The notes under the pieces: model-generated
What the model saw: only the letters and a program-made list of their open reading frames with translations
Databases searched by the model: none
What the model was told of the DNA's origin: nothing
In this document: positions 1-64,000 of the stretch, one piece after another
How the letters are laid out: the number at the start of each line of letters is the position of its first letter
Numbering within the stretch: the first letter of the stretch is position 1
Program-made: the position numbers and the translations under genes
Source of the DNA: Mizuhopecten yessoensis
Taxonomy: Eukaryota
Assembly: GCF_002113885.1 (NCBI RefSeq)
Contig: NW_018405386.1
Coordinates: 1,549,744-1,613,743, forward strand
DNA: 64,000 bases
Reading direction: 5' to 3'

Positions 1-1006
1 CATCCCAATGCCTCAGAGCGGTCTAGAGGCATACGCTTTCAAATATTTAACACTCAGCTTCACCTTTTTGGACATATCACCTCGGCCCCAGGGGAGCTAG
101 ATCTACACTTTTTAACCAAATGATTCCAAGGTCCCAAAATGTCTTTATGATCTCTTTTCATTATTCAGCATTGTAGGGTTAAACTGTTGAGATCTCAACT
201 GAGACACCATGGATAGATTGAATCCCAAACGCAAATCTTCGTGGTGTTGAAGTGAAAAAGGTGTGGGGTGGGGGCACAAATACCATTTACACATAGACTA
301 TGCAGTCTATTAACCTTTCTTCATCAGTAAAATAATGCATTTTAGGAGATAGTCGGTAGACCGTTGATCTGAGCAGTAATCAGTACTGGTAGCGATAATT
401 ACAGGGATTAGTAGCGGTAGTCGGGAGGGATTAACTGCTGTAATTGGTCCACCTGATATAGAATTAAACACATAAAGAGTTACTTACCATCCTTCTCACA
501 TTGGAATAAATAAAAATATATCATATCTTAATGTATTTCTATACCATTTAAAACAGGATTTATATGCAATTGTTCAGAACGCGCTCAAATAATTCCCTTT
601 AAAATGACTGAGAGTTACAATACTGTTGTAGTATGACATTTAATGTTATAAATTCTGCACACCTGTATAGGAAGATTTTATTTTCTATAAAAACTGTACG
701 ATTTTTCTAAAAGTGCTGTTGTTGTTTCAAACACGGAAGTGGCCAACTGTGCGCTGATGTGTAATCAAAGCTCCCCTAACCCCTGATTGGCCTTATAGTT
801 TAGTTTTTGTCGTGAGTGGTCTGTAGATTGTTACGTGTACCAACACTACACTTTATCTACATGTTCTACAGCTCTGATCGGAGAGTGCTACTTTGGCAGT
901 TGTATTCTGATATCGGAGGTATCTACTGTGATAGGTCACCTCTGATTGGATACTCCATGTTAAAGGTGGTCGTTTTCTGATCGAAAGTGTGTATGGGAGT
1001 GGGACA

Positions 1007-1485
1007 TAGAGAGTGATAGAGATAGTGGGAGAGATTGAGTGAGTGTGGGAGAGTGAGTGAGTGAGTGAGTGAGTGAGGGAGGGAGGGTGGGAGTGAATGG
1101 GAGAGAGAGAGAGAGTGAATGGGAGAGAGTGGGAGAGAGAGAGTGAATGGGAAAGAGAGAGTGAATGGGAGAGAGTGAGTGAATGGGAGAGAGTGGGAGA
1201 GAGTGGGAGAGAGAGAGTGAATGGGAGAGAGTGGGAGAGTGAATGGGAGAGAGAGAGTGAATGGGAGAGAGTGTGAGAGAGAGAGTGAATGGGAGAGAGT
1301 GTGAGAGAGAGAGTGAATGAGAGAGAGTGGGAGAGAGAGAGAGAGTGAATGGGAGAGAGAGAGTGAATGGGAGAGAGAGAGTGAATGGGAGAGTGGGAGA
1401 GAGAGAGAGTGAATGGGAGAGAGAGTGAATGGGAGAGAGTGGGAGAGAGAGAGAGTAAATGGGAGAGAGAGAGTGAATGGGAGGG
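1007..1485. repeat. Purine-rich (GA)n / GAGTGAATGG simple repeat
   Basis: Directly visible GA-rich tract; explains the spurious ORFs 853..1512 and 923..1495. Confidence 0.95.
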
Positions 1486-1796
1486 TTGGTAACACCTTAA
1501 TTGTGGGGACATTTGTCCAACAAAAAAACGTGTTGTGGGGACATGGTCTGGCTATGGGGACATTTTCATGTCCCCATACTTACGGTATGCTTAAAATGTC
1601 CCCTGAAGTACAGTATCCACTCTCAACCATTTAACTCGATGTCCCCACAACGATTTGAGAGTTGACTCTCAAGTCCATGAATTGCATGAAATCCATACAA
1701 GCCGTCTTCATTCTATTACGAAGGCGTTCATTGGTAAATCAAATACCTGAAGAACCAATATGATCATTGCTTTCATACACATAGTCAAACGATACA

Positions 1797-2068
1797 CATA
1801 GTCCCTAGAAGATCGAATGTAAACGTATTTTCCCCACAAATGCGGCTTCGGGTTTGATTGAGAGATGAGAGTTTGATAGTCCCTAGAAGATCGAATGTAA
1901 ACGTATTGTCCCCACAAATGCGGCTTCAGGTTTGATTGAGAGATGAGAGTTTGAAAGTCCCTAGAAGATCGGATGTAAACGTATTGTCCCCACAAATGCG
2001 GCTTCAAGTTTTATTGAGAGATGAGAGTTTGAAAGTCCCTAGAAGATCGGATGTAAACGTATTGTCCC
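1797..2068. repeat. 78-bp tandem repeat (about 3.5 copies) running into an assembly gap
   Basis: AGTCCCTAGAAGATCGRATGTAAACGTATTGTCCCCACAAATGCGGCTTC.. recurs every 78 bp; NNNNN at 2069-2073. Confidence 0.9.
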
Positions 2069-2073
2069 NNNNN
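2069..2073. other. Assembly gap (N run)
   Basis: nnnnn; a single n also occurs at 40486. Confidence 0.99.
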
Positions 2074-2627
2074 AGAAAAAAGGATTTTCTGAAAAAATAC
2101 CTTAAACTCCCATAATTCATTTATTCAAATGCATGTAATTGGATTTCTCGTTTTATAAAGGTACTAATGAATCGTTCATTAAAAAAGACATACATTTTCT
2201 ATTTGAACTTCTCAATGGGCACATTTTAGTTTTACTTTCCTGTAGTGAAACAACATTTTAAGACAAAGATATATTTGTTTCCTTCTATCGTATTTAGGCT
2301 TTTAGAACCCTTTGGGCCAAATTTTAGCCATTACTCTCCAAATAGTATATGGGGAATGACATATATATTTATATTATAATAGAACAGGATTTAATTCAGA
2401 AATAAAGGTATTTTTTGCACTCGCTCTTCAGTTAACGTATACTTAAGTTATTGAAGCGTGATGAAACCGGATCCACAACATCTAGATTGAGACACTTTTA
2501 AACACGTATATAGACTGATTAATCGTCTGACAGTGATGACAGATTGTATCGAAACGAAACGAGTTAAATAACTTCTTTGTTTTAAATACTTGACACTAGT
2601 TTGGAGGTCGCGGCGATATCCGTCAGT

Positions 2628-5600
2628 ATGCTGTTAACATCAAGTATACTCCTCGTTCTGTTGAACATCATATTCTGTTCAGCTGAAATATTAGAAAACA
2701 AACGCAGTAAGTATCTTGTGGTGTATCATTACTTATTTGATCAATTTTTCTATTTCATCACTTTAACATTTTATTCTCCTCTCCATGTTTAGCATTTTTG
2801 TCTCTAATATGTTTTGACTATTTCTTTTTTTTTTATGTTTGTTCCGATTCTGAAACAAATCCTCCTCGGACACGATATTCTGATTTCCTTTACATAAATG
2901 CAGATTTATTGATGCTGTGCTTTGTGTCTTCTTTTGTGAACAGAGGCAGATGAGCTGGATTTGATCGTGTCCATAGCTTTCCACGAGAAGATCGTACGAG
3001 AGGCTCCTGCCTTGAAGGAACTGGTAGAGAAACAAGCCGTAGAATGTGAAGCCAAACTGAACCTCACGTTTAAAGCATGTGAAAGCTGCAGAGCCAGGTA
3101 AGGTTCCATACCAATTAAAATGTGAATGTGGTTACTCTCATGTTTATGTTAAAATGATATTTGGATATCTTAAAATCGTTTATTATGATATCAACATCGA
3201 ATGCTCATCCGTCAAAGAGATATGTCGGGTTGCTATGCCTATTTCCCCAAAGCTGTGTCACGCTAGTGCGCGCATCCAACCGTGCACTGTTATGACGCCT
3301 CCTCAGGTATTTTTTTTTATGCATGTAGCAATATCGGAATTCCATGTCTAAGAATAGATTATTGTAAACAGACCACATATTTGGTATTTCGGCATTATTT
3401 GTTGGTGTTTAAGCACAATTAATAAATTTCATCAAAAATAGTGTCTTACCTACAAAGCGTAGCTGTACTGTACACGTGTACAGGGATTTGTTGACATGCT
3501 TCGATAGAAGTATCAAACCCAAGAGTCCAAGGTAATTTTGAAAAGTTGAAAATATACTCTAAAGGCTCTAAAAGCCCTTTAATTTACGTTAAGCATTTAA
3601 GCTTCGCAATGAGTACGGCACCTCCTTATAAAACGGCACAATATTTATAATAAGGTAATAATTGTTTGGGTTTTTTTTGTTTTTTGTTTTGTTCAAATTG
3701 TTTGTGTGAAAACTTTCTTTTAGGTATGAAATTATACCTCAACCAAACAAGGGCGGTCTTGACCAGCTGCTTTTACAGATATTACCGACAAGTTTGGGTG
3801 GATTAGCACTAGGTGGTGTAACTGGAAAACCGTTAGGAACACTTGTTGAGAAAACCATTCCAAGTGTAGTGAAAGATGTCGGCAGTAACCTTGAAACATT
3901 CTTCAAGGGCACGATTCCAAGGGTGGGAAAGGATATTAAGAAGCAGTTAGGGAAATTCTTCACCAAAACACTCCCTGGAACAGGGAAAACTGTTGTAAGT
4001 CATCTTGAAACCTTCTTTAAGAAGACAATACCGAAAACCGGAAAAAATGTAGGAGGCCATTTAGATACATTCTTCACAGAATCTATTCCGAAAGTGGGAA
4101 AGGATGTTGGTGGCCATCTGGAAACATTTTTCAAGAAAACACTCCCAAGCACAGGAAAAGATGTCGGAAACCATCTTCATACGTTCTTTAAGAAGTCGAT
4201 GCCAAAAGCCGGAAAGAAAGTTAAACATTTCTTCACGAATGCGATCCCTGAAGCCGGAAAGGAAGTTAAACATTTCTTTAAAAATACTATTCCAGGTAAA
4301 TAAATTTACATAGGAGTCAGAGGTATTATCAGTTTTATTGGTGAAGGTTAAAAGTTGGCTTTCATGATGAATTTACCGTTTTGTCTATGAAAATGATGAA
4401 GTGAAGCACCTGAAATATTTCATGAAACCTTTTTAGACTTTCCTTAAAAAAACTTTTAAGTTTTAGATACAAGTAAGATTTTATTTGAACTTAATAGCAC
4501 TCTCTGAAATTAAGCTCTTTTTATCAATTTACCTAACCATGATGGTACTATTGATTTTTGTGTGTGTGTCTTACTTTTCACAAGAAATTTTGATTTTCAT
4601 ATTCTCAAAAAAGTAGTACTAAAAAAAGTGGACCAGACAGAAGTCTCATATTGTTGCAAAAAATGTTACAATCAAATATTGAATGGCAAACCTTACTGAA
4701 TGAAGACGGTAGTTTCCATTCTATACATATTGTATATATATGTATCATTTATGAAAAATACATCGGAAGCAAATAAAGTATATGTAGTTTTTATATTCAG
4801 AGATTTTGCATTAATAATCATAAAAGTTTAAGTTTGTTATTGCAATTATAACATCAGAAAAGAATGTGTCCAACCTTCTGTTTAGCGGTTACAACTTGCT
4901 GTGCAAGCTTGTATTTTAAATTGTATAGTGTAATTTTTGATAGGTCTGTTTAATGGGAGACGCAGGCGACAAGCATCTCAGTGTCCCGACTGTGATAAGA
5001 TAAACACTGACACTATGACGTCAAGTGATGTGACGCGTACAGGTGAGTTGATATAAGTATTTATTCCTGAGATTACTGATAACGCCCTATTGAGTCGAGT
5101 GTTCAGAGAGACAACGCCAAAAAAAAGAAAGGAAGGAAGAAAAGAATAGACAGAGGACCAAAGTATTGCAATTGGGAGAGCAGATCAAATTTCGGTTTCT
5201 TCAATATCAAATAAGCAGAACATATAAACAAAATTGTAAAAAATCCGGATAAGCAGGGGTCCGAAGTTTGGTTTATGGGTTTATTTTGTTTAAGGTTCTA
5301 TTAACAGCTAAGGTCATTTAAGGACGTGGTTCCCACGTTAGTTGCCTCATACGTACAAGAGTGGTATACTACCCGTGTACGATTTACTACTGTAAATAAC
5401 TTTAAGAATGGGATATATTTTTTAATTGCAAAATTGTTTATTGAGTGCTATTCTTAGAAACACAAAATTTAGATCAGTACTGTTCTACATGCTGTTATGT
5501 GCGAAATTAGGTTAAATTTATAATGTCAGTTAAAAACAAGAAAAGAACTATTGTTTCTGCTAGAAGTGCTCTTCTAATCAGAAATTTATCAAAGTTTGCT

Positions 5601-7883
5601 GTGTCCAAGAAGATACTGATACACAGTTATTTGCTTAAATATGTATTCTATTATTATAGTTTACTTCTATTACTAGGTCTGTGTTGCTGCTGCTGGACTA
5701 TAGGTCCCCGAAGGCACCATACAACTAGTTGTCAATTTATCGACATAATTCGTCGCAATAACATTTTAATTCTGTCAAAATTTCTTAATCATTTTACCGT
5801 AAGGATTTAGCAACAGTTCATTACGTTTTACATTTAGGTGGGGTTTTTTTTCAATCTTTAAACGTGAACATTTTGACTTCCTGCATATGTGAGATTTAGA
5901 TAACAGAAACATGGATGCATTAAAATGATATTTTTGTCTGTGTGTTATTACTGTTATGCAGCGTTTTTAATGTCTTTTATATCATTTTTGCAATGTAAAT
6001 TACTTTGATTTTTTATAAATCTGAGTCATCAGTCAAAATAGCAAAAACATGGGAATATGCTTCATTTTATTGAAATAACAGGTAATTTGTTAGCTATATA
6101 CTTCATATCTTTCATGAATATTTTAAAGTTTCTTCTATTTCCCATGAAAGCTAGTAAATCCGTTTTATATTAGAAAAAGATATTAATAACTTGTGTTATG
6201 TTGTTTTTTTGGAAGTATGCGGACAAGCTTATGTGAACAACGTCGCACAATACAGGAAGATGGCGATCATAAACCAATTAATCCACGTCGACAAAAAACC
6301 CGTGATTACCAAGGTAAGTTATGGCCCAAATGTGAATATATTATTTGAGTTTAAAATGTAAATGCTGCATGTACAATTTGTCATAAGCTGTGTATACGCT
6401 GTACAGGGGCAACATCCCAACGATAGAGTATTTTAAATATATCATATATGTGAACCACGTAATTAGCGATAAAGTTAAGTATTTGACGACAAGTCCTATG
6501 CTGTTTTTTCTTCAAACATCTTTTGACAATAATGAACGGTTGTTAAAGATTCATTAGATAATGTATCGTTAATTTAAAAAAAAAAATCTTTCAATTGTGT
6601 TTACAAAAAATATTTGTGTTTTGGTTTTATCTCATAGTGATTATTTCTTTATATCTGCACGTGTAGTGTTTGTTTTATTTTGCTTTACTTAAGTTTGAGA
6701 ACTTTTCTAAATCTTTATTAACTTTAGGATGTTTAGGGTTTGAAATTTCTTTTATGCGGTCAGACTTCTTTTTATTATTTCTTTGTGAAAAAATTTCCCA
6801 ATGAGTCTTTAGTATTTTTCATTATGCATTTTTAAAATTTGTCTTTAAATTTCGAAGAAATTACTTGCCTTTTTACAAACGCAAAGTTGTATAGTGATTG
6901 CCTCAAGTCTTTCGGATTAACGTACGATTAACAGGTGAACTCGAATAATCTATTTCAATATTACAGTTACTAAGAATATTCTCTATCAATATTTATGTTA
7001 CTATGAATATTCTCTGTATCAATATTAAAGTTACTACGAATATTCTCTGTTTCAATATCACAGTTATGACGGATATTCGCAGAATCAACAATTCATTAAT
7101 TATTAGTATTTTACTTTATATTATTAATTAATTATATTATTAAAAGGAAAACTTAAAAAGTACAATACAATTACTACGAAGACGCTTTTGTTTGTTTATC
7201 ATTAAGTCATATTTATATTCAGTTATTATGATATTTTAAGAATACCGTAGAGACTATTTCATTTTTGACGAACATTTCCTATATCTACAATGTTCAACAT
7301 AACAGGATGACGAATATGCCATATACATGTATAAGTACATCATGCGTAACGATTATTTTTTCTTTATATCAATGAACATATGCTAATACCTAAAATTATA
7401 TTTCTATCCAAGTGTCTGCTACATATTACAATATGTCTATGTGTCTGGAATTTCTACCACACGTATGCATACTGTCCTATGTATTGCAGTTAACATAAGT
7501 GTCAGCTGTGTCAGTATATGATGCATAATGATTTCTATTCTTTATATCAATGAACATATGCTAATAGCTAAAATAGAATGTCTTTCAAAGTGTCTGCTAC
7601 ATATTGCAATATGTCAAAGTGTCTGGAATTTCTACCACACGTATGTATACTGTCCTATGTATTGCAGTTGACATAAGTGTCAGTTCTATTTCAGGTGACG
7701 TTCATGAGGAAAGATGCTGTCAATAAACTGCTAGAAGGTGTAGCTTCAGCATCACCCTTCGCTGTCACTTACACGGACGGAACAACCTCAGAAATTCTCA
7801 AATCTGACAGCACTCTCGATCTTCTGAATCCTAACCAGGCTTTGGGAGAAGAACTAGCTAAAGAAATATGGGACATGATATAA
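2628..7883 (+). CDS. Paralog A: secreted, furin-site-containing protein with cationic 19-aa amphipathic repeats (396 aa, 6 coding exons, unknown family)
   Basis: join(2628..2706,2944..3097,3724..4295,4944..5042,6216..6313,7695..7883), all AG/GT-flanked, 1191 nt in frame. Signal peptide MLLTSSILLVLLNIIFCSA; exon2 ECEAKLNLTFKACESC; exon3 TFFKKTIPKTGKNVGGHLD repeats; exon4 GLFNGRRRRQASQCPDCD; exon5 VCGQ..PVITK; exon6 VTF..LGEELAKEIWDMI*. AATAAA at 8113. Confidence 0.9.
7343..7683. repeat. About 178-bp tandem duplication in the last intron of paralog A
   Basis: TCTTTATATCAATGAACATATGCTAATA at 7361 and 7539; GTGTCTGGAATTTCTACCACACG at 7441 and 7619. Confidence 0.85.
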
Positions 7884-9438
7884 ACATCATTTACACTTGT
7901 TTAGACTATAAGTAATGCAGCAATTACATTTTACATTGTATTTCGCAATACAATTATATGTCATGTATGCATGCATTGTTACTGTTTGACCTCATTTCCA
8001 CTCGTAAGTGTGTTCATATTCCCCATACAGTAGAATTCTCTTTAATGATCAGAATATTAACTATGTAAATTTTCTAAATTAGCATATTTTGCATTTCTAA
8101 ATATTAGTTCTTAATAAAGTAATGACTAACTGTTGTGTTTGTTGAAGCCATATGCGTTGCAGTAACAGCGGTTTAAGACATTTTAATGAAGACATGTTCA
8201 TTAAAAATTAACAAAAGTTTAAAAATACATATAAAAGTCAAAACTAAATACCACAAACCGCTTTTTGAATTAAAGACGTAATTTTACGCAACAGGCTAGG
8301 ACAAAACTATTTATAAAACTTATTGAGTGGGAAGCACATATGTATATGTTCTGTATGTCGCACAATTATCTTTGATCGGAAGCACGCAAATATTGTTATT
8401 TCATATTCATACAGTTTTATTCTTTAAATAATTCAATTTCATGCTAATTTCTACGATAACCTTTTGCTAAATTGACATTAATTTTCTTGTGCTTGAATAT
8501 AATTTATCTGTTTAAACACATGGTTTTTTTTTGTAGAACGATGAAAATTAAAAATTAAATAAAAAAACAAAATTTCAATCTAATTTCAATAAAATTTAAC
8601 ATATGTTTTGTAATTGATGTATGTAATATTAATAAAGGTGTACTTAACTTCGGTTTTACGGTAGATAGAGCTTTTGAATATTCCTACAGGTGAATGAACT
8701 TGACAACAATATATAGGAATGCCGATGTGCTTTAAACGACACATTTGCAAGGATATAAATTCATGAAAAGAACACAACTTCATATATAAATTTGTTATAA
8801 TGGCAAAAAAACTCGAAACACAAACATTTTAGCCGGACAAAAGGTGGAAGTATGGCAATGGTTTAGGTTTAAACAACATTATTTAATATATTTGAATAGA
8901 TATGCGCGAGCGATTTGAAATCGTTATCGAATTAACTCGAATATATGCATCCGCCTAAACGAAATGATTTGTAGTTTGTTTTGTCATCAACATAAATCGA
9001 ATAATGTAATGACTCGCTACTATTACCGATAAAATTAATAAATATGCTGATGTTCCACTTGTGAACCAATATTCATCAACTAAGGAACAAGACATAAAAC
9101 GCAATACAATTACATTAAACATAGCAATCAGAGGTGTTGATGTCACGTTGACGTGTATTACATACTAAATGTCTTGTCTCCCAATAAGTGAAGAAGACGT
9201 TCTAACAGCCATTGCACCAACAGGTATATGATTCGACAGTGTGCATTTCATATGTGTACACTCTTACAATTTTAAACCAGGTAAACACCACAACTACATT
9301 AATCATGGCAATCAAAAGTGTTCCCAAAAACTAGATGTCACGTTTGCATATATATTGTATTCATTAATACGAATTATCTTGTCTCCAATTATATTGTCTT
9401 CCATCTCCCAATGTCGTGGCGTTACCGTATCAGGACGG

Positions 9439-12400
9439 ATGGTCATCATGTTCTTACTATTATGGGTTAGCGTCTTGCTATTGAACTGTTTTGGCTCAGC
9501 TGTGAACCACCAACAAAGTGAGTACACAAATATTGATGATCATACATTACGAGATTTCGAACAGCCTGTTGGTGAGTTATAGAGCTGTTTGAAATATAAG
9601 GTGTTCAATTATCGTGAGAAATGGTACCGATCTATGCATGTGAAAACATCTAAAAAGGTAAAGTGATATTTGTAATTAAGAAATGTCACATAAGAGATTT
9701 TGAAATGAATAAATTTACACAACAAATTAAACATTTAACGTTAAAAGCAATGACTGTTTATTGATGCTGGTATTGTAATTTTACTTAGCAAGAACAATGG
9801 TGTCATTTGCTGGATAACGACTGGATCTAAATGAAATGGTACTATATTTCATTACTGCTAATTGTGATTTGGCCTTATCCACTTTTTAACCAGTAACCCG
9901 CCCCTCCCTCCTCCCCCCCTCCTCCCCCGTGAAATTACCAGGTGAAAGCATATTGCTTAATTTCACTGAAATTTGGTTAAAAAAAAAGTTAAGTGATAGG
10001 GCCAAAAATGTACATATGTATATTGTTAGCTTATATGCATAATGACGCGTCAAACAAACTCGTTATATAGTATAAAAGACTTTAATTTTCAGCTTATACA
10101 GATATATTTATTCTTGTATTCAGCATGACGCAAAGCTGTCCAAATTTGCAGTAATAACAGACTATATATCATGTCTCACTTTGATAGTTAAACACGAAAG
10201 TTAGAGACCCCGTCAATCATCACCAGAATTTTACACTGGACTCCAACAAGGGGACAGACTTCCATAAGACTTCCGTTGGTGTAATTTATTGCAAAGTTAT
10301 CATCATAAACCTTTCTTTTCTGTGTTAATATAAGCGTGAAAAGTGAAAACCCTACCAGTTATTGAAATTATGAAATCTGTTTCTATGTCTAAAATGTAAT
10401 TTCAGGAGATAATCTTTTGCTTGATTTCTTTTAAATATTTACATTTAAAGCACAGTCATATTGGAAATTCAACACACACATAGACAAACAAAAACTACAA
10501 GAGAATACTGAAATGTCAACAAAATTGTAATTCTAATTCCAAATGGATAAAATTAGGACAAAAAATGAACAGGAAAAATAAAAATAAATGCATTGAGTCT
10601 TTTAAAAACGAACAAGGAGAATAAGACCAGGTGTTCCGGAACGATAAGCGTCCTCTAATTCATAACAACATGCAAATCTAGGTCAAATTTGAGTAAAGTC
10701 ATGTCCTCATAGCGAGAACTAGGGGTTGACACTAAGGAAACATAAACAAATTATTGTCACAAATCTTTATTTACATGTTAGTTATTTAGTGTCACTCTCC
10801 TAGTTCTCGCTTCATCAGTTTAGCTAAGTTTTTTTTGAACACCACCTTTTAAACTAAATATGCACATGAACCATGATTTCGCACTGCCCATCATCTGTCA
10901 GGTGATATTTTATGGAAAATGTAATGTAATGCTTTAATTGACGATCTCTAATTGTAAGCTATCGCTATCTGAGAAATTAGTTTGGGAATGTCTAGCACAT
11001 TTTCTCTTGACAAGTAACTATCTTTTTTGTCCTAACCCTGGTTATGTCAGGTGATTGGGACTAGTGCTCAGTGCCACCATTGTGTATGCAACTACACTGT
11101 CGTAAGAGGAAGCTGCGACAGGGGTTAACTTTGTTGCTTCCGGCATTATATACACACAGTTAAAGGTATTAAATACCATAAAGTGGTAATAAACCATGGA
11201 TACCAATACTCATTCACAAACCCTTGTCAATATAGATAATAAAAAAATATTTTCATTTCGGCTTAAAAATAAAAGATTATTTATTAGTTATTTTTGTAGT
11301 AATAAAAAATTGTTTAAATGGAACATCTGTTTTTTTTGCAACATTAATCATTTACAGATTAACAAAACTCATATTTAGATAAAAAAAAAGAAGCTTGTAT
11401 AGATCAACAGTCTTTATTTACAGATCAACAAGGTCTGCGACAAGGGGTAAACTTTGTTGCTTCCGGCATTGTATACACACAGTTAAAGGTATTAAATACC
11501 ATAAAGTGGTAATAAACCATGGATACCAATACTCATTTACAGACCCTTGTCAATATAGATAATAAAAAATATTTTCATTTCGGCTTAAAAATAAAAAAAA
11601 ATGTTTAAATGGAACATCTGTTTTTTTGCAACATTAATCATTTACAGATTAACAATACTCGTATTTAGATAAAAAAAAAAAATAAGCTTGTATAGATCAA
11701 CAGTCTTTATCTACAGATCAACAATGCTCATATATAGATTAAAATTAATCTTTTATATATCAACTGTCCTCATTAATAGATCAACAATGCTCATATAGAG
11801 ATCAGAAATAATCTTTTATAGATCAACATTTCCAATTTACAGATCAACAATACTCAAATTCAGATCAGAAATAATCTTTTATAGGTCAACAGTACTCATT
11901 AACAGATCAACAATGCTCATATTTAGATCAGAAATAATCTTTTATAGGTCAACAGTACTCATTAACAGATCAACAATGCTCATATTTAGATCAGAAATAA
12001 TATTTTATAGGTCAACAGTACTCATTACAGATAAATGCCAAGATTAACACCTAAATTATTCTGAATAAATACACTAATGATTTGACACACTCATGATATA
12101 AAAACCTACATAGAAAAGGCACATTCATAAAATAGCGAAATGTCTCATCACGAAAAGCGCTACAATTAATATACCGCTAAAACATACACGTTAACAGTAA
12201 CTATTTGCAGACAATTAATAACATATACAAACAAGAAAGATGTTTTGGTATCTGAAAATACAAATTTTGATATTTACAGAAGCGAAAGAGCTCAATGAGA
12301 TAGTGACACGAATTTACCGTGATAGGATCTTACGAGAATTCTACACTTATAAGGATCTTGTAAAACAACAAGAATTGGAATGTGAAACAAAAGTAAACGA

Positions 12401-15400
12401 GACAAAAGCTACCTGTCACACCTGTATATCGAGGTAAGACTAATGAAACAATTAAATGAAATAGTAATGTTTATTTCATGTTAAATTTTATCAAATAAAA
12501 ATGCATCAAATAACAATTAACTATCTAGAGACCTTCATTGTCAAACGTTAATGCATAACGTTCTTTTTTATGATATTTTTTTTATAACACAAAGATAGTC
12601 GTTACAACATTTTGCGACCTTTGAAATACGTCTGTTTCCTTTGTCAAGCAAAGAGTCACATGACCAATGTCTTGACTCTAACCTGCTGGAACTAACTCAT
12701 TAAGCCACAATGTGCCGAGTCAGTAACGTCAGCTGACATTTCGTCCGAATAACACCCTTGTACTGCAGACAGTCGGAGGGCCGAGTGATATGTTTATCCA
12801 TTCAGCCCCCTTATGTTATTTTGTATTATTTTACAGGTACAGTGATACATCACTACAGATTGACAATGTCACCAAGACACCAAAAACCAGCGATGTAAAC
12901 ATATCTACATTTGCTAATACCTTTCCAAACATCAATGGCGATAGTCTATCAGCAGTACGCGGTATAACCGAACCAACCATTGGTAGCGAAATACCACCCA
13001 GCAGTTCAACGAAAACGAGCAAAAACATAAACATACCGCTCAAAAGTAGTAGTAGCGATAGCTTACCAACCGTCAGTGATACTGTAATACCAACCACCAG
13101 TAGTAATAGTATACCATCTACCACTAGTGATAGTTTACCAACCACCAGTGATACTGTAATACCAACCACCAGTAGTAATAGCATACCATCTACCACTAGT
13201 GATAGTTTACCAACCGCCAGCGATACTGTAGTACCAACCACCAGTAGTAATAGCATACCATCTACCACTAGTGATAGTTTACCAACCGCCAGCGATATCG
13301 GAACACCAACTACCAGAAATGATATCTTACCAATCATCACTGAAACTGTAACGCTAACAACCACTGATAATGGCATACCAACCACCAGTAAAATAGCATC
13401 ACTAACCACAAGTATTCATAACCTACCAACAATCCCTGATATTGAAACATCAACAACAAGTAGTAATTCCATGACAACCATCAGTGATATTGTAAACCTA
13501 ACCACCAGTGATATAAATGAAAACACTAGAATTGGTAATAACATACCAACCACACATGATATAAAAACAATGCCGACCAAACAGGGTAGTTCGTTACGAA
13601 TTATAAGTAATACAACGACACCAGCCGACAGTAGCATTAAGATACCTCCCAAACACAATAGTACGTTACCAACTACAGGTAAATCAACCACCCCAGCCGA
13701 CAGTAGCATTAAGATACCTACCAAACACAGTGGTACGTTACCGACTACAGGTAAATCAACCACACCAGCCGACAGGAGCATTAAGATAACTACCAAACAC
13801 AGTGGTACGATACCAATTACAGGTAAATCAACCACACCAGCCGACAGTAGCATTAAGATACCTACCAAACACGGTAGTGCGTTACCAACTACAGGTAAAT
13901 CAACCACACCAGCCGACAGACGCATAAAGATGCCTACCAAACACAGTGGTACGTTACCAGCCATAGGTAAATCAACCACACCAGCCGACAGTAGCATAAA
14001 GATACCTACCAAACAGGGTAATATCACACCAACCAGCAGTCGTAACACATTAACAACAATCCGTGATAATAACATGATAACCATCACTGGTAATATCACA
14101 CCAACACTCACTAATGATAACAAACCAACCATCAGCGTAAATAACAGGCCGGCCATCGGAGGAAATGACATTCCAACTATAAGTGGTGATAATATACCAA
14201 CCACCATTGGCGATAACATACCATCAATTAGTGGTAATAGCCAACCGACCGTCAGGGGTGATAAACTAACCATCACCAGTGGTGATAATATACCAACCAT
14301 CAGTAGTGATAACATACCAACAATCAGTCGGGATAACATAACCGTTAGTGGTGATAACATACCAACCGTCAGTAGCGATAGAATATCAACGGTCAGTAGT
14401 GATATTATAACACCAATAATTGGTGATAACATACCAACCATTAGTGGTGATAACAAACAAACCTCCAGGGATGATAAAATACCAACAACCAATGGTGGAA
14501 ACATACTAACTACCATTGGTGATAACATACCAAGCAGCAGTGGAGATAGCATACCAACAACCAGAGGTGATACCATACTAACTACCATTGGTGATAACAT
14601 ACTAACTACCATTGGTGATAACATACCAAGCATCAGTGGAGATAGCATACCAACAACCAGAGGTGATACCATACCAACAACCAATGGTGAAAACATACTA
14701 ACTACCATTGGTGATAACAAACCAAGCATCAGTGGAGATGACATACCAACAACCAGAGGTGATACCATACTAACTACCATTGGTGATAACATACCAAGCA
14801 TCAGTGGAGATAGCATACCAACAACCAGAGGTGATACCATACTAACTACCATTGGTGATAACATACCAAGCAGAAGTGGAGATAGCATACCAACAACCAG
14901 AGGTGATACCATACCAACAACCAGTGGTGAAAACATACTAGCTACCATTGGTGATAACATACCAAGCATCAGTGGAGATAGCATACCAACAACCAGAGGT
15001 GATACCATATCAACAACCAATGGTGAAAACATACTAACTACCATTGGTGATAACAAACCAAGCATCAATGGAGATGACATACCAACAACCAGAGGTGATA
15101 CCATATTAACTACCATTGGTGATAACATACCAAGCATCAGTGGAGATAACATACCAACAACCAGAGGTGTTAACATACCAACAACCAATGGTGGAAACAT
15201 ACTAACTACCATTGGTGATAACAAACCAAGCATCAGTGGAGATGACATACCACCAACCAGTCGTGATAACATACCAACTACCTTTGGTGGTACCATACAA
15301 ACCATCGGAGGGGATAGCATACCAACCGTCAGTGGCATTGACATATCAACCATCAGTGGTAATGGCATACCAACTATCAGTGCAAATAACATACCAACCA

Positions 15401-18400
15401 TCAATGATACAAAAATACCACCCATAAGCGGTGATAACAAGCCAACAGGTAGTGAAAATAAGATACAAACCGTCAGTGGTGATAACATACCAACAATCAG
15501 TGGTAATATCATACCGACCATCAGTGGTAATAGCCTACCGACCATCAGTGGTAATATCATACCGACCATCAGTGGTAATAGCCTACCGACCATCAGTGGT
15601 AATAACAAACACACCATTAGTGATAATAACATACCGACCTACAGTGATAATAACATACACACCTACAGTGATAATAACATACCAACAGTCAAGGATATTA
15701 AAATGTCTAAAATCCCTAGTAATAACGTTAAAACAATCAGTGCTCATAACATTCCAAAAATGAGGGAAAACACGCTTCAAAGAATTATTAACAGGCCAAT
15801 CATGAGTAGTAACAACAGACCAGTTCACAATATCAATATTATATTACCTTTTAGCCGTAATAACCTTTCAGATAGACAAACCAACGATAAGAACAATGTA
15901 CCGATTTCTCCTGGTAGTCGGGAACTAGCCATGAGTGGAAATGAACTGGCAGAAGAGAATATAGTCAAGATAGAAAGCAGCAGTTTAATCAAGGTATCAA
16001 CTGTTGTTAATCTTATTGAAAATACAGCAAAGAACAGTGGCCTAGTAATTCTAAATACCAGTGGTTTTAACCGAAAAGATATTAATGATACTACACAACT
16101 AATTAACACGGTTACTGAACATACAAATACCAGTGGTTTTAACCGAAAAGATATTAATGATACTACACAACTAATTAACACGGTTACTGAACATACAAAT
16201 ACCAGTGGTTTTAACCGAAAAGATATTAATGATACTACACAACTAATTAACACGGTTACTGAACATACAAATACCAGTGGTTTTAACCGAAAAGATATTA
16301 ATGATACTACACAACTAATTAACACGGTTACTGAACATACAAATACCAGTGGTTTTAACCGAAAAGATATTAATGATACTACACAACTAATTAACACGGT
16401 TACTGAACATACAAATACCAGTGGTTTTAACCGAAAAGATATTAATGATACTACACAACTAATTAACACGGTTACTGAACATACAAATACCAGTGATGTT
16501 AACATAACAACTAGTGAGGAAATTGACCAATTGCTTACAGAGATAGAATCTCAAAGTCTGCTGGGTACTGGTATTTCTCTTACAAATGTAGTGCAGTCGC
16601 CGCTTACAAAACTGGTTGGGAAAACCGTTCCAAATATTGTTAGTAAAATCGTTCCAACCCGTGATGTTAACATAACAACTAGTGACGAAATTGACAAATT
16701 GCTTACAGAGATAGAATCTCAAAATCTGCTGGGTACTGGTATTGCTCTTACAAATGTAGTGCAGTCGCCGCTTACAGAACTGGTTGGGAAAACCGTTCCA
16801 AAGATTGTTAGTAAAGTCGTTCCAAACATTGTTAGTAAAGTCGTTCCAAATATTTTTAGTAAAATAGATAGTAACATTGAACCGTTGTTCAAAGAGACGC
16901 TTCCAAAGGTTGGAAAGGCGATTGGGAAAAATGTGGAAACCTTCTTTAGCAGTACACTTCCAAAGGTCCGTGTTGGAGAACCTCTTGAAAAAGTAGTTAC
17001 TAAAACACTCCCTGAGGCTTCAAAAGGATTCGGAAAACATCTTGATACGTTCGTTTCCAAGTTACTCCCAGATACTGCAAAGTTAATCGGCAGCAATGTT
17101 AAATCTTTCCTTGATACGAAGACTTTCCGTTTACCTAAGAATGTTGGAAGTTATCTTGAAACATTTTTCACTGAGACTATCCCTAAGGCTGGTAGAAGTG
17201 TTGGAGGCCATTTGGAGACATTTATCACGAAGACGATTCCAGGTAATCTCCTTGCTTTTTTTCTAACCTCTTATAATTAATGATAATGAGTCGTTTATAT
17301 TCCATATTGTTATCACTTTCTTTCCTGATTGATTAATTTTGGAAACATATGAAATGGCAGAAAAACAACATCGAAATGAAATTAAAGTGCACGGAAAACA
17401 TAGTCTGGTCGTTGGAAGTATCGCTATTTTTTGCATGTAAGCAAACAAAAGGTAAAAGCGCAATTTTGGACAATTTAATTTGGCAAATATTTAAGATAGC
17501 ACTCCTCCTTGTCAAAAATCAAACTTCTTACGACAAATGGAAGCGAGAAAAGCCTACAAAATCACTATTTTGCCATTATAAATATTTTCACTCGCTATAC
17601 TCGTTATTAGGAAAACGCTTCGTGTGGCTCATACACATTGGTAAGTAAAAGAACCAGTGGTGAAAAAGATAATCCATAATTAATATCTATAGTAATTTTA
17701 TTCAGCATACATGCGGTGCGCATAAATATCATGTTTGGCAAAAACAAATTATGATGGTGATATTGTTAGTATTCACCTAAATGCTGTCGAAGTTTGACAT
17801 TGAATTGTTTCAATGTTTTGGATTTAGGATGAACACTCAATAATCAAAGGTTAAGATAGTATCATAGTTGTACCTTTTCGAATAATGACAAAATAGTGAC
17901 TGGGATTCTACTCTATGCTACTTCAGCGAACTGCAAATTGCATTTTGCAATTGTATTAAAAATTGGAAAAAGACATTTTTTCTTATGTTTTCTTATATTA
18001 TCAACAATTATGTATTTTTCAAAATACACAGTTTTGGCATGTACCGAATGGATATATTCACACGCTACTACGAGTACAAGCCTAATGTTGTTGCCGAATA
18101 TTTACCATATGTGGGTGGTTATTGTATTTTTCCTGTATTATTGTGTTATTATTTACGTTTTGATAAATGTTTAGGGATTGACCCGAATAAAAAGACATAT
18201 GATTTCGTACGCTTCGCTGAATTATTTCTTTTCTTATAAACATGGGTATAGCTATTACTCAGAAGATCTTTAGTTTCCTTTCAAGATGCGTCTTGCTGAC
18301 TACTTTCATTTATGATCATTTATTATTAGAAAATGCAATTAATTAGCTATTTAATGTTTTGTATATTGTTCCTTTTGTCTAGTCAGAAAAGTATGTCTTG

Positions 18401-21388
18401 ACTAATAGTTAAAAATCATGTTGATTTGATGTTTGACATTGACCTGGTGTAGATCCCCGGACCCGCCAATGTTGGGGAGCCTGAAGTTGGTTCCTAGTTC
18501 CTAGTTCCTAATAACTAGACCCTAGTTCCGTTTAAGGTAAACGGAACTAGGAACCAGACCCTAGTTCCGTTTAACATAAACGGAACTGGGAACCAGACCC
18601 TAGTTCCGTTTAACATGTGCAAGTTAATATAAAACATGTACACATAATCAAGATATATGATATGCAAGGAAGCACCGTTTACAATTCACCGCGTAGAGCT
18701 ATGACATTTTATGTGTTTGTAGGTGTGTTTGGCCGCAGACGAAGACGACAGATTTCGCAGTGTATATCATGTGACGAAATCAACAACATGACTGTCACGG
18801 AACGCAAACATGCTGGTGGGTTTTACAGAAAGCTTTACTTGTATATCAGCTAACAGCTTGTTAGGAGTTTATCTAATATTATTTTAAAACACCAGTGTTA
18901 GAAGCATCCTTTCAGTATTTTTCAATTACTTTTAAGACTAATTTTATTATGAACAGTTAAAAGTAAATCAATCTTTTATTTGTACGGAAAGCTTACAATG
19001 CTGAATGGGAAAGCTACTAACCGCTACATCCTTATATTAACATAAGTTGTCGATGTCAATCTAGTTACACAGTAACCACAAAGAATGAGACCATTGTCTT
19101 CAATATAAGTAAGTTAAACTGCAAGATAAATGTCATTACCTGTGGTTTTTAGTATAGATCATTGAAGTATGAGAAATTTCATCCCTATTTTCTTGTAATA
19201 AACATCGTATATCATATTTTATTTTCATTTTAGTGTGTTGTATTTAATCTCATTATGTATTCTTATTAAGCAAACAGATTACTACATCATCGTTTTTTAA
19301 ATGTTTTACAATCGTTCTGTTATAAGTAATAAGTATGTTAGTTTTAGTCATTATTCAATTGATTCAACAAAACATGTCATTTCCGAGGAAAAGTGTGTTA
19401 TAGAGTTTAATTATTCACCACATTGGCCACATATAACATTACCACGCCATAACGATATTGTCAAGTTCAAAACTGCCTTTCCTCAGCGAGCGATTAATCA
19501 TTTTCGTTTCTGTGGATACTTCGCCACTTTTCTATTGTAAATAGGCATTTGAAAGTACTTTTTCTGTTCTATGTTAAATACAAAGAAAATTATAGGTTGA
19601 AGGCATTTTAGGGAGTCAAAACATAATGAACTACTTGCCAAGATCATAATGCTGCAGGAAAAATATCGAAAATATATTTTCGCCGGTAGCACAATGGATA
19701 CGTTCCGTTCATTTTAATCAAGAGGTCCGCGGATCGATTCCCTGTAGTGGATACGTGTTTTGTAAGAAAGGTTATTTATTTTTCACATATTTCTTTCGTA
19801 AATATCCCTTTGCTTTACAATAAATAAACAAGCAATTCGAAATAAGAATATTTCCAAACAAATTGTGTTTTTTCCTCGTAAGAGAAACGAATCCGACCAC
19901 CATGATTTCTAACCTTCACATGCTTGCTTAACGTTTCCAAAAACGTTACATATTTTACAGACTCCTTTTATATTCATCTATATTTCAGTGTGTGGAGTTG
20001 ATCCGGCCAAACAGTTTGAAAAGATGGTAAAACTAGGCAATCAGATCTTTCTAAATAGAAAACCCATCATAACAGAAGTAAGTAAAGCATAATCATGAAT
20101 TTATATTAATTTATCAAAATTCATACTAATGTATTGGTAAAAAAATCTCTAATACTAATTATAAGATAAGAAGACTTACTGTCAGAGGTTCATAACCAAA
20201 TGTAATCAAATAATAAATTATTTATATATCAAAAACCGGTTTTATGAAATATTTCATAGATACATTTCATAATAGAGATCAGCCAATGTGTTCCCTTCAT
20301 TAATGGCAAAGAAGCTTTGTGCCTTTCATTAGATTTAAACATATGTAACAAAACAAATTATAATTCACGAAGTAAGTTTTCGGTTCCTTTAAGCGTTAAT
20401 TTTGTAATACGTTTGAACGGATATAAAAAGTGAGTAATCTCATTAGTTAAGATACGTTTCAAAACGACACTCATATTGGCTATAAGCTAACCAGCCACGC
20501 GTGGATTTCTTTGTGTAGTACAGGATATCCTATATTCAAATTTCATGGTTGTCAGCTCCTACTTTTACTAGACGTATATAGTCAATATATACATCTGAAA
20601 TAATACCTAAATAAGATTTATCATTTGGGAATATATGATGTCAAAGTTTTACTTTATATACAAATAATGTACAATGACCGACTGGTCCCTTTGTTAAGCC
20701 AACAAATTGACCAGTCGGTCTTGAAACGTTTAATACGTACATTGTTTGTGTATATAGTAAACAATTGACAATACATTTAAAAATATTCCGTTAATTCAAT
20801 GGGCCACATAAATAACAGGTTATGGCGGTTCGACTGATGCAGCTAAGAAAACCAAGATTTTATTAATACAAGAAACGATACTTTCTGCTTTAAAGTCATT
20901 AATGTTTGTTCCACAAACAAGAGACTAACTAACCTTATTGTTTATATATCACTATCAATCATTACAATTCATAATGTTTTCTAAGAATTATTCAAATGCG
21001 TTAAGCATTTCAATGTAACCGCTTGATCAAGTGCCTGAAAAAATACATGGCAAATGTGTAAATGCTAGGTTTCATATTTGTAAACATGCATAACAAAAGT
21101 ATATTTCCATGAAAATGTGAGATGACGTCAATATATGAGAATATACGTAACAAATAATCACTTCTATTTAACCGCTAGGTGACGTACAATAGAGCGGACG
21201 TGACACGCTTAATTAGGAAAGGGGTTGTCACAGTACCGTCCTTTATGGTAACATACAACGTTGGAGGTTTCACCAAAACGCAACAGATAAATAGGACTCT
21301 GGACCTGCTGAGTTCCAACCAGGATATAGGAGAAGACCTTGCCACGGAAATATGGAATTTATTCTTCACCACAAACATGCCTATCTGA
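9439..21388 (+). CDS. Paralog B: same family, with a giant Thr/Ser/Pro/Asp-rich mucin-like expansion in exon 3 (about 1676 aa)
   Basis: join(9439..9517,12280..12433,12837..17242,18723..18815,19989..20077,21179..21388), 5031 nt in frame. Exon 1 (79 nt) and exon 2 (154 nt) match paralog A in size. Signal MVIMFLLLWVSVLLLNCFGSA; CETKVNETKATCHTC; GVFGRRRRRQISQCISCD; VCG..PIITE; ..IGEDLATEIWNLFF. AATAAA at 21506. Confidence 0.88.
11112..12030. repeat. About 320-bp direct duplication followed by an about 60-bp degenerate tandem repeat in intron 1 of paralog B
   Basis: CTGCGACA..AACTTTGTTGCTTCCGGCATT..GGATACCAATACTC at about 11112 and 11434; then repeated CAGATCAACAATGCTCATATTTAGATCAGAAATAATC. Confidence 0.85.
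16054..16485 (+). repeat. Six perfect 72-nt coding repeats (NTSGFNRKDINDTTQLINTVTEHT) in paralog B exon 3
   Basis: AATACCAGTGGTTTTAACCG.. at 16054, 16126 and onward with period 72. Confidence 0.95.
18518..18616. repeat. 39-bp tandem repeat of a palindromic unit (2.5 copies)
   Basis: GACCCTAGTTCCGTTTA-agg-TAAACGGAACTAGGAACCA; units start at 18518, 18557 and 18596. Confidence 0.9.
19682..19755 (+). mobile_element. Possible tRNA-derived SINE head or tRNA-like remnant
   Basis: Pol III A-box-like TAGCACAATGG (19687-19697) and B-box-like GGATCGATTCC (19731-19741); no convincing cloverleaf. Confidence 0.4.
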
Positions 21389-22199
21389 TTGTCATTGGAT
21401 TAGGATTTAGGAGAGGAACTGGCTAAAGAAACATGGACATTTTTTTGCCACAAAAACGTCTATGTGATTTTCATTCGATACAAGCAAATTAAACTTAGTC
21501 ATGTCAATAAAATTTATATTCTGCCTTTTCAGACCATATATGGTATGATGGTTAAGCAAAATTAAATTTAGTTGATATCCAACTGCTTACTTATCTTATA
21601 TAATGACGTGAATGCAATGTTCGATTATCTGATTATTTTCATATTATTACATAATTTAATGCATATTAGATATTTAACATTATCTGAGCGTTAAATAATT
21701 AGTGTATAGCCGGGTATAGTATTAGTATTAGGGGTAACATACATTTAATTGACAACATTTCTACTGAAAGGAACACAGACACATTCTTAAGCACATCATT
21801 GTATTTAGATAAGGGGATACGAGAGTTCGGTACGGGAGGAGTACCACAGAGGAATGAATATCGGAAATCTAATTTCCTTTTACTTTATATCTCCTTCATT
21901 TTTAACGTTATTTCTAGTGTAAACATATGTTTACATAATGTTGGTGGCTTTACATAAATACTCGATGACTTCTCAAGAGAAGTCATTTAACTTTCTACGT
22001 AGTGTAATTTAACAACATCTTCCATTTTATTGTCAAGGTGTCTCGTCAACAACTGACAATATTTAAGTTTCGAACGAATTTTCGTAAGATCAGATTTTAA
22101 ATACATACTAAAGCAGGATTTAGATTTGTAAAGCTTTTAAGTGATAACCTAATGTACAAGCACCTTTATGATGCTGGAGGATTATTGATTGAGATACTT

Positions 22200-22620
22200 C
22201 TGTTAGTAGATAAAGGCGTAAGAAATTGAGGACATGTAAAATGTTTAAGCTGGGGTATGAAACCGAAAGTTATTCTAACTTAAGTCTAATATCATATCAC
22301 AGAAAGCAAAGCTTTTGTTCTGAGAGAGCCCATTAAAGTTGGATATAGGAGAATACGAGATGATAAATGTTGAAGACAGAAAGTGCAATTATGTGTTACC
22401 GCCAATTCGTGGAGGACGAAACACATGCTTATTAATTTATCGACAATATCAGGATATCCAAGATGAGTTAAGTAAATCTATACTCAGTTTCTATTCAGAT
22501 GTTTATGATTTTTTATATCTGTAAATTGTGTGTGTGTATGTGTGGTTTGGTAGTCCAGTTATATTACCATAAGGGAAATGTTGTCAAAATATTCTAACAC
22601 ATATTATTACAAACTTTAAA
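22200..22620 (+). mobile_element. Degenerate 3' fragment of a non-LTR retrotransposon ORF2 (CR1/L2-like)
   Basis: Frameshifted translation KLRTCKMFKLGYETESY..PLKLDIGEY..EDRKC..VEDETH..YQDIQ resembles the KLRTY..PL.IETGRY..R.C..VEDE.H..Y.D.R tail of CR1/L2-type ORF2. Confidence 0.55.
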
Positions 22621-22639
22621 CATGTGAGAAAGTTTACTA

Positions 22640-23120
22640 TATGATGTTTAGTAAATATATACTGATTAATATGATAGATACCAATCATGTACTGACAAAA
22701 TATGATAATTACAAAATATGTACTGAGAAATATTATATATTATTATATAAATATGATGATTATCAAGTGTTCACTGAAGAATATGATGATTTTCAGGCAT
22801 GTACTGAAAAATATGATGATTATCAGGCATGTACTGAGAAATATGATATTATCAGGCATGTACTGAGAAATATGATGATTATCAGGCATGTACTGAAAAA
22901 TATGATATGATAAGGTGTGTACTGAAAAAACAATAATGATAATTACCAAGTGCGTACTGTATATGATAATCACCAAGGATGTACTGTCAATATGATAATT
23001 ACCGAGTATGTATTGTAAATAATAATCTCTAATTATAACATGTATACAATAAAAACCAAGAAAGTATTTCAATGCGTGATAATTACAAAGTATTTTCTCT
23101 AATATATAATAATTACTAAG
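22640..23120. repeat. Degenerate about 30-bp tandem repeat
   Basis: TATGATGATTATCAGGCATGTACTGARAAA units. Confidence 0.8.
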
Positions 23121-23745
23121 CATGTACGCTAATATTTGTTAATTAAAAGTAATATATTAAATAAACAATAATGAACAATTTTGTACTTTATAATTATGTT
23201 AAACAGGCCATCGTAATTAATTTAAATATTATCTGTTGATTCTTTTTCTTGTGCTCTATGTACTTGTGTAACTTTCATTTATGTTTGAAAGGTGAGAATT
23301 AAATAAAATATCTTAAATAAATACAAATTGTTACTAGTTTTAAAACAGAAAATCAATTTGATATTATAATCACGTGTCATGCAATTGACAAGTTAATTAC
23401 GTTCCTTGACACATTAATAGATCACAAACAAATAGCCGAGGTTTTGTTGTCACGTTATCATTCTTACCCTAAGTCATGACAGGATAAATTAATGTTTACT
23501 TCAGTTGCACCTGTTGTTTTTTAAATCTATTTACATATTTGCCTTAGTAAAATATATCATGTTGACTTGATCAAAGCTTAGAGATAATTGACAAATTAAT
23601 AAAATATTTGGTAATTAACGAGAGCGGTGACACCCCGCTCAAATTCTGCACTGGCCTCATGGATCGTCCGAGAAAACTTTAGAAATAATACACAATATTA
23701 TAATTACGTTGATTTGAACCATGAAGCATTTCAGCATATAATTAT

Positions 23746-24185
23746 TTGGTTTGGTTTGGTTTAGTATTGTTTAACGTCCTATTTACAGCTATGGTCATTT
23801 AAGGACGGCCTCCCTTGTGTGCAAGGTGCATGCGTGTAGTGTATGCGTGTGTGTTTTGGGAGGCTGCGATATGTTCGTGTTTGTCTCCTTGTGATAGCGC
23901 GGAAATGATGCCGACTTTCTAATGCTACCTCACTGAAACATACTACCGAAGACACCCAGCAGGACACCCCACCCGGTCACACTATACTGACAACGGGCGA
24001 ACCAGTCATCCCACTCCTAAATTGCTCAACTAAAGGCCAAAAGTGAGGCATTGTCAAGGGAGACATAAGGAAAAAGAAAGTTGTTTAGAAAGAAGGAAAA
24101 AAGATAAGATCCCAAATTTAGTCGCCTCTTACGATCATGCAATGGGTGCAGCAGTTACAATTATTACGCCCTATCTGCAGGGAAG
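23746..24185 (-). mobile_element. SINE-like interspersed repeat with (AAACC)n tail; related 3' ends at about 5266-5330 (-), 45192-45258 (+) and 49960-50085 (-)
   Basis: Variants of TTTAACGTCCTATTWACAGCTAWGGTCATTTAAGGACG next to a short-repeat tail occur four times in the window. The body (TGTGACCGGGTGGGGTGTC..TTCAGTGAGGTAGCA on -) resembles mollusc SINE central domains from memory; not verified. Confidence 0.65.
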
Positions 24186-24374
24186 CATATAATTAAATCA
24201 CAGATATAATCTTCTAACAGATATTAGAACAATCATATATGGTCACACTATACTGTTCAGCCATCTGTAATGAACGACACGTACTTCTTTTGTATTTATT
24301 TCTGGTTTTATATTTCCGTATTATCTAAGTAAAGATGAAGGCTGCATGTTTGGCTGTTCAAAGTGTATTGGGTG

Positions 24375-24895
24375 GGAATGTGGCCACTCATGGTGTAGGA
24401 GGTGTCAAAGTTGCCACGCAAGGTGTCCGAGCGAGGGGTCGATGTGGTTATTCAAGGTGTGTGGTGAGTGCCAATCGCGTCCATTCAAGCTATTAGGAAA
24501 ACATATGTGGATATGTCGGTTGATCACTCAATGTGTGTTATTTGCGTTTGGCCACTCAATGGGTGAGTCTTGTGGCCTGAAATCCACTCTCAAACCTTTT
24601 GAGGCCACAACGCCACCCTCACACAATGAGTGGCCACATCACCACCTTTTCATCCAGTGGCCAGAATGCACCCTCGCAACTGGAGAGATTACATCACCCC
24701 CAAACCTTGAGTGGCAACAATGCCAGCCACACACAATGGATGTCCACATCGCCACCTTCACACCTTGAGTGGCCACAATGCACCCTCGCCACTGAAACGA
24801 TCACATCACAACCTCCACACATTGAGTGGCCACAATGTCACCCTCACATAAGGATTGGCCACATCGCCACCTCCACACCTTGAGTGGCCGAAATG
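24375..24895. repeat. Degenerate repeat rich in GTGGCCAC / CCACATCGCCACCT with inverted halves, related to the array at 38870-39290
   Basis: Left part TGGCCACTCA..GGTG mirrors right part CACACCTTGAGTGGCCACA; CCACATCGCCACCT is shared with 38891 and 39008. Confidence 0.6.
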
Positions 24896-26977
24896 CCAAA
24901 GCTAAAGTACTTAAAATGCTACTCCTTTAGTGCCGGTACAGGGATCTTCTAAGGTCTGAGAATTATTGGGCAAAATGTTTCCAATGGTTCACGAAAGGAG
25001 GTTGTGGACCAGCTTTGGTAATAGATGCGGAACACAACAGGCGAAAAACTGTTTAATTTAAATATTCTACTTTTTTCAGTATGGATATATAACTTTTTCC
25101 AAATCTAGTCTGGATCATTCTTTGCCTAAATGGACTTAATATTGTATAAATGGAGGATGTAACCCTCCTAGCGACAAAGGGAGGGGATTAATAGGGAAAA
25201 GAAAGATAAATCTTGAAAACCATGTTAATTAATTATTGGTAAAAAGCTTTTATCAAAATTTTGTCTTGATCATCATTGGGCCAACGGATCTCAAACCAAC
25301 TGTTTATGAGCATCATTGATCTTAGATACCCTGGAATAAATAGTTATGTAAAGGAAGAGTGAAACTTCCCTTGGGACTGAAGGGCAAGGTCCCAAATGGA
25401 ATAACTTAAAAAAGATTGTGGAGTCTTTGCATGATGATGTATACAATTTTCTAAAGGACCTGGGACTTTATGGGTCATTTCTGGCCCCATGAAAAGTAAA
25501 AATTTCAACTTGAATGCATTTAACAATTTCTGTAATAAACATCATATTGGTAAATTAGGGCTTTCTTTCTTGGAGCAGATTTTTTCAATGCGTATGCGTA
25601 GATGGCCTGCCATATCAACTAAATTGCGTTGCTATATATAAATAGCCAAAATAAGGTTTTTGGACAACTGGAAAGCAGAAATGAAAGCCTCCCAATGTGA
25701 CAAACAAAACTTCCCTTCTACAAATGAACTTGTATGACAATATTTAAGAATGTCAAATATGTATTTGTTTGGTTCATGCGGAGGCTTTTAAACATTAAAA
25801 AGTGTTTAACTAATTTGCTTCAAAATTGCAAATTTTCAAATAAATACCCCACAACAGTCGATATTCACGCATTTAATTATGAAAATGCGGATTTATGTCT
25901 CTCTTTGTAATGCCATATCTCCTAAACCATTTGTCGTTTCATTTTTGCGTACTTCATTTATCCCCTGTGAGAGCAGAAATGACCCTTTACGCCTCTAATC
26001 CTTTAACACTTCATAACGATAAAAACATCTTCTTCTTTATGGATCCCTGTTTCACTTTACTGTAATTTTTTGTAAATATTTAATCCCCTTAGTTCCGTTT
26101 ATGACATAATTATAGCTCAGTTGTCCCAGGACAATTCAATCGACCGGCTAGCTCAGCCTATTGAAGTGATAGTAAAACAATTTCAAGTCCAAAGCGGGAC
26201 TCCTGGACTGTCTCCCCTGAATTTGTTTTACACACAGATCACTGTTGTTGATTTTATATTGTTAACTTCAAATATCGTATTGGTATCTTTTTAAACTGAT
26301 TTATCAAAGATATGATCATGCTGGAAATGCAGTGTCTTATGCTTAATTACAATTTTACAGTGTTACTTGGATCCTTAAATGGAAATATTGATAATGAATA
26401 TGCGGTTTCGTTTTGAACAATAGGAAATGATGAAGCTTGCCATTTTGCTCAAGCAGGTTTCATTTCTCGTGCAGTTAGGTTAAAAAATGAGCGTTGTTAT
26501 GGTTAAAAAATGTGCGTTTTAAAAATCGCATACTTACATTGGAATTAAAATGCTACAAATGAAACTAAATTAGAAGGACAGTTATTCTCATTAAACGTTA
26601 AGTATAAGAAAACACAGGTCCTCAGCCTGCTCACCATAAAACTTATATACGTCGACAATTCGTGTTCAGTTAAGAAATGATTAACATAGCATGTGACTTT
26701 CTGGAGCAAACTGTTATATAGAAGTAATAACGACAGTGCAGACAAAGAAATATATAGTATATATTTATAGTATCTTAAATATATATATAATAAAAACAAG
26801 ATAACACACATCGGATAAACAGTAACCCAACAATTAATTTTATTATTTCGTAGAAATAGCAGGAACAATAATGATACAAAATCGAGTAATTACATTTATA
26901 ATGTAATAACCGAAACAACTTTAAATTGTGAGCTATATTACTTGGTTTAGTGTTCATATATATATATATATATATAC

Positions 26978-27047
26978 GGGCAAAGAAGTAATCACGAGAG
27001 TGCAGACAAATTTCTTTGTCTGCACTCTCGTTATTATTACTTTGCCC
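26978..27047. mobile_element. Long hairpin next to a (TA)n tract, probably collapsed MITE terminal inverted repeats
   Basis: Perfect 17-bp stem ACGAGAGTGCAGACAAA-tttc-TTTGTCTGCACTCTCGT (26994-27031) with outer arms GGGCAAAG/CTTTGCCC; another arm copy at 26721-26750. Confidence 0.6.
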
Positions 27048-27536
27048 ATGTATCTATTTAAGTAATAAGCATCCAACCAACATTTGTTAGTTCGGATACA
27101 GTGCCAATATTGGATCATACTGTCGTTATTACTCATAAGACCCATATATATATTTATATATATAACATATATTGAAAACCAAATAATATTAGGTACCAAG
27201 TATTACGGTTTTAATGTAAACTGCATTACATGTATATTACATATTACAGCATAGCCTTGTTATTTCTAGTTACAGCACGTCACTGACACACGTGAAGGTA
27301 TAATTAATGGTGTGTGAATTTTAGCCGCGTATCTCCTGGTTTAATGTGCCGACACGCATATCATCAGTTTTAGCAACAATAACAATTTGATTGTTTATGG
27401 CATAATTTGGTTCATCTTTGGGGTTTTAACGTCCAGTGATTACTACACACAGGTGTTTTTTTAGGTCAGGTTGGTACCTTTGAACTTATTTCATGAAAAA
27501 CAATCAACATGTTATTTTGTGTTGATAAGGTTCAGG

Positions 27537-27668
27537 ACGCGTTTTGCTTTTTTCCTAGAACTCCTCCTCTGTGTTGATCACGTGATCATATTCCTAGAAT
27601 CTGTACATCATCTGCGTAGGCTGTGATAATGGAATGCCCAGCCTATTCCAGAGTGAACGCTATATAAG
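27537..27668 (+). promoter_or_regulatory. Proximal promoter of paralog C: two TTCCTAGAA (STAT/GAS-type) sites, E-box palindrome, GATA site and TATA box
   Basis: TTCCTAGAA at 27552-27560 and 27591-27599; TGATCACGTGATCA at 27575-27588; TGATAA at about 27624; TATATAA at 27661, 65 nt upstream of the ATG. The block is conserved upstream of paralog E. Confidence 0.7.
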
Positions 27669-27725
27669 AGGGGTGTACATTGTGAAAAACTATTCTGACC
27701 TAAAAGAGGGCAACATACTTCAACC

Positions 27726-30700
27726 ATGATCCTGTCAGCTTGTTTGTGCCTGGTCCTGCTCAACTTGGGGTTGACATCCGCAGTCGTCCATGATAGTGAT
27801 GATAGTAAGTTTTTTTTTTATATATTTGATTATGCTACTTATCAAATGAAATTATCACAACATTAAAATTTAACCAGTTATTTTGTAGCTGAAGAAATAT
27901 GTAAAAGTCAGGAGTCGTTAGACAAGAATTCTTATTCAATACTTTTTTAATGTTCTGATTGCAAGACTTGCATTTAAATGTATTATGATGTCAAAAATAA
28001 CGTACTATCATTGCATAAAATAGATACCCGATTTATTTATTTATTTAAATGGCGATCCTCCATTTGCCTGATAATTCCTGTTTCAATGTTCTCTCGACAT
28101 CGGTTTCGGAGCCATTAAAATACAACCGCAATATTACACCATTTGAAATCAGCAGGGACTGTAATTAATATGCGGGCAATCTAAAAATGGAAACGAAAAA
28201 ACAGTTACTGAATTCTATATCTTATTTAAATATACGAACAAACATTCGTCAAATAAATATTATCTGCCTGGAATGTTCGGTATGTGTTTCAAACGGGGAC
28301 TGTGATCACAGTATTCAAAGAGTGACATTTCGAACATACTTTCCCTATACCAACATATCTTGCTGTTTAATTCAAGTATCTATAATTAACGTATAATTAA
28401 TTATCAAAAATGTTTCCTCCCTTTAATTGATTTTTCAACTTGTTGATATTAATATATTTATGATATCTTTTTACTTATAAATGCATGTTGATAATAGAAG
28501 TTGTTAATCATTGTTCGTGTACTTTTCAGTTTTAGTTGTACGGTTAATAACTTTTATTTTCTATTCTTTTTAACTATTGAGTTACAAGGCAACGAAAATT
28601 GTTTTTAGCTGACTGTGTTCATTGATTTAAGGATGTCTTCAGGCTTCGGCAGAAAAAGTCCTAGTGAAAACTATGATTTTGTAGTGAGCAAAGTAAAACG
28701 TGTACTAAGCAAACATGTAAATATATGCGTATTTCTTCGCCACGTTGTCGTGTGAAACAGCTGGATAAATTGCAGCTACAGAACACTTATCGCTCCGGAG
28801 TCGATGCTCAGAAGATAACATATTTCTTCGTTTCATTGATGTTGAGCAAGCCCATCTAGTTTTGAAAACAAGCAAACTGTATAATAAGCCTAAGTTTGTA
28901 TACGGTTACACATAACATAAATTATGTAAAAATGCATCGACTCACAAGGACAAAAAAGTTTGACAAGTTTGTATACGGTTACAAATTTAGTTATATTTAA
29001 CCCTTTCATCCCTATGTAACTTCAGTAAACTATACCATGCATTGATTTGGTTGAGTCGATTATGGTCTACAGTGGTGAAAGGGTTAACAATGTATCAAAC
29101 ACAATATGAAATGGTTGAGTTTTCTCCGTCTGCATAACACAGGAGTGATTTGTTATTTTTCTGTCATACTTGCTACTGTGAAACAAAAGTTGCAATCGTT
29201 AACCCTATGTACCGCGCAATTATATATGCGCGACAAAACTGATGACGAATCATGGTAGCGTTGCATAAAATGATGACGCGATGGTGACGTTTTCAGAATA
29301 ACAGTGCGTGTGCGCTGTCTTTCCCTTGGTAGGCTATAAAATGGTTTATCTTTTCCAGACAACAGCGGGAATGCGCCTGTAAAGTGTTGAAGAATCAGTT
29401 TTCTTATCTGCATGACATAAATGGGGTATACATTGTGTGTTCTTATTAGTTTGGTAAATGCCCATTACTCAATTTAAATCATAACTTGTTTCATACTTGT
29501 GTCAAACGAAAACATTTCACATGCTTGGTATACTCAATTTGTTTTCTTTTTCTTTGTACAGAGGCCACAGAAATCAATTACTATGTAGTAATAAATTTTC
29601 AGCGGAGATACAATGACGATTTTCCTGCTCTGGAGAAAAAACTTGAGGACGCATCACGACAATGCGAACTGAAAATCAACACAACGATCGATACCTGTTT
29701 GGCCTGTATTAAAAGGTATCTATCCACTAATAAAGGGAACAACGGACATTTTTAATCCATTTCCTAGGTACATAATATTTTGTATAAATATGCTAATGTG
29801 TTGCGATAGTTTAAATACTTGCAGTGGGTTTGGTGTATAAGAGCATAAAGTTTTCCTTTCTTATTATGTTGTGTTGCCTTTGAACTATGATTCCATCTTT
29901 GTACTCTGTGGTATATTCAGGCGTATTATGTATCAACATTTCTTATTTATATTCTTACAGAAACCAAAATTCTGGCCATTCACCAGGAAGTGTCGGATTT
30001 GATCAAGTTATTTTAGGTATTATCCCAGCCCCCTTCCGTACTGGGTTGGACAAGTTTGGTAAAGGATTGAATTTCGCAAAGAAAATCCCAAATTTTATTA
30101 CAGGCACCATTCCAAAGACAGCCGAAAACGTCGGAAAAGAGGTCGGTAAATTTGTCACTGGTACGATTCCGAACACTGCCAAAAATATTGGCAAGGAGTT
30201 TGGTACCTTCTTCACCGGCACATTACCTGGAGTTACTAAAAATGTAGGAAAGGAATTAGGCACATTCTTCACCGGCACGATACCGAAAGTAGGCAAAACA
30301 ATCGGCAATGGCTTCAAAAGTTTTGGTAACTCTTTGAAAGGTAATTATCCAATTATATATTCATAAAAATATAGTAAATTTATAGTTATATTTAAAAGAG
30401 TGCAACGAAGAATTAGTATCTTAACAAGTTAAAAAATAATATTGGTCAGAAATAGAGAAAGTGTAACTCAATTCCCAGAACACAATTACACCCAACATAA
30501 ATTCAATAGAAATATATTATTGATACATTTAATACAATAAACAAATACTACTGTACGGGTTATACATAGTATTGAGCTAATCTGTTAGTTTTTGTATGTA
30601 TACATCAGACATATATCACCATCTTTAATATCTAGTAGTGAAATGTAGCTACTTACATAGACTATTAAGCTGTCACGTGTAGGTGATTAAGTTCATATGC

Positions 30701-31004
30701 AAATAGTTGAGCTTTCATATGAAGCTGTTCAGAAGACGAACGTAACACACACACACAGGTATAAAATGCTATTCGAAAATTATGTCAGTATATGTCCATA
30801 TCAATGCATGCATGTGTCATAGAAATATTCATACACATGTGTATATATAATTATGTACATCTGACAGTTTGCACAGTGTATTTATTACTGTTTCTTAACT
30901 GCTCGAAATTATGCGTGCATAATGATACATCCGATTCAATGTATGTAAGTCTGTCTCAATGTATACATGTATGTATGTTCTGTCTGTCTGTCTGTGTGTC
31001 TGGT

Positions 31005-31039
<35 letters not shown>

Positions 31040-33832
31040 GCATGTCTGTATGTCTGCCTGTCGGGGTAGTTGTCTGTCTGTCTGTCTGTGTGTCTGTCTC
31101 TGTCTGTCTGTCTGTCTCATGTATGTGTGTATGAGTATATATGTAGATGTATTTGTATGTGTATTATGTTTTTTGTTTATACTAGACGTGCTATGTTTAT
31201 CCTTGCTTGTAATATTATGTTGTATATGGAATTTGTTGGGGTGTGAAAGAAGTATGTTTTGTGTTCTTGTCCTGTACTCTGTTTACAAATATTTTATTTT
31301 CCCATTGCCCTTCCTATTTATTTAGTTATTGTTTGACTGATGGATGTTGAATGAGAACCCTCCTGTGTGAGGACACCATATTGTTCAGGGGCTTACTCCA
31401 GGGCTGCCCAACCCTGGCATCCCCTATCAAAATATTTATATATGTATATATATCTGCTTGGAAGCAGTATATGTATATACATATTTATGAAAAAAAAATG
31501 GCTGGGGGAATAAAATATTTGAACCTAAAAATTTAAAACAAAAACAAAAAAAAACACACACAGGTGATTGCACCTTCAAAATTCAGTAATACACACAGAA
31601 TGCCAAAATGAATGACACTGCACCATACATCTGTTTCATCCTTCCATGATTCATTGGTGATGCTAGAGGGCTAGACTGGTCTAGACTACTGTATATTCAT
31701 AATTAACATTTAAATGCCATATCGAGGTGTTATATATAAGGAGTAACTGTCATATGAAGCTTTGTGTGTATTATATATAACTGGCATGTGCTGTTGATAC
31801 AATTTAGGAGTCATATATAACCTATTTACTCTTTCATCCTTGAAATTTCATAATGAACTATTCCAACGCTTGAACTGGAAGAGGTCAAATGCATCTTCAG
31901 GGGTGATATATACTTGAATTCATTAACCATACTCACTGGGTTTTTTTTGTTTTGTTTTGCTATTTATAAATTGTATGGAATTGAGCTAATTTTCTACAAA
32001 TGTTCACGTATCTGCAGATTTGTTCGGACGCAGAAGGAGAAGGGCAGCATCGGTTTGTCCTTCCTGCGACAAAATTGACAGCGACAAGTTAACTGCAGAG
32101 GAGATCCGGAGGGCTGGTTAGTATTTCTGATAACATCAATACCACTTACAAATACGTAGCTTCTCTTTGTCAATGACCCTACAGATAAAGCACAATAAGT
32201 GATACTTACATAATATATTACATTCTGTAGTTGCTAAAATGATAGCATGCAATTTGTTACGAATATATGAAAACATAATTCTAAAATTCATTTGTGAAAA
32301 CCAAATGATTTTGTTATTTTGATGCGAGGTTAAGTTTTGGTGAAGAATATATATCATATAACTTAAGTACGTATTTCGTTTAAAGAAGAGTTCCATAATT
32401 CAATGAAAACAAGGAAAATATCGTAAACAATATAAGTTCCTATTGTCTATCTAAGTAACACCATGTCCAAAGTAAAAATAGCATTCAATGATGTTTGTTT
32501 ACCCTTCAAAAACAGTGTGCGGACAAGAATTATTCAACATCTTTGAAGAATACGTCGATGCATCAAACGTCTTCCAGTGGCTGGCAGATGAAAACGCTAT
32601 CGTTACCAAGGTAAATCCATAATCAGAATTATAATGCAAATTCAAAAGACGTGCGTTCTTTCATTAAAAGTGAACGGAGATCGATCGTTTTAAGTTCATT
32701 CTATTATATATTTTTATTTGATAATATATATAATAATATATTTGTTATTAATATTCATACTCGCATTATCAGAATAACTTGCAGCTTCTCTTGATATTGT
32801 CGTTTTATTAAGTCCCCAAAACGAATTTGCTGCGTTTCATCTTATGATTATTATTCTGCATTTTCCTTATATTTTTCCCGCAAAATAGCGTCCAGAGATT
32901 TTTTTTCAGAAACTACTATCTTGATACAAATGAAATTTTAGATAAGCATTCGTAGACATATGAAAATATGCGCAACACGTTCCTTTTTTTCCGATCGTCA
33001 TCAAACATGGCCGTCGTGGTCTATAAATGATTGACAAAGTAATGGGTGTACGCCAAGGTGATGCCAACTGTCCTTCTCTTTGTCTGAATTTGCTACAACT
33101 TAACTTGTAAGGGTATAACAGCAATGTAAATTCTTTGCAATGCGTCATTTGTATTTATGTAAATGTCCTCGTTTCAATTAGAACTAGTTACAATTAATAA
33201 ACGGAATGGGACTTTGTTTTAAAAAAAAAAAAATGTAGCTGTTGCTATCATGACTTAATACTATTCCCCTATATCTGTTTTAAGCGTGTTAGTTTCAATG
33301 TTTTTTTTTTACATTTTCGTTGTGTGTAAAATTTATGACCATAGTTTTCTATTTTAACATTGGGTATATATGTTACAAAATTATGATTTGTTACACAGGG
33401 AAAAACCAAACGAATTGTTTATTATGTGACTTAATTAATGAAAACCGGTTTCTATAAAATAATCTAAATCAATAAAATATATTTTTAAAACTTAAAATAA
33501 TCATTATAATAATAATAAAAAAAAACTGTTTGCTCTCAAATATAACGTTATACTATTAATATAATAAAACGCATTTGAATTATTATCATTGAATTATGTT
33601 TTTTTTTTTACAGGTGTCGTTCAATACAGATGATACAACTAGTAAACCTCTACAGAAAATTTTTACTGTGAAGCCGTTCACTGTCACCTACAGTATTGGA
33701 GCTGGTGCTGCTTCAAATGAGTACACAGAAACCAACGCAATACTGGACATCAACGACTACACCAATGCTGCATTTGGCGATGCCCTTGCTAACAAAATCT
33801 GGAAGGAATACGTTCCTGGAGCTGCAGCGTAA
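27726..33832 (+). CDS. Paralog C: same family (341 aa)
   Basis: join(27726..27804,29562..29715,29961..30340,32018..32116,32516..32610,33614..33832), 1026 nt in frame. Signal MILSACLCLVLLNLGLTSA; CELKINTTIDTCLAC; four TFFTGTIP-type repeats; DLFGRRRRRAASVCPSCD; VCGQ..AIVTK; ..FGDALANKIWKEYVPGAAA*. TATATAA at 27661, AATAAA at 33953. Confidence 0.92.
30960..31130. repeat. (TCTG)n microsatellite in intron 3 of paralog C
   Basis: Directly visible. Confidence 0.9.
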
Positions 33833-34184
33833 TCAACGGTTAACAAATCAACAGTTTTTCCTTGTTGTACTCTCACCTCTCACTGTTCTCATTACTACAA
33901 TATTATATTTTCTTAATACATTTTGTTTACATTTTTCTTTTTAACCTAACTCAATAAATATTTCTTCAAAGCCATGTTTTGTTAGTTATCATGTCGGGTT
34001 ATTTGATATTAGATTACACAGTTATATAGAGAATGTTGACATTATTAACTAATCAAGTATCGATTCATTATAGTGATTAATGGGCAGTGTCATTTTGAGG
34101 TGCCACACTTAACTAGTATCGAAATATTTATTTAAATACTCCTTGTTGTAATGACCTCAGTTGAGGCTTATATTTTGTGATGTA

Positions 34185-36755
34185 AATCTAAGGGTGGATC
34201 CGTTAGTATCATGATATCAATCTAAAGATGGATCCGTGTGTATCGTGATAACAATCTAAGGGTGGATACGTTAGTATCGTGATAACAATCTAAGGGTGGA
34301 TCCGTTAGTATAATGATAACAATCTAAGGGTGGATCCGTTAGTATAATGATAACAATCTAAGGGTGGATCCATTAGAATAATGATAACAATCTAAGAATG
34401 GATCCGTTTGTATCGTGATAACAATCTAAGGGTGGATCCGTTAGTATAATGATAACAATCTAAAGGTGGATACGTTAGTATCGTGATAACAATCTAAAGA
34501 TGGATCCATTAGTATAATGATGACAATCTAAGAATGGATCCGTTTGTATCGTAATAACAATCTAAGGGTGGATCCGTTAGTATAATGATAACAATCTAAG
34601 GGTGGATCCGTTAGTATAATGATAACAATCTAAGGGTGGATACGTTAGTATAATGATAACAATCTAAGGGTGGATCCGTTAGTATAATGATAACAATCTA
34701 AGGGTGGATCCATTAGAATAATGATAACAATCTAAGAATGGATCCGTTTGTATCGTGATAACAATCTAAGGGTGGATCCGTTAGTATAATGATATCAATC
34801 TAAGGGTGGATCCGTTAGTATCGTGATAACAATCTAAAGATGGATCCATTAGTATAATGATAACAATCTAAGAATGAATCCGTTTGTATCGTAATAACAA
34901 TCTAAGGGTGGATCCGTTAGTATAATGATAACAATCTAAAGGTGGATACGTTAGTATCGTGATAACAATCTAAGGGTGGATCCGTTAGTATAATGATAAC
35001 AATCTAAGGGTGGATACGTTAGTATAATGATATCAATCTAAAGGTGGATACGTTAGTATCGTGATAACAATCTAAGGGTGGATCCGTTAGTATAATGATA
35101 ACAATCTAAGGGTGGATCCGTTAGTATAATGATAACAATCTAAGGGTGGATACGTTAGTATAATGATATCAATCTAAGGGTGGATCCGTTAGTATCGTGA
35201 TAACAATCTAAAGATGGATCCATTAGTATAATGATAACAATCTAAGAATGGATCCGTTTGTATCGTGATAACAATCTAAGGGAGGATACGTTAGTATCGT
35301 GATAACAATCTAAAGATGGATCCATTAGTATAATGATAAAAATCTAAGAATGGATCCGTTTGTATCGTGATAACAATCTAAGGGTGGATCCGTTAATATC
35401 GGGGTTAAAAAAACCTGAGGGTGGATCCATTAGGATCGTGATAAATATCTAAGGATGGATCCATCAGTATTGTGATAAAAACCTAAGTACGGACCCGTTA
35501 GTAACATGATAACAATCTTATGGTGTATCCGTTAGCATCGTGATAATGATCAAAGTATGCACCCGTAAGTATCGTGATAGCAATATAATGGTGGATCCGT
35601 TATTATAGTGATAACAGTCTTAGATTAGATCAGTTAGTATCGTGATACCGATCTAAGTACTAACCCGTTAGTATCGTGATAACAATCGAATGGTAGACCC
35701 GTTAGTATAATGATAACAATCTAAGTATGGACCCGTTAACATCGCGAAAACAATATAAGGGTAGACCCGTTAGTACCGTGATAACAATCTAAGGGTGGAC
35801 CCGTTAACATCGCGATAACGATCTAAGGGTGGACCCGTTAGTATCGTTATAACAATCTAAGGGTGGATACGTTAGTATCGTGATAACAATCTAAGGGTGG
35901 ACCCGTTAGTATAATGATAACAGTCTAAGGGTGGATCCGTAAGTATAATGATAACAATCTAAGGGTGGATCCGTTAGTATAATGATAACAATGTAAGTAT
36001 GAACCAGTTAATATCGTGATAACAATCTAAGTATGGACCCGTTAGTACCATGATACCAAACTTAGGGTGGATCCGTCATTATAATAATAACGATCTAAAT
36101 ATGGTCCCGTAAGTATCGTGAAAACAATCTAAGTATGGACCTGTTAGTATCGTGATAACAATCTTAGGGTGGACCCGTTAGTATCGTGATAATAATCTAG
36201 GGATGGACCCGTTAGTATCGTGATAACAATCTAAGAGTGGATCCGTCAATATCGTGATAATAAGCTAAGGGTGGATCCGTTAGTATAGTTATAACAATCT
36301 AAGGGTGGATCCATTAGTATCGTGATATCAATCTAAAGGTCCGTTAGTATCGTGATAACAATCTAAAGATGGATCCGTTTGTATAATGATAACAATATAA
36401 GGGTGGATCCATTAGTATCGTGATAACAATATAAGGGTGGATCCGTTAATATCGTGATAAAAACTGAGGGGGGGGGGGGGGGGGGCATTAGAGATTTTGA
36501 TAAAAATCGAAGGGTAGATCTTTTAGGATCGTGATAAAAACCTTAGGATGGATCCTTAATGATCGTGATAAGAATTTTAAGAGAGGATCCATTGGGATCG
36601 TGATACAAATCTAACGATGGATCCGTTTGTATCATAATAAAAATCTAAGGGTGGATCCTTTAGGATCGTGATAAAAGTCTAAGAGGTGATCCATTATGAT
36701 CGTGATAAATATTTAAAGGGGGGTCAATTAGGAACGTGATTGAAATCTAAGGGTC
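34185..36755. repeat. 34-bp minisatellite array (about 75 copies) between convergent paralogs C and D
   Basis: AATCTAAGGGTGGATCCGTTAGTATAATGATAAC at 34321, 34355 and onward; head-to-tail with no spacers. Confidence 0.95.
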
Positions 36756-37462
36756 GATAATGTAAATTCATTAGTTTACACAATTACAGATAAACTTTTA
36801 TTTTGCTCGCAGCATAGAACATGCTTTTGTGATAAGCAAAATAAACATCTTCTCGAAAAAAAGATCTACCGCTGTTATTTCGCAGAATTGAATTTAGCAG
36901 TGTTGCATCCGTTTATGATTTGAGGTTTTTGATATTGCACTACATCGATAGCAACTTTCTATTTCATAACAGTTTTCACATTAATGCACGTGACATTTCA
37001 AAATTAACAGATAGGTTCAGCTTGCAAATATAACGTACAGAATCATCTGAAAAAGTTAGCTACTGCACAGTAACTCGATAGTTTTTCTTCGTTGGCGGTT
37101 AAAAAAATAGCCATCGGAAACTTTTCATAAAACATATCAATTTTCAAGATAAATTCTAAGCCTGGATGAAATACATTAAATTCTGATAGAAACAAAAACA
37201 GCAGTGAAACCTCGAATAAACCTGATTGTTGACTCGTATACTGGGCAGGAGTAATAAATGATAGTTTCCGATTCCATTATTGATTGGTTTGCAGATTTCT
37301 GCATCAAATGAAATATATAAACCTTAGATAGATACTGATAAAATCCGTGCCATTATGTCACGAAGAAGTTGTCAATGAATTCTTAATTAAAATATACCGG
37401 CGCAGAATTAAATGTTCCGGAACGGTAGGTATATTCTCACCAAATTACCAACTTCGAATATG

Positions 37463-37995
37463 GAATAGAATAAAGGTTATCAACGAGAAGAAAGACACGG
37501 TGAACAAGCACACAACCCTGGCAGACACGTGTTGTCTTGTAGCATTGATTCACCAGATTCCTAGCCTCGGATCCGAATAGAATAAAGGTTATCAACGAGG
37601 AGAAAGACACGGTGAACAAGCACACAACCCTGGCAGACACGTGATACCTTGTAGCATTTTCACATCAGAATCCTATTTCCGGATTCGGAATAGAATAAAG
37701 GTTATCTATCAGAAAGAAGACACGGTGAAAAAACACACAACCCTAACAGACACTGAAATCTTGTAGCATTTTCATATCAGAATCCTATTTCCGGATCCGG
37801 AATAGAATAAAGGTTATCTATCAGAAAGAAAGACACAATGATCAAGCATACAACCCTGGCAGACACTGATGTCTTGTAGCATTTTCACATCAGAATCCTA
37901 TTTCCGGATCCAGAATAGAATAAAGGTTATCCATCAGAAAGAAAGAAACAGTGAACAAGCACACAATCCTGGTAAACACTGATGTCTTGTAGTCT
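37463..37995. repeat. 112-113-bp tandem repeat, about 5 copies
   Basis: GAATAGAATAAAGGTTATC at 37463, 37575, 37688, 37800 and 37913. Confidence 0.92.
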
Positions 37996-38869
37996 TTATA
38001 AGGTCCAAATGATCATTAAAATTCTTCAATCTAAGTGAAGGCCTCCGGAAACATTCAGACACCAAAAGGGCTTCCTCTTTTGGCTTAAACTGCAAAGAAA
38101 AAGCCATCTAGCTTTGCAGATGCAACCACATTTTTCTACAATTTAAGAGGATGTGTTGAGAATCTAGTGGACCACCGGGACATTTTTAAATAGAAGATGT
38201 GGCAAAAAAATCTTGCTGAACACTGGGATTTATGGTGACAAGATGGTACACAAACGAATAAGCGGTGGATGTATAGTAGGATAAATACACTACTGTTGGT
38301 TATATAGTGAGACAACAGAATAGGTGTCGGCTACAATATAGTGGGACAACCGAATAAGTGTAGGCAATATGATTGGACAACTGAATAAATGAAGGATAGA
38401 ATTAAAGTTCGAAAATTACATTTCCGCGCATTTTAGTCTTTTAGGCTCTTTAGACAAGTATTTATTTTATTTCATGTAAAATTTATGACATGACGGACAA
38501 AGGTTGGTAGCCGAAACCTGTTTATGAGGGAAAATAATCTTAAGAGGGTACACCCAAGTTAATAATAAATGATTAGAGATACCACAACTGCGGTACAAAT
38601 TTTACAAACAGTTTTCAGTAATTTATATCAGTATACCATAGCTTAGCAATGTCCAAAACCATATTTAGTTAAAATCCACTCTTAACTAGGCCGAAAAAGA
38701 AAAACTGACGAATGGACGACGGACAAGGACACGGCGTTTGATAGAGGTATCACAAATCCTTATATATGTATCATGTAATAAAATAGAACACCACGAATTA
38801 ATATAATAACCTTAATGATGATAACGTTGACCGAATGTATCCAAAGTGTTACATTCAGTGCGGTACTCT

Positions 38870-39290
38870 TAAACATACACCTTGACGGACCACATCGCCA
38901 CCTGAACACCTTTATTGATCCCTACACAAACACACACCTGAAATGACCACACACACCGCGAGCTGAATACTTTGAGTGATCCCGACCCAAATACACACCT
39001 TAACTGACCACATCGCCACCTGAACACCTTGAGTGATCCCCACCCAAACACACACCTGAAATGACCACTACGCTACTTGAACACCTTGAGTGGTCCCAAC
39101 CGAAACACACACCTTGAATTGCCACACCGCCACCTGAACACATTCAAAGATCCCGACCCAAATACTCACCATGGATGGCCACACCGCCACCTGAACACCT
39201 TGAGTGGTCCCGATCCAAACACGCACCTTGAATGGTCACACCGCTACCTGGACACTGAACAATGACCCAAGCATACACCTTAGATTGTCA
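38870..39290. repeat. About 60-bp degenerate tandem repeat
   Basis: CACACCTTRA..GACCACAYCGCCACCTGAACACCTTGAGTGRTCCC..CAAA units. Confidence 0.85.
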
Positions 39291-40480
39291 TTTAAGTTGT
39301 CCAGGTTGAAACACAGATATGAGCAATATCATACTACTTGGATTACGTCTGGGGTCTTGATTCAACCTTGGAACTATAATCCAAGTGTCATATGAAGGCT
39401 CTAAATGATTAGGATCCCGCGCTATAAACATATAAATGTTGGCTGAACATGAACGGGTATGAGCAATATCATACTACTTGGATTAGCCCCGGGGTCTTGA
39501 CTCTCCTTTGGAGACTTAATACAAGTGTTATATCCAGGTTCTACATGGTTTGTTTCGGGGTTATTTAAACCATATAAACAGGTCTCGACCGAATTTACTA
39601 TGAAACATCTGTAGTCCTCAGGGCATTGAAGTTAATTGTTGGGTGAAAGTAGAGTGTAGATCCTCCTCCAAACACCTAATGATCCGTTTGTGATGATTTG
39701 TTTTCACATGATTAAGGTTTTTATTCAAAAACGAAAATAGGTTCGGCGAAATATTTGTTAAATTTTATTGCATAAGGTTCAAATATCACATATAAACTAG
39801 GAAAACAGGCATACTAAGATTTTTTTTGACAAAGTACATAATTCATCAACATTATTATATAGTAGTGGTTCACGTATGACAAAGAACACAATACATAACT
39901 GGTGGATTACTTATGACATTGTACACTCTACATCAATGGTGGACCATGTATGTAATAGTACACTCGACATCAATGTTGGACCATGTATGACATACTTCAC
40001 AATGCACCAATGGTGGACCATGTATGGCATTGTACAATCTACATCAATGGTAGATCACACATTAGTACACACATTATCAATGAGATTTCTAATAACTTTA
40101 TACACAATGCAGCAAGGGACATAACTTATGACATTGTACGTAATTCATTAGCATGAATTATGTATGACTTAGTTAACTCATCACACGAGATTACAACCAT
40201 ATACAGTGCTCATTTGTTTGTCATGGTCTCTGCTTAATAAGCCTATATATGAAATAAGAAACGAGCGACCACAATTACACATCTCACACTCTAATAATAA
40301 TACAAATATACATAAACTGTTTATATCATATTTATAGCATTGTTATAACCATGGTGATAACATGAGTTGTCACTGGCAACTGACTGTGACATATTGTGAG
40401 GTATTAAATGTAAATAAAGATAAGGTATTCAAAAGTGGTCATAACAAAAGTTGAAAATACAAGTTAGAATTTATAGGATT

Positions 40481-43400
40481 TTATANTGCCTTGACGTAAA
40501 TTTGCCCGGCGATTTGGGATGCTACCTGGGAAGGATCAAAGATGTTGAGTGTGGTATTGGACTGGTAGGTCTGTGTGGCTGTTCCTATGGTAAATGTCAC
40601 GGTTAGTGGGGACGCAGTCAGAATCTGTTCAGAAATTCTTGAGTAATCCAGCTTATCATTGTCGTATGATATCTGAAATTTTTAAAAAAAATGAATATTT
40701 GTTAATATCGTAATTCGTATAACAGTGTCAGGTGAAATGATATTTCACAACAACACGATAACGACACCAAATTGTTTCTTCTATGACATATTCATCAATC
40801 CATACTTTGGCCAATGAAAACGTCACAAAGCGCACTTAATCTGTTACGGTCACAATATACCTTATCAAATCAAACAACAATGATTTAATGGATGTAATTT
40901 CCTTATGATCGTTTTATGTTATATTTGTAGAAAGTTTTTGCGAGTCCTGAAGGATTTGCATGAACGACAGAATGAACAAGAAGAATTTCAGTACTGACCT
41001 TAGTGATTATAGGGTTGGTCAAGACCTTTGACCACTCATACAATTTGGACATCCTGGCAAGGTCGTCAACTATCTGTTGTTGCTGCGTGGTGAATGTAGC
41101 CCCACAAACTGTGAAGGGAATTGAAACGAAATATAAAAAAAGTCATTTAAGAAGTCTCAAATGCGAATGTTATATCACTGCATAAAACTAGCATTCGGCA
41201 TCATTAGTAGTAATAAGAAACAAGAATTACATGAAAACAACAGGAAAATTTAAAAAAAAACTTCCGAGGCCGACTGTTAAACAGGTGCGATGTGTGTGTG
41301 AAATGTGTTCTCATGAATGTGTTTGCTTCGTGTTTTGTGTATGTGTACATGATAGTGTCGTACTAGTTTGTGTCGTGTTGTGTGTATGATACTAGCTTGT
41401 GTCGTGTTTTGTGTATGATACTAGTTTGTGTCGTGTTGTGTGTATGATACTAGTTTGTGTCGTGTTGTGTGTATGATAGTAGTTTGTGCCGTGTTTTGTG
41501 TATGATACTAGTTTGTGTCGTGTTTTTTGTATGTGTACTAGTTTGTATCGTGTTTTGTGTATGATACTAGTTTGTGTCGTGTTTTGTGTCTGATACTAGT
41601 TTGTGTCGTGTTTTTTGTATGTCTACTAGTTTGTATCGTGTTTTGTGTATGATACTAGTTTGTGTCGTGTTTTTTGTATGTGTACTAGTTTGTGTCGTGT
41701 TTTTTGTATGTGTACTAGTTTGTATCGTTTTTTGTGTATGATACTAGTTTGTGTCGTGTTTTGGGTCTGATACTAGTTTGTGTCGTGTTTTGTGGATGAT
41801 ACTAGTTTGTGTCGTGTTTTATGCATGTGTACTAGTTTGTGTCGTGTTTTGTGTATAATACTAGTTTGTGTCGTGTTTTATGCATGTGTACTAGTTTGTG
41901 TCGTGTTTTGTGTATGGTTTGTGTTATGTTATTTTGTAGATGCACTAGTTGTCGTGGTTTGTGCATGACCCTAGTTTGTGTCGTGTTTTGTGTACGTGTA
42001 CTTGTTTGTATTGTGTATGATACTAGTTTGTGTCGTGTTTTGGGTATGATACTAGTTTGTGTCGTGTTTTTTGTATGTGTACTAGTTTGTGTCGTGTTTT
42101 GTGTATGTCTACTAGTTTGTGTCGTGTTTTATGTATGTGTACTAGTTTGCGTCGTGTTTTGTGTATGGTTTGTGTGATGTTATTTTGTATGTGTACCAGT
42201 TTGTGTCGTGTTTTTTGTATGTCTACTAGTTTGGGTCGTGTTTTGTGGTTGTGATCGTGATTCTGTCGTGTTTTGTGTATGTACACTGGTTTGTGTCGTG
42301 TTTTGAGTATGGTTAATAGTTTGTGTCGTGTTTTGTGTATGATCCTAGTTTGTGTCGTGTTTTGTGTATGTGATCGTGATTCTGTTGTGTTTTGTGTATG
42401 TACACTAGTTTGTGTCGTGGTTTGAGTATGGTTACTAGTTTGTGTCGTGTTTTGTGTATGGGTGTTTGTTTGTGTTGTGGTATTTTTTAGGTGAACTAAT
42501 TGTCGTTTTGTGTATGATACTAGTTTGTGTCTTGTTTTGTGTATGATACTATTTTGTGTCGTGTTGTGTGTATGATACTATTTTGTGTCGTGTTGTGTGT
42601 ATGATACTAGTTTGTTTCGTGTTTTGTGTATGATACTAGTTTGTATCGTGTTTGGTGTATGATACTAGTTTGTGTCGTGTTTTTTGTATGTCTACTAGTT
42701 TGTGTCGTGTTTTATGTATGTGTACTAGTTTGCGTCGTGTTTTGTGTATGGTTTGTGTGATGTTATTTTGTATGTGTACTAGTTTGTGTCGTGTTTTTTG
42801 TATGTGTGCTAGTTTGTGTCGTGTTTTGTGTATGATATTAGTTTGTGTCGTGTTGTGTGTATGATACTAGGTTGTGTCGTGTTTTGTGTATGATACTAGT
42901 TGTTTGTGTCGTGTTTTGTGTCTGATACTTGTTTGTGTCGCGTTTTTTGTATGTCTACTAGTTTGTATCGTGTTTTGTGTATGATGGTAGTTTGTGTCGT
43001 GTTTTTTGTATGTGTACTAGTTTGTGTCGTGTTTTTTGTATGTGTACTAGTTTGTATCGTTTTTTGTGTATGATACTAGTTTGTGTCGCGTTTTGTGTAT
43101 GATACTAGTTTGTGTCGGGTTTTATGTATGTGTACTAGTTTGCGTCGTGTTTTGTGTATGGTTTGTGTGATGTTATTTTGTATGTGTACCAGTTTGTGTC
43201 GTGTTTTTTGTATGTCTACTAGTTTGTGTCGTGTTTTATGTATGATACTAGTTTGTGTCGTGTTTTGGGTATGATACTAGTTTGTGTCGTGTTTTTTGTA
43301 TGTCTACTAGTTTGGGTCGTGTTTTGTGTTTGTGATCGTGATTCTGTCGTGTTTTGTGTATGTACACTGGTTTGTGTCGTGTTTTGAGTATGGTTACTAG

Positions 43401-45954
43401 TTTGTGTCGTGTTTTGTGTATGGTTTGTGTTATGTTTTTTTGTAGATGCACTAGTTGTCGTGGTTTGTGCATGACACTAGTTTGTGTCGTGTTTTGTGTA
43501 CGTGTACTTGTTTGTATCGTGTTTTGAGTGTGTGTACTAATTTGTGTCGTGATTTTTGTAAATGGGTCGTGTTTTGTGTACGTGTGCAATTTAGTTTCAT
43601 GTTGTTTTTTGTATGTTTGCATCATGCTTTGTGTATTTAAGCAAGTTTTGTAGAGAACATTTTACGGTTATCATTTACTGGCGTGCTTTTACTGCTTACA
43701 TAGCGCACTGAGGTGACAATTATTTTATACATACATTCTTTAAAATATTGTGTTGTTAACTACGGGAATCCTAAAATATAGGTCGAAGCGTACCTGACTG
43801 GAATATTTCTGCCTCAGTCTTGGTGGTGATGTCAATTTGATCACACACCGGACATACGCTTGCCTGTCGCCTCATTCTGTTCAAAAGGGAGGTAGATCGT
43901 CTACGTCTACCAGAAAACAGACCTGAAATAAACCACAATACCAACAATAATAACAATACTAATTATAAACAACATTGCCAATTTTCGTGCAGTGAAATAT
44001 TCGTCCGTCATTTGTAAAATTCATATTCGCCCCGTATTAATTTCACCCCATTACATGCTATTTCTATAATGATATGTTCTATACTTATATTTGAGATTGT
44101 GGGTTAATGTCCACAGATTGGAAAGTGCTACCTTGTCCAGAGTTTGGAAAGGGCTATTTATAAATAAAAGATAGAATGATCGTTTCAGGATAATCAAAGA
44201 ATGTCTTATCTTTATTGTTCCATGTTTTATTTGAGTAGTTTTCACGTGGTATATACCTACCTCCGATACTATTCCCCAAGTCAGACAATCCACCAACAAT
44301 TTGAGTACCGACATCCGGAAGTGACGACATGACATTCCTTAGACCACTCAGAGCGGAGGTTGCGCCAGTTGAAATCAGATCAGGGAGGTTATTAAGTTTG
44401 GAAATAGTTGCCGTTCCAAATTTGGTAACACCGTTAACAAATCCACCGGAAGTACCTATTGCGTCCGTAATGGCTGCACCAAGATCGGTGAATTTTTGTC
44501 CAGCTGTGCTCAATGCCTTCTTAACTTCAGACACAGCTTTTTCGGCTTCATTGCCCAAGAAACTTCCGATACTTTTCAATGTAGATGTAGTGATTTTTGC
44601 AAATTGCTGACTTTTGCTACCCATGATGCCACCAAGATTCGCTATGTCTTGACTTGCTCCATTGAAAAAACTCTCCATGGCAACGACAGGTTTGTTGAGT
44701 TCGGAGACGATGCTGCTGAGCACATTGCCTGACGGTGCTGTAGCTCCAGGATTACTAGAAAACCCACAGTACCACACAAGTCAGTATAATATATCTCCGT
44801 CTATGATAGCGTTTTGGTTGCGTTAAAATATTAAAAACTTGACTATTATAACGACTTTTATAATGTTATTCAATTTGACAATAAACAATATATATATATA
44901 TATATATATGATATAAGATACATTGTTCTTCCCTTCATAAGCATTATATTCTGCTAACTATTTGTCTATGCTAGGGAAACAATAATCAATATTAATTGAT
45001 TTAATTTCAATACTTTGTCAAAAAGAAATGTAACAATCCAATGCGGAGAGTAATACTGTACACAGGTTTGTTATTTTCATAGATTCTTGAAAAACATCAA
45101 AGTTCTTTATCGTTTTCTGTCTCCTTTTCTCTCTCTACTTTCTGTCTTTCGTATCTACTTTTGCTTTTTCAGAAGTATCTCCCTAGGAGCCCGTCCTCAT
45201 TTGACCCCGGCTGTTGCAAGGACGTTAAACCACAAACAAACAAACAAACAAACAAACACACTTCGTCTCTTACCTTGCAACACATGTCTCGCAGTTGACA
45301 ATGGTTTGATTAATTTTTGTTTCACAATCCAGAATCAGGTCCTGTTGTCTGGCAAGAGTGACATTTACATTGTTTAGGATTTTCAGTATGAGTAACCCTC
45401 TTACTTCGTTATCAATATCTAAAAGAAAAAATACCAAATTACATTTTAATAGGTTAACACATATTTTCTAGTATATTTCAACAATAATACAACTAAAATA
45501 TATAACTACTACCCAAACAAATGACGTATTTATTTATCCTTTTTGTACTTTTTTCTCTCATCACATGTAAACCAAACGTAATTAATGGTGACGTCAATGT
45601 TCTGCCAATAACATAAACCGCGTTATTATCATTGATACTAGGTTAGTAAATAGAAGGTCCCCAACAAAAGGGGGGTTGGTTATCGTGTTTATCTCATTCG
45701 AGTTAGTAGATGTTCAAGTTGCATAAAGACAAGTGGTTTACCGAGCTGGCTTCATGGCATATACATGTGACCGATTTGCGTTCATATCAGCATGAAATCG
45801 AAAAACTATCATTTAATCTTTATATGATTACAACATATGATCACTAACCCTGTAGAGTTCTAGCGTTCACATCCACTGGTGTAGCTGCCAGCAATCCATG
45901 TATATAACCAAACACGACGAAACAGACACTCAGATACATCTTCATCAAGATCAT
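40481..45954 (-). CDS. Paralog D: most divergent family member, Gly/Ser/Ala-rich exon 3 and two furin sites (about 391 aa)
   Basis: complement join(45954..45849,45418..45274,44754..44261,43922..43794,41108..40999,40672..40481), 1176 nt in frame. Signal MILMKMYLSVCFVVFGYIHGLLA; CETKINQTIVNCETC; GLFSGRRRRSTSLLNRMRRQASVCPVCD; VCGATF..PIITK; ISYD..SQIAGQIYVKAX*. The last sense codon contains an n (40486), so the exact C-terminus is uncertain. Confidence 0.87.
41325..43585. repeat. 29-30-bp minisatellite filling the intron between coding exons 4 and 5 of paralog D
   Basis: TACTAGTTTGTGTCGTGTTTTGTGTATGA units; source of the many Cys/Val-rich spurious ORFs. Confidence 0.95.
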
Positions 45955-46813
45955 TATTTAAATCTGAAACACATGGAATAAAGAAAAGTTACAAAAGATT
46001 TGGAATCGCCTCTGTAAATTATAGTTTTCAAGACGAACGAAAAACCGGCGTTTTCGCAAATGAAAAGAAAACAGTATGCATGTTTCTCTCATGTCGTGAA
46101 ACGAGACATGTTCTGATTCTGAAAAAGAATGCATTCCACTGTCATCTATATTGGGATATTAATAAAAAAAAGGTTTTGATTTCGAATATTTTCAATCCTA
46201 CGACAAAGATACACACAATTTACATATTTTAATGTAAATATATCAAATGAGTCAAAAATATTTCGAATGAACTAATTCTGAATACTAGTAGCATGTCAAG
46301 TTTTTCTCTCATTTTTAAATACCAAGTATTTCATAATCTAGCTTCTCATCAAGACAATATACTGTAAATCTCCATTATAAGCCTGATTTGAAAATAGGCT
46401 TGACTTGAAAGTGGGCCCGACTTTAATGCAGTTAAACATATCTCGGAAATTAGCCGTCTTTGATATCAGGACGTTCTTGAAAACATGCCATGGTTTCCAG
46501 ATATATGAGCCACATTTTCTCTGTCGGTCTGAAGGTTTTTCAGCTCACCATCATATAACGTTATTTATTATTGCAATAAGTTGATAAAGGGTAAAAATAA
46601 CCAAAAATATGTACAACAATGCCTGGAAAATCAGCCGACCTTGAAAATATGCTCGTGATTCCTTACTGAAAGTGATAATAAGTGGCGGCTTATTTTCAAA
46701 ATTGTATGGTATATACATCAGAAGAATTTAAACATACAATAAACAAACTTATATACATATTTATACCAAAAAAAGGCTACCATTTAGAAACAAAGGTAGC
46801 CCCGGACACTTAC

Positions 46814-46885
46814 CTTCTGTTCGGCGTGACCTCAGCAATACTGTTCTTAAGTATAACTTCTTACCACTGGAAAAATCTTTATATA
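46814..46885 (-). promoter_or_regulatory. TATA box and short non-coding first exon of paralog D
   Basis: TATATAAA on - at 46885-46878; strong donor AAG|GTAAGT at 46814/46813; matching acceptor TTTCAG at 45964 just upstream of the ATG (45954). Confidence 0.6.
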
Positions 46886-49009
46886 GCCCAATGGGATATC
46901 ATAAAAACCCTAAGGGGATAGTAGTTCTCGGGACATTTGGAACAAACAAGACCTTCGTCACACACGACGGATCGTAGAATACATCAATGGTCAACTGGTC
47001 AAGTGGTCAACTTGTCCATCATTATAAACAACAGTTAGCTTCTTTATACGGCATAGTTTGTTTGCAAAAGTAACAAAGTGGTGGGTGATAAAATAAATTA
47101 AATTTGCGAAATTGCGTTAATGATATATAACAAAATAAGTCAGTATCATGCTACTTTTAATAACATAAGAAAACACTGTAAAATGAAGCTAACCAGTCGG
47201 AAATTTGGGAGCGTCATGGGTGGCCTTTATTTGTCTTAAGACTTGTTTATCATTATAATGTGACCAGACAATCGGAGGATATGTTGTCAAATTTAATATA
47301 TGTATTGTTTTGTTGTCGCAATTAAGCTTAGCAGCAATTGTTAACAGAAGAAATATCTATTCCATTGAGATAACCGATCTGAATTTTGAACTTCATGGTG
47401 AAATATTTATTATACAAAGAAAGTAAACAAGGCTTTGTATATAAAAGATGGTGCACAACACACTGGTCAGCAAATATAATGGACAGCGGTCAACGCGGTC
47501 TGACGTCAGGCCTCGGACAGATTAATGATTCCTAGAACAGTATAACTGTCGGACAAAGACGAATGTTTATACACAAAGTAGTTAGGTCTCGTATATTTAA
47601 TATCATGATATGTGTTTTGTCCGAGGTCAGAATACTATCTTTATGTGATATATGTTTTACTAAACGACTCATTCTATAATAAAAACAAACAAAATTAATC
47701 CTAGGTGAAATGAAACGCGTTCACCATTTCAATTCCTTGCATTTAAAACGCAAATCTATTGTCATTTGGACCTGGAAAGATAATGGATATTTTTTTCCCT
47801 TGATTGTGCATAAAATGATAATTATATGCTTCATAAATTTTGGATGGCTTACTAGTTTACCCATTCAAAAAAGAAACTATAGCGAGACTCAATTGTACCT
47901 ATATTTCGTAGCTGTTTTATGCGTGTTAATTTCTTAGTCTTAACACAATCTGTGATATCTAAGCTGTGTAACAAGCTGTGTAACGCAACTTCGTACCTCA
48001 AATTGGTATAAATGCAACATCGCTATATTTGACCCTAAGAAATTAATACCGATGACAGTTTAAAGACTGATCGCAAAAACAGGTTCAACAGTGCAAACAC
48101 GATGTTTGTGTTCAACTTTGTTAGTCTTATGAATAGAAATTTTAAAATCCCACTCTAGGCTCCACCTTCTTCAGAATTTTATTACGAAATAAAATCCCTC
48201 AACTTAAATCATTAAGTCAATTACACACAAAGATAGTATTTTTCATTTCAGAATATTTATTGTTCAGATTTTAGATACAAAGGAGTTTGGCAACAAACAA
48301 TGCCTATGAGCGCCCTCTCCTTATATAAATACACAGTTACACACATCTGTAGTGATGACAATTTGTATATAAATAGCTTTTTGCATATTTGATTTGGAGA
48401 TTGTTGATACAGAAACTAGATCACACAAACATCAGCTAAATGGACATCCCATACTAAACGTACAATTCTGTGCTGGTATCCTTCCAAACAGCAAAGTCAG
48501 GTGATGATTGATATATAAATAAGTGTAATCTAGTTAATGAACCTCTGAACCTTCTCCGGAATGCGTGTATTAATATTGATATCGAGTATTGCACATCCAA
48601 AAAGGAAAGATATGAGTATTTAATGGAATAGTGTCATTAAGAGTAGAAATGGAGTTCAATAGAGTTTGCCTTTGATTAGTATACAAAGTACAATGGAGGA
48701 AGAAGTGATCACAATCCTCAGCAGAAGAATTACAAGATAGTATTAAATCATAACGGTAAAAGCTATTTTTGTCATGAAAAATATACTGTCGAGTTATTGT
48801 AGTAGTGAGATGGGATCGTATAATTTACCAGACGAACTTGTAATCTCAACGTTATGAACATACTAAGACAGTCAAATATTAGAGAGTTTGAAATGATAAA
48901 CAATCAGTAACATTATAGAAATGTTTATTAGTGAGATGAAACGAATACAAAAAAACATCAAAAGAAAATCCAATCTGGTATTCGACAAAGTGTTAGTCGT
49001 TTATGACAT

Positions 49010-52000
49010 TTAGTATTCAAATACGTACTCATCCCAGATTTTCTCAGCAAGAAAATGGCCAAATAGGGAGTTGGTGTTGCCATGTAGGTCAAGTGTTGTG
49101 CTGGTGTCGGTATAAACCCTTGACTGATCACCAGCTCCGATACTGTAGGTCACATTGAACGGTGTGACAGTAAACACTTTCTTCAAAGGTATACTTATTG
49201 TATCTTCTGTCCTAAACGACACCTGTATTAAAAATATTATTTAATAATAATATTGTATTCGATTATATTTTGGAGGAAAATTGCACCGATAACAATATTT
49301 TAGGGTTTATCTTGTTGGTTTTATTTAAATGAATAGTTTTATTATTGAAACTTTATTGATAGATTTTAAAAGTACTTTAAGACATTATTATTATTTTTTT
49401 TTTTAAACATCATCTTGGGTAATTAGCGAATAATATATCGTTCGGTATTAGAAAAAAAAACATCACTAATTAAATTAAATTTGGAATTATTTTCTGAAAA
49501 GGAAGCGAATTTTGCTGGGTGGTCCATATGTTTGCGGTTCAATATGTGATAACTACCAAGACACATTACACTGAAACAAGCACATACATAGCAACCAATG
49601 GTAACATATCATACTAGTTATCGAGGTGAACGAAATCGGATGTATGTTTTCACGTAGCCTGTTATATCGGCCACCGTATCTGAAATCCTTCCTCAATTTA
49701 AAAGCATGGTTATGTGATAATTATTGTGCTTTCGTATTTATCGAAAACTACACGAAATTTAGTGATTAACATTTTACATAAAAAGCTGCAATGGGTAATT
49801 CATAACTTCTTAAAAATATATCACATTTCGTAAATTTATTCCAAATATGGCTACATCAAAGTGTCTATTCCATCATATTATACAACATTTATCAGATATG
49901 TAAAAACTTCTTGGTAGCTCTTCTTTTATCTTTTGAATTGTATTTTAATTATGCCAGTGCTTGTTTGGTTCGTTTCTGCCTATGTCCATTTAACAGCTAT
50001 GGTCATTTAGAGAAGTGCCAGGTTCTGGTGGTAAAGGAAAGCCTGAGTACCCGGAGAAAAACCACCGATTAGCGGCCAGTACCTATCCATGCACTTACCT
50101 GGGTAACGATTATATTTCCATCCTTCAGCCACTGGAATATGTTTACCATATTGGTATATTTATTTTTAAAGATGTTGTACACGGTATCGCCGCAGACTGA
50201 TTGTGAAGAGAAAACAAGAACATTTCATGTTACTGCTGTTTCGGTGTTACTGAGAACATATTTTATTCACATTTCTTTTCGTTTAGCTTTTTTCAAAACT
50301 AGATGCATATCAAAGCAAGGAAACATGTATTCTTAACCAAAACTGTGACCTCGAAAAGGGTAATTTCGATAGCATCATACTAACACAATCATTTAGTTTT
50401 CATGCATTCAATAATGAATTTTGGGATACTTACCATCCCTCCAAATTTCTTTCGCGGTTTTCGTTGCTGTGTCGATTAAGTCGCAGGAAGGACACCCTGA
50501 TGTTGCTCTTCTCCTTCTGAGTCCGAATAAACCTGCAGATACGTGAACATTTGTTGAAAAATAACAGAACAATATTAACCATATTTACATATTAGTGAGA
50601 ACGCTTATATTCTATAGTATATTGTTCTATTCTATCAAATTAATAAATTATTCATGAAATGACACAATACCACACTGTGTTCTGAAAGTTCAATTATATG
50701 TTCATCAATCGGAAGCGTAAAATATTTTGCATCCTGACCAATATTTTTATATTTTATATTACAATTATTCACAGAACTTGACAAAAAACAATTATTCATA
50801 AAAAACAAGGAACATTCTAAGAACATTAACTTTTTAACTAAAAAGATAAATTAAAATAATCAAAAGAAATAATCCGGAATTGCATTATTACCTTTAATGG
50901 CGTTACCAAATCTTTTGAAGTCTTTACCAATTGTTTTCCCTAAATTCGGTATTGTACTGGTGAAGAATTTGTCCAAACGCTTTCCTACAGTTTCAGTTGT
51001 AGCTGGTAGTCTACCAGTGAAAAAAGTATCAATCTCTTTGCCAATGTTCTTGACAGTTTTTGGAATAGTGCCTGTGACAAATATATCGATCTCTTTTCCA
51101 ATTTTGTCGACTGTTTCTGGAATTGTTTCCGTAAAAAAAGTTGGATCCTTTTCCAAAGTATCTTTAACTCCATTTCCGAAATTGTCCAAATCACTAGCGG
51201 CTGGGATAACACCTAAAATCACTTTATCATATCCAAAACTGTCTGGTGAATGGCCAGAATTGGGGTTCCTGTAAAAAGAGAAATAAAATATGTCGATAGT
51301 AACGTATACCATGGTGTATAAGGATGGAATTAAAACTCGAAGGCAACGAAGGGTAAAACCAGGAGGAACTATATAACCGTATGCAGAATGCGACTACAGA
51401 TACTTTAACAAAGCGAACACATTAATATATGTCCATAAGATACTGTTTACGCATAAAGTGGGTTGGAAACGTCCACCATTCATTATGTAAGTGAAAGACT
51501 TAAATAGTACGTTTCATATGTACATACCTTCCTATACAGGCCAGACAGGTATGAATAGTTTTGTTGATTTGCGTTTTGCATGCTAGCGCGGCTTCGTCAA
51601 ACTTTGTCTGTAGAGCAGGAAGTTCGGTTTGGTATCTGTTTTGATAATTTACTATTATATAAGTATTCAATTCTCTAGCCTCTGTAAAAAGAAATGTAAA
51701 ACATATTTAATTAAGTAAGCACATGTGTCCATTTCATTATAAGTATGAAACGAGTTCAGATTTATATTAATGGACCCGTATGAAATTAAACTAAAAATAA
51801 CAATAAAAAAACACAAAGTGACGATTCTCTGAACCTGGCGTCAACGCATATAGCCAAATCAATGCTCAAAGTAGATATGAAAAGACAACAGTAAGAATCG
51901 AGGTGGCAGCAATCACAAATCCTTCCAAAATCAGGAGCTTAAGGTAGGGGCCTTGAACGGGTAGATGTTTGTACCACCTGTTGTCATCATTTCTATAGCA

Positions 52001-55000
52001 AATCCATGGAGGAATACATGTAACACTGATCGAGGACACAGCTTACAAGTCTTAAGTCATGGTTAACTTTGACCATAAACTGTCGACTTTTAGCGATGTA
52101 TTGGTCAACATGACATATCTATCCAGAAAGTCATAAGGCCTATGAAAGGTAATAGAGTAGGGAATCAACTAACAAGACTGATATGTTACCACTGAGGAAA
52201 ACAAAATTAAGAATCTTGAACTTTCCAGGGATATTTTTTCTTGTTACAGATAGTAGGATTACTTGTCAATCAGTCATGTAAGTTATCTACGAAGGAACAC
52301 ACTATACACCGAGAAAATTGTAGCCCAGTAAAAGTTCGCCTTTCGCCGATAAAAAACCATATTCGCTTAGGGTTAATTTCGCCCTTCACAATTACTTGCT
52401 ATTTAGTATATGCTGTTCGCTAGCATTTGCTGTAATGATATATACGCCCTCATTACGGAGGGCGAAAAAGACGAAAGTTAAAATGCAGGGAACATTTCCC
52501 GGTGTTCAGTATGTTTACTACTCGTATATTAGCGTAAACATTAATCATGCACCTGTAAAGGTGATTCATTCCAAAGTACTCTATTGAAAAACAACTTCAT
52601 TCCACAGAAAGATGATAACGTCATTCCAAGAAATAATGTCTCTAAAAGATAAACTACAATATTGACCGACTCTCCATGACCGGGCATACTACCTTTGAGA
52701 TAACTGAAAATTGAAAATGAAAGATATTTACTGACGTAATGCCTTATTCGATATCTGGCCTATTGATATTGACGAAATGTAAATTGTTTCCATGGCCTTC
52801 CCCCAATTATATGTCATTAGCACATGGAAATCATCTGTCTTTAGACTGACGCTGACGAATGAACACATACAGTTTCATATCGTGCTTCGATGTCTGCTGG
52901 TTCCTGTTGTTGTCTTGACAAACCAACTTTGAGTTATAATTTAGTCCTTTATCTAACCAACTTTGAGTTATAATTAAGTCTTTGTGTCTTACCAACTTTG
53001 AGTTCTTATAAAGTCCTTATGTCTAACCAACTTTTAGTTCTAATTTAGTCTTTGTATCTAACCAACTTTGAGTTCTAATTTAGTCCTTGTGTCTAACAAA
53101 CTTTGAGTTCTAATTTAGTCTTTCTATCTAACCAACTATGAGTTCATATTTAGTCCTCGTGTCTAACCAACTTTGAGTTCTAATTTAGTCCTTGTGTCCA
53201 ACCAACTTTGAGTTCTAATTTAGTCCTTGTGTCTAACCACTTTTGAGTTATAATATAGTCTTTGTATCTAACCAACTTTGAGTTCTAATTTAGTCCTTGT
53301 GTCTAACAAACTTTGAGCTCTAATTTAGTCTTTCTATCTAACCAACTATGAGTTCTAATTTAGTCCTTGTGTCTAACCAACTTAGAGTTATAATATAGTC
53401 GGTGTCTAACCAACATTGAGTTCTAATATAGTCCTTGTGTCTAACCAACTTTGAGTTCTAATTTAGTCTGTGTCTAAACAACATTGAGTTCTAATATAGT
53501 CCTTGTGTCTAACCAGCTTTGAGTTCTAATTTAGTCTATGTCTAACCAACATTGAGTTCTAATATAGTCCTTGTGTCTAACCAACTTTGAGTTCTAATTT
53601 AGTCTGTGTCTAAACAACATTGAGTTCTAATTTAGTCCTTGTGTCTAACCAGCTTTGAGTTCTAATTTAGTCCCCGTGTCTAACCAACTTTGAGTTCTAA
53701 TTTAGTCTGTGTCTAACTAACTCTGAGTTCTAATTTAGTCTGTGTCTAACCAACTCTGAGTTCTAATTTAGTCCCCGTGTCTAACCAACATTGAGTTCTA
53801 ATATAGTCCTTGTGTCTAACCAAAATTGATTTCTAATATAGTCCTTGTGTCTAACCAACTTTGAGGTCTAATTTAGTCTGTGTCTAATCAACTTTGAGTT
53901 CTAATATAGTCTGTGTCTAACCAACTCTGAGTTCTAATTTAGTCCCCGTGTCTAACCAAAATTGATTTCTAATATAGTCCTTGAGTCTAACCAACTTTGA
54001 GTTCTAATTTAGTCCCCGTGTCTAACCAACATTGAGTTCTAATATAGTCTGTGTCTAACCAACTATGAGTTCTAATATAGTCCTTGTGTCTAACCAAAAT
54101 TGATTTCTAATTTAGTCTTTGTGTCTAACCAAAATTGATTTCTTATATAGTCCTTGTGTCTAACCAAAATTGATTTCTAATATAGTCCTTGAGTCTAACC
54201 AACTTTGAGTTCTAATTTAGTCTTTGTGTCTAACCAAAATTGATTTCTAATTTAGTCCTTGTGTCTAACCAACTTTGAGTTATAATATAGTCTTTTTGTC
54301 CAACCAACTTTGAGTTCTAATTTAGTCTGTGTCTAACCCACCTTGAGTTATAATTTAATCTGTGTCTAACCAACTTCGAGTTATAATCTAGTCCTTTTGC
54401 CGAACCGACGTATACGAGTAAGCAATAATATTGCAATACCAATACAAGTATTTTGCAATAATTGCCTATTAGGAAATTATTTTAAAATTGGAATAGCATG
54501 CAATATACATTACCACCTGTTTGTTTTTAAGCATATTTATTACAGATTTTACAGATATGTGAATATTTGATCAAAAATATCCAAATTAAGCTTGCTTGTT
54601 GAGTGATAATTTCCAAAACTGCAAGAAAAAAAATCTATCCATCATGGAAACATGCTGAGATGCTCAAAGGCCAATTTCTACATAAAAGTGTTACATATTA
54701 CTCATGTTCTAGGAATACAAATTATTGTAGCATATTGCAATCTTCCCTGAATATCTGTCAATTTTCAGATGTTATGATTAATATAGGAAAACTACATCAT
54801 TGTACCCCTTAAATTAATTTAAACGATGCGTCTCCAGCAATATTTCTATTGAAATATATACATAAGAATATATATCATATAATACAAATTCGAGGTTTTT
54901 ACATACCGCTTTATCACAACCTAGTTCGAAGGTCGCCTCAAAGCGGTTCAAACAATATATCCTTGTTATAACTTACTATCAGCACCGTGATGGATTTCTG

Positions 55001-55055
55001 CAGATGTCAGTAAAAACCTGATCAGAAACAAGCAGGAATACTTGTCCATGTTCAT
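49010..55055 (-). CDS. Paralog E: inverted sister of paralog C (339 aa)
   Basis: complement join(55055..54977,51681..51528,51268..50892,50532..50434,50196..50099,49222..49010), 1020 nt in frame. MNMDKYSCLFLIRFLLTSA; CKTQINKTIHTCLAC; TFFTETIP-type repeats; GLFGLRRRRATSGCPSCD; VCGD..IIVTQ; VSFRTEDT..FGHFLAEKIWDEYVFEY*. Confidence 0.88.
52920..54400. repeat. 33-35-bp minisatellite in intron 1 of paralog E
   Basis: CTAACCAACTTTGAGTTCTAATTTAGTCCTTGTGT units. Confidence 0.95.
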
Positions 55056-55084
55056 GTTTAAAGTCTGTTTGCGGTCTGGTCAGA

Positions 55085-55203
55085 GTCAGTCTGGAGTAGG
55101 CTTGACATGTATCATTATCACACCTACGTAAATGATGTACAGATTCATGGAATAAGATTACGTGATCAGCACAGAAAGAGTTCTTAGAAAATCGAAACGC
55201 GTC
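55085..55203 (-). promoter_or_regulatory. Proximal promoter of paralog E, homologous to the paralog C promoter but lacking the TATA segment
   Basis: The reverse complement GACGCGTTT..TTCTAAGAA..TGATCACGTAATC..TTCCATGAATCTGTACATCATTTACGTAGG.TGTGATAAT..AGCCTACTCCAGA aligns to 27537-27655. Confidence 0.65.
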
Positions 55204-58200
55204 ATACAACATATTTATTTTTTATGAACTGAAATTTAAAGATAAACTTACCTAGAAAAACAATTCCATCCAAATGTTAGTTGTTATTATAAATGATAAT
55301 ATGCGATTTTGCACAAAACGCCGGAAGATCCATGGATAAAATGCATGCACCATTAATTATACAGACACGTGTGGTAGTGACGCCCTGTCATTAATAAAAA
55401 TTACGTGGTAAAGTTGTAATACAAAAATAATATGTAGACTGCATTAAAAACGTCAAGTACTTGTGAGGTATTAACAAGTATGCGTAGTTGAAAGCAGAAA
55501 AATAACAGATCACGGACGAAAGGCTAATCAATCAGTCCACCATCTGGAGGACTAAAACTGTCTATCCTGTATGCTTGTGATACTAGTTTACATCATTTGT
55601 TTTATAATTTATTCCAAGCCTCAGTCAGCATAAGGTCCACAGGGCATGCGTTGTCCACCTGGATATCTAAACAATCATGGCAACATATTTTCATTGAAGG
55701 TAGTATTGCAAATATTTCTAAATTTGTTTTTGCTCAAGTCTCCACGATGTCGATGATGCTCCGTAGAACTTATCAAAAGACAAAGACAAATGTTGAACTA
55801 CAATTAATGTACTTGTCTACATATCATACCCATGTAACATGGTTCTTGGCCTTACGGTTCTTTAGAAAGTGTTGCTTGAAATGTTTTATATTTGACCCCT
55901 CTGATCTTGATCAAATTCTTTTAAGAAGATTTTTCTATAGCACTCCATCCTATGTGCCTACTGGAAAAATATCAGGAGCCCGGATCTTATGAAACTTAAA
56001 AAGGAGCTTCTTAAAGCATTTAACCCATAAAAGCCCATGCATGATGGTAACCTTTGACCCCAGCCATTGTTCAAAGTTGACTTTCAAGTTGACCTAAACG
56101 TAGGTCAAGGTCACTTATATAGGAAACTTAAAAGCACTTCACCATACCTACAGGCCAGTTATCAGGACCCTTTCTCTTTCTGTTTTCAAGAGTAGCCAGT
56201 GAAAGGAAAAATTGAAGGACAAACAGACAGTGGTATGCTAGGCTATACCATAATCTCACATGCACTTCATGACACCATAAACCTAGTACTTTAACTCTTT
56301 CTAAAGTAAATAAGCTTATTTGAGGTATATTTGAGAAAGGTTTACATTATTAAATGTTCAGTAAGTATCTCATGGTATTGTATATTTGAAATACTTAACT
56401 TAATGTTTTACACAGAAGAAAGAGTTCACAGGCAAAAATACTTCCTATTATTGATATTGTCCGTGTCACACCCTAAACTCAGGTGCCTAAGACCCTTTTG
56501 CATTTCCGGTTCAACCAGTTTGTCTGTTTTCAAATGTAAACTTTTTCGGAGTAAAAATCCTGGCGGACCTGCCAATGTTTATGCAGGACTTGCAAAGCTG
56601 TGCCATGGCCCGCCTAAAAAGCAGCATCAGATTACTAGGTCCGACTTTATTTCATTAGCAAACAACTGGTCCAACCGTTTGGATCGTGATAACGAATGCT
56701 TTCTAGTGTCATTACTAGATTGGGGAAAGGGAAGTAACCCTGATCAATAATTTCTAGTCGGTATATATATATATATATATAGTTGCAATGATTATACAGT
56801 CTTAATTATGTAAAAGTTGAAAAAATACAAAGATAATTTCAAAAATCACTTTATTATCTGATACAAACAGCTTTCATATATCACAGTCTGCTTTAATTTC
56901 AACAATAATTGTCACTGTAACATAAAAATTATAGGTACTAACCAAATCATTATATGTTTGTATACTTTTTATGTTTCCTGAGCTCAAAGATTGGAGAAAT
57001 CTACAAATAAAAAATCTGAATATATATAGGTTTGGGCATGAAGTTCTATTTATATAAAAAAAAAATGCAATACAACGCCATATGGTGTTTTTTCATAATT
57101 AAATGAATAGCCTTAAGGCATAGCATTCTAAATATTCATATTTTAAATTTAAATTTTACACAAACAGTTTACATTAATGAAAACTGAACCAATGTGACGA
57201 AAGGCTCCCAAGTGTCAAAATTACCAATGTTGATGGCTTTGTACACCTAAAACAGAATTTGAATTATCTAGACTTCCAGACAAAACAAAATAGGTTAAAG
57301 CATCAAGTTTATCGATAGGAATGTCTCAATTTTTTTTAACAGGGATGTCTTTGGCTGAGTTGTCTTCAACAAACACAGTGTATGAATATATTAATGTATG
57401 TATGAATGTATGTATGTATGTATGTATGAATGTATGTATGTATTATGCAAATTTCAACTGAAAAGATTCCAAAGCATATCCTTCACAAGAATGTTTTTTT
57501 TTTTTTAATTTTGATCCTTAGCTCTCATCAGGCCACTGATAGCATAAATTACAAGAACTGCTCTCTCAACAAGTAATCAAGAGGTGGTGTATGTTTGTTG
57601 ATAGACTTGTTTCACCCAATAGTACACTACCTAAGTGTGATAGTGTACTGACCGCAGACACACAACAAAACATGCTTCGATATATACTTTATCTACGTAA
57701 TAACACAACTACAGAACTAGCAATCAAATGATTTTGACACAAACACACATGAACATAGTCTGGAATGTGAATACAAACTAATTATAGCACCATTGGTTTT
57801 TAACTGTGTAATACTGTAATCCTGGATTAAATGTTGAGGGATTTGGCGGTAGAGATCGAGGCTGAATAAGCTGTGGTCAAAATAATGTAACGTGGGATCC
57901 CATGAGGAGGGGGTGGGGTAGAGGGGAAGAAATATAGGGTTGGAGGCTAGGGGTGAAGACAGGTTGCATGAAGACTGTTTTATTCTTCATGAATCAAACC
58001 ATACAGGTTTGAGCCTTGTATAAGTTCCTTTCCTTGTGTGTAACTGGTTATAATATTGATTAAGCTCGGAGGCCAGTTGTTTTAATCTGACTCCACGATA
58101 GAATTTCAAACAGAGTTTTTTGGGGAAATGATTTTTTTCTGTTGTAATGGTATTGTACTGGCAAGAAACGAGACTATACACAAACAAATATATCATTTTT

Positions 58201-58233
58201 AACACATCCTTTCAGCTATCTAGAAACATTGGT

Positions 58234-61200
58234 CTATAGATGTGATTTCTTCTGCAGCAGTCTCTTCCTCTGGTTGTAGTCGTTGGAGGAGGTGAGCCAT
58301 TCTCCCCCGTCCGCTACGATGACTGTCCCGGTAACCAGCTGAGCAGCATCACTGACCACGTAAAGGACAGTATTGCCGATGTCCTCACGCTTTCCCATTC
58401 TTTGTATCGGTATACTCTGCACATAGTCATCAGTAATACTCCTACCACCTGTAACATATAACATAAATCATTGCTTCATTAAGTTGTTTTTTGGAGGCAA
58501 ACCTAACTGATTCCCATTTCCTGTACCAGCTTCAGCAAGTTTCATTAAATTTGTAACGGAAATGGAATGAGTTTGCGATTGTTTTTCTCATATCTCTAAC
58601 CAAAACCATGCTAAATTGCACACTTTGTGATTATTTTACAGGAAAAAATAAATGAAAACACCATTAGTTTTTCTGATGCGGTGAATTTGTGATGCATGTA
58701 TTATTATTTCATGCTTGTATTGTTCCTTGTGATGTCACAATGACTGAAAGCAAATTTTTTAAATCAAAAATATTATGTGCGGGTTTTATTCCTGCAGCCA
58801 AGATTAAATCTTTTTATGTAGGATGTTGGTATCAGATACATTTTTGCAAAGTATTAATTTTAAGAATAAGATCTCTCAGAAAATTCAACATTGTATATCG
58901 GGAAATTTACACCGCAGTTCAATTATCACCTTTTCACCTTTTGTAATGAAGGCAAATTTATCATTACAGCAAACAAAAGGGCAAAATTAATACCGAGTGA
59001 ATATGTATTTTGACGGGGTAGGGAAAAAGTATCCTGGTATAGAGTATGTATTTTAACTCACTTCAATATGCCATGCCAACAAAATGCCTTGCCAACAAAA
59101 TCAATAATGTTGAATCAAATTACACTTACGATAAAAAATATCAAAACAGCTTAATTGTAAAAAAAAAAAGAGATTCTCTTTCACTATTTCAAACAGAGTT
59201 ACAATGGTCCTTTATTTTGTACACCTCTAAATTTCTCCTACTCTGCCCAAACCCTTGGGAGGGGAACTCACACTTAGTTTATGCAAAGTTGTGTCTAAAT
59301 TGTCCAATGTTGCTTCAGACCAAATTTTATAAAAAGAAAATCTGATCAGCACTTCAGGAGGAGTAGCCTTTTAAAGGAAAAGGATCATGTCAGACTGAAA
59401 GATATATAACAGCCACAGCAGAAGCATTGGCTTACTTTGGTCCTTCCAACCAGGTGAACCAAATAAATGCCAAGTTATAAGCTAAAATAATGCGGTGTAA
59501 AGAATGATGTACAGTATACCATAAAACTTTTCTCCAGATAAACTATTGCCCTTCGCTGGTAAAATTATTTTTTTTCACAATTTTACATTCGCCCTTTACA
59601 TTTCATTACTTTGTTTATTATGTTGTTTACAAATTTTTGCAGTAATGATAAATTTGCCCTCATTTCAGAGGTAAAAATTAAACTACATTGAAAATTCCTT
59701 GGTATACTGAAGGTGATATTTAAGGCTTAAAATAGACTGTCTAGTTTTTCATGTTTATGAAGAACTACCTTAAAAAAAAGTAGCACTAGTTTTTAGGAGG
59801 CTGAGAAGTCCTTCTTACCTAGTCGTCTCATACCCTCCGTGTCTGAAATTGGTCCTGGTGCCACACACATGACCCTCACTCCATCCATCCCCCACTCCAC
59901 AGCCATGTGTTTGGTCATTGCCTCTGGTAATATAAATATCATGTGTTTAAAAATAAATATATGCTTTAAACCAGGTAGGTATGAGACTGTGATGTACAAA
60001 TAGTGCACTTCAATGAATCCATCTTAAGTGAAAAATAAAGACATAGACACCATGTATTATTTGAAAATCTAAAACTTTCACTGTACAGACTAGTCCATCT
60101 GTGCCCCCATTATTTGTCTGACCCCTACCCATATTTGGTCCTAACAAAGTTAAATCTCAACCCTTGTATAATCCTCGTACAGTTTTACCCCTTCCCATAT
60201 TTGGTCCTCACAAAGTTGAATCTCAACCCTTGTATAATCCTCGTACAGTTTTACCCCTACCCTCGGTTTACCCTGAAAATTGTCTGACCTTTCCAATTGT
60301 TTGTACCCAATCATTGTTTGATCTTTACGACTGTCTGACCATTCAAGTTGTTAGATCCTTACAATTGTTTTAACCTTACCCTTATTTGACCCTTGTTTGA
60401 CCCTTGTTTGACCCTAACAGTCATTAGACACTAACGATCATGTAAACCAACGTCTGACTGCTATCCTTGTTAACCCTGAAGTCCTTTCTTTGTAGCTTGC
60501 CCTAACTTCTTCACCCCTTACCTTGTCTGACCCCTTTTATTTGATTGGTCCCTTTGTTTACTTGACCACTACACTTGCTTGACCATTGACATGATGACTT
60601 ACCTATGGCCGCCTTAGCTGATCCGGCATGAGCCTGGAGTGTTGTTCCGCGGGTCTGTATTGTGGCTGTGATGTTAATCATTACTCCGCCATGATCCTAC
60701 AAAAAAAAGAAAAAACAACATCAACTTTTGTCGGGTTCATTTCCAGTCAGTCCTTACATAACAAAGACCATTTGATAAGATAAGTACTTAGTAGGTGCTT
60801 GCTTGGAAGAAATTCAAGAACTTGGTTTTTCTGAATTACTTTATTTACCCACAAATAAGCCCATGCCTGTTAATAAGCCCACTCATATCTACTGCAGTTC
60901 AGTAGAAATTCCAACAAATGCTATTTCATTGTCCTGAAATGAGCCCATACTCTTCTCATACTTGCCAACTTTTTGAAATTTCCATGTGGGAGATTCACAG
61001 GTTTCAACCTGCTCAATTTTTGGGTCCAAAATCGGGAGAGTTGTATGTCTCCTTTGAGTGATGAATTAATCACACATAGGTGATTGCTCCTTACAAATTT
61101 GGTAATCGATACAGTATGGTAATTGATACAGTATGGTAATCGATACAGTATGGTAGTAGATACAGTATGGTAATAGATACAGTATGGTAATCGATACAGT

Positions 61201-62812
61201 ATGGTAATAGATACAGTATGGTTATATATACAGTATGATAATCGATACAGTATGGTAATCGATACAGTATGGTAATAGATACAGTATGGTAATAGATACA
61301 GTATGGTAATAGATAAAGTATGGTAATAGATACAGTATGGTTATAGATACAGTATGATAATCGATACAGTATGATAATCGATACAGTATGGTAATAGATA
61401 CAGTATGGTAATAGATACAGTATGGTTATCGATACGGTATGGTAATAGATACAGTATGGTAATCGATACAGTATGGTAATCGATACAGTATGGTAATCGA
61501 TACAGTATGGTAATAGATACGGTATGGTAATCGAAACCGTATGGCTATAGATGCGGTATGGTAATCGATACGGTATGGTAATAGATACGGTATGGTAATC
61601 GATACAGTATGGTAATAGATACAGTATGGTAATCGATACAGTATGGTAATAGATACAGTATGGTAATAGATACAGTATGCCAACAATGAATTACATTGCA
61701 TCATACAGATAAATAATCAATCTAGGACTCATCGGCTATGCTAGGGTCCGAAGAGTTGGAAATCAGAATTGTCTCAACTACTGTGAAACCAAGGGGAGAG
61801 AAGCAAAAATTAAGAGAAGTACTGTTTGGTAAGTTTAAAAGTCCAAAGTTTAGTGGGTTGTTTTGTGGGGTTCTGAGATTGAGCGCAGATAACAAAATAT
61901 GCAGGTAGATTGATGAAGTAGTAAATACAATAAAGAGAAAATCTATCATATCATGTTTTTCAAGCCTCGATCACCAGTGAGTCGGCCTATGAATTAAGTA
62001 CCACCTACGAGTGACACTTGATTAAGTTGTGATAGAGTCTTCCCTTTATTATATTTCTTAAAGAAGAAAACCAAAGTCTGCCTATAAGTATTTTCTAGAC
62101 TCTTTTGTTGGTGCCTGGGCATGTTTGTCCATTCAAGCTTCTAGTATCCCTTAGTTACCTGAACAGATAACAACCCAAAGCTCAACAGCATGGAAGCAAT
62201 ACATATGACTGGAAAGTTAAGTACACATAATTCAATTTAATTTTGTTATTTTATATTATTAAGTGAATTATCTAAACAATGAAATTAAAATTTCAAGACC
62301 CATAATTCCAGAAAAAACAGACAAATCACAAATTCTTTTCTTCATGCATGTGTACATATGATGTAGTTTGACTGTGCGAAGTTACCAAACATGCCAACAA
62401 ACGGTTAAGGAGGTTTACTTACAAGGTTCTGAAGCAGAAATTTTAAGTTAAAAGGGCCATAGCTACAGAAAAACTAGCTGTTTCACTAATTCCTTTCTCC
62501 TTGTACATCTACATACAACTTCCTTTCACTGTGTCAAGTTAAAAAAAAATCAACACAATTAAGGAGGAGTTGCGCTTACAAGGATAATGAACAGATGGAT
62601 TGACGGACAGATGGATGGAGTGCGTGATTATAAAAGCAAATAACAAAAAAACTGATTTGTCATGAACTTTATTGAAAGTCTACCAACCTTCATGTATTTC
62701 TCGTAGATGACCTTGCTGACATTAAACGTGCCGTGAGCATCAATTTCCATTACAGTTTTGAAAGCATTAAAGGACAGTCCAGTTATAGGTGACAGAAAAT
62801 TACCAGCCGCAC
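58234..62812 (-). CDS. DECR2: Peroxisomal 2,4-dienoyl-CoA reductase (SDR family), last four coding exons; 5' exons not found and probably beyond the window
   Basis: complement join(62812..62688,60696..60603,59923..59819,58448..58234): [41 protein letters not shown] / [21 protein letters not shown] / [35 protein letters not shown] / ..[17 protein letters not shown]. Closely matches the DECR2 sequence as I know it and ends in a PTS1-type tripeptide. Confidence 0.93.
61101..61679. repeat. 17-bp minisatellite in a DECR2 intron
   Basis: GGTAATMGATACAGTAT units with period 17. Confidence 0.95.
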
Positions 62813-64000
62813 CTAGAGTAACAGAAAACAGAGACAATATTACAAAATCAACTGTTAAAGCACTCTGATGGAAAATTGTTAAATTTCTTAATTCTGAAAA
62901 TATTTTTATTTATTGTAATAATAATAATCTTTATTTAAGCTTGTGTACATTGTCAACAACAAACATAAGCTCTGTAGAGCTTTTATTGCTAAGGTTTTTG
63001 AGGTGGAGGAAAACACATGGGGGAAAACCACCTTGCCCTAGGAAGGGTAACAGACATCACTCTCTTTTTCCTCCAATGCTGGAGATCTAACCAAAATTCT
63101 TGTGAGAATGAGTAGTCTGAAGCTCTTATGCTTGATTGCACACAGTAGAAATTACTGCGTGTTAGCAATCAAGGCTACCAAGGAACCTGAAAACAATTGT
63201 AACTTTGTTTTCCATTTTTTTTCAGTTGGAAAGGCATTACTGTTTGATTGTTCAAAACAAATGATTTTTTTCATTGATTATACCCACTATTGCAGCCAGG
63301 AGAAATGAAATTGGGTTAAATGTTTATTTTTGATTAATAGGAATTCAAATGTAGTCCCTTTTCATACTTTTCAAGAAAAACATATTAAGCAAGTTTGAGA
63401 GCATATATTTATCGCTGAACTGACAAATATGAACAAAGGGCCATAACTCTGAAGTAAAGTACAAATGTATGACGGATTGACCCCTGATTTAAGTATTTGA
63501 CATCCTTCCATCACAATGAATATCTGCAAAACTTTTTGGTCAATTATTTGTGACAAAGTATACGAGAATGCATCGGGCAAAGTGACCTGTGGTGAACGAA
63601 GGGGCATAACTCTGACAATAGTTGGACACTAGGCTGAATTTTAGTACACAACACTTTGCTATCCAAAGAGGTGTCAGTAGGGCTGCAATGATACGCAAAC
63701 CTCACCAAACAATATATATCGTGGTATGATGCTTACGATAGGATACCTATCACAATACAAATATCTGCTTAAAAGGTCAACATCATCATGATTGAGCGAA
63801 GGATTTTATCAAGTTTTGTCACAGACTTCAATAGTAAATACTATCAAAATATAATTTTGTATATTATCTAGTACTTTTGGGTATGACTGCACAGTGGACC
63901 ACATCTGTACTGAAGGATTAAAAAAATATCAGTCCACTCCTTTAAGAGTTTGATAAATGTTTATTGATAATTTAAGTACTATTAGTGTATTGCAATACAG

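Follow-up and report, generated by a model that had tools for sequence, protein, structure and literature searches.

Clusterin (apolipoprotein J; CLU; PDB 7ZET and 7ZEU; Pfam PF01093), a chaperone and lipid carrier of the blood, is termed a conserved vertebrate glycoprotein, phylogenetically younger than the small heat-shock proteins, in a 2025 structure paper (PMC12527946). Its fold comprises a coiled coil, a disulfide domain and an alpha/beta roll, and its tails are Phe-rich products of furin cleavage that are required for lipid and client binding. The ten cysteines of clusterin, which form five antiparallel interchain disulfides, are separated by gaps of 10, 2, 4 and 7 residues in one cluster and 9, 6, 2 and 7 residues in the other (positions from PMC10488069). 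Tandem amphipathic helices punctuated by proline are found in ApoA-I, ApoA-IV, ApoE and apolipophorin-III, and the exchangeable apolipoproteins have a period of 11/22 residues. In class A apolipoprotein helices, the basic residues lie at the edges of the polar face and the acidic residues at its center. Antimicrobial peptides of the piscidin, pleurocidin and clavanin type are amphipathic helices of about 20 residues that contain Phe-Phe, Lys, Gly and His and have a Gly-basic amidation signal.

The window, a stretch of 64,000 nucleotides from the scallop Mizuhopecten yessoensis, contains a gene that bears a proline-punctuated amphipathic repeat (LOC110448639; gene A below). Gene A consists of six exons, encodes a predicted secreted protein of 396 amino acids and is one of five tandem paralogs. 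We consider it fairly probable that its product is a secreted glycoprotein on a shortened clusterin-like scaffold, in which the repeat is a tethered lipid- or hydrophobe-binding tail. The repeat is not a free-standing apolipoprotein or a peptide-antibiotic precursor. The original prediction of a membrane- or lipid-binding repeat was borne out in part and overlooked the central feature, namely that the repeat would be a tail on a clusterin-like scaffold that is cleaved and disulfide-linked.

The spliced model of gene A has an open frame and canonical splice sites and is identical, letter for letter, to the database protein P0001, which has three orthologs in the database; an artefactual origin of the repeat was rejected on these grounds. 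All exons lie on the forward strand. Exon 1 (2628–2706) encodes a predicted signal peptide, recognized by eye as a hydrophobic N-terminus that is present in the first exon of all five paralogs, and is followed by a phase-1 intron. Exon 2 (2944–3097) encodes a predicted long N-chain helix and the first cysteine cluster, C61-x10-C72-x2-C75, with the conserved Asn66 in an N-glycosylation sequon; the intron after C75 is in phase 2. Exon 3 (3724–4295) encodes a variable amphipathic insert of 198 residues between the two cysteine clusters and carries the whole repeat in one open frame. Exon 4 (4944–5042) contributes the second cysteine cluster, C282-x2-C285, and the predicted cleavage site at the end of the insert, where Gly273 precedes Arg274–Arg277 (4955–4969), a putative furin-type convertase site whose Gly could donate a C-terminal amide. 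A phase-1 intron splits codon 302 directly before the last cysteine, C303, which is encoded by exon 5 (6216–6313) together with a predicted C-chain helix and the beginning of the first beta strand. After a phase-0 intron behind K334, exon 6 (7695–7883) encodes a beta sheet and a C-terminal helix, a domain that resembles an alpha/beta roll as judged from the model of the relative P0092, and the stop codon.

The protein is essentially unannotated. Pfam gave no match above the curated cut-off for A, its orthologs or the paralog exons, and a PDB sequence search with A gave two ferritin rows (E 0.58). In the ESM Atlas, A and the relative P0132 had no usable feature match, and the structure matches for A depend on a model with a pLDDT of 0.34. 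The gene identifiers and the repeat motif were not found in the main text of open papers, whose supplements may name these genes.

The repeat of gene A (3860–4291, forward strand) consists, in a Pro-first register, of six 19-mers (3860–4201) and two 15-mers (4202–4291) with the motif FFxxT(I/L)P. The five 19-mers originally listed are present in one frame of exon 3 (starts 3896, 3953, 4010, 4067 and 4124), as are the two 15-mers (starts 4181 and 4226) and a final partial unit at 4271; counting from proline to proline yields one unit more, with six spacings of 19 residues (P124–P238) and two of 15. At lags of 19 and 38 residues the repeat has self-identities of 0.44 and 0.46, compared with 0.02–0.17 at the other lags between 5 and 44. 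In the hydrophobicity spectrum, the peak falls at 95° per residue and has an amplitude of 0.48 (maximum of 0.25 in 300 shuffles). Because this peak fits both 19/5 (94.7°) and 15/4 (96°), the 15-mers retain the hydrophobic face, as had been proposed. The six 18-mers also have a high hydrophobic moment, with a mean of 0.47 compared with 0.22 in 2000 shuffles (maximum 0.38). Together, moment and periodicity back the view that the repeat is amphipathic, proline-punctuated and plausibly lipid- or membrane-binding.

The repeat is real, old and under purifying selection. Identity of the repeat units at the third codon position is 0.37, against values of 0.71 and 0.77, which indicates conservation at the protein level, and in comparisons between orthologs the same-numbered unit is the best match in 30 of 36 cases. 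Tandem Repeats Finder detects a 45-bp pair and misses the 57-bp unit, as expected for old repeats.

The scaffold around the insert defines an unannotated family of bivalve proteins, from scallops and Mytilus, whose amphipathic inserts are interchangeable and comprise about 35–200 residues (1475 with the mucin-like part of paralog B). Word-based homolog searches recovered four scallop orthologs and no more, and a profile search, in which 8000 candidates were scored, added two Mytilus proteins. C61, N66, C72 and C75 do not vary in any of 20 family rows. A dibasic or polybasic site precedes the second cysteine cluster in all 25 rows examined, in the form R-x-K/R-R in 16, and a Gly stands directly before the basic site in 22 (two sites were assigned by eye). 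Relatives have six to eight conserved cysteines, or ten in P0132, and one to four sequons, compared with one in A. Insert charge ranges from -14 to +38, with paralog B at -23 when its mucin-like part is included. The inserts of relatives have a periodicity of 98–100°, and the last 18 residues ahead of the cleavage site are amphipathic in all relatives examined (hydrophobic moment 0.29–0.65 in 25 rows).

The four paralogs of gene A in the window, each with six conserved cysteines as in A, illustrate this interchangeability. Paralog B (9439–21388, forward strand; 1694 amino acids) has the same six exons, and its exon 3 (12837–17242) encodes a very long Thr/Ser/Asn-rich mucin-like stretch upstream of degenerate 19-mers (about 16882–17242). 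Paralog C (27726–33832, forward strand; 341 amino acids) carries 19-mers at about 30112–30340. Paralog D (40481–45939, reverse strand) follows the same exon plan, with exon 1 (45939–45849) located via an ortholog, and has two putative convertase sites and a Gly/Ala/Ser-rich amphipathic insert with 100° periodicity and no 19-mer. Paralog E (49010–55055, reverse strand; 339 amino acids) has near-neutral 19-mers at about 51120–50892 (insert charge +1) and an Arg run without a Gly directly ahead. The 19-mer had been counted four times in C and E and about seven times in B. Four Pro-anchored units are indeed present in each of C and E, of which exact 19-residue spacings number three each; the six or seven units of B are degenerate, and three of their spacings are exact.

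Does the repeat self-associate rather than bind lipid? The ratios 19/5 and 15/4 are right-handed coiled-coil periodicities, and a structural or adhesive protein of mucus, byssus or shell matrix, whose repeat would assemble into an uninterrupted right-handed coiled coil or bundle and would not bind lipid, would accommodate the hydrophobic stripe that runs in register at 95° across all prolines, the packing stripe formed by Gly at positions 4 and 8 of the units and the mucin-like stretch of paralog B. Phage tape-measure proteins, which have the same motif and periods, are extended helices according to passages of PMC5099701. However, prolines that recur every 19 residues and a face densely set with Lys disfavor a bundle that is long and soluble, a unit of 18 residues and a proline equally matches five canonical turns exactly, with a hinge behind them, and the inserts of relatives keep to 98–100°. 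A self-associating repeat is therefore a decidedly unlikely reading.

The resemblance to tape-measure proteins contradicts the suggestion that a 19-residue period is unusual, given that this period is common among them. The motif FFxx(T/S)(I/L/V)P occurs in at least three copies in 98 of 120 repeat-only matches, mostly at a spacing of 19 residues and also at 38, 30 and 15. A tape-measure family is within the best five PHROGs families for 36 of the 40 repeat-only matches tested, and a Pfam tape-measure domain (TMP_3 or PhageMin_Tail) scores above the cut-off elsewhere in the chain in 9 of 25. Published tape-measure repeats measure 11 or 18 residues in passages of PMC5099701. Tape-measure proteins lack every scaffold feature. 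Gene A is a spliced animal gene. Horizontal transfer of the 19-mer from a phage tape-measure gene into exon 3 could explain the shared motif, which also arose once in the family tree, on one side of a branch (support 100/98). However, the repeat-only matches were selected by that very motif, outside of which scallop and phage units are 8% identical, compared with 29% between scallop paralog types, and the phage units are Trp-rich and acidic. Furthermore, tblastn gave no match among 50,697 annotated phage records, and P0001 matched none of the PHROGs families at E 1e-5. In 13 of 15 family members that do not carry the repeat, the eight best-scoring windows for the unit profile include one at the tail end; the ancestral tail end is thus already unit-like, which favors duplication from within. 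We regard a phage origin as highly improbable, and the 19/15-mer is probably common to scallop A and the tape-measure proteins by convergence.

The charge of the repeat bears on the two analogies drawn in the original prediction, with exchangeable apolipoproteins and with antimicrobial peptides. Residues 124–268 of A include 26 Lys, the commonest residue, 16 Phe and 7 His among 145. The description of the repeat as strongly Lys/His-rich is hence correct for Lys and overstated for His. Of 24 units from four scallop orthologs, 14 have His at one fixed position, and 14 of 15 His in the A type lie at the boundary between the polar and non-polar faces. Tuning by pH through His, as proposed, is possible for the A type and does not extend to B, C and E, which have one or two His in the region, or to D, which has none. 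On the polar face of the A type, 52–60% of 86 Lys/Arg are central, compared with 12% of 33 Asp/Glu, which are mostly at the edges. This layout is the reverse of that in class A apolipoprotein helices.

The apolipoprotein analogy is consequently weaker than claimed: proline-punctuated amphipathic helices are shared, but the period is 19/15 and not 11/22 (self-identity is 0.08 at both lag 11 and lag 22), and the bivalve repeat, unlike exchangeable apolipoproteins, would be tethered to a disulfide scaffold. Family profiles match ApoA-IV (E 1.9e-7 and 2.1e-9) and apolipophorin-III within the insert region only, and these matches are generic because designed helical bundles and tape-measure proteins score equally well with these profiles. 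Pfam Apolipoprotein has no match in A and reaches 21 bits in P0132 against a cut-off of 90.

The A type has the cationic, Phe/Lys/His/Gly-rich amphipathic helix of the piscidin, pleurocidin and clavanin type, which E and D do not, and its composition and Gly-polybasic amidation signal uphold that side of the antimicrobial analogy. A main job as an antimicrobial effector, in which the amidated tail permeabilizes microbial membranes, either whole or cut by non-convertase proteases, with the scaffold as a carrier or pro-domain, is possible though doubtful. The repeat of A has a net charge of +16 in 145 residues, Phe-Phe pairs and centrally placed Lys; orthologs reach +25 and +28 and one relative +38; the amidation signal is shared by the 22 rows noted above; and tandem paralogs with fast-changing inserts would be in keeping with defense genes. 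Against this role, the A insert contains five KK pairs and no KR or RR. In the absence of KR/RR between units, convertases would not release single units, and a polyprotein of released peptides was rejected on that account. The A units also lack the flanking processing sites of piscidin-type peptides, and the precursor is a 396-residue, predicted disulfide-linked protein. Moreover, neutral or acidic tails are frequent in the family, the insert of the Ylistrum ortholog reaches no more than +10, the units are individually conserved between genera, unlike hypervariable peptide arrays, and the sole antimicrobial Pfam match, in paralog C, is weak and under the cut-off (E 0.017). An antimicrobial role is compatible with a clusterin-like fold and differs in the main job assigned to the protein.

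The clusterin-like reading of the scaffold was drawn from the cysteine spacing ahead of any fold search. P0132 has all ten cysteines at near-clusterin spacing, with gaps of 10, 2, 4 and 6 and of 10, 6, 2 and 11 residues, and six further relatives have gaps of 10, 2 and 4. Compared with the five disulfides of clusterin, three would be formed by the six cysteines of A and four in several relatives, and five are possible in one relative. A precedes its first cysteine with 41 residues, compared with 79 in clusterin, and follows its last with 93, compared with 136. Both coiled-coil arms are thus about 40 residues shorter in the bivalve scaffold, as a coiled coil would require if its two sides shorten as a pair. 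In gene A, three introns lie in or beside brackets that contain CLU introns, ahead of the second cluster, around the last cysteine and near the C-terminus; the phase-2 intron after C75 has no known CLU counterpart. The brackets, from variant tables (PMC3296573, numbering minus 52), are 270–279, 293–317 and 388–393. The last intron is 62 residues from the end of A, and the CLU bracket is 56–61 residues from the end.

AlphaFold modeled the short-insert relative P0092 with a pLDDT of 83.8 and a pTM of 0.73, whereas the model of A, made from four sequences, had a pLDDT of 38 and was left out of the fold searches. The fold of A is accordingly carried over from P0092 (23% identity). The P0092 model runs from a long helix (24–78) through a low-confidence insert, three short helices, a long helix and strands to a C-terminal helix, the same order of elements as that given for clusterin in section 6 of PMC12527946. 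Foldseek ranked human clusterin 7zeu_D first of 350,542 chains, with clusterin also at ranks 5 and 7, at an E value of 0.073 (TM 0.19) that lies within background, given that an unrelated viral library, which gave no match and served as background, had a best E of 0.084. VIA-align ranked clusterin 7zet_A first of 48,161 with a Z of 7.5 (next 6.2), 172 aligned residues (model 21–234 on chain 25–442) and an rmsd of 15 Å, a range that the tool calls common for helical models. A second comparison placed clusterin at ranks 1 and 2 of 963.

Is the scaffold related to clusterin, or did an independent bivalve family converge on a disulfide-clamped helical hairpin with a central convertase site? Convergence would explain the middling structure scores, with rmsd values of 15–17 Å and 11–13% identity, and the lack of a link at the sequence level. 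Pfam Clusterin was not among the matches listed for A, its orthologs and the paralog exons, for ten members at E up to 10 or for a profile (25 of 55 families). In the PDB, clusterin was absent from the matches listed for full profiles (for one profile, the best 60 of 225), which are dominated by the amphipathic insert, from those of single members and from the four matches of a C-chain-only profile (E 0.4–1, searched up to 10). The main text of open papers yielded nothing on invertebrate clusterin. However, clusterin ranks first in two programs and is covered end to end in VIA-align, in which the next matches cover the hairpin only, and the ten-cysteine spacing of P0132 and the intron brackets also argue against convergence, which we judge unlikely. 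We call the scaffold clusterin-like, and not a member of the clusterin family, because no sequence search detects clusterin and A has six cysteines.

In the clusterin-like reading, the shared features are a signal peptide, mirrored cysteine clusters with C-x10-C-x2-C(-x4-C), a convertase site between the clusters, modeled antiparallel long helices, a modeled C-terminal sheet and helix, and a hydrophobic tail, rich in Phe, that cleavage is predicted to free where the N chain ends. The clusterin tail is short, disordered, rich in Phe, His, Arg, Pro and Ser and poor in Lys, whereas that of A is long, repetitive, predicted to be helical, Lys-rich and probably amidated. Clusterin has six N-glycans and A one sequon. 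The putative cleavage site of A is 8 residues from the second cluster, compared with about 58 in clusterin; as the cut would adjoin the cluster, A would have no equivalent of the clusterin alpha-tail or helix-7.

The position of the repeat between the cysteine clusters, and its end at Gly-RRRR, lead us to expect a tail that stays attached to a scaffold of two disulfide-linked chains. A furin-type convertase would cut A at RRRR, and the N chain (about 20–273) and C chain (278–396) would remain joined by three antiparallel disulfides, C61–C303, C72–C285 and C75–C282, by analogy with C102–C313, C113–C305 and C116–C302 of clusterin. The chains would also be held together through a short coiled coil, antiparallel and with a small beta-sheet domain as its cap. 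The repeat would thereby become a free tail, anchored at one end and probably C-amidated, at the place of the hydrophobic beta-chain tail of clusterin. On contact with lipid surfaces or hydrophobic clients, each 18-residue stretch may fold into a five-turn amphipathic helix hinged by proline, and the tail would thus be a multivalent arm that binds lipids, membranes or hydrophobic clients. In the A type, the polar face is cationic and may bias the tail to anionic surfaces, such as microbial membranes, and the neutral or acidic tails of paralogs may suit other surfaces.

We give roughly even odds to a broader proposal, in which the bivalve family is the protostome sister of clusterin with a scaffold from the bilaterian ancestor. 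A single variable exon would display interchangeable C-amidated amphipathic tails, be they neutral, His-rich, strongly cationic or mucin-extended. In A, helices of 18 residues plus Pro would form a tethered belt, used to wrap lipid or to attack anionic membranes, with the hinge motif arising independently in phage tape-measure proteins.

If the bivalve proteins are truly remote homologs, the origin of clusterin would move back to early bilaterians. The family would then offer a set of natural variants that differ in the length and charge of the functional tail on an unchanged scaffold, and swapping tails between them would directly test what each of the two parts does. As a helix-hinge motif, the 19/15-mer found also in tape-measure proteins deserves description in its own right. 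For shellfish biology, the locus presents an unannotated, expanded and secreted family, a candidate extracellular chaperone, lipid carrier or defense protein.

The Pro-punctuated repeat of gene A is a real feature, the tail of clusterin-like proteins that make up an unannotated bivalve family. It is contained in a single open frame of animal genomic DNA (3710-4303 of the window). The five 19-mers quoted in the original prediction are present, with starts at 3896, 3953, 4010, 4067 and 4124, as are the two 15-mers, with starts at 4181 and 4226. The Pro-to-Pro distance is 19 residues six times and 15 residues twice, and self-identity is maximal at lags of 19 (0.44) and 38 (0.46). Eighteen residues make five helical turns. 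The hydrophobicity spectrum has its maximum at 95 degrees, where the amplitude is 0.48 compared with at most 0.25 among 300 shuffles, and the predicted amphipathicity was borne out by a mean hydrophobic moment of 0.47 for the six inter-Pro 18-mers versus 0.22 in 2000 shuffles. The repeat contains 26 Lys and 7 His per 145 residues; Lys/Arg are central, and Asp/Glu and His lie at the edges. This charge layout differs from that of class A apolipoprotein helices and fits anionic surfaces. How old is the array? When the six units are compared with one another, codon positions 1, 2 and 3 show identities of 0.71, 0.77 and 0.37, and of 160 codons that specify identical residues, 83 differ; thus, the array is old and has been maintained at the protein level. 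In 30 of 36 comparisons with orthologs, a unit finds its best match in the unit with the same number.

Gene A is one of five paralogs (A-E) that share one plan of six coding exons, with introns in phases 1,2,1,1,0, as established by tblastn and splice-site inspection. Spliced A is identical to P0001 (Mizuhopecten yessoensis LOC110448639, 396 residues, uncharacterised), and its orthologs in Pecten, Argopecten and Ylistrum retain the array of six 19-residue spacings. The A protein consists of a signal peptide, a helix, C61-x10-C72-x2-C75, a variable insert, Gly-RRRR, C282-x2-C285-x17-C303 and a C-terminal domain. The insert is the whole of exon 3, and the introns that follow split codon 269, 13 residues ahead of the second cysteine cluster, split codon 302, directly ahead of the last cysteine, and fall after K334, 62 residues from the protein end. 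A five-base gap lies upstream of the gene (2069-2073).

Paralog B carries a mucin-like extension within the common scaffold. Repeat and frame inspection of its 4.4-kb exon 3 located the mucin-like part at 12837-16880 (forward strand), where the 19-mers come after approximately 1350 residues of 8- and 24-residue repeats rich in Thr, Ser, Asn and Pro, along with 72-bp arrays and a 168-bp duplication. Exon 4 of paralog D (43794-43922, reverse strand) contains two basic sites that, judged from the sequence, would free a short linker peptide; the double site also occurs in the relatives P0013, P0040, P0067 and P0092. The last sense codon of D contains an N (40486). Four long minisatellites, two of them in introns of D and E, have units of 34 bp (34185-36758), 29 bp (41361-43560), 35 bp (52921-54396) and 17 bp (61100-61679). 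Short-chain dehydrogenase exons at 58234-62909 (reverse strand; best PDB match peroxisomal 2,4-dienoyl-CoA reductase, E 4e-11) provide a handy synteny marker for the cluster.

A profile built from A, its orthologs and the paralog exons was searched against 1.84 billion representatives and yielded 139 matches, 19 with the scaffold and 120 with the repeat only; a later search identified two family members as Mytilus proteins. Across 20 aligned members, six cysteines together with Asn66 and Gly304 never vary. Insert length ranges between about 33 and 198 residues, with 1475 in B, and insert charge between -14 and +38; in every member examined, the insert ends in an amphipathic stretch. A basic site follows this end in 25 of 25 rows and has Gly directly before it in 22, after correction of two sites by eye, although these rows, close relatives among them, are not independent. 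Amidation is usually signalled by Gly ahead of a basic site. In a midpoint-rooted, scaffold-only tree of 24 rows, which excluded the partial or mis-modelled P0007, P0010, P0079 and P0144, the 10 FFxxT(I/L)P rows all fall on the same side of a single branch (100/98). The inserts of D and the mussel proteins are plainly amphipathic with a 98-100 degree periodicity, and the 19-mer is therefore derived within a scallop subfamily. Two database models look wrong: P0010 is paralog C running into intron 3 and truncated, and in P0144 (Mytilus) a PHD-finger and retroelement-like segment replaces the cleavage-site exon.

Is the scaffold related to clusterin? Cysteine spacing and, more tentatively, intron places speak for it independently of the fold. 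The exact CLU intron boundaries, which we take to be at 277 and 312 in phase 1 and after residue 388 in phase 0, would match those of A. The variant tables of PMC3296573 bracket CLU boundaries at 270-279, 293-317 and 388-393 of 449 (numbering minus 52). The clusterin disulfides listed in PMC10488069 (C102-C313, C113-C305, C116-C302, C121-C295 and C129-C285) give cysteine gaps of 10,2,4,7 and 9,6,2,7. The relative P0132 has gaps of 10,2,4,6 and 10,6,2,11, with two additional cysteines in its insert, and six further relatives have first-cluster gaps of 10,2,4. The outer three of the five clusterin pairs are kept in A.

The clusterin likeness was recorded from the cysteine pattern of A ahead of any fold search. 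The A model, predicted from four sequences, had a pLDDT of 38 and no usable fold. P0092, which has the shortest insert in the family, was modelled with 21 sequences at a pLDDT of 83.8, in the order helix 24-78, low-confidence insert, three short helices, helix 145-170, strands and final helix. Human clusterin ranked first for this model in Foldseek against 350,542 chains (E 0.073, TM 0.19) and in VIA-align against 48,161 chains (Z 7.5; next 6.2), where 172 residues aligned end to end with an rmsd of 15.1, and it took ranks 1 and 2 in a second structural look. Given a best E of 0.084 from an unrelated viral library and the frequency of Z 7-8 in VIA-align, the structure scores alone are not significant; what gives the match its weight is that it was predicted beforehand, that two programs agree and that the coverage is full-length. 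The arms are shorter than those of clusterin (41 versus 79 residues ahead of the first cysteine and 93 versus 136 past the last), which would give a poor rmsd. Pfam and PDB searches with family profiles and single members did not detect clusterin, in some cases among the matches listed. Moreover, A differs from clusterin in having six cysteines, one sequon and a predicted cut adjoining the second cysteine cluster, and for these reasons A is not filed as clusterin. Remote homology of the family with clusterin is nevertheless quite probable. Open main texts contained nothing relevant on the gene identifiers, the motif or invertebrate clusterin; supplements, AlphaFold DB or InterPro may hold a link.

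At least three FFxx(T/S)(I/L/V)P motifs occur in 98 of the 120 repeat-only matches, most commonly spaced by 19 residues (412), followed by 38 (75), 30 (40) and 15 (29). A tape-measure family was within the best five PHROGs for 36 of 40 tested, a lenient test in which the mussel protein P0143 also scores via its insert, and a Pfam tape-measure domain lay above the cut-off outside the repeat in 9 of 25. P0009, P0011, P0012, P0031, P0036 and others form a large set of phage tape-measure-like proteins, with FFxxT(I/L/V)P at 19, 38, 30 and 15, periods outside the 11 or 18 residues given for tape-measure repeats in the accessible part of PMC5099701. Because the scallop units have 8% identity with the phage units outside the motif and differ from them in charge, a helix-hinge motif reached by convergence is more probable than one acquired by transfer.

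What would such a tail do? According to PMC12527946, furin cleavage of clusterin frees hydrophobic Phe-rich tails that the protein needs to act as a holdase, to be taken up and to form lipoproteins. In A, the repeat occupies the position of the N-chain tail and combines this location with amphipathicity, a cleavage motif and conservation. The main rival is an antimicrobial role. The extreme tails of the relatives P0040 (net +38) and P0111 (16% His), each with a Phe-Gly end and then a dibasic site, look the most antimicrobial peptide-like by sequence, but the insert of A has no internal KR/RR sites, and neutral paralogs exist, both of which limit this explanation. Self-assembly as a right-handed coiled coil ranks lower among the rivals. 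We propose instead a clusterin-like mechanism, in which the A precursor would be cut at the cleavage motif, its tail amidated and its chains joined by interchain disulfides. The tail helices, induced by lipid and hinged at Pro, may then bind lipid, membranes or unfolded proteins.

Follow-up and report, generated by a model that had tools for sequence, protein, structure and literature searches.

A tandem family of secreted scallop proteins with a probable clusterin-like fold

Clusterin (apolipoprotein J; PDB 7ZET, 7ZEU), a vertebrate blood protein with chaperone and lipoprotein roles, consists of two chains produced by a furin cut. Its chains are held together by antiparallel interchain disulfides (among them 102-313, 113-305 and 116-302), and a glycan is attached at N103 (PMC10488069). 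The furin cut falls between the Cys clusters, in a loop that is disordered; in the alpha/beta domain, three strands surround a C-terminal helix, and an N-terminal helix flanks the domain (PMC12527946). Two disordered tails, rich in Phe and poor in Lys, lie on either side of the cut. Holdase function, which is ATP-independent, and lipoprotein formation stem from the Phe-rich tails and an amphipathic helix. In the paper on clusterin structure, representative homologs are drawn from jawed vertebrates only, and clusterin is considered phylogenetically younger than small heat-shock proteins. One intron of the human CLU gene lies between I308 and N317, a span that holds C313, and another between T388 and T393, inside the alpha/beta domain and 57-61 residues short of the end (PMC4502563). 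We consider it likely that the five scallop genes described here constitute a family of secreted clusterin-fold proteins, probably remote homologs of vertebrate clusterin.

Gene structure and conserved motifs

The window, the whole 64-kb stretch of DNA that was analysed, contains five neighbouring six-exon paralogs (A to E, as counted within the window), which encode uncharacterised secreted proteins. Intron phases 1, 2, 1, 1 and 0 are common to all five gene models; GT..AG borders are present at 25 of 25 introns, and there are no internal stops. In gene A (forward strand), exon 1 (2628..2706) provides the start codon and a predicted signal peptide of approximately residues 1-19, with C17 inside it; intron 1 interrupts codon 27 in phase 1. 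Exon 2 (2944..3097) encodes a predicted long N-terminal helix, with C61 at 3045-3047, the sequon N66-x-T68 at 3060-3068, C72 at 3078-3080 and C75 at 3087-3089. Exon 3 (3724..4295) contributes 190 amino acids, none of them Cys, as 19-aa, proline-punctuated, Phe/Lys-rich amphipathic repeats, a predicted tethered tail. Exon 4 (4944..5042), with both ends in phase 1, contains the furin consensus RRRR (4958-4969), C282 (4982-4984) and C285 (4991-4993). Exon 5 (6216..6313) encodes C303 (6218-6220) of VCG, the predicted return helix (305-326) and the beginning of the first alpha/beta strand, and the coding part of exon 6 (7695..7883) encodes beta strands and a C-terminal helix (382-395). Exon 6 is part of the fold, though it lies beyond the span covered by the initial annotation (2944..6313).

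In each of two of four RNA runs, one contig carried the joints of all five introns of gene A, with splicing as modelled; the intron 1 joint is 2706-2944. No reads from gene A exons were found in two raw RNA runs, 18-19% of each being examined. The gene A product is identical to an uncharacterised scallop protein. Gene B (9448..21388, forward strand; exons 9448-9517, 12280-12433, 12837-17242, 18723-18815, 19989-20077 and 21179-21388) encodes 1,673 aa and was modelled from homology and splice sites only. The 341-aa product of gene C (27726..33832, forward strand; exons 27726-27804, 29562-29715, 29961-30340, 32018-32116, 32516-32610 and 33614-33832) is identical to P0015. Gene D (40481..45939, reverse strand; exons 45939-45849, 45418-45274, 44754-44261, 43922-43794, 41108-40999 and 40672-40481) encodes about 386 aa, has an N close to its stop codon (40486), and has orthologs P0005, P0011 and P0012. 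Gene E (49010..55055, reverse strand; exons 55055-54977, 51681-51528, 51268-50892, 50532-50434, 50196-50099 and 49222-49010) encodes 339 aa, identical to P0016.

The initial annotation assigned to every paralog three Cys in exon 2 (C-x10-C-x2-C), none in exon 3 and, after a poly-Arg site, C-x2-C followed by VCG. This arrangement was found in all five gene models, with both C-x2-C and R-X-[RK]-R in exon 4 and the sixth Cys, in VCG, as the first whole codon of exon 5. The fifth and sixth Cys are separated by x17 (x15 in gene B). The order in gene A is thus C61, C72, C75, RRRR (274-277), C282, C285 and C303, with the sequon at N66. The same annotation's N-x-T at a fixed place with a varying middle residue was recovered at Cys1+5 as NLT, NET, NTT, NQT and NKT, and all four Thr codons are in use among the five paralogs. 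In a 15-row alignment of scallop proteins from four genera (near-duplicates included, four rows from Mizuhopecten yessoensis), the six Cys, N66, T68 and all four Arg never vary, whereas six different residues occur in the middle of the sequon. The R-X-[RK]-R site is present in 5/5 paralogs and 15/15 alignment rows. Since paralog cores are 29-55% identical, the invariance of the motifs does not merely reflect recency.

A hydrophobic N-terminus (12-residue hydropathy 2.0-3.0) was present in all four full-length proteins tested; no membrane anchor was seen, no later segment exceeding 1.5 (highest 19-residue hydropathy, 1.5). Judged by these profiles, they are predicted to be secreted precursors with an N-terminal signal peptide and no membrane anchor. 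Signal peptide, poly-Arg site, C-x2-C and N-glycan are also features of furin-cut, disulfide-linked viral envelope proteins, but the scallop proteins lack a transmembrane segment and their genes have five conserved introns. A viral envelope origin was rejected, the best E value against a viral fold library being 0.27.

Predicted fold and comparison with clusterin

In the AlphaFold model, exon 2 forms a long helix (residues 25-78) and exon 5 another helix (residues 305-326); confidence is low over exon 3 (pLDDT <50 over 80-279). Many coiled-coil structural matches pair the two helices as a hairpin, aligning model residues 46..315. The helical hairpin of exons 2 and 5, with exon 3 out of it, that had been proposed initially is supported, at the level of prediction and analogy, by AlphaFold and by the structural matches. 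C61, C72 and C75 lie on the hydrophobic face of the modelled helix and N66 on its outer face. The C-terminal alpha/beta domain, absent from the initial annotation as is the link to clusterin, is predicted to join the two chains as well. A complex prediction of residues 19-82 with 278-396, in which the alignment was unused and the partner fold uncertain, gave a score of 0.01, which weighs neither way.

Two AlphaFold models (mean pLDDT 54 and 59, with most alignment rows common to both) were compared with 48,161 chains. The best match of model 1 was human clusterin, end to end (22..396 aligned with 25..442; Z 6.9, rmsd 6.2, 135 aligned; next 5.0), and clusterin, again aligned end to end, was also the best match of model 2 (115 aligned at rmsd 4.2, Z 6.9; next 4.5). 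Clusterin chain 7zeu_D was matched at Z 7.4, rmsd 4.1, with 114 aligned at 16% identity (next other protein 4.2). A Z below 8 can reflect a common arrangement, and the clusterin matches lie at 6.9-7.4. In Foldseek, ranks 1-3 for model 1 were all clusterin chains (E 0.015-0.078); with model 2, outer-membrane efflux proteins came ahead of clusterin, which was 8th (E 0.58), and no match for either model reached E 0.001 or better. The fold of clusterin combines a discontinuous coiled coil, a disulfide part and an alpha/beta roll; its third coiled-coil helix was not seen in the models, and its helices 4-7 have no confident scallop counterpart. No clusterin sequence match was obtained in Pfam scans (10 exon pieces, 10 full proteins and 9 C-terminal parts) or in four PDB sequence searches.

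Feature by feature, the scallop sequences and models have in common with clusterin a signal peptide, a long N-terminal helix ending in C-x10-C-x2-C, a furin-type site that lies between two Cys clusters in disordered, Phe-rich sequence, a C-x2-C followed by a lone Cys before the return helix, and C-terminal strands plus a final helix. Clusterin's C102-x10-C113-x2-C116 and C302-x2-C305 match the scallop x10/x2 and x2 spacings. A sequon lies between Cys1 and Cys2 in both, at Cys1+5 in scallops and, four residues away, at Cys1+1 (N103) in human. Intron 4 of gene A falls in the codon preceding C303; intron 5 follows K334, in the first strand, with 62 residues left to the end. The two lie within human brackets 308-317 and 388-393, a comparison of brackets only, not of exact positions. 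Scallop intron 1 is comparable with human bracket 28-34 but follows a signal peptide, intron 3 may be set beside bracket 270-279, where it is poorly anchored, and for intron 2 no human CLU counterpart was established. The human CLU introns are probably in phase 1 in codons 33, 277 and 312 and in phase 0 after 388; if so, scallop introns 1, 3, 4 and 5 would agree with them in phase. Cys spacing, the region of the sequon, a cut site between the Cys clusters and, as brackets, introns 4 and 5 entered no structural score and agree with clusterin.

There are also differences. Scallop proteins have six mature Cys and three predicted bridges, against ten Cys and five bridges in human clusterin, whose bridges 121-295 and 129-285 have no scallop counterparts. 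The last Cys spacing is x17 rather than x7, one sequon is invariant where human clusterin has six N-glycans, and the Cys equivalent to C302 follows the predicted cut by 4 residues instead of 74. A single long N-chain tail (with a C-side stub of 4-5 aa) replaces two short ones, and it has a 19-aa repeat; in A, B, C and E the tail is rich in Lys, of which clusterin tails contain little. The hairpin arms are about half as long; intron 1 is 34 aa from Cys1 (about 69 in clusterin), and the last Cys is 93-102 aa from the end (136 in clusterin). The five scallop genes are in tandem, while the human gene is single-copy.

In the predicted fold, the exon-2 and exon-5 helices form an antiparallel hairpin, closed at one end by the alpha/beta domain and the flanking N-terminal segment and at the other by a disulfide ladder. 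By analogy with clusterin, the bridges would be C61-C303, C72-C285 and C75-C282, and N66 would carry a glycan. Golgi cleavage after R277 would leave about 258 aa in the N-chain and about 119 aa in the C-chain, and the two would be expected to separate only on reduction. Since clusterin is furin-cut and its matching Cys are interchain, the comparison suggests that all three predicted bridges cross the cut, beyond the minimum of one put forward initially. As the cut is 4-5 residues before the first C-side Cys (14 in gene D, from the first site), the whole of exon 3 would remain on the N-chain. Gene D has a second furin-type site, RMRR.

The exon 3 tail

Exon 3 is an amphipathic insert of 125-190 aa, except in gene B, where it is 1,468 aa long and mostly mucin-like: Ser/Thr-rich repeats cover about 1,240 aa of it, S+T amounting to 31%, and contain many sequons. 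Its mean hydrophobic moment is 5.3-8.1 SD over shuffles in 5/5 paralogs (last 230 aa only for B). A 19-aa period is present in A, C and E and weakly in B, the best periods being 19 and 38. Phe makes up 8-10% in A, C and E and 4-5% in B and D; Lys makes up 11-15% except in gene D (6%), whose exon 3 is Gly/Ser-rich and neutral. Net charge is +16 in A, +10 in C, +9 in the B tail and 0 in D and E.

Exchangeable apolipoproteins have a repeat period of 11/22 and are not known to have a disulfide ladder or furin cut. The scallop tail resembles them, apoA-IV included, in its proline-punctuated amphipathic helical repeats, but its period is 19. Apolipoprotein A-IV gave a weak profile match to the tail (E 0.0023); no single stretch fell under E 0.069, a designed helical repeat scored better, and the match is probably compositional. 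The most likely role of the tail, and the weakest step of the proposed mechanism, is that its amphipathic helices would bind lipid surfaces or exposed hydrophobic protein. If so, the molecule would be a stable glycosylated handle for an exchangeable lipid-binding or holdase tail, retuned from one paralog to the next: the tails of A, B and C are cationic, those of D and E are neutral, and that of B is extended by mucin-like sequence.

The tail could instead serve in defence by attacking membranes, either while the scaffold displays it or once further proteolysis has freed it to act like helical antimicrobial peptides, a reading compatible with clusterin ancestry. The positive charge of the A, B and C tails, the high Lys content and hydrophobic moment, tandem duplication with fast tail change, and a Pfam row for a family of frog antimicrobial peptides, weak and short of the cut-off (E 0.017), are consistent with it. 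However, D and E tails carry no net charge, exon 3 has on its N-side no furin consensus that could release it, and subfamilies A, C/E and D have been kept as orthologs across 3-4 genera; we consider this role rather unlikely. Somewhat less probable is a structural role in a secretion such as mucus, byssus, egg coat or shell matrix, where the tail would form a gel or fibre and the knotted core would anchor or cross-link. The gene B repeats would suit such a function, as would the expression of gene A, which looks restricted because its exons were covered in two of four RNA runs. Yet A, C, D and E have no mucin repeats, and six Cys can be satisfied within one molecule.

Relatives and origin of the family

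Homolog searches found relatives only in Pectinidae (6 of 7,541, 7 of 8,000 and 10 of 7,998 candidates; word-limited or 50-column-profile searches), and a full-library profile search gave 7 hits, again from Pectinidae only. One profile hit, P0009, repetitive and with no Cys, was dropped as false. These searches thus gave no intermediates spanning the gap to clusterin; uncharacterised proteins of similar layout presumably occur in other molluscs. Pfam, PDB-sequence and ESM Atlas searches assigned no family, the single ESM Atlas row (0.75) being in the chance range. No mention of the five gene ids was found in the literature, nor any paper on an invertebrate clusterin, in searches of a mainly open-access literature; two bivalve-related clusterin mentions that were checked referred to clusterin-associated protein 1 and human CLU.

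This distribution, the lack of a sequence-level link to clusterin, Z values of just 6.9-7.4 and the commonness of helical hairpins with small alpha/beta caps would all be expected if a scallop-specific, two-chain disulfide-linked hairpin had come to resemble clusterin by convergence. We regard such an independent origin as improbable, because one and the same protein agrees with the scallop family in the order of its fold, the spacing of its Cys, the position of its cut, the region of its sequon and two intron brackets, and intron positions are not predicted by convergence.

We tentatively propose, at slightly under an even chance, that clusterin derives from a small bilaterian ancestor in which a furin-cut hairpin, a three-bridge ladder and an alpha/beta cap displayed a swappable, exon-encoded tail. 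Scallops would have kept an expanded family with apolipoprotein-like, cationic and mucin tails, representing unrecognised protostome extracellular chaperones or lipoproteins, and vertebrates would have added two bridges, helices and glycans. The clusterin fold would then be far older than vertebrates, originating at least at the protostome-deuterostome split, its minimal core would be three bridges, a short hairpin and an alpha/beta cap, and the paralogs would offer natural tail swaps for testing the claim that clusterin tails carry function. For five genes of a farmed bivalve that carry only an 'uncharacterised' annotation, the proposal also supplies an identity that can be tested.

That the two C-x2-C motifs bind metal or act in redox reactions instead of forming interchain bridges, as weak thioredoxin-like and zinc-ribbon Pfam rows might hint (E 0.09-0.19, far below cut-off), is very improbable for a secretory-pathway protein with a sequon and a furin site, given that Cys in that pathway are usually oxidised and that the equivalent clusterin motifs are structural bridges. 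Exon 1 of every paralog encodes one or two extra Cys within the predicted signal peptide, and B, D and E carry extra sequons, none of them invariant.

Gene models and the conserved cysteine pattern

Five mutually related genes, each of six exons, were modelled in the window, whose DNA is animal: A (2628-7883, + strand), B (9448-21388, +), C (27726-33832, +), D (45939-40481, -), and E (55055-49010, -). Models of B and D are based on homology and splice sites, and that of D on orthologs as well. GT..AG borders were found in 25 out of 25 introns, the intron phases (1,2,1,1,0) are common to all five models, and none contains an internal stop. The products of A, C, and E are identical to stored scallop proteins P0001, P0015, and P0016, respectively, which their sources annotate as uncharacterised proteins of Mizuhopecten yessoensis. 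In two runs, a single contig carried the joints of all five gene A introns; two others, of raw RNA reads (18-19% of reads examined), contained zero reads from gene A exons.

The pattern described in the initial annotation was present in all five paralogs: C-x10-C-x2-C in exon 2, an exon 3 devoid of cysteines, RRRR followed by C-x2-C in exon 4, the cysteine of VCG opening exon 5, and a sequon (NLT, NET, NTT, NQT, or NKT) whose Asn lies five residues after the first cysteine. In a 15-row scallop alignment, which takes in near-duplicates, the six cysteines, N66, T68 (gene A numbering), and RRRR are all invariant, and the middle sequon residue varies; paralog cores share 29-55% identity. We conclude that the feature is real and well conserved.

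Family members came from four pectinid genera only in three word-based homolog searches plus a full profile search; one candidate, P0009, was dropped as a false hit. No Pfam family or PDB sequence accounts for the cores in searches of these collections. In a tree of 15 cores (subject to a long-branch warning), A, C/E, and D each group with proteins from other genera, while a gene B ortholog was absent among the homolog-search hits.

Predicted fold and likeness to clusterin

AlphaFold models were obtained for P0001 (model 1; alignment depth 10 rows) and for another family member, P0010 (model 2; 15 rows). Model 1 is confident at its two ends only, with pLDDT below 50 for residues 80-279. The N-terminal end comprises a strand (21-23) and a helix (25-78), and the C-terminal end comprises short helices around C282-C303, a helix (305-326), five strands within 332-371, and a helix (382-395); the order of elements is the same in model 2. 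Among 48,161 solved chains, human clusterin was the top match of both models (model 1: Z 6.9 and rmsd 6.2 over 135 residues, with 22..396 of the model aligned to 25..442 of the chain and the second-best row at 5.0; model 2: Z 6.9 and rmsd 4.2 over 115 residues, second-best 4.5), and a repeat comparison gave Z 7.4, rmsd 4.1, and 16% identity to clusterin chain 7zeu_D. With Foldseek, clusterin chains took the first three places for model 1 (E 0.015-0.078) but came only eighth for model 2 (E 0.58), neither model having a match as good as E 0.001. By itself the fold match is suggestive only, because a Z below 8 may, as the comparison tool warns, reflect a common arrangement, and because both models share most alignment rows.

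The clusterin reading is strengthened by agreement on points that fold scores do not use, namely cysteine spacing, cut, glycan, and introns. Passages of PMC10488069 describe cleavage of clusterin by a furin-like protease, chains joined by antiparallel bridges (102-313, 113-305, 116-302, 121-295, 129-285), and a glycan at N103; the crystal-structure paper, PMC12527946, describes a coiled coil together with a disulfide domain and a C-terminal helix that has a three-stranded sheet around it and the first helix at its flank, and states that the cut leaves disordered tails. The spacing of clusterin C102-x10-C113-x2-C116 is exactly that of scallop C61-x10-C72-x2-C75, and C302-x2-C305...C313 mirrors C282-x2-C285...C303, the last spacing being x7 in clusterin versus x17 in scallop. 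Variant tables excerpted from PMC4502563 and PMC3296573 bracket one human CLU intron within I308-N317, a span that holds C313, and one within T388-T393. Compared by position brackets, a gene A intron in the codon preceding C303 is placed comparably to the former; another, following K334 within the first strand, has 62 residues behind it, against 57-61 behind the latter. Scallop intron 3 is poorly anchored, and intron 2 has no human match. Scallop intron 1, in codon 27, falls at a place similar to a human bracket at 28-34 (parts of PMC2831070 and PMC3779157), but introns behind signal peptides are common.

Differences are also evident. The scallop proteins have six cysteines versus ten and one invariant sequon versus six, their arms are shorter, and the middle helices of clusterin have no confident counterpart. 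Taken strictly, by defining features, these proteins do not belong among the clusterins; we consider them built like clusterin and probably related to it. Representative homologs in the sections of PMC12527946 consulted are from jawed vertebrates only, and clusterin is there called phylogenetically younger. Searches of one paper library, partly swamped by unrelated words, brought up no work on genes A-E or on any invertebrate clusterin, nor is one named in the available portions of PMC13580247, 10.1101/2024.10.30.620894, PMC8526713, PMC6403191, PMC9892467, and PMC7472309.

Proposed two-chain product and predicted exon 3 tail

The disulfide-linked two-chain protein proposed in the initial annotation gains support from the clusterin-like predicted fold and the matching cysteine spacing, and can by analogy be refined into a clusterin-type ladder of three bridges. 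The predicted structure is a hairpin with an alpha/beta cap and a loose exon 3. As in clusterin, and by general secretory biology, the signal peptide would be removed, N66 glycosylated, bridges C61-C303, C72-C285, and C75-C282 formed, and the chain cut after R277, yielding a two-chain product with a single tethered tail. In a helical-wheel projection, the angular distance from the hydrophobic face is 22 degrees for C61, 2 for C72, and 62 for C75, against 118 for N66, as expected for interface cysteines and an exposed glycan. It is very improbable that the C-x2-C pairs bind metal. Unlike in clusterin, the scallop cut site is merely 4-5 residues before the C-side cysteine, and therefore the entire exon 3 insert would remain on the N-chain. 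The third cysteine and the first furin-type site are separated by 120-202 residues in 15 stored proteins and by about 1,480 in gene B.

Exon 3 is strongly amphipathic in all five paralogs, 5.3-8.1 SD above shuffles (last 230 aa only for gene B). A periodicity of 19 residues is present in A, C, and E, weak in B, and absent in D. In A, C, and E it is Phe-rich, as are clusterin tails, but Lys-rich, unlike them. A full-profile match to apolipoprotein A-IV was weak (E 0.0023), and a designed repeat protein scored higher. In clusterin, tails and an amphipathic helix are required for holdase activity and lipid-disc formation, according to part of PMC12527946. Binding of lipid or exposed hydrophobic protein by the scallop tail would be the least-supported step of the mechanism, and we put a lipoprotein or holdase role at about an even chance. 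Membrane-active defence is a doubtful alternative for the amphipathic tail, and a structural secretion an unlikely one; these roles are not mutually exclusive across paralogs. In gene B, exon 3 (12837-17242, +) is a single open 4.4-kb exon with ~1,240 added residues of Ser/Thr-rich repeats (Ser+Thr 31%, many sequons), which include several 24-aa tandem arrays (72-nt period) and a 56-aa duplication and are followed by the family's amphipathic repeats. The added stretch reads as a mucin inserted at the tail position.

Additional features of the locus

Two furin consensus motifs, RRRR and R-x-R-R, are spaced by ten residues in gene D (43794-43922, -) and its three orthologs; judged from these, a double cut would free a short spacer peptide. 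Gln follows the last Arg in gene A (4970-4972, +), its orthologs, and gene B (exon 4), and could form pyroglutamate by cyclisation once the cut makes it N-terminal. A TATA-like word and then a short stretch with a splice donor at its end (46813-46900, -) mark a possible non-coding first exon ~900 nt upstream of the gene D start codon.

Genes C and E make up an inverted duplication (27260-33813, +, and 49023-55400, -), with exons and upstream non-coding stretches 71-87% complementary; the duplication takes in a 53-nt block ~100-160 nt upstream of the start codons. Long minisatellites lie at 34185-36758, 41361-43560, 52921-54396, and 61100-61679 (periods 34, 29, 35, and 17, respectively), two of them within introns of D and E. 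Gene A introns contain short interspersed repeats (5276-5328 and 3225-3513), to which many partial reads originating at other genomic sites align. An open frame at 62631-62906 (-), for which a Pfam match at E 0.01 was not found, has a middle part that we take to resemble an exon of peroxisomal 2,4-dienoyl-CoA reductase or a related short-chain dehydrogenase.

What the first reader, a model, noticed from the sequence alone, without database searches (positions are those of the whole stretch)
2628..55055. Hidden five-gene cluster of an unrecognised secreted pro-protein family with a hypervariable exon-3 cassette
Seen: five genes (+,+,+,-,-) with identical intron phases (1,2,1,1,0) and near-constant exon sizes (exon1 79/79/79/106/79; exon2 154/154/154/145/154; exon4 99/93/99/129/99; exon5 98/89/95/110/98; exon6 189-219 nt). 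Only exon 3 varies widely (572, 4406, 380, 494, 377 nt). Conserved scaffold: signal peptide, C-x10-C-x2-C, poly-Arg site, C-x2-C, VCG, [IV][IV]T[KEQ]/[VI][ST][FY], an xVT[YF] strand, L[DN][LI], and [LI]A-x-x-I[WY]. Inference: a constant disulfide-clamped carrier presents a rapidly diversifying payload (cationic amphipathic helices, Gly/Ser-rich helices, or a mucin-like rod) that is released at one end by a proprotein convertase. This suggests a secreted effector system such as immune, lipid-binding, adhesive or shell matrix. I cannot assign it to a named family.
Basis: partly seen in the sequence, partly recalled or inferred. Interest (0 to 1): 0.92.

Follow-up and report, generated by a model that had tools for sequence, protein, structure and literature searches.

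The report
Scallop clusterin-like secreted protein gene cluster
Five neighbouring scallop genes, at least one of them transcribed, encode secreted proteins that are probably cut into two disulfide-linked chains; their predicted fold most resembles the vertebrate chaperone clusterin, and each carries a different long flexible tail, so this may be an unrecognised invertebrate version of that protein type.

Summary
The window is Yesso scallop (Mizuhopecten yessoensis) and carries five intact six-exon genes. Spliced transcript contigs from four studies confirm all five junctions of gene 1.

Three details need correcting:
- **Not hidden:** gene 1 is RefSeq LOC110448639, annotated as "uncharacterized".
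- **Not only five:** a sixth, divergent copy lies on another scaffold.
- **Not hypervariable:** exon 3 differs between paralog classes, but within each class it is conserved between scallop genera (81-84% for gene 4).

Sequence searches (Pfam, PDB sequences, 1.8 billion protein representatives) find only uncharacterized proteins of four scallop genera. AlphaFold models of two orthologs give human clusterin as the best full-length structural match. The order of parts also matches clusterin.

My reading is a reduced, three-disulfide clusterin-like scaffold. Exon 3 is an enlarged amphipathic tail that stays tethered and is freed at one end by cleavage at an invariant RRRR. Homology to clusterin is plausible but unproven; the Pfam clusterin model does not match.

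The scan's earlier notes on this feature all come from this same window; none is from other DNA.

The parts
2628..7883 (+). Gene 1 (396 aa; RefSeq LOC110448639). Exons 2628-2706, 2944-3097, 3724-4295, 4944-5042, 6216-6313, 7695-7883. Transcript ends lie near 2598-2627 and at 8051 to at least 8300.
   Evidence: Model built. All five junctions seen in spliced contigs of four runs. Identical to P0020.
3724..4295 (+). Gene 1 exon 3: about ten proline-punctuated amphipathic repeats of 15-19 residues. Lys/His/Phe-rich, net charge +17.
   Evidence: hydrophobic moment z = 8.3 against shuffles. The equivalent segment in the ortholog model has pLDDT below 50.
4958..4969 (+). Gene 1 RRRR, a furin-type site 4 residues before the C-x2-C.
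   Evidence: Invariant in 11 orthologs and paralogs.
9439..21388 (+). Gene 2 (1676 aa). Exons 9439-9517, 12280-12433, 12837-17242, 18723-18815, 19989-20077, 21179-21388.
   Evidence: Open frame and GT-AG introns. No RNA check was possible and no ortholog was found.
12837..17242 (+). Gene 2 exon 3 (4406 nt): Thr/Ser/Pro-rich mucin-like tandem arrays with 24/72/168-nt periods, then gene-1-type amphipathic repeats at its 3' end.
   Evidence: 72-nt array at 16053-16503 is 99% identical over 6.3 copies.
18734..18748 (+). Gene 2 RRRRR site.
27726..33832 (+). Gene 3 (341 aa). Exons 27726-27804, 29562-29715, 29961-30340, 32018-32116, 32516-32610, 33614-33832. RRRRR at 32029-32043.
   Evidence: Orthologs in Ylistrum balloti have the same six-exon layout.
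40481..45954 (-). Gene 4 (391 aa). Exons 45954-45849, 45418-45274, 44754-44261, 43922-43794, 41108-40999, 40672-40481. Exon 3 is a Gly/Ser/Ala-rich neutral helical segment. RRRR at 43908-43897, with a second basic site (RMRR) ending at 43867. N at 40486 left as X.
   Evidence: The exon 3/4 junction matches the RefSeq partial protein P0018 at 100%.
49010..55055 (-). Gene 5 (339 aa). Exons 55055-54977, 51681-51528, 51268-50892, 50532-50434, 50196-50099, 49222-49010. RRRR at 50518-50507.

Best explanation
The five genes, plus a sixth elsewhere in the genome, encode a scallop-family (Pectinidae) group of secreted glycoproteins built on a reduced clusterin-like plan. After the signal peptide comes a long helix ending in C-x10-C-x2-C, with an invariant N-glycosylation sequon. 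Then comes the exon-3 segment, an invariant RRRR, a second cysteine triad (C-x2-C ... VCG), a second long helix, and a small C-terminal alpha/beta domain.

Inferred mechanism: the two cysteine triads form three interchain disulfides, and the two long helices pack antiparallel. A furin-type convertase in the Golgi cuts after RRRR. The secreted product is then a disulfide-linked two-chain protein. The exon-3 segment stays attached by its N-terminal end and becomes a long, free, flexible tail, in the position of clusterin's beta-chain tail.

The tails differ by paralog class:
- Genes 1, 3 and 5: Phe-rich, proline-punctuated amphipathic repeats.
- Gene 4: a neutral Gly/Ser-rich helical segment.
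- Gene 2: a mucin-like rod followed by amphipathic repeats.

By analogy with clusterin (apolipoprotein J), the tails would bind hydrophobic surfaces such as lipids, misfolded proteins or microbial membranes.

Shown: the gene models, expression and splicing of gene 1, conservation across four scallop genera, the invariant site and cysteines, and the predicted fold with its best structural match. Inferred: the disulfide pairing, the cleavage, and the function.
For: - **Genes and expression:** models and open frames; RNA junctions for gene 1; identity to RefSeq.
- **Conservation:** orthologs in Pecten maximus, Argopecten irradians and Ylistrum balloti keep the exon layout. The invariant columns are C, N-x-T, C, C, F-G-RRRR, C, C, V-C-G.
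- **First model:** the scaffold has pLDDT 70-90 and the exon-3 segment is below 50. All-against-all structural search puts human clusterin 7ZET_A first: Z 6.8, rmsd 4.2 A, 115 residues, model 22-321 against chain 25-446. It is the only one of 48,161 chains with Z of 5 or more; the next is 4.4. Both clusterin crystal forms lead the second look at Z 6.8 and 6.3, with the next at 3.6.
- **Prior lead:** I wrote the clusterin lead down from the motifs before any fold search.
- **Second model (gene 4 ortholog):** clusterin is the only match that spans the whole chain (Z 7.1, 191 residues).
[quoted passage not shown] Its homologs share only about 15% identity.
- **Tail properties:** the tails are strongly amphipathic (z 4.9-8.3 against shuffles) and 8-10% Phe in genes 1, 3 and 5.
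- **Chain association:** the N-terminal helix and the C-terminal chain are predicted to associate with weak support: ipSAE 0.46 against a best control of 0.01. That mark was reached by 51 of 78 solved complexes and 2 of 108 mismatched pairs, but a pass at 0.60 or under is rated weak. The three runs share at least 93% of their contacts and the partner pLDDT is at least 77.
Against: - **No sequence link to clusterin:** the Pfam PF01093 model is absent from every exon and from the full-length proteins even at E up to 10. It finds nothing above its cut-off in the whole genome. Profile searches against PDB sequences find nothing.
- **Weak Foldseek result:** clusterin appears only at E about 1.
- **Modest Z:** the tool itself warns that Z below 8 can reflect a common arrangement. 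For the second model, clusterin does not stand out from helical-bundle hits.
- **Structural differences:** there are three cysteines per side, not five. There is no equivalent of clusterin's third bundle helix, alpha-chain tail or helix alpha-7. The tails are Lys-rich, whereas clusterin tails are Lys-poor.
- **Model limits:** both models come from the same shallow alignment of 11 sequences.
- **Not measured:** cleavage, disulfide pairing and function.
Confidence: 0.55

Rival explanations
1. This is a scallop-specific orphan family unrelated to clusterin. It acts as a precursor of host-defence peptides: the cationic amphipathic exon-3 repeats, possibly amidated at the C-terminus, are the active membrane-disrupting product, and the cysteine scaffold is only a carrier or pro-region.
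For: - No sequence relative exists outside the scallop family among 1.84 billion representatives.
- The gene 1 and gene 3 tails carry net charges of +17 and +11 with high hydrophobic moments.
- Tandem duplication with species-specific gene 3/gene 5 pairs is typical of immune genes.
Against: - There is only one conserved basic site. The exon 2/3 boundary has no conserved cleavage motif across orthologs, and the repeats are not separated by Arg-containing sites. The segment therefore stays tethered to a disulfide-bonded scaffold.
- The gene 4, gene 5 and gene 2 tails are neutral or acidic (0, +1, -23).
- The scaffold is as conserved as the tail, and more so in the gene 1 class, which is not expected of a mere pro-region.
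- Clusterin is the top structural hit.
Confidence: 0.25
2. These are structural secreted material: components of mucus, byssus or shell matrix. The scaffold would mediate disulfide cross-linking or assembly, and exon 3 would supply the bulk properties (mucin rod, glycine-rich segments).
For: - Gene 2 carries about 1,100 residues of Thr/Ser/Pro-rich tandem repeats with 28 N-x-S/T sequons.
- Gene 4 is Gly/Ser/Ala-rich.
- Lineage-restricted, repeat-rich secreted proteins are common in molluscan matrices (own knowledge).
Against: - The six mature-chain cysteines are all accounted for by an intramolecular 3+3 arrangement in the model, which leaves none for cross-links.
- Most members are small, soluble-looking and helical.
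- Gene 1 transcripts appear in runs from 10 different studies, so expression is not rare or narrowly confined. The tissues of those runs are unknown.
Confidence: 0.12
3. The models are prediction artefacts or decaying pseudogenes.
For: Gene 2 has no ortholog and no annotation that I could find.
Against: - All five have open frames across six exons with identical phases.
- Gene 1 has spliced transcripts.
- Orthologs with the same structure exist in three other genera.
- A 4.4-kb repeat exon in gene 2 stays open.
Confidence: 0.02

Closest known systems
Clusterin / apolipoprotein J (human CLU; PDB 7ZET, 7ZEU; Pfam PF01093)
   Same: - Secreted with a signal peptide.
- A long N-terminal helix followed by a cysteine cluster that carries an N-glycan.
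- A central disordered, Phe-rich, amphipathic region.
- A single furin-type site between the two cysteine clusters.
- A second cysteine cluster, a long helix antiparallel to the first, and a small C-terminal beta-sheet-plus-helix domain.
- It is the best, and only full-length, structural match of the models.
- From memory, not tested: the C-x10-C-x2-C spacing equals that of clusterin's first three beta-chain cysteines.
   Different: - No detectable sequence similarity; the Pfam model fails.
- Three disulfides rather than five.
- No third bundle helix, no alpha-chain tail and no helix alpha-7. The cut lies 4-5 residues before the second cysteine cluster in four of the five genes; in gene 4 the RRRR is 14 residues before it and the second site (RMRR) 4.
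- The tail is enlarged to between 126 and 1,468 residues of tandem repeats, and is Lys-rich in some paralogs.
- It is a tandem multigene family with paralog-specific tails, whereas (own knowledge) vertebrates have clusterin and clusterin-like 1.
Exchangeable apolipoproteins (apoA-I/A-IV/E type amphipathic repeats)
   Same: Tandem amphipathic helices punctuated by proline at regular intervals, which is the classic lipid-surface-binding design.
   Different: The period is 19 (or 15) residues, not 11/22. There is no Pfam match. The repeats are embedded in a disulfide-linked scaffold with a convertase site.
Secreted mucins
   Same: Exon 3 of gene 2 is a single large exon of Thr/Ser/Pro-rich, near-identical tandem repeats.
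   Different: It has no mucin-type terminal domains. The repeat block is inserted into the family's tail position and is followed by gene-1-type amphipathic repeats.

Membership tests
Clusterin (Pfam PF01093) | Match to the family HMM above its gathering score | tested here: not met
   No PF01093 hit at E up to 10 for ten exon pieces, for five full-length orthologs or for gene 1's own protein P0020. The HMM against the whole genome gives nothing over its cut-off and nothing in this window.
Clusterin (Pfam PF01093) | Sequence similarity to solved clusterin chains | tested here: not met
   Profile and single-sequence searches of PDB sequences at E up to 10 never list clusterin.
Clusterin (Pfam PF01093) | Three-domain fold: coiled coil, disulfide domain, C-terminal alpha/beta roll | tested here: inconclusive
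   7ZET_A is the top hit of 48,161 chains for model 1 (Z 6.8, rmsd 4.2 A, 115 residues, end to end; next 4.4). It is the only full-length hit for model 2 (Z 7.1, rmsd 7.2 A, 191 residues). Foldseek E is about 1. Z is below the tool's caution line of 8.
Clusterin (Pfam PF01093) | Secretory signal peptide | tested here: met
   All five proteins start with a hydrophobic stretch of about 20 residues encoded by exon 1. Judged by inspection; no signal-peptide predictor was available.
Clusterin (Pfam PF01093) | Single internal furin-type site that splits the precursor between two cysteine clusters | tested here: met
   RRRR is invariant in all 11 database members and all five window genes, and lies between the triads. 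Actual cleavage was not tested.
Clusterin (Pfam PF01093) | Five interchain disulfides (5 + 5 cysteines) | tested here: not met
   The mature chains have 3 + 3 cysteines in every member.
Clusterin (Pfam PF01093) | Disordered, Phe-rich hydrophobic tails on both sides of the cleavage site | tested here: inconclusive
   The upstream side is present and enlarged (pLDDT below 50; Phe 8-10% in genes 1, 3 and 5). The downstream tail is absent in four of the five genes, where the first cysteine follows the site after 4-5 residues (14 after RRRR in gene 4). The composition is Lys-rich, unlike clusterin.
Clusterin (Pfam PF01093) | N-glycans in the disulfide domain | tested here: met
   An invariant N-x-T lies inside the C-x10-C loop. 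This shows the sequon only; glycosylation was not tested.
Exchangeable apolipoproteins (Pfam PF01442 type) | 11/22-residue amphipathic repeats and a family HMM match | tested here: not met
   The repeats are 19 or 15 residues long. No apolipoprotein family appears in the Pfam output.
Multi-copy antimicrobial peptide precursors | Processing sites flanking each repeated peptide unit | tested here: not met
   There is one conserved basic site per protein (two in the gene 4 class). Repeats are separated by Pro, not by Arg-containing sites. There is no conserved site at the exon 2/3 boundary.

The most novel reading that the evidence does not exclude
The family is not descended from clusterin at all. 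On this reading it is an independently evolved scallop-specific secreted scaffold: a three-disulfide helical hairpin plus a small alpha/beta domain. It would have converged on clusterin's design of a convertase-freed, tethered, hydrophobic tail, and then diversified the tail by exon-3 repeat turnover into cationic, neutral and mucin-like versions. That would make it a new protein family with a modular 'one carrier, many tails' logic.
Probability: 0.3. Interest if true: 0.75.

Novelty: new variant of a known kind. Interest (0 to 1): 0.6.

Why it matters
As far as I know, clusterin is described as a vertebrate protein. This rests on my own knowledge; the papers I searched gave no invertebrate member. 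Its mechanism was tied only recently to two disordered tails freed by furin cleavage (PMC12527946).

A molluscan family with the same order of parts would do two things if the link is real. It would push this type of extracellular chaperone or apolipoprotein far beyond vertebrates. It would also offer a natural tail-swap series for testing what the tails do, because the family has a minimal three-disulfide core and paralogs that differ mainly in the tail: cationic repeats, a neutral helical segment, and a mucin rod.

If the link is not real, this is a conserved, expressed, wholly uncharacterized secreted family of commercially important bivalves, possibly tied to immunity or lipid transport. 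Either way, about 15 database proteins currently named 'uncharacterized' gain a testable description.

Tried and rejected
- **Pfam:** exon by exon and on full-length orthologs, only noise below the cut-offs (YlbE, CdiA_C_tRNase, DLP_helical and similar, all against the repeat segment).
- **PDB sequence searches:** five queries, nothing.
- **ESM Atlas:** two feature searches gave no usable hit. The 'atlas' fold library was not available.
- **Foldseek against PDB:** no match at E 0.001 or better.
- **Gene 2 orthologs:** a search with the end of its exon 3 among proteins of 807-2,569 residues found none. There are no gene-2-like exons within 10 kb downstream of the Pecten gene 1 ortholog.
- **Relatives outside scallops:** the last search, with the C-terminal chain of P0001, returned only gene 1 orthologs.
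- **Weak hits set aside:** P0006-P0010 of the representative search (multi-stretch matches to a short beta-strand motif) and P0019 (a Firmicutes protein matching 17% of the query) look like repeat or composition matches and were not followed.
- **Literature:** searches for every LOC identifier and for clusterin with scallop or invertebrates found nothing relevant.
- **Intergenic ORFs:** no Pfam match.
- **Complex prediction:** the test of the two mature chains gave only weak support (0.46 against a best control of 0.01) and is not used as a main argument.
- **Not done:** I could not get clusterin sequences through a tool, so no profile-profile comparison was run.
- **Joined models:** I handed no joined spliced model to any database or fold tool. 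Joined translations were built only inside scripts from window.fa, to check frames, align paralogs, build the tree and compare locally with proteins and loci already fetched. Database work used exons by reference or database proteins.

Full report
**What is there**

The window is AT-rich animal DNA.

| Gene | Strand | Span | Protein |
|---|---|---|---|
| 1 | + | 2628-7883 | 396 aa |
| 2 | + | 9439-21388 | 1676 aa |
| 3 | + | 27726-33832 | 341 aa |
| 4 | - | 45954-40481 | 391 aa |
| 5 | - | 55055-49010 | 339 aa |

- Each gene has six exons of exactly the stated sizes. All introns are GT-AG, the phases are 1,2,1,1,0 and the frames are open. The single N at 40486 was left as X.
- Paralogous exons recognise each other at E 1e-4 to 1e-25.
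- Every motif in the finding is present.
- Exon-3 lengths are all 2 mod 3, so the cassette can change size without disturbing the frame.

**Expression and identity**

- Contigs of four runs from four different studies are spliced at 2706|2944, 3097|3724, 4295|4944, 5042|6216 and 6313|7695, with no mismatches. They start near 2598-2627 and end between 8051 and beyond 8300. Their spliced form shows that these runs are transcriptomes.
- The joined gene 1 protein is letter for letter RefSeq XP_021350676.1 / UniProt A0A210QSZ0, 'uncharacterized protein LOC110448639' of Mizuhopecten yessoensis.
- A RefSeq partial protein (LOC110444037) is 100% identical to exons 3-4 of gene 4. It comes from a 1,558-bp duplicate scaffold.
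- So the species is the Yesso scallop, and the cluster is only partly 'hidden'.
Their support is the open frames and the orthologous RefSeq models with the same six-exon layout.

**Family size and spread**

- A profile of exon 6 finds only the five window copies in the 988-Mb genome.
- A search with gene 4's exon 3 uncovered a sixth, more divergent member on contig C1668. It has the same exon order, C-x10-C-x2-C with a sequon, a Gly/Ser/His-rich cassette, a dibasic KR instead of RRRR, C-x2-C, VCG and the C-terminal strands.
- Among 1.84 billion protein representatives, the exon-6 profile finds five true clusters. All are 'uncharacterized' proteins of Pecten maximus, Argopecten irradians and Ylistrum balloti. 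Further searches add more members from the same genera only.
- In Ylistrum, three members lie in tandem on one strand.
- A tree gives three orthogroups: gene 1 with gene 2 as a long-branched sister; gene 4; and genes 3/5, which form species-specific pairs.

**How variable exon 3 really is**

- Between paralog classes, exon 3 differs in length (126 to 1,468 residues) and in composition.
- Within classes it is conserved between genera. The gene 4 class is 81-84% identical with no gaps, equal to its scaffold. The gene 1 class is 58-67% identical, against 76-94% for exons 2, 5 and 6, with the repeat number kept. Only the gene 3/5 class shows repeat-number changes.
- Among paralogs, exon 3 is no more diverged than exons 2, 5 and 6.
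- The one clearly recent expansion is in gene 2, where a 72-nt unit is repeated 6.3 times at 99% identity.
- 'Rapidly diversifying payload' is therefore an overstatement. The classes are old and mostly under constraint.

**What the cassettes are**

- Genes 1, 3 and 5, and the end of gene 2's cassette, consist of proline-punctuated units of 19 (or 15) residues. These units are strongly amphipathic: the mean hydrophobic moment is 4.9-8.3 standard deviations above shuffles.
- In genes 1, 3 and 5 the cassettes are 8-10% Phe. Net charge ranges from +17 (gene 1) to +1 (gene 5) and -23 (gene 2).
- Gene 4's cassette is neutral, Gly/Ser/Ala-rich and also amphipathic.
- No conserved cleavage motif exists at the exon 2/3 boundary or between repeats. 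The only invariant basic site is the RRRR at the start of exon 4. The gene 4 class has a second site, RMRR, ten residues later.

**Naming the scaffold**

- Sequence methods give nothing: Pfam, PDB sequences, the PF01093 model over the whole genome and the Atlas.
- From the motif pattern I had noted clusterin as a lead before any fold work.
- An AlphaFold model of the Pecten ortholog P0003, from an 11-sequence alignment, has a confident scaffold (pLDDT 70-90) and a disordered cassette (below 50). Its elements are a short strand, a helix at 25-81 carrying the first cysteine triad, the cassette, RRRR, short helices with the second triad, a helix at 223-243, four to five strands and a C-terminal helix.
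- Foldseek finds nothing significant, with clusterin at E about 1.
- The aligner that compares the model with all 48,161 representative chains puts human clusterin first: Z 6.8, rmsd 4.2 A, 115 residues, model 22-321 against chain 25-446. It is the only chain with Z of 5 or more; the next is 4.4. Both clusterin crystal forms lead the second look (6.8 and 6.3, next 3.6).
- A model of the most divergent class (P0002, the gene 4 ortholog) again gives clusterin as the only match covering the whole chain (Z 7.1, 191 residues, rmsd 7.2 A). There it does not stand out from helical-bundle matches to the low-confidence cassette.

**Comparison with published clusterin**

The clusterin structure paper (PMC12527946) describes these features:
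- a signal peptide and a long coiled coil;
- a small disulfide domain with five antiparallel interchain bonds and three N-glycans;
- disordered Phe-rich tails generated by furin cleavage, which carry the chaperone, receptor-binding and lipoprotein-forming activities;
- a C-terminal three-stranded sheet wrapped round a helix;
- homologs that share only about 15% identity.

The scallop proteins have these parts in the same order, but reduced: three disulfides, two bundle helices and no alpha-chain tail. The beta-side tail is enlarged into repeats.

**Mechanism I consider most likely**

1. The protein folds in the ER into a helical hairpin clamped by three disulfides.
2. It is N-glycosylated at the invariant sequon.
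3. A furin-type convertase cuts after RRRR.
4. A two-chain protein is secreted, and its exon-3 segment is now a tethered, free-ended amphipathic tail that binds hydrophobic targets.

The prediction that the N-terminal helix and the C-terminal chain associate received only weak support (0.46 against a best control of 0.01). Cleavage, disulfide pairing and function are inferences.

**Membership and novelty**

I do not file the family as a member of Pfam Clusterin. The HMM test and the five-disulfide feature were tested and not met, and the fold test is suggestive but below the caution line. I rate it as a new variant of a known kind, namely a clusterin-like two-chain secreted protein with modular tails. 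I give a 30% chance that it is an independent invention.

**Method note**

Those searches used exons by reference or database proteins. Joined translations existed only inside scripts.

Noticed in passing
G000:C1668 about 840,900-847,800 (+); loci L011, L012, L013: A sixth, divergent family member lies on another scaffold. It has the same exon order, a Gly/Ser/His-rich cassette 26% identical to gene 4's, and a dibasic KR in place of RRRR. The exon-6 profile missed it, so the family may be larger than sequence profiles show.
   Followed up: partly
G000:C78530 (1,558 bp; locus L010) versus window 44261-44754: A tiny scaffold is a 100% identical duplicate of gene 4 exons 3-4, probably assembly redundancy. 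It is the source of the partial RefSeq protein LOC110444037.
   Followed up: yes
window 58234-62837 (-): Exons of a short-chain dehydrogenase/reductase gene on the minus strand (adh_short_C2, E 3.9e-10 and 1.4e-5).
   Followed up: partly
window 43867-43908 (-): The gene 4 class has two basic sites (RRRR, then RMRR ten residues later), conserved in the Pecten ortholog. Double cleavage would excise a 10-residue spacer peptide.
   Followed up: no
window 4955-4969, 18731-18748, 32026-32043, 43897-43911 (-): A Gly directly precedes the Arg run in four of the five genes and in most orthologs. After carboxypeptidase trimming this would be a C-terminal amidation signal on the tail. In gene 5, Leu intervenes.
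   Followed up: partly
window 16053-16503: A 72-nt unit (24 residues, Asn/Thr/Asp-rich) is repeated 6.3 times at 99% identity inside gene 2 exon 3. This is a very recent in-frame expansion and a likely site of length polymorphism or assembly collapse.
   Followed up: partly
window 3325-3513 and 5283-5330: Transcriptome contigs at high depth cover short intronic stretches of gene 1, with loose ends running into unrelated sequence. These are probably copies of dispersed repeats transcribed elsewhere.
   Followed up: no
window 853-1512 and 41800-43700: Long strand-skewed simple-repeat tracts (the window's highest GC skew, up to 0.45): one upstream of gene 1 and one inside intron 4 of gene 4.
   Followed up: no
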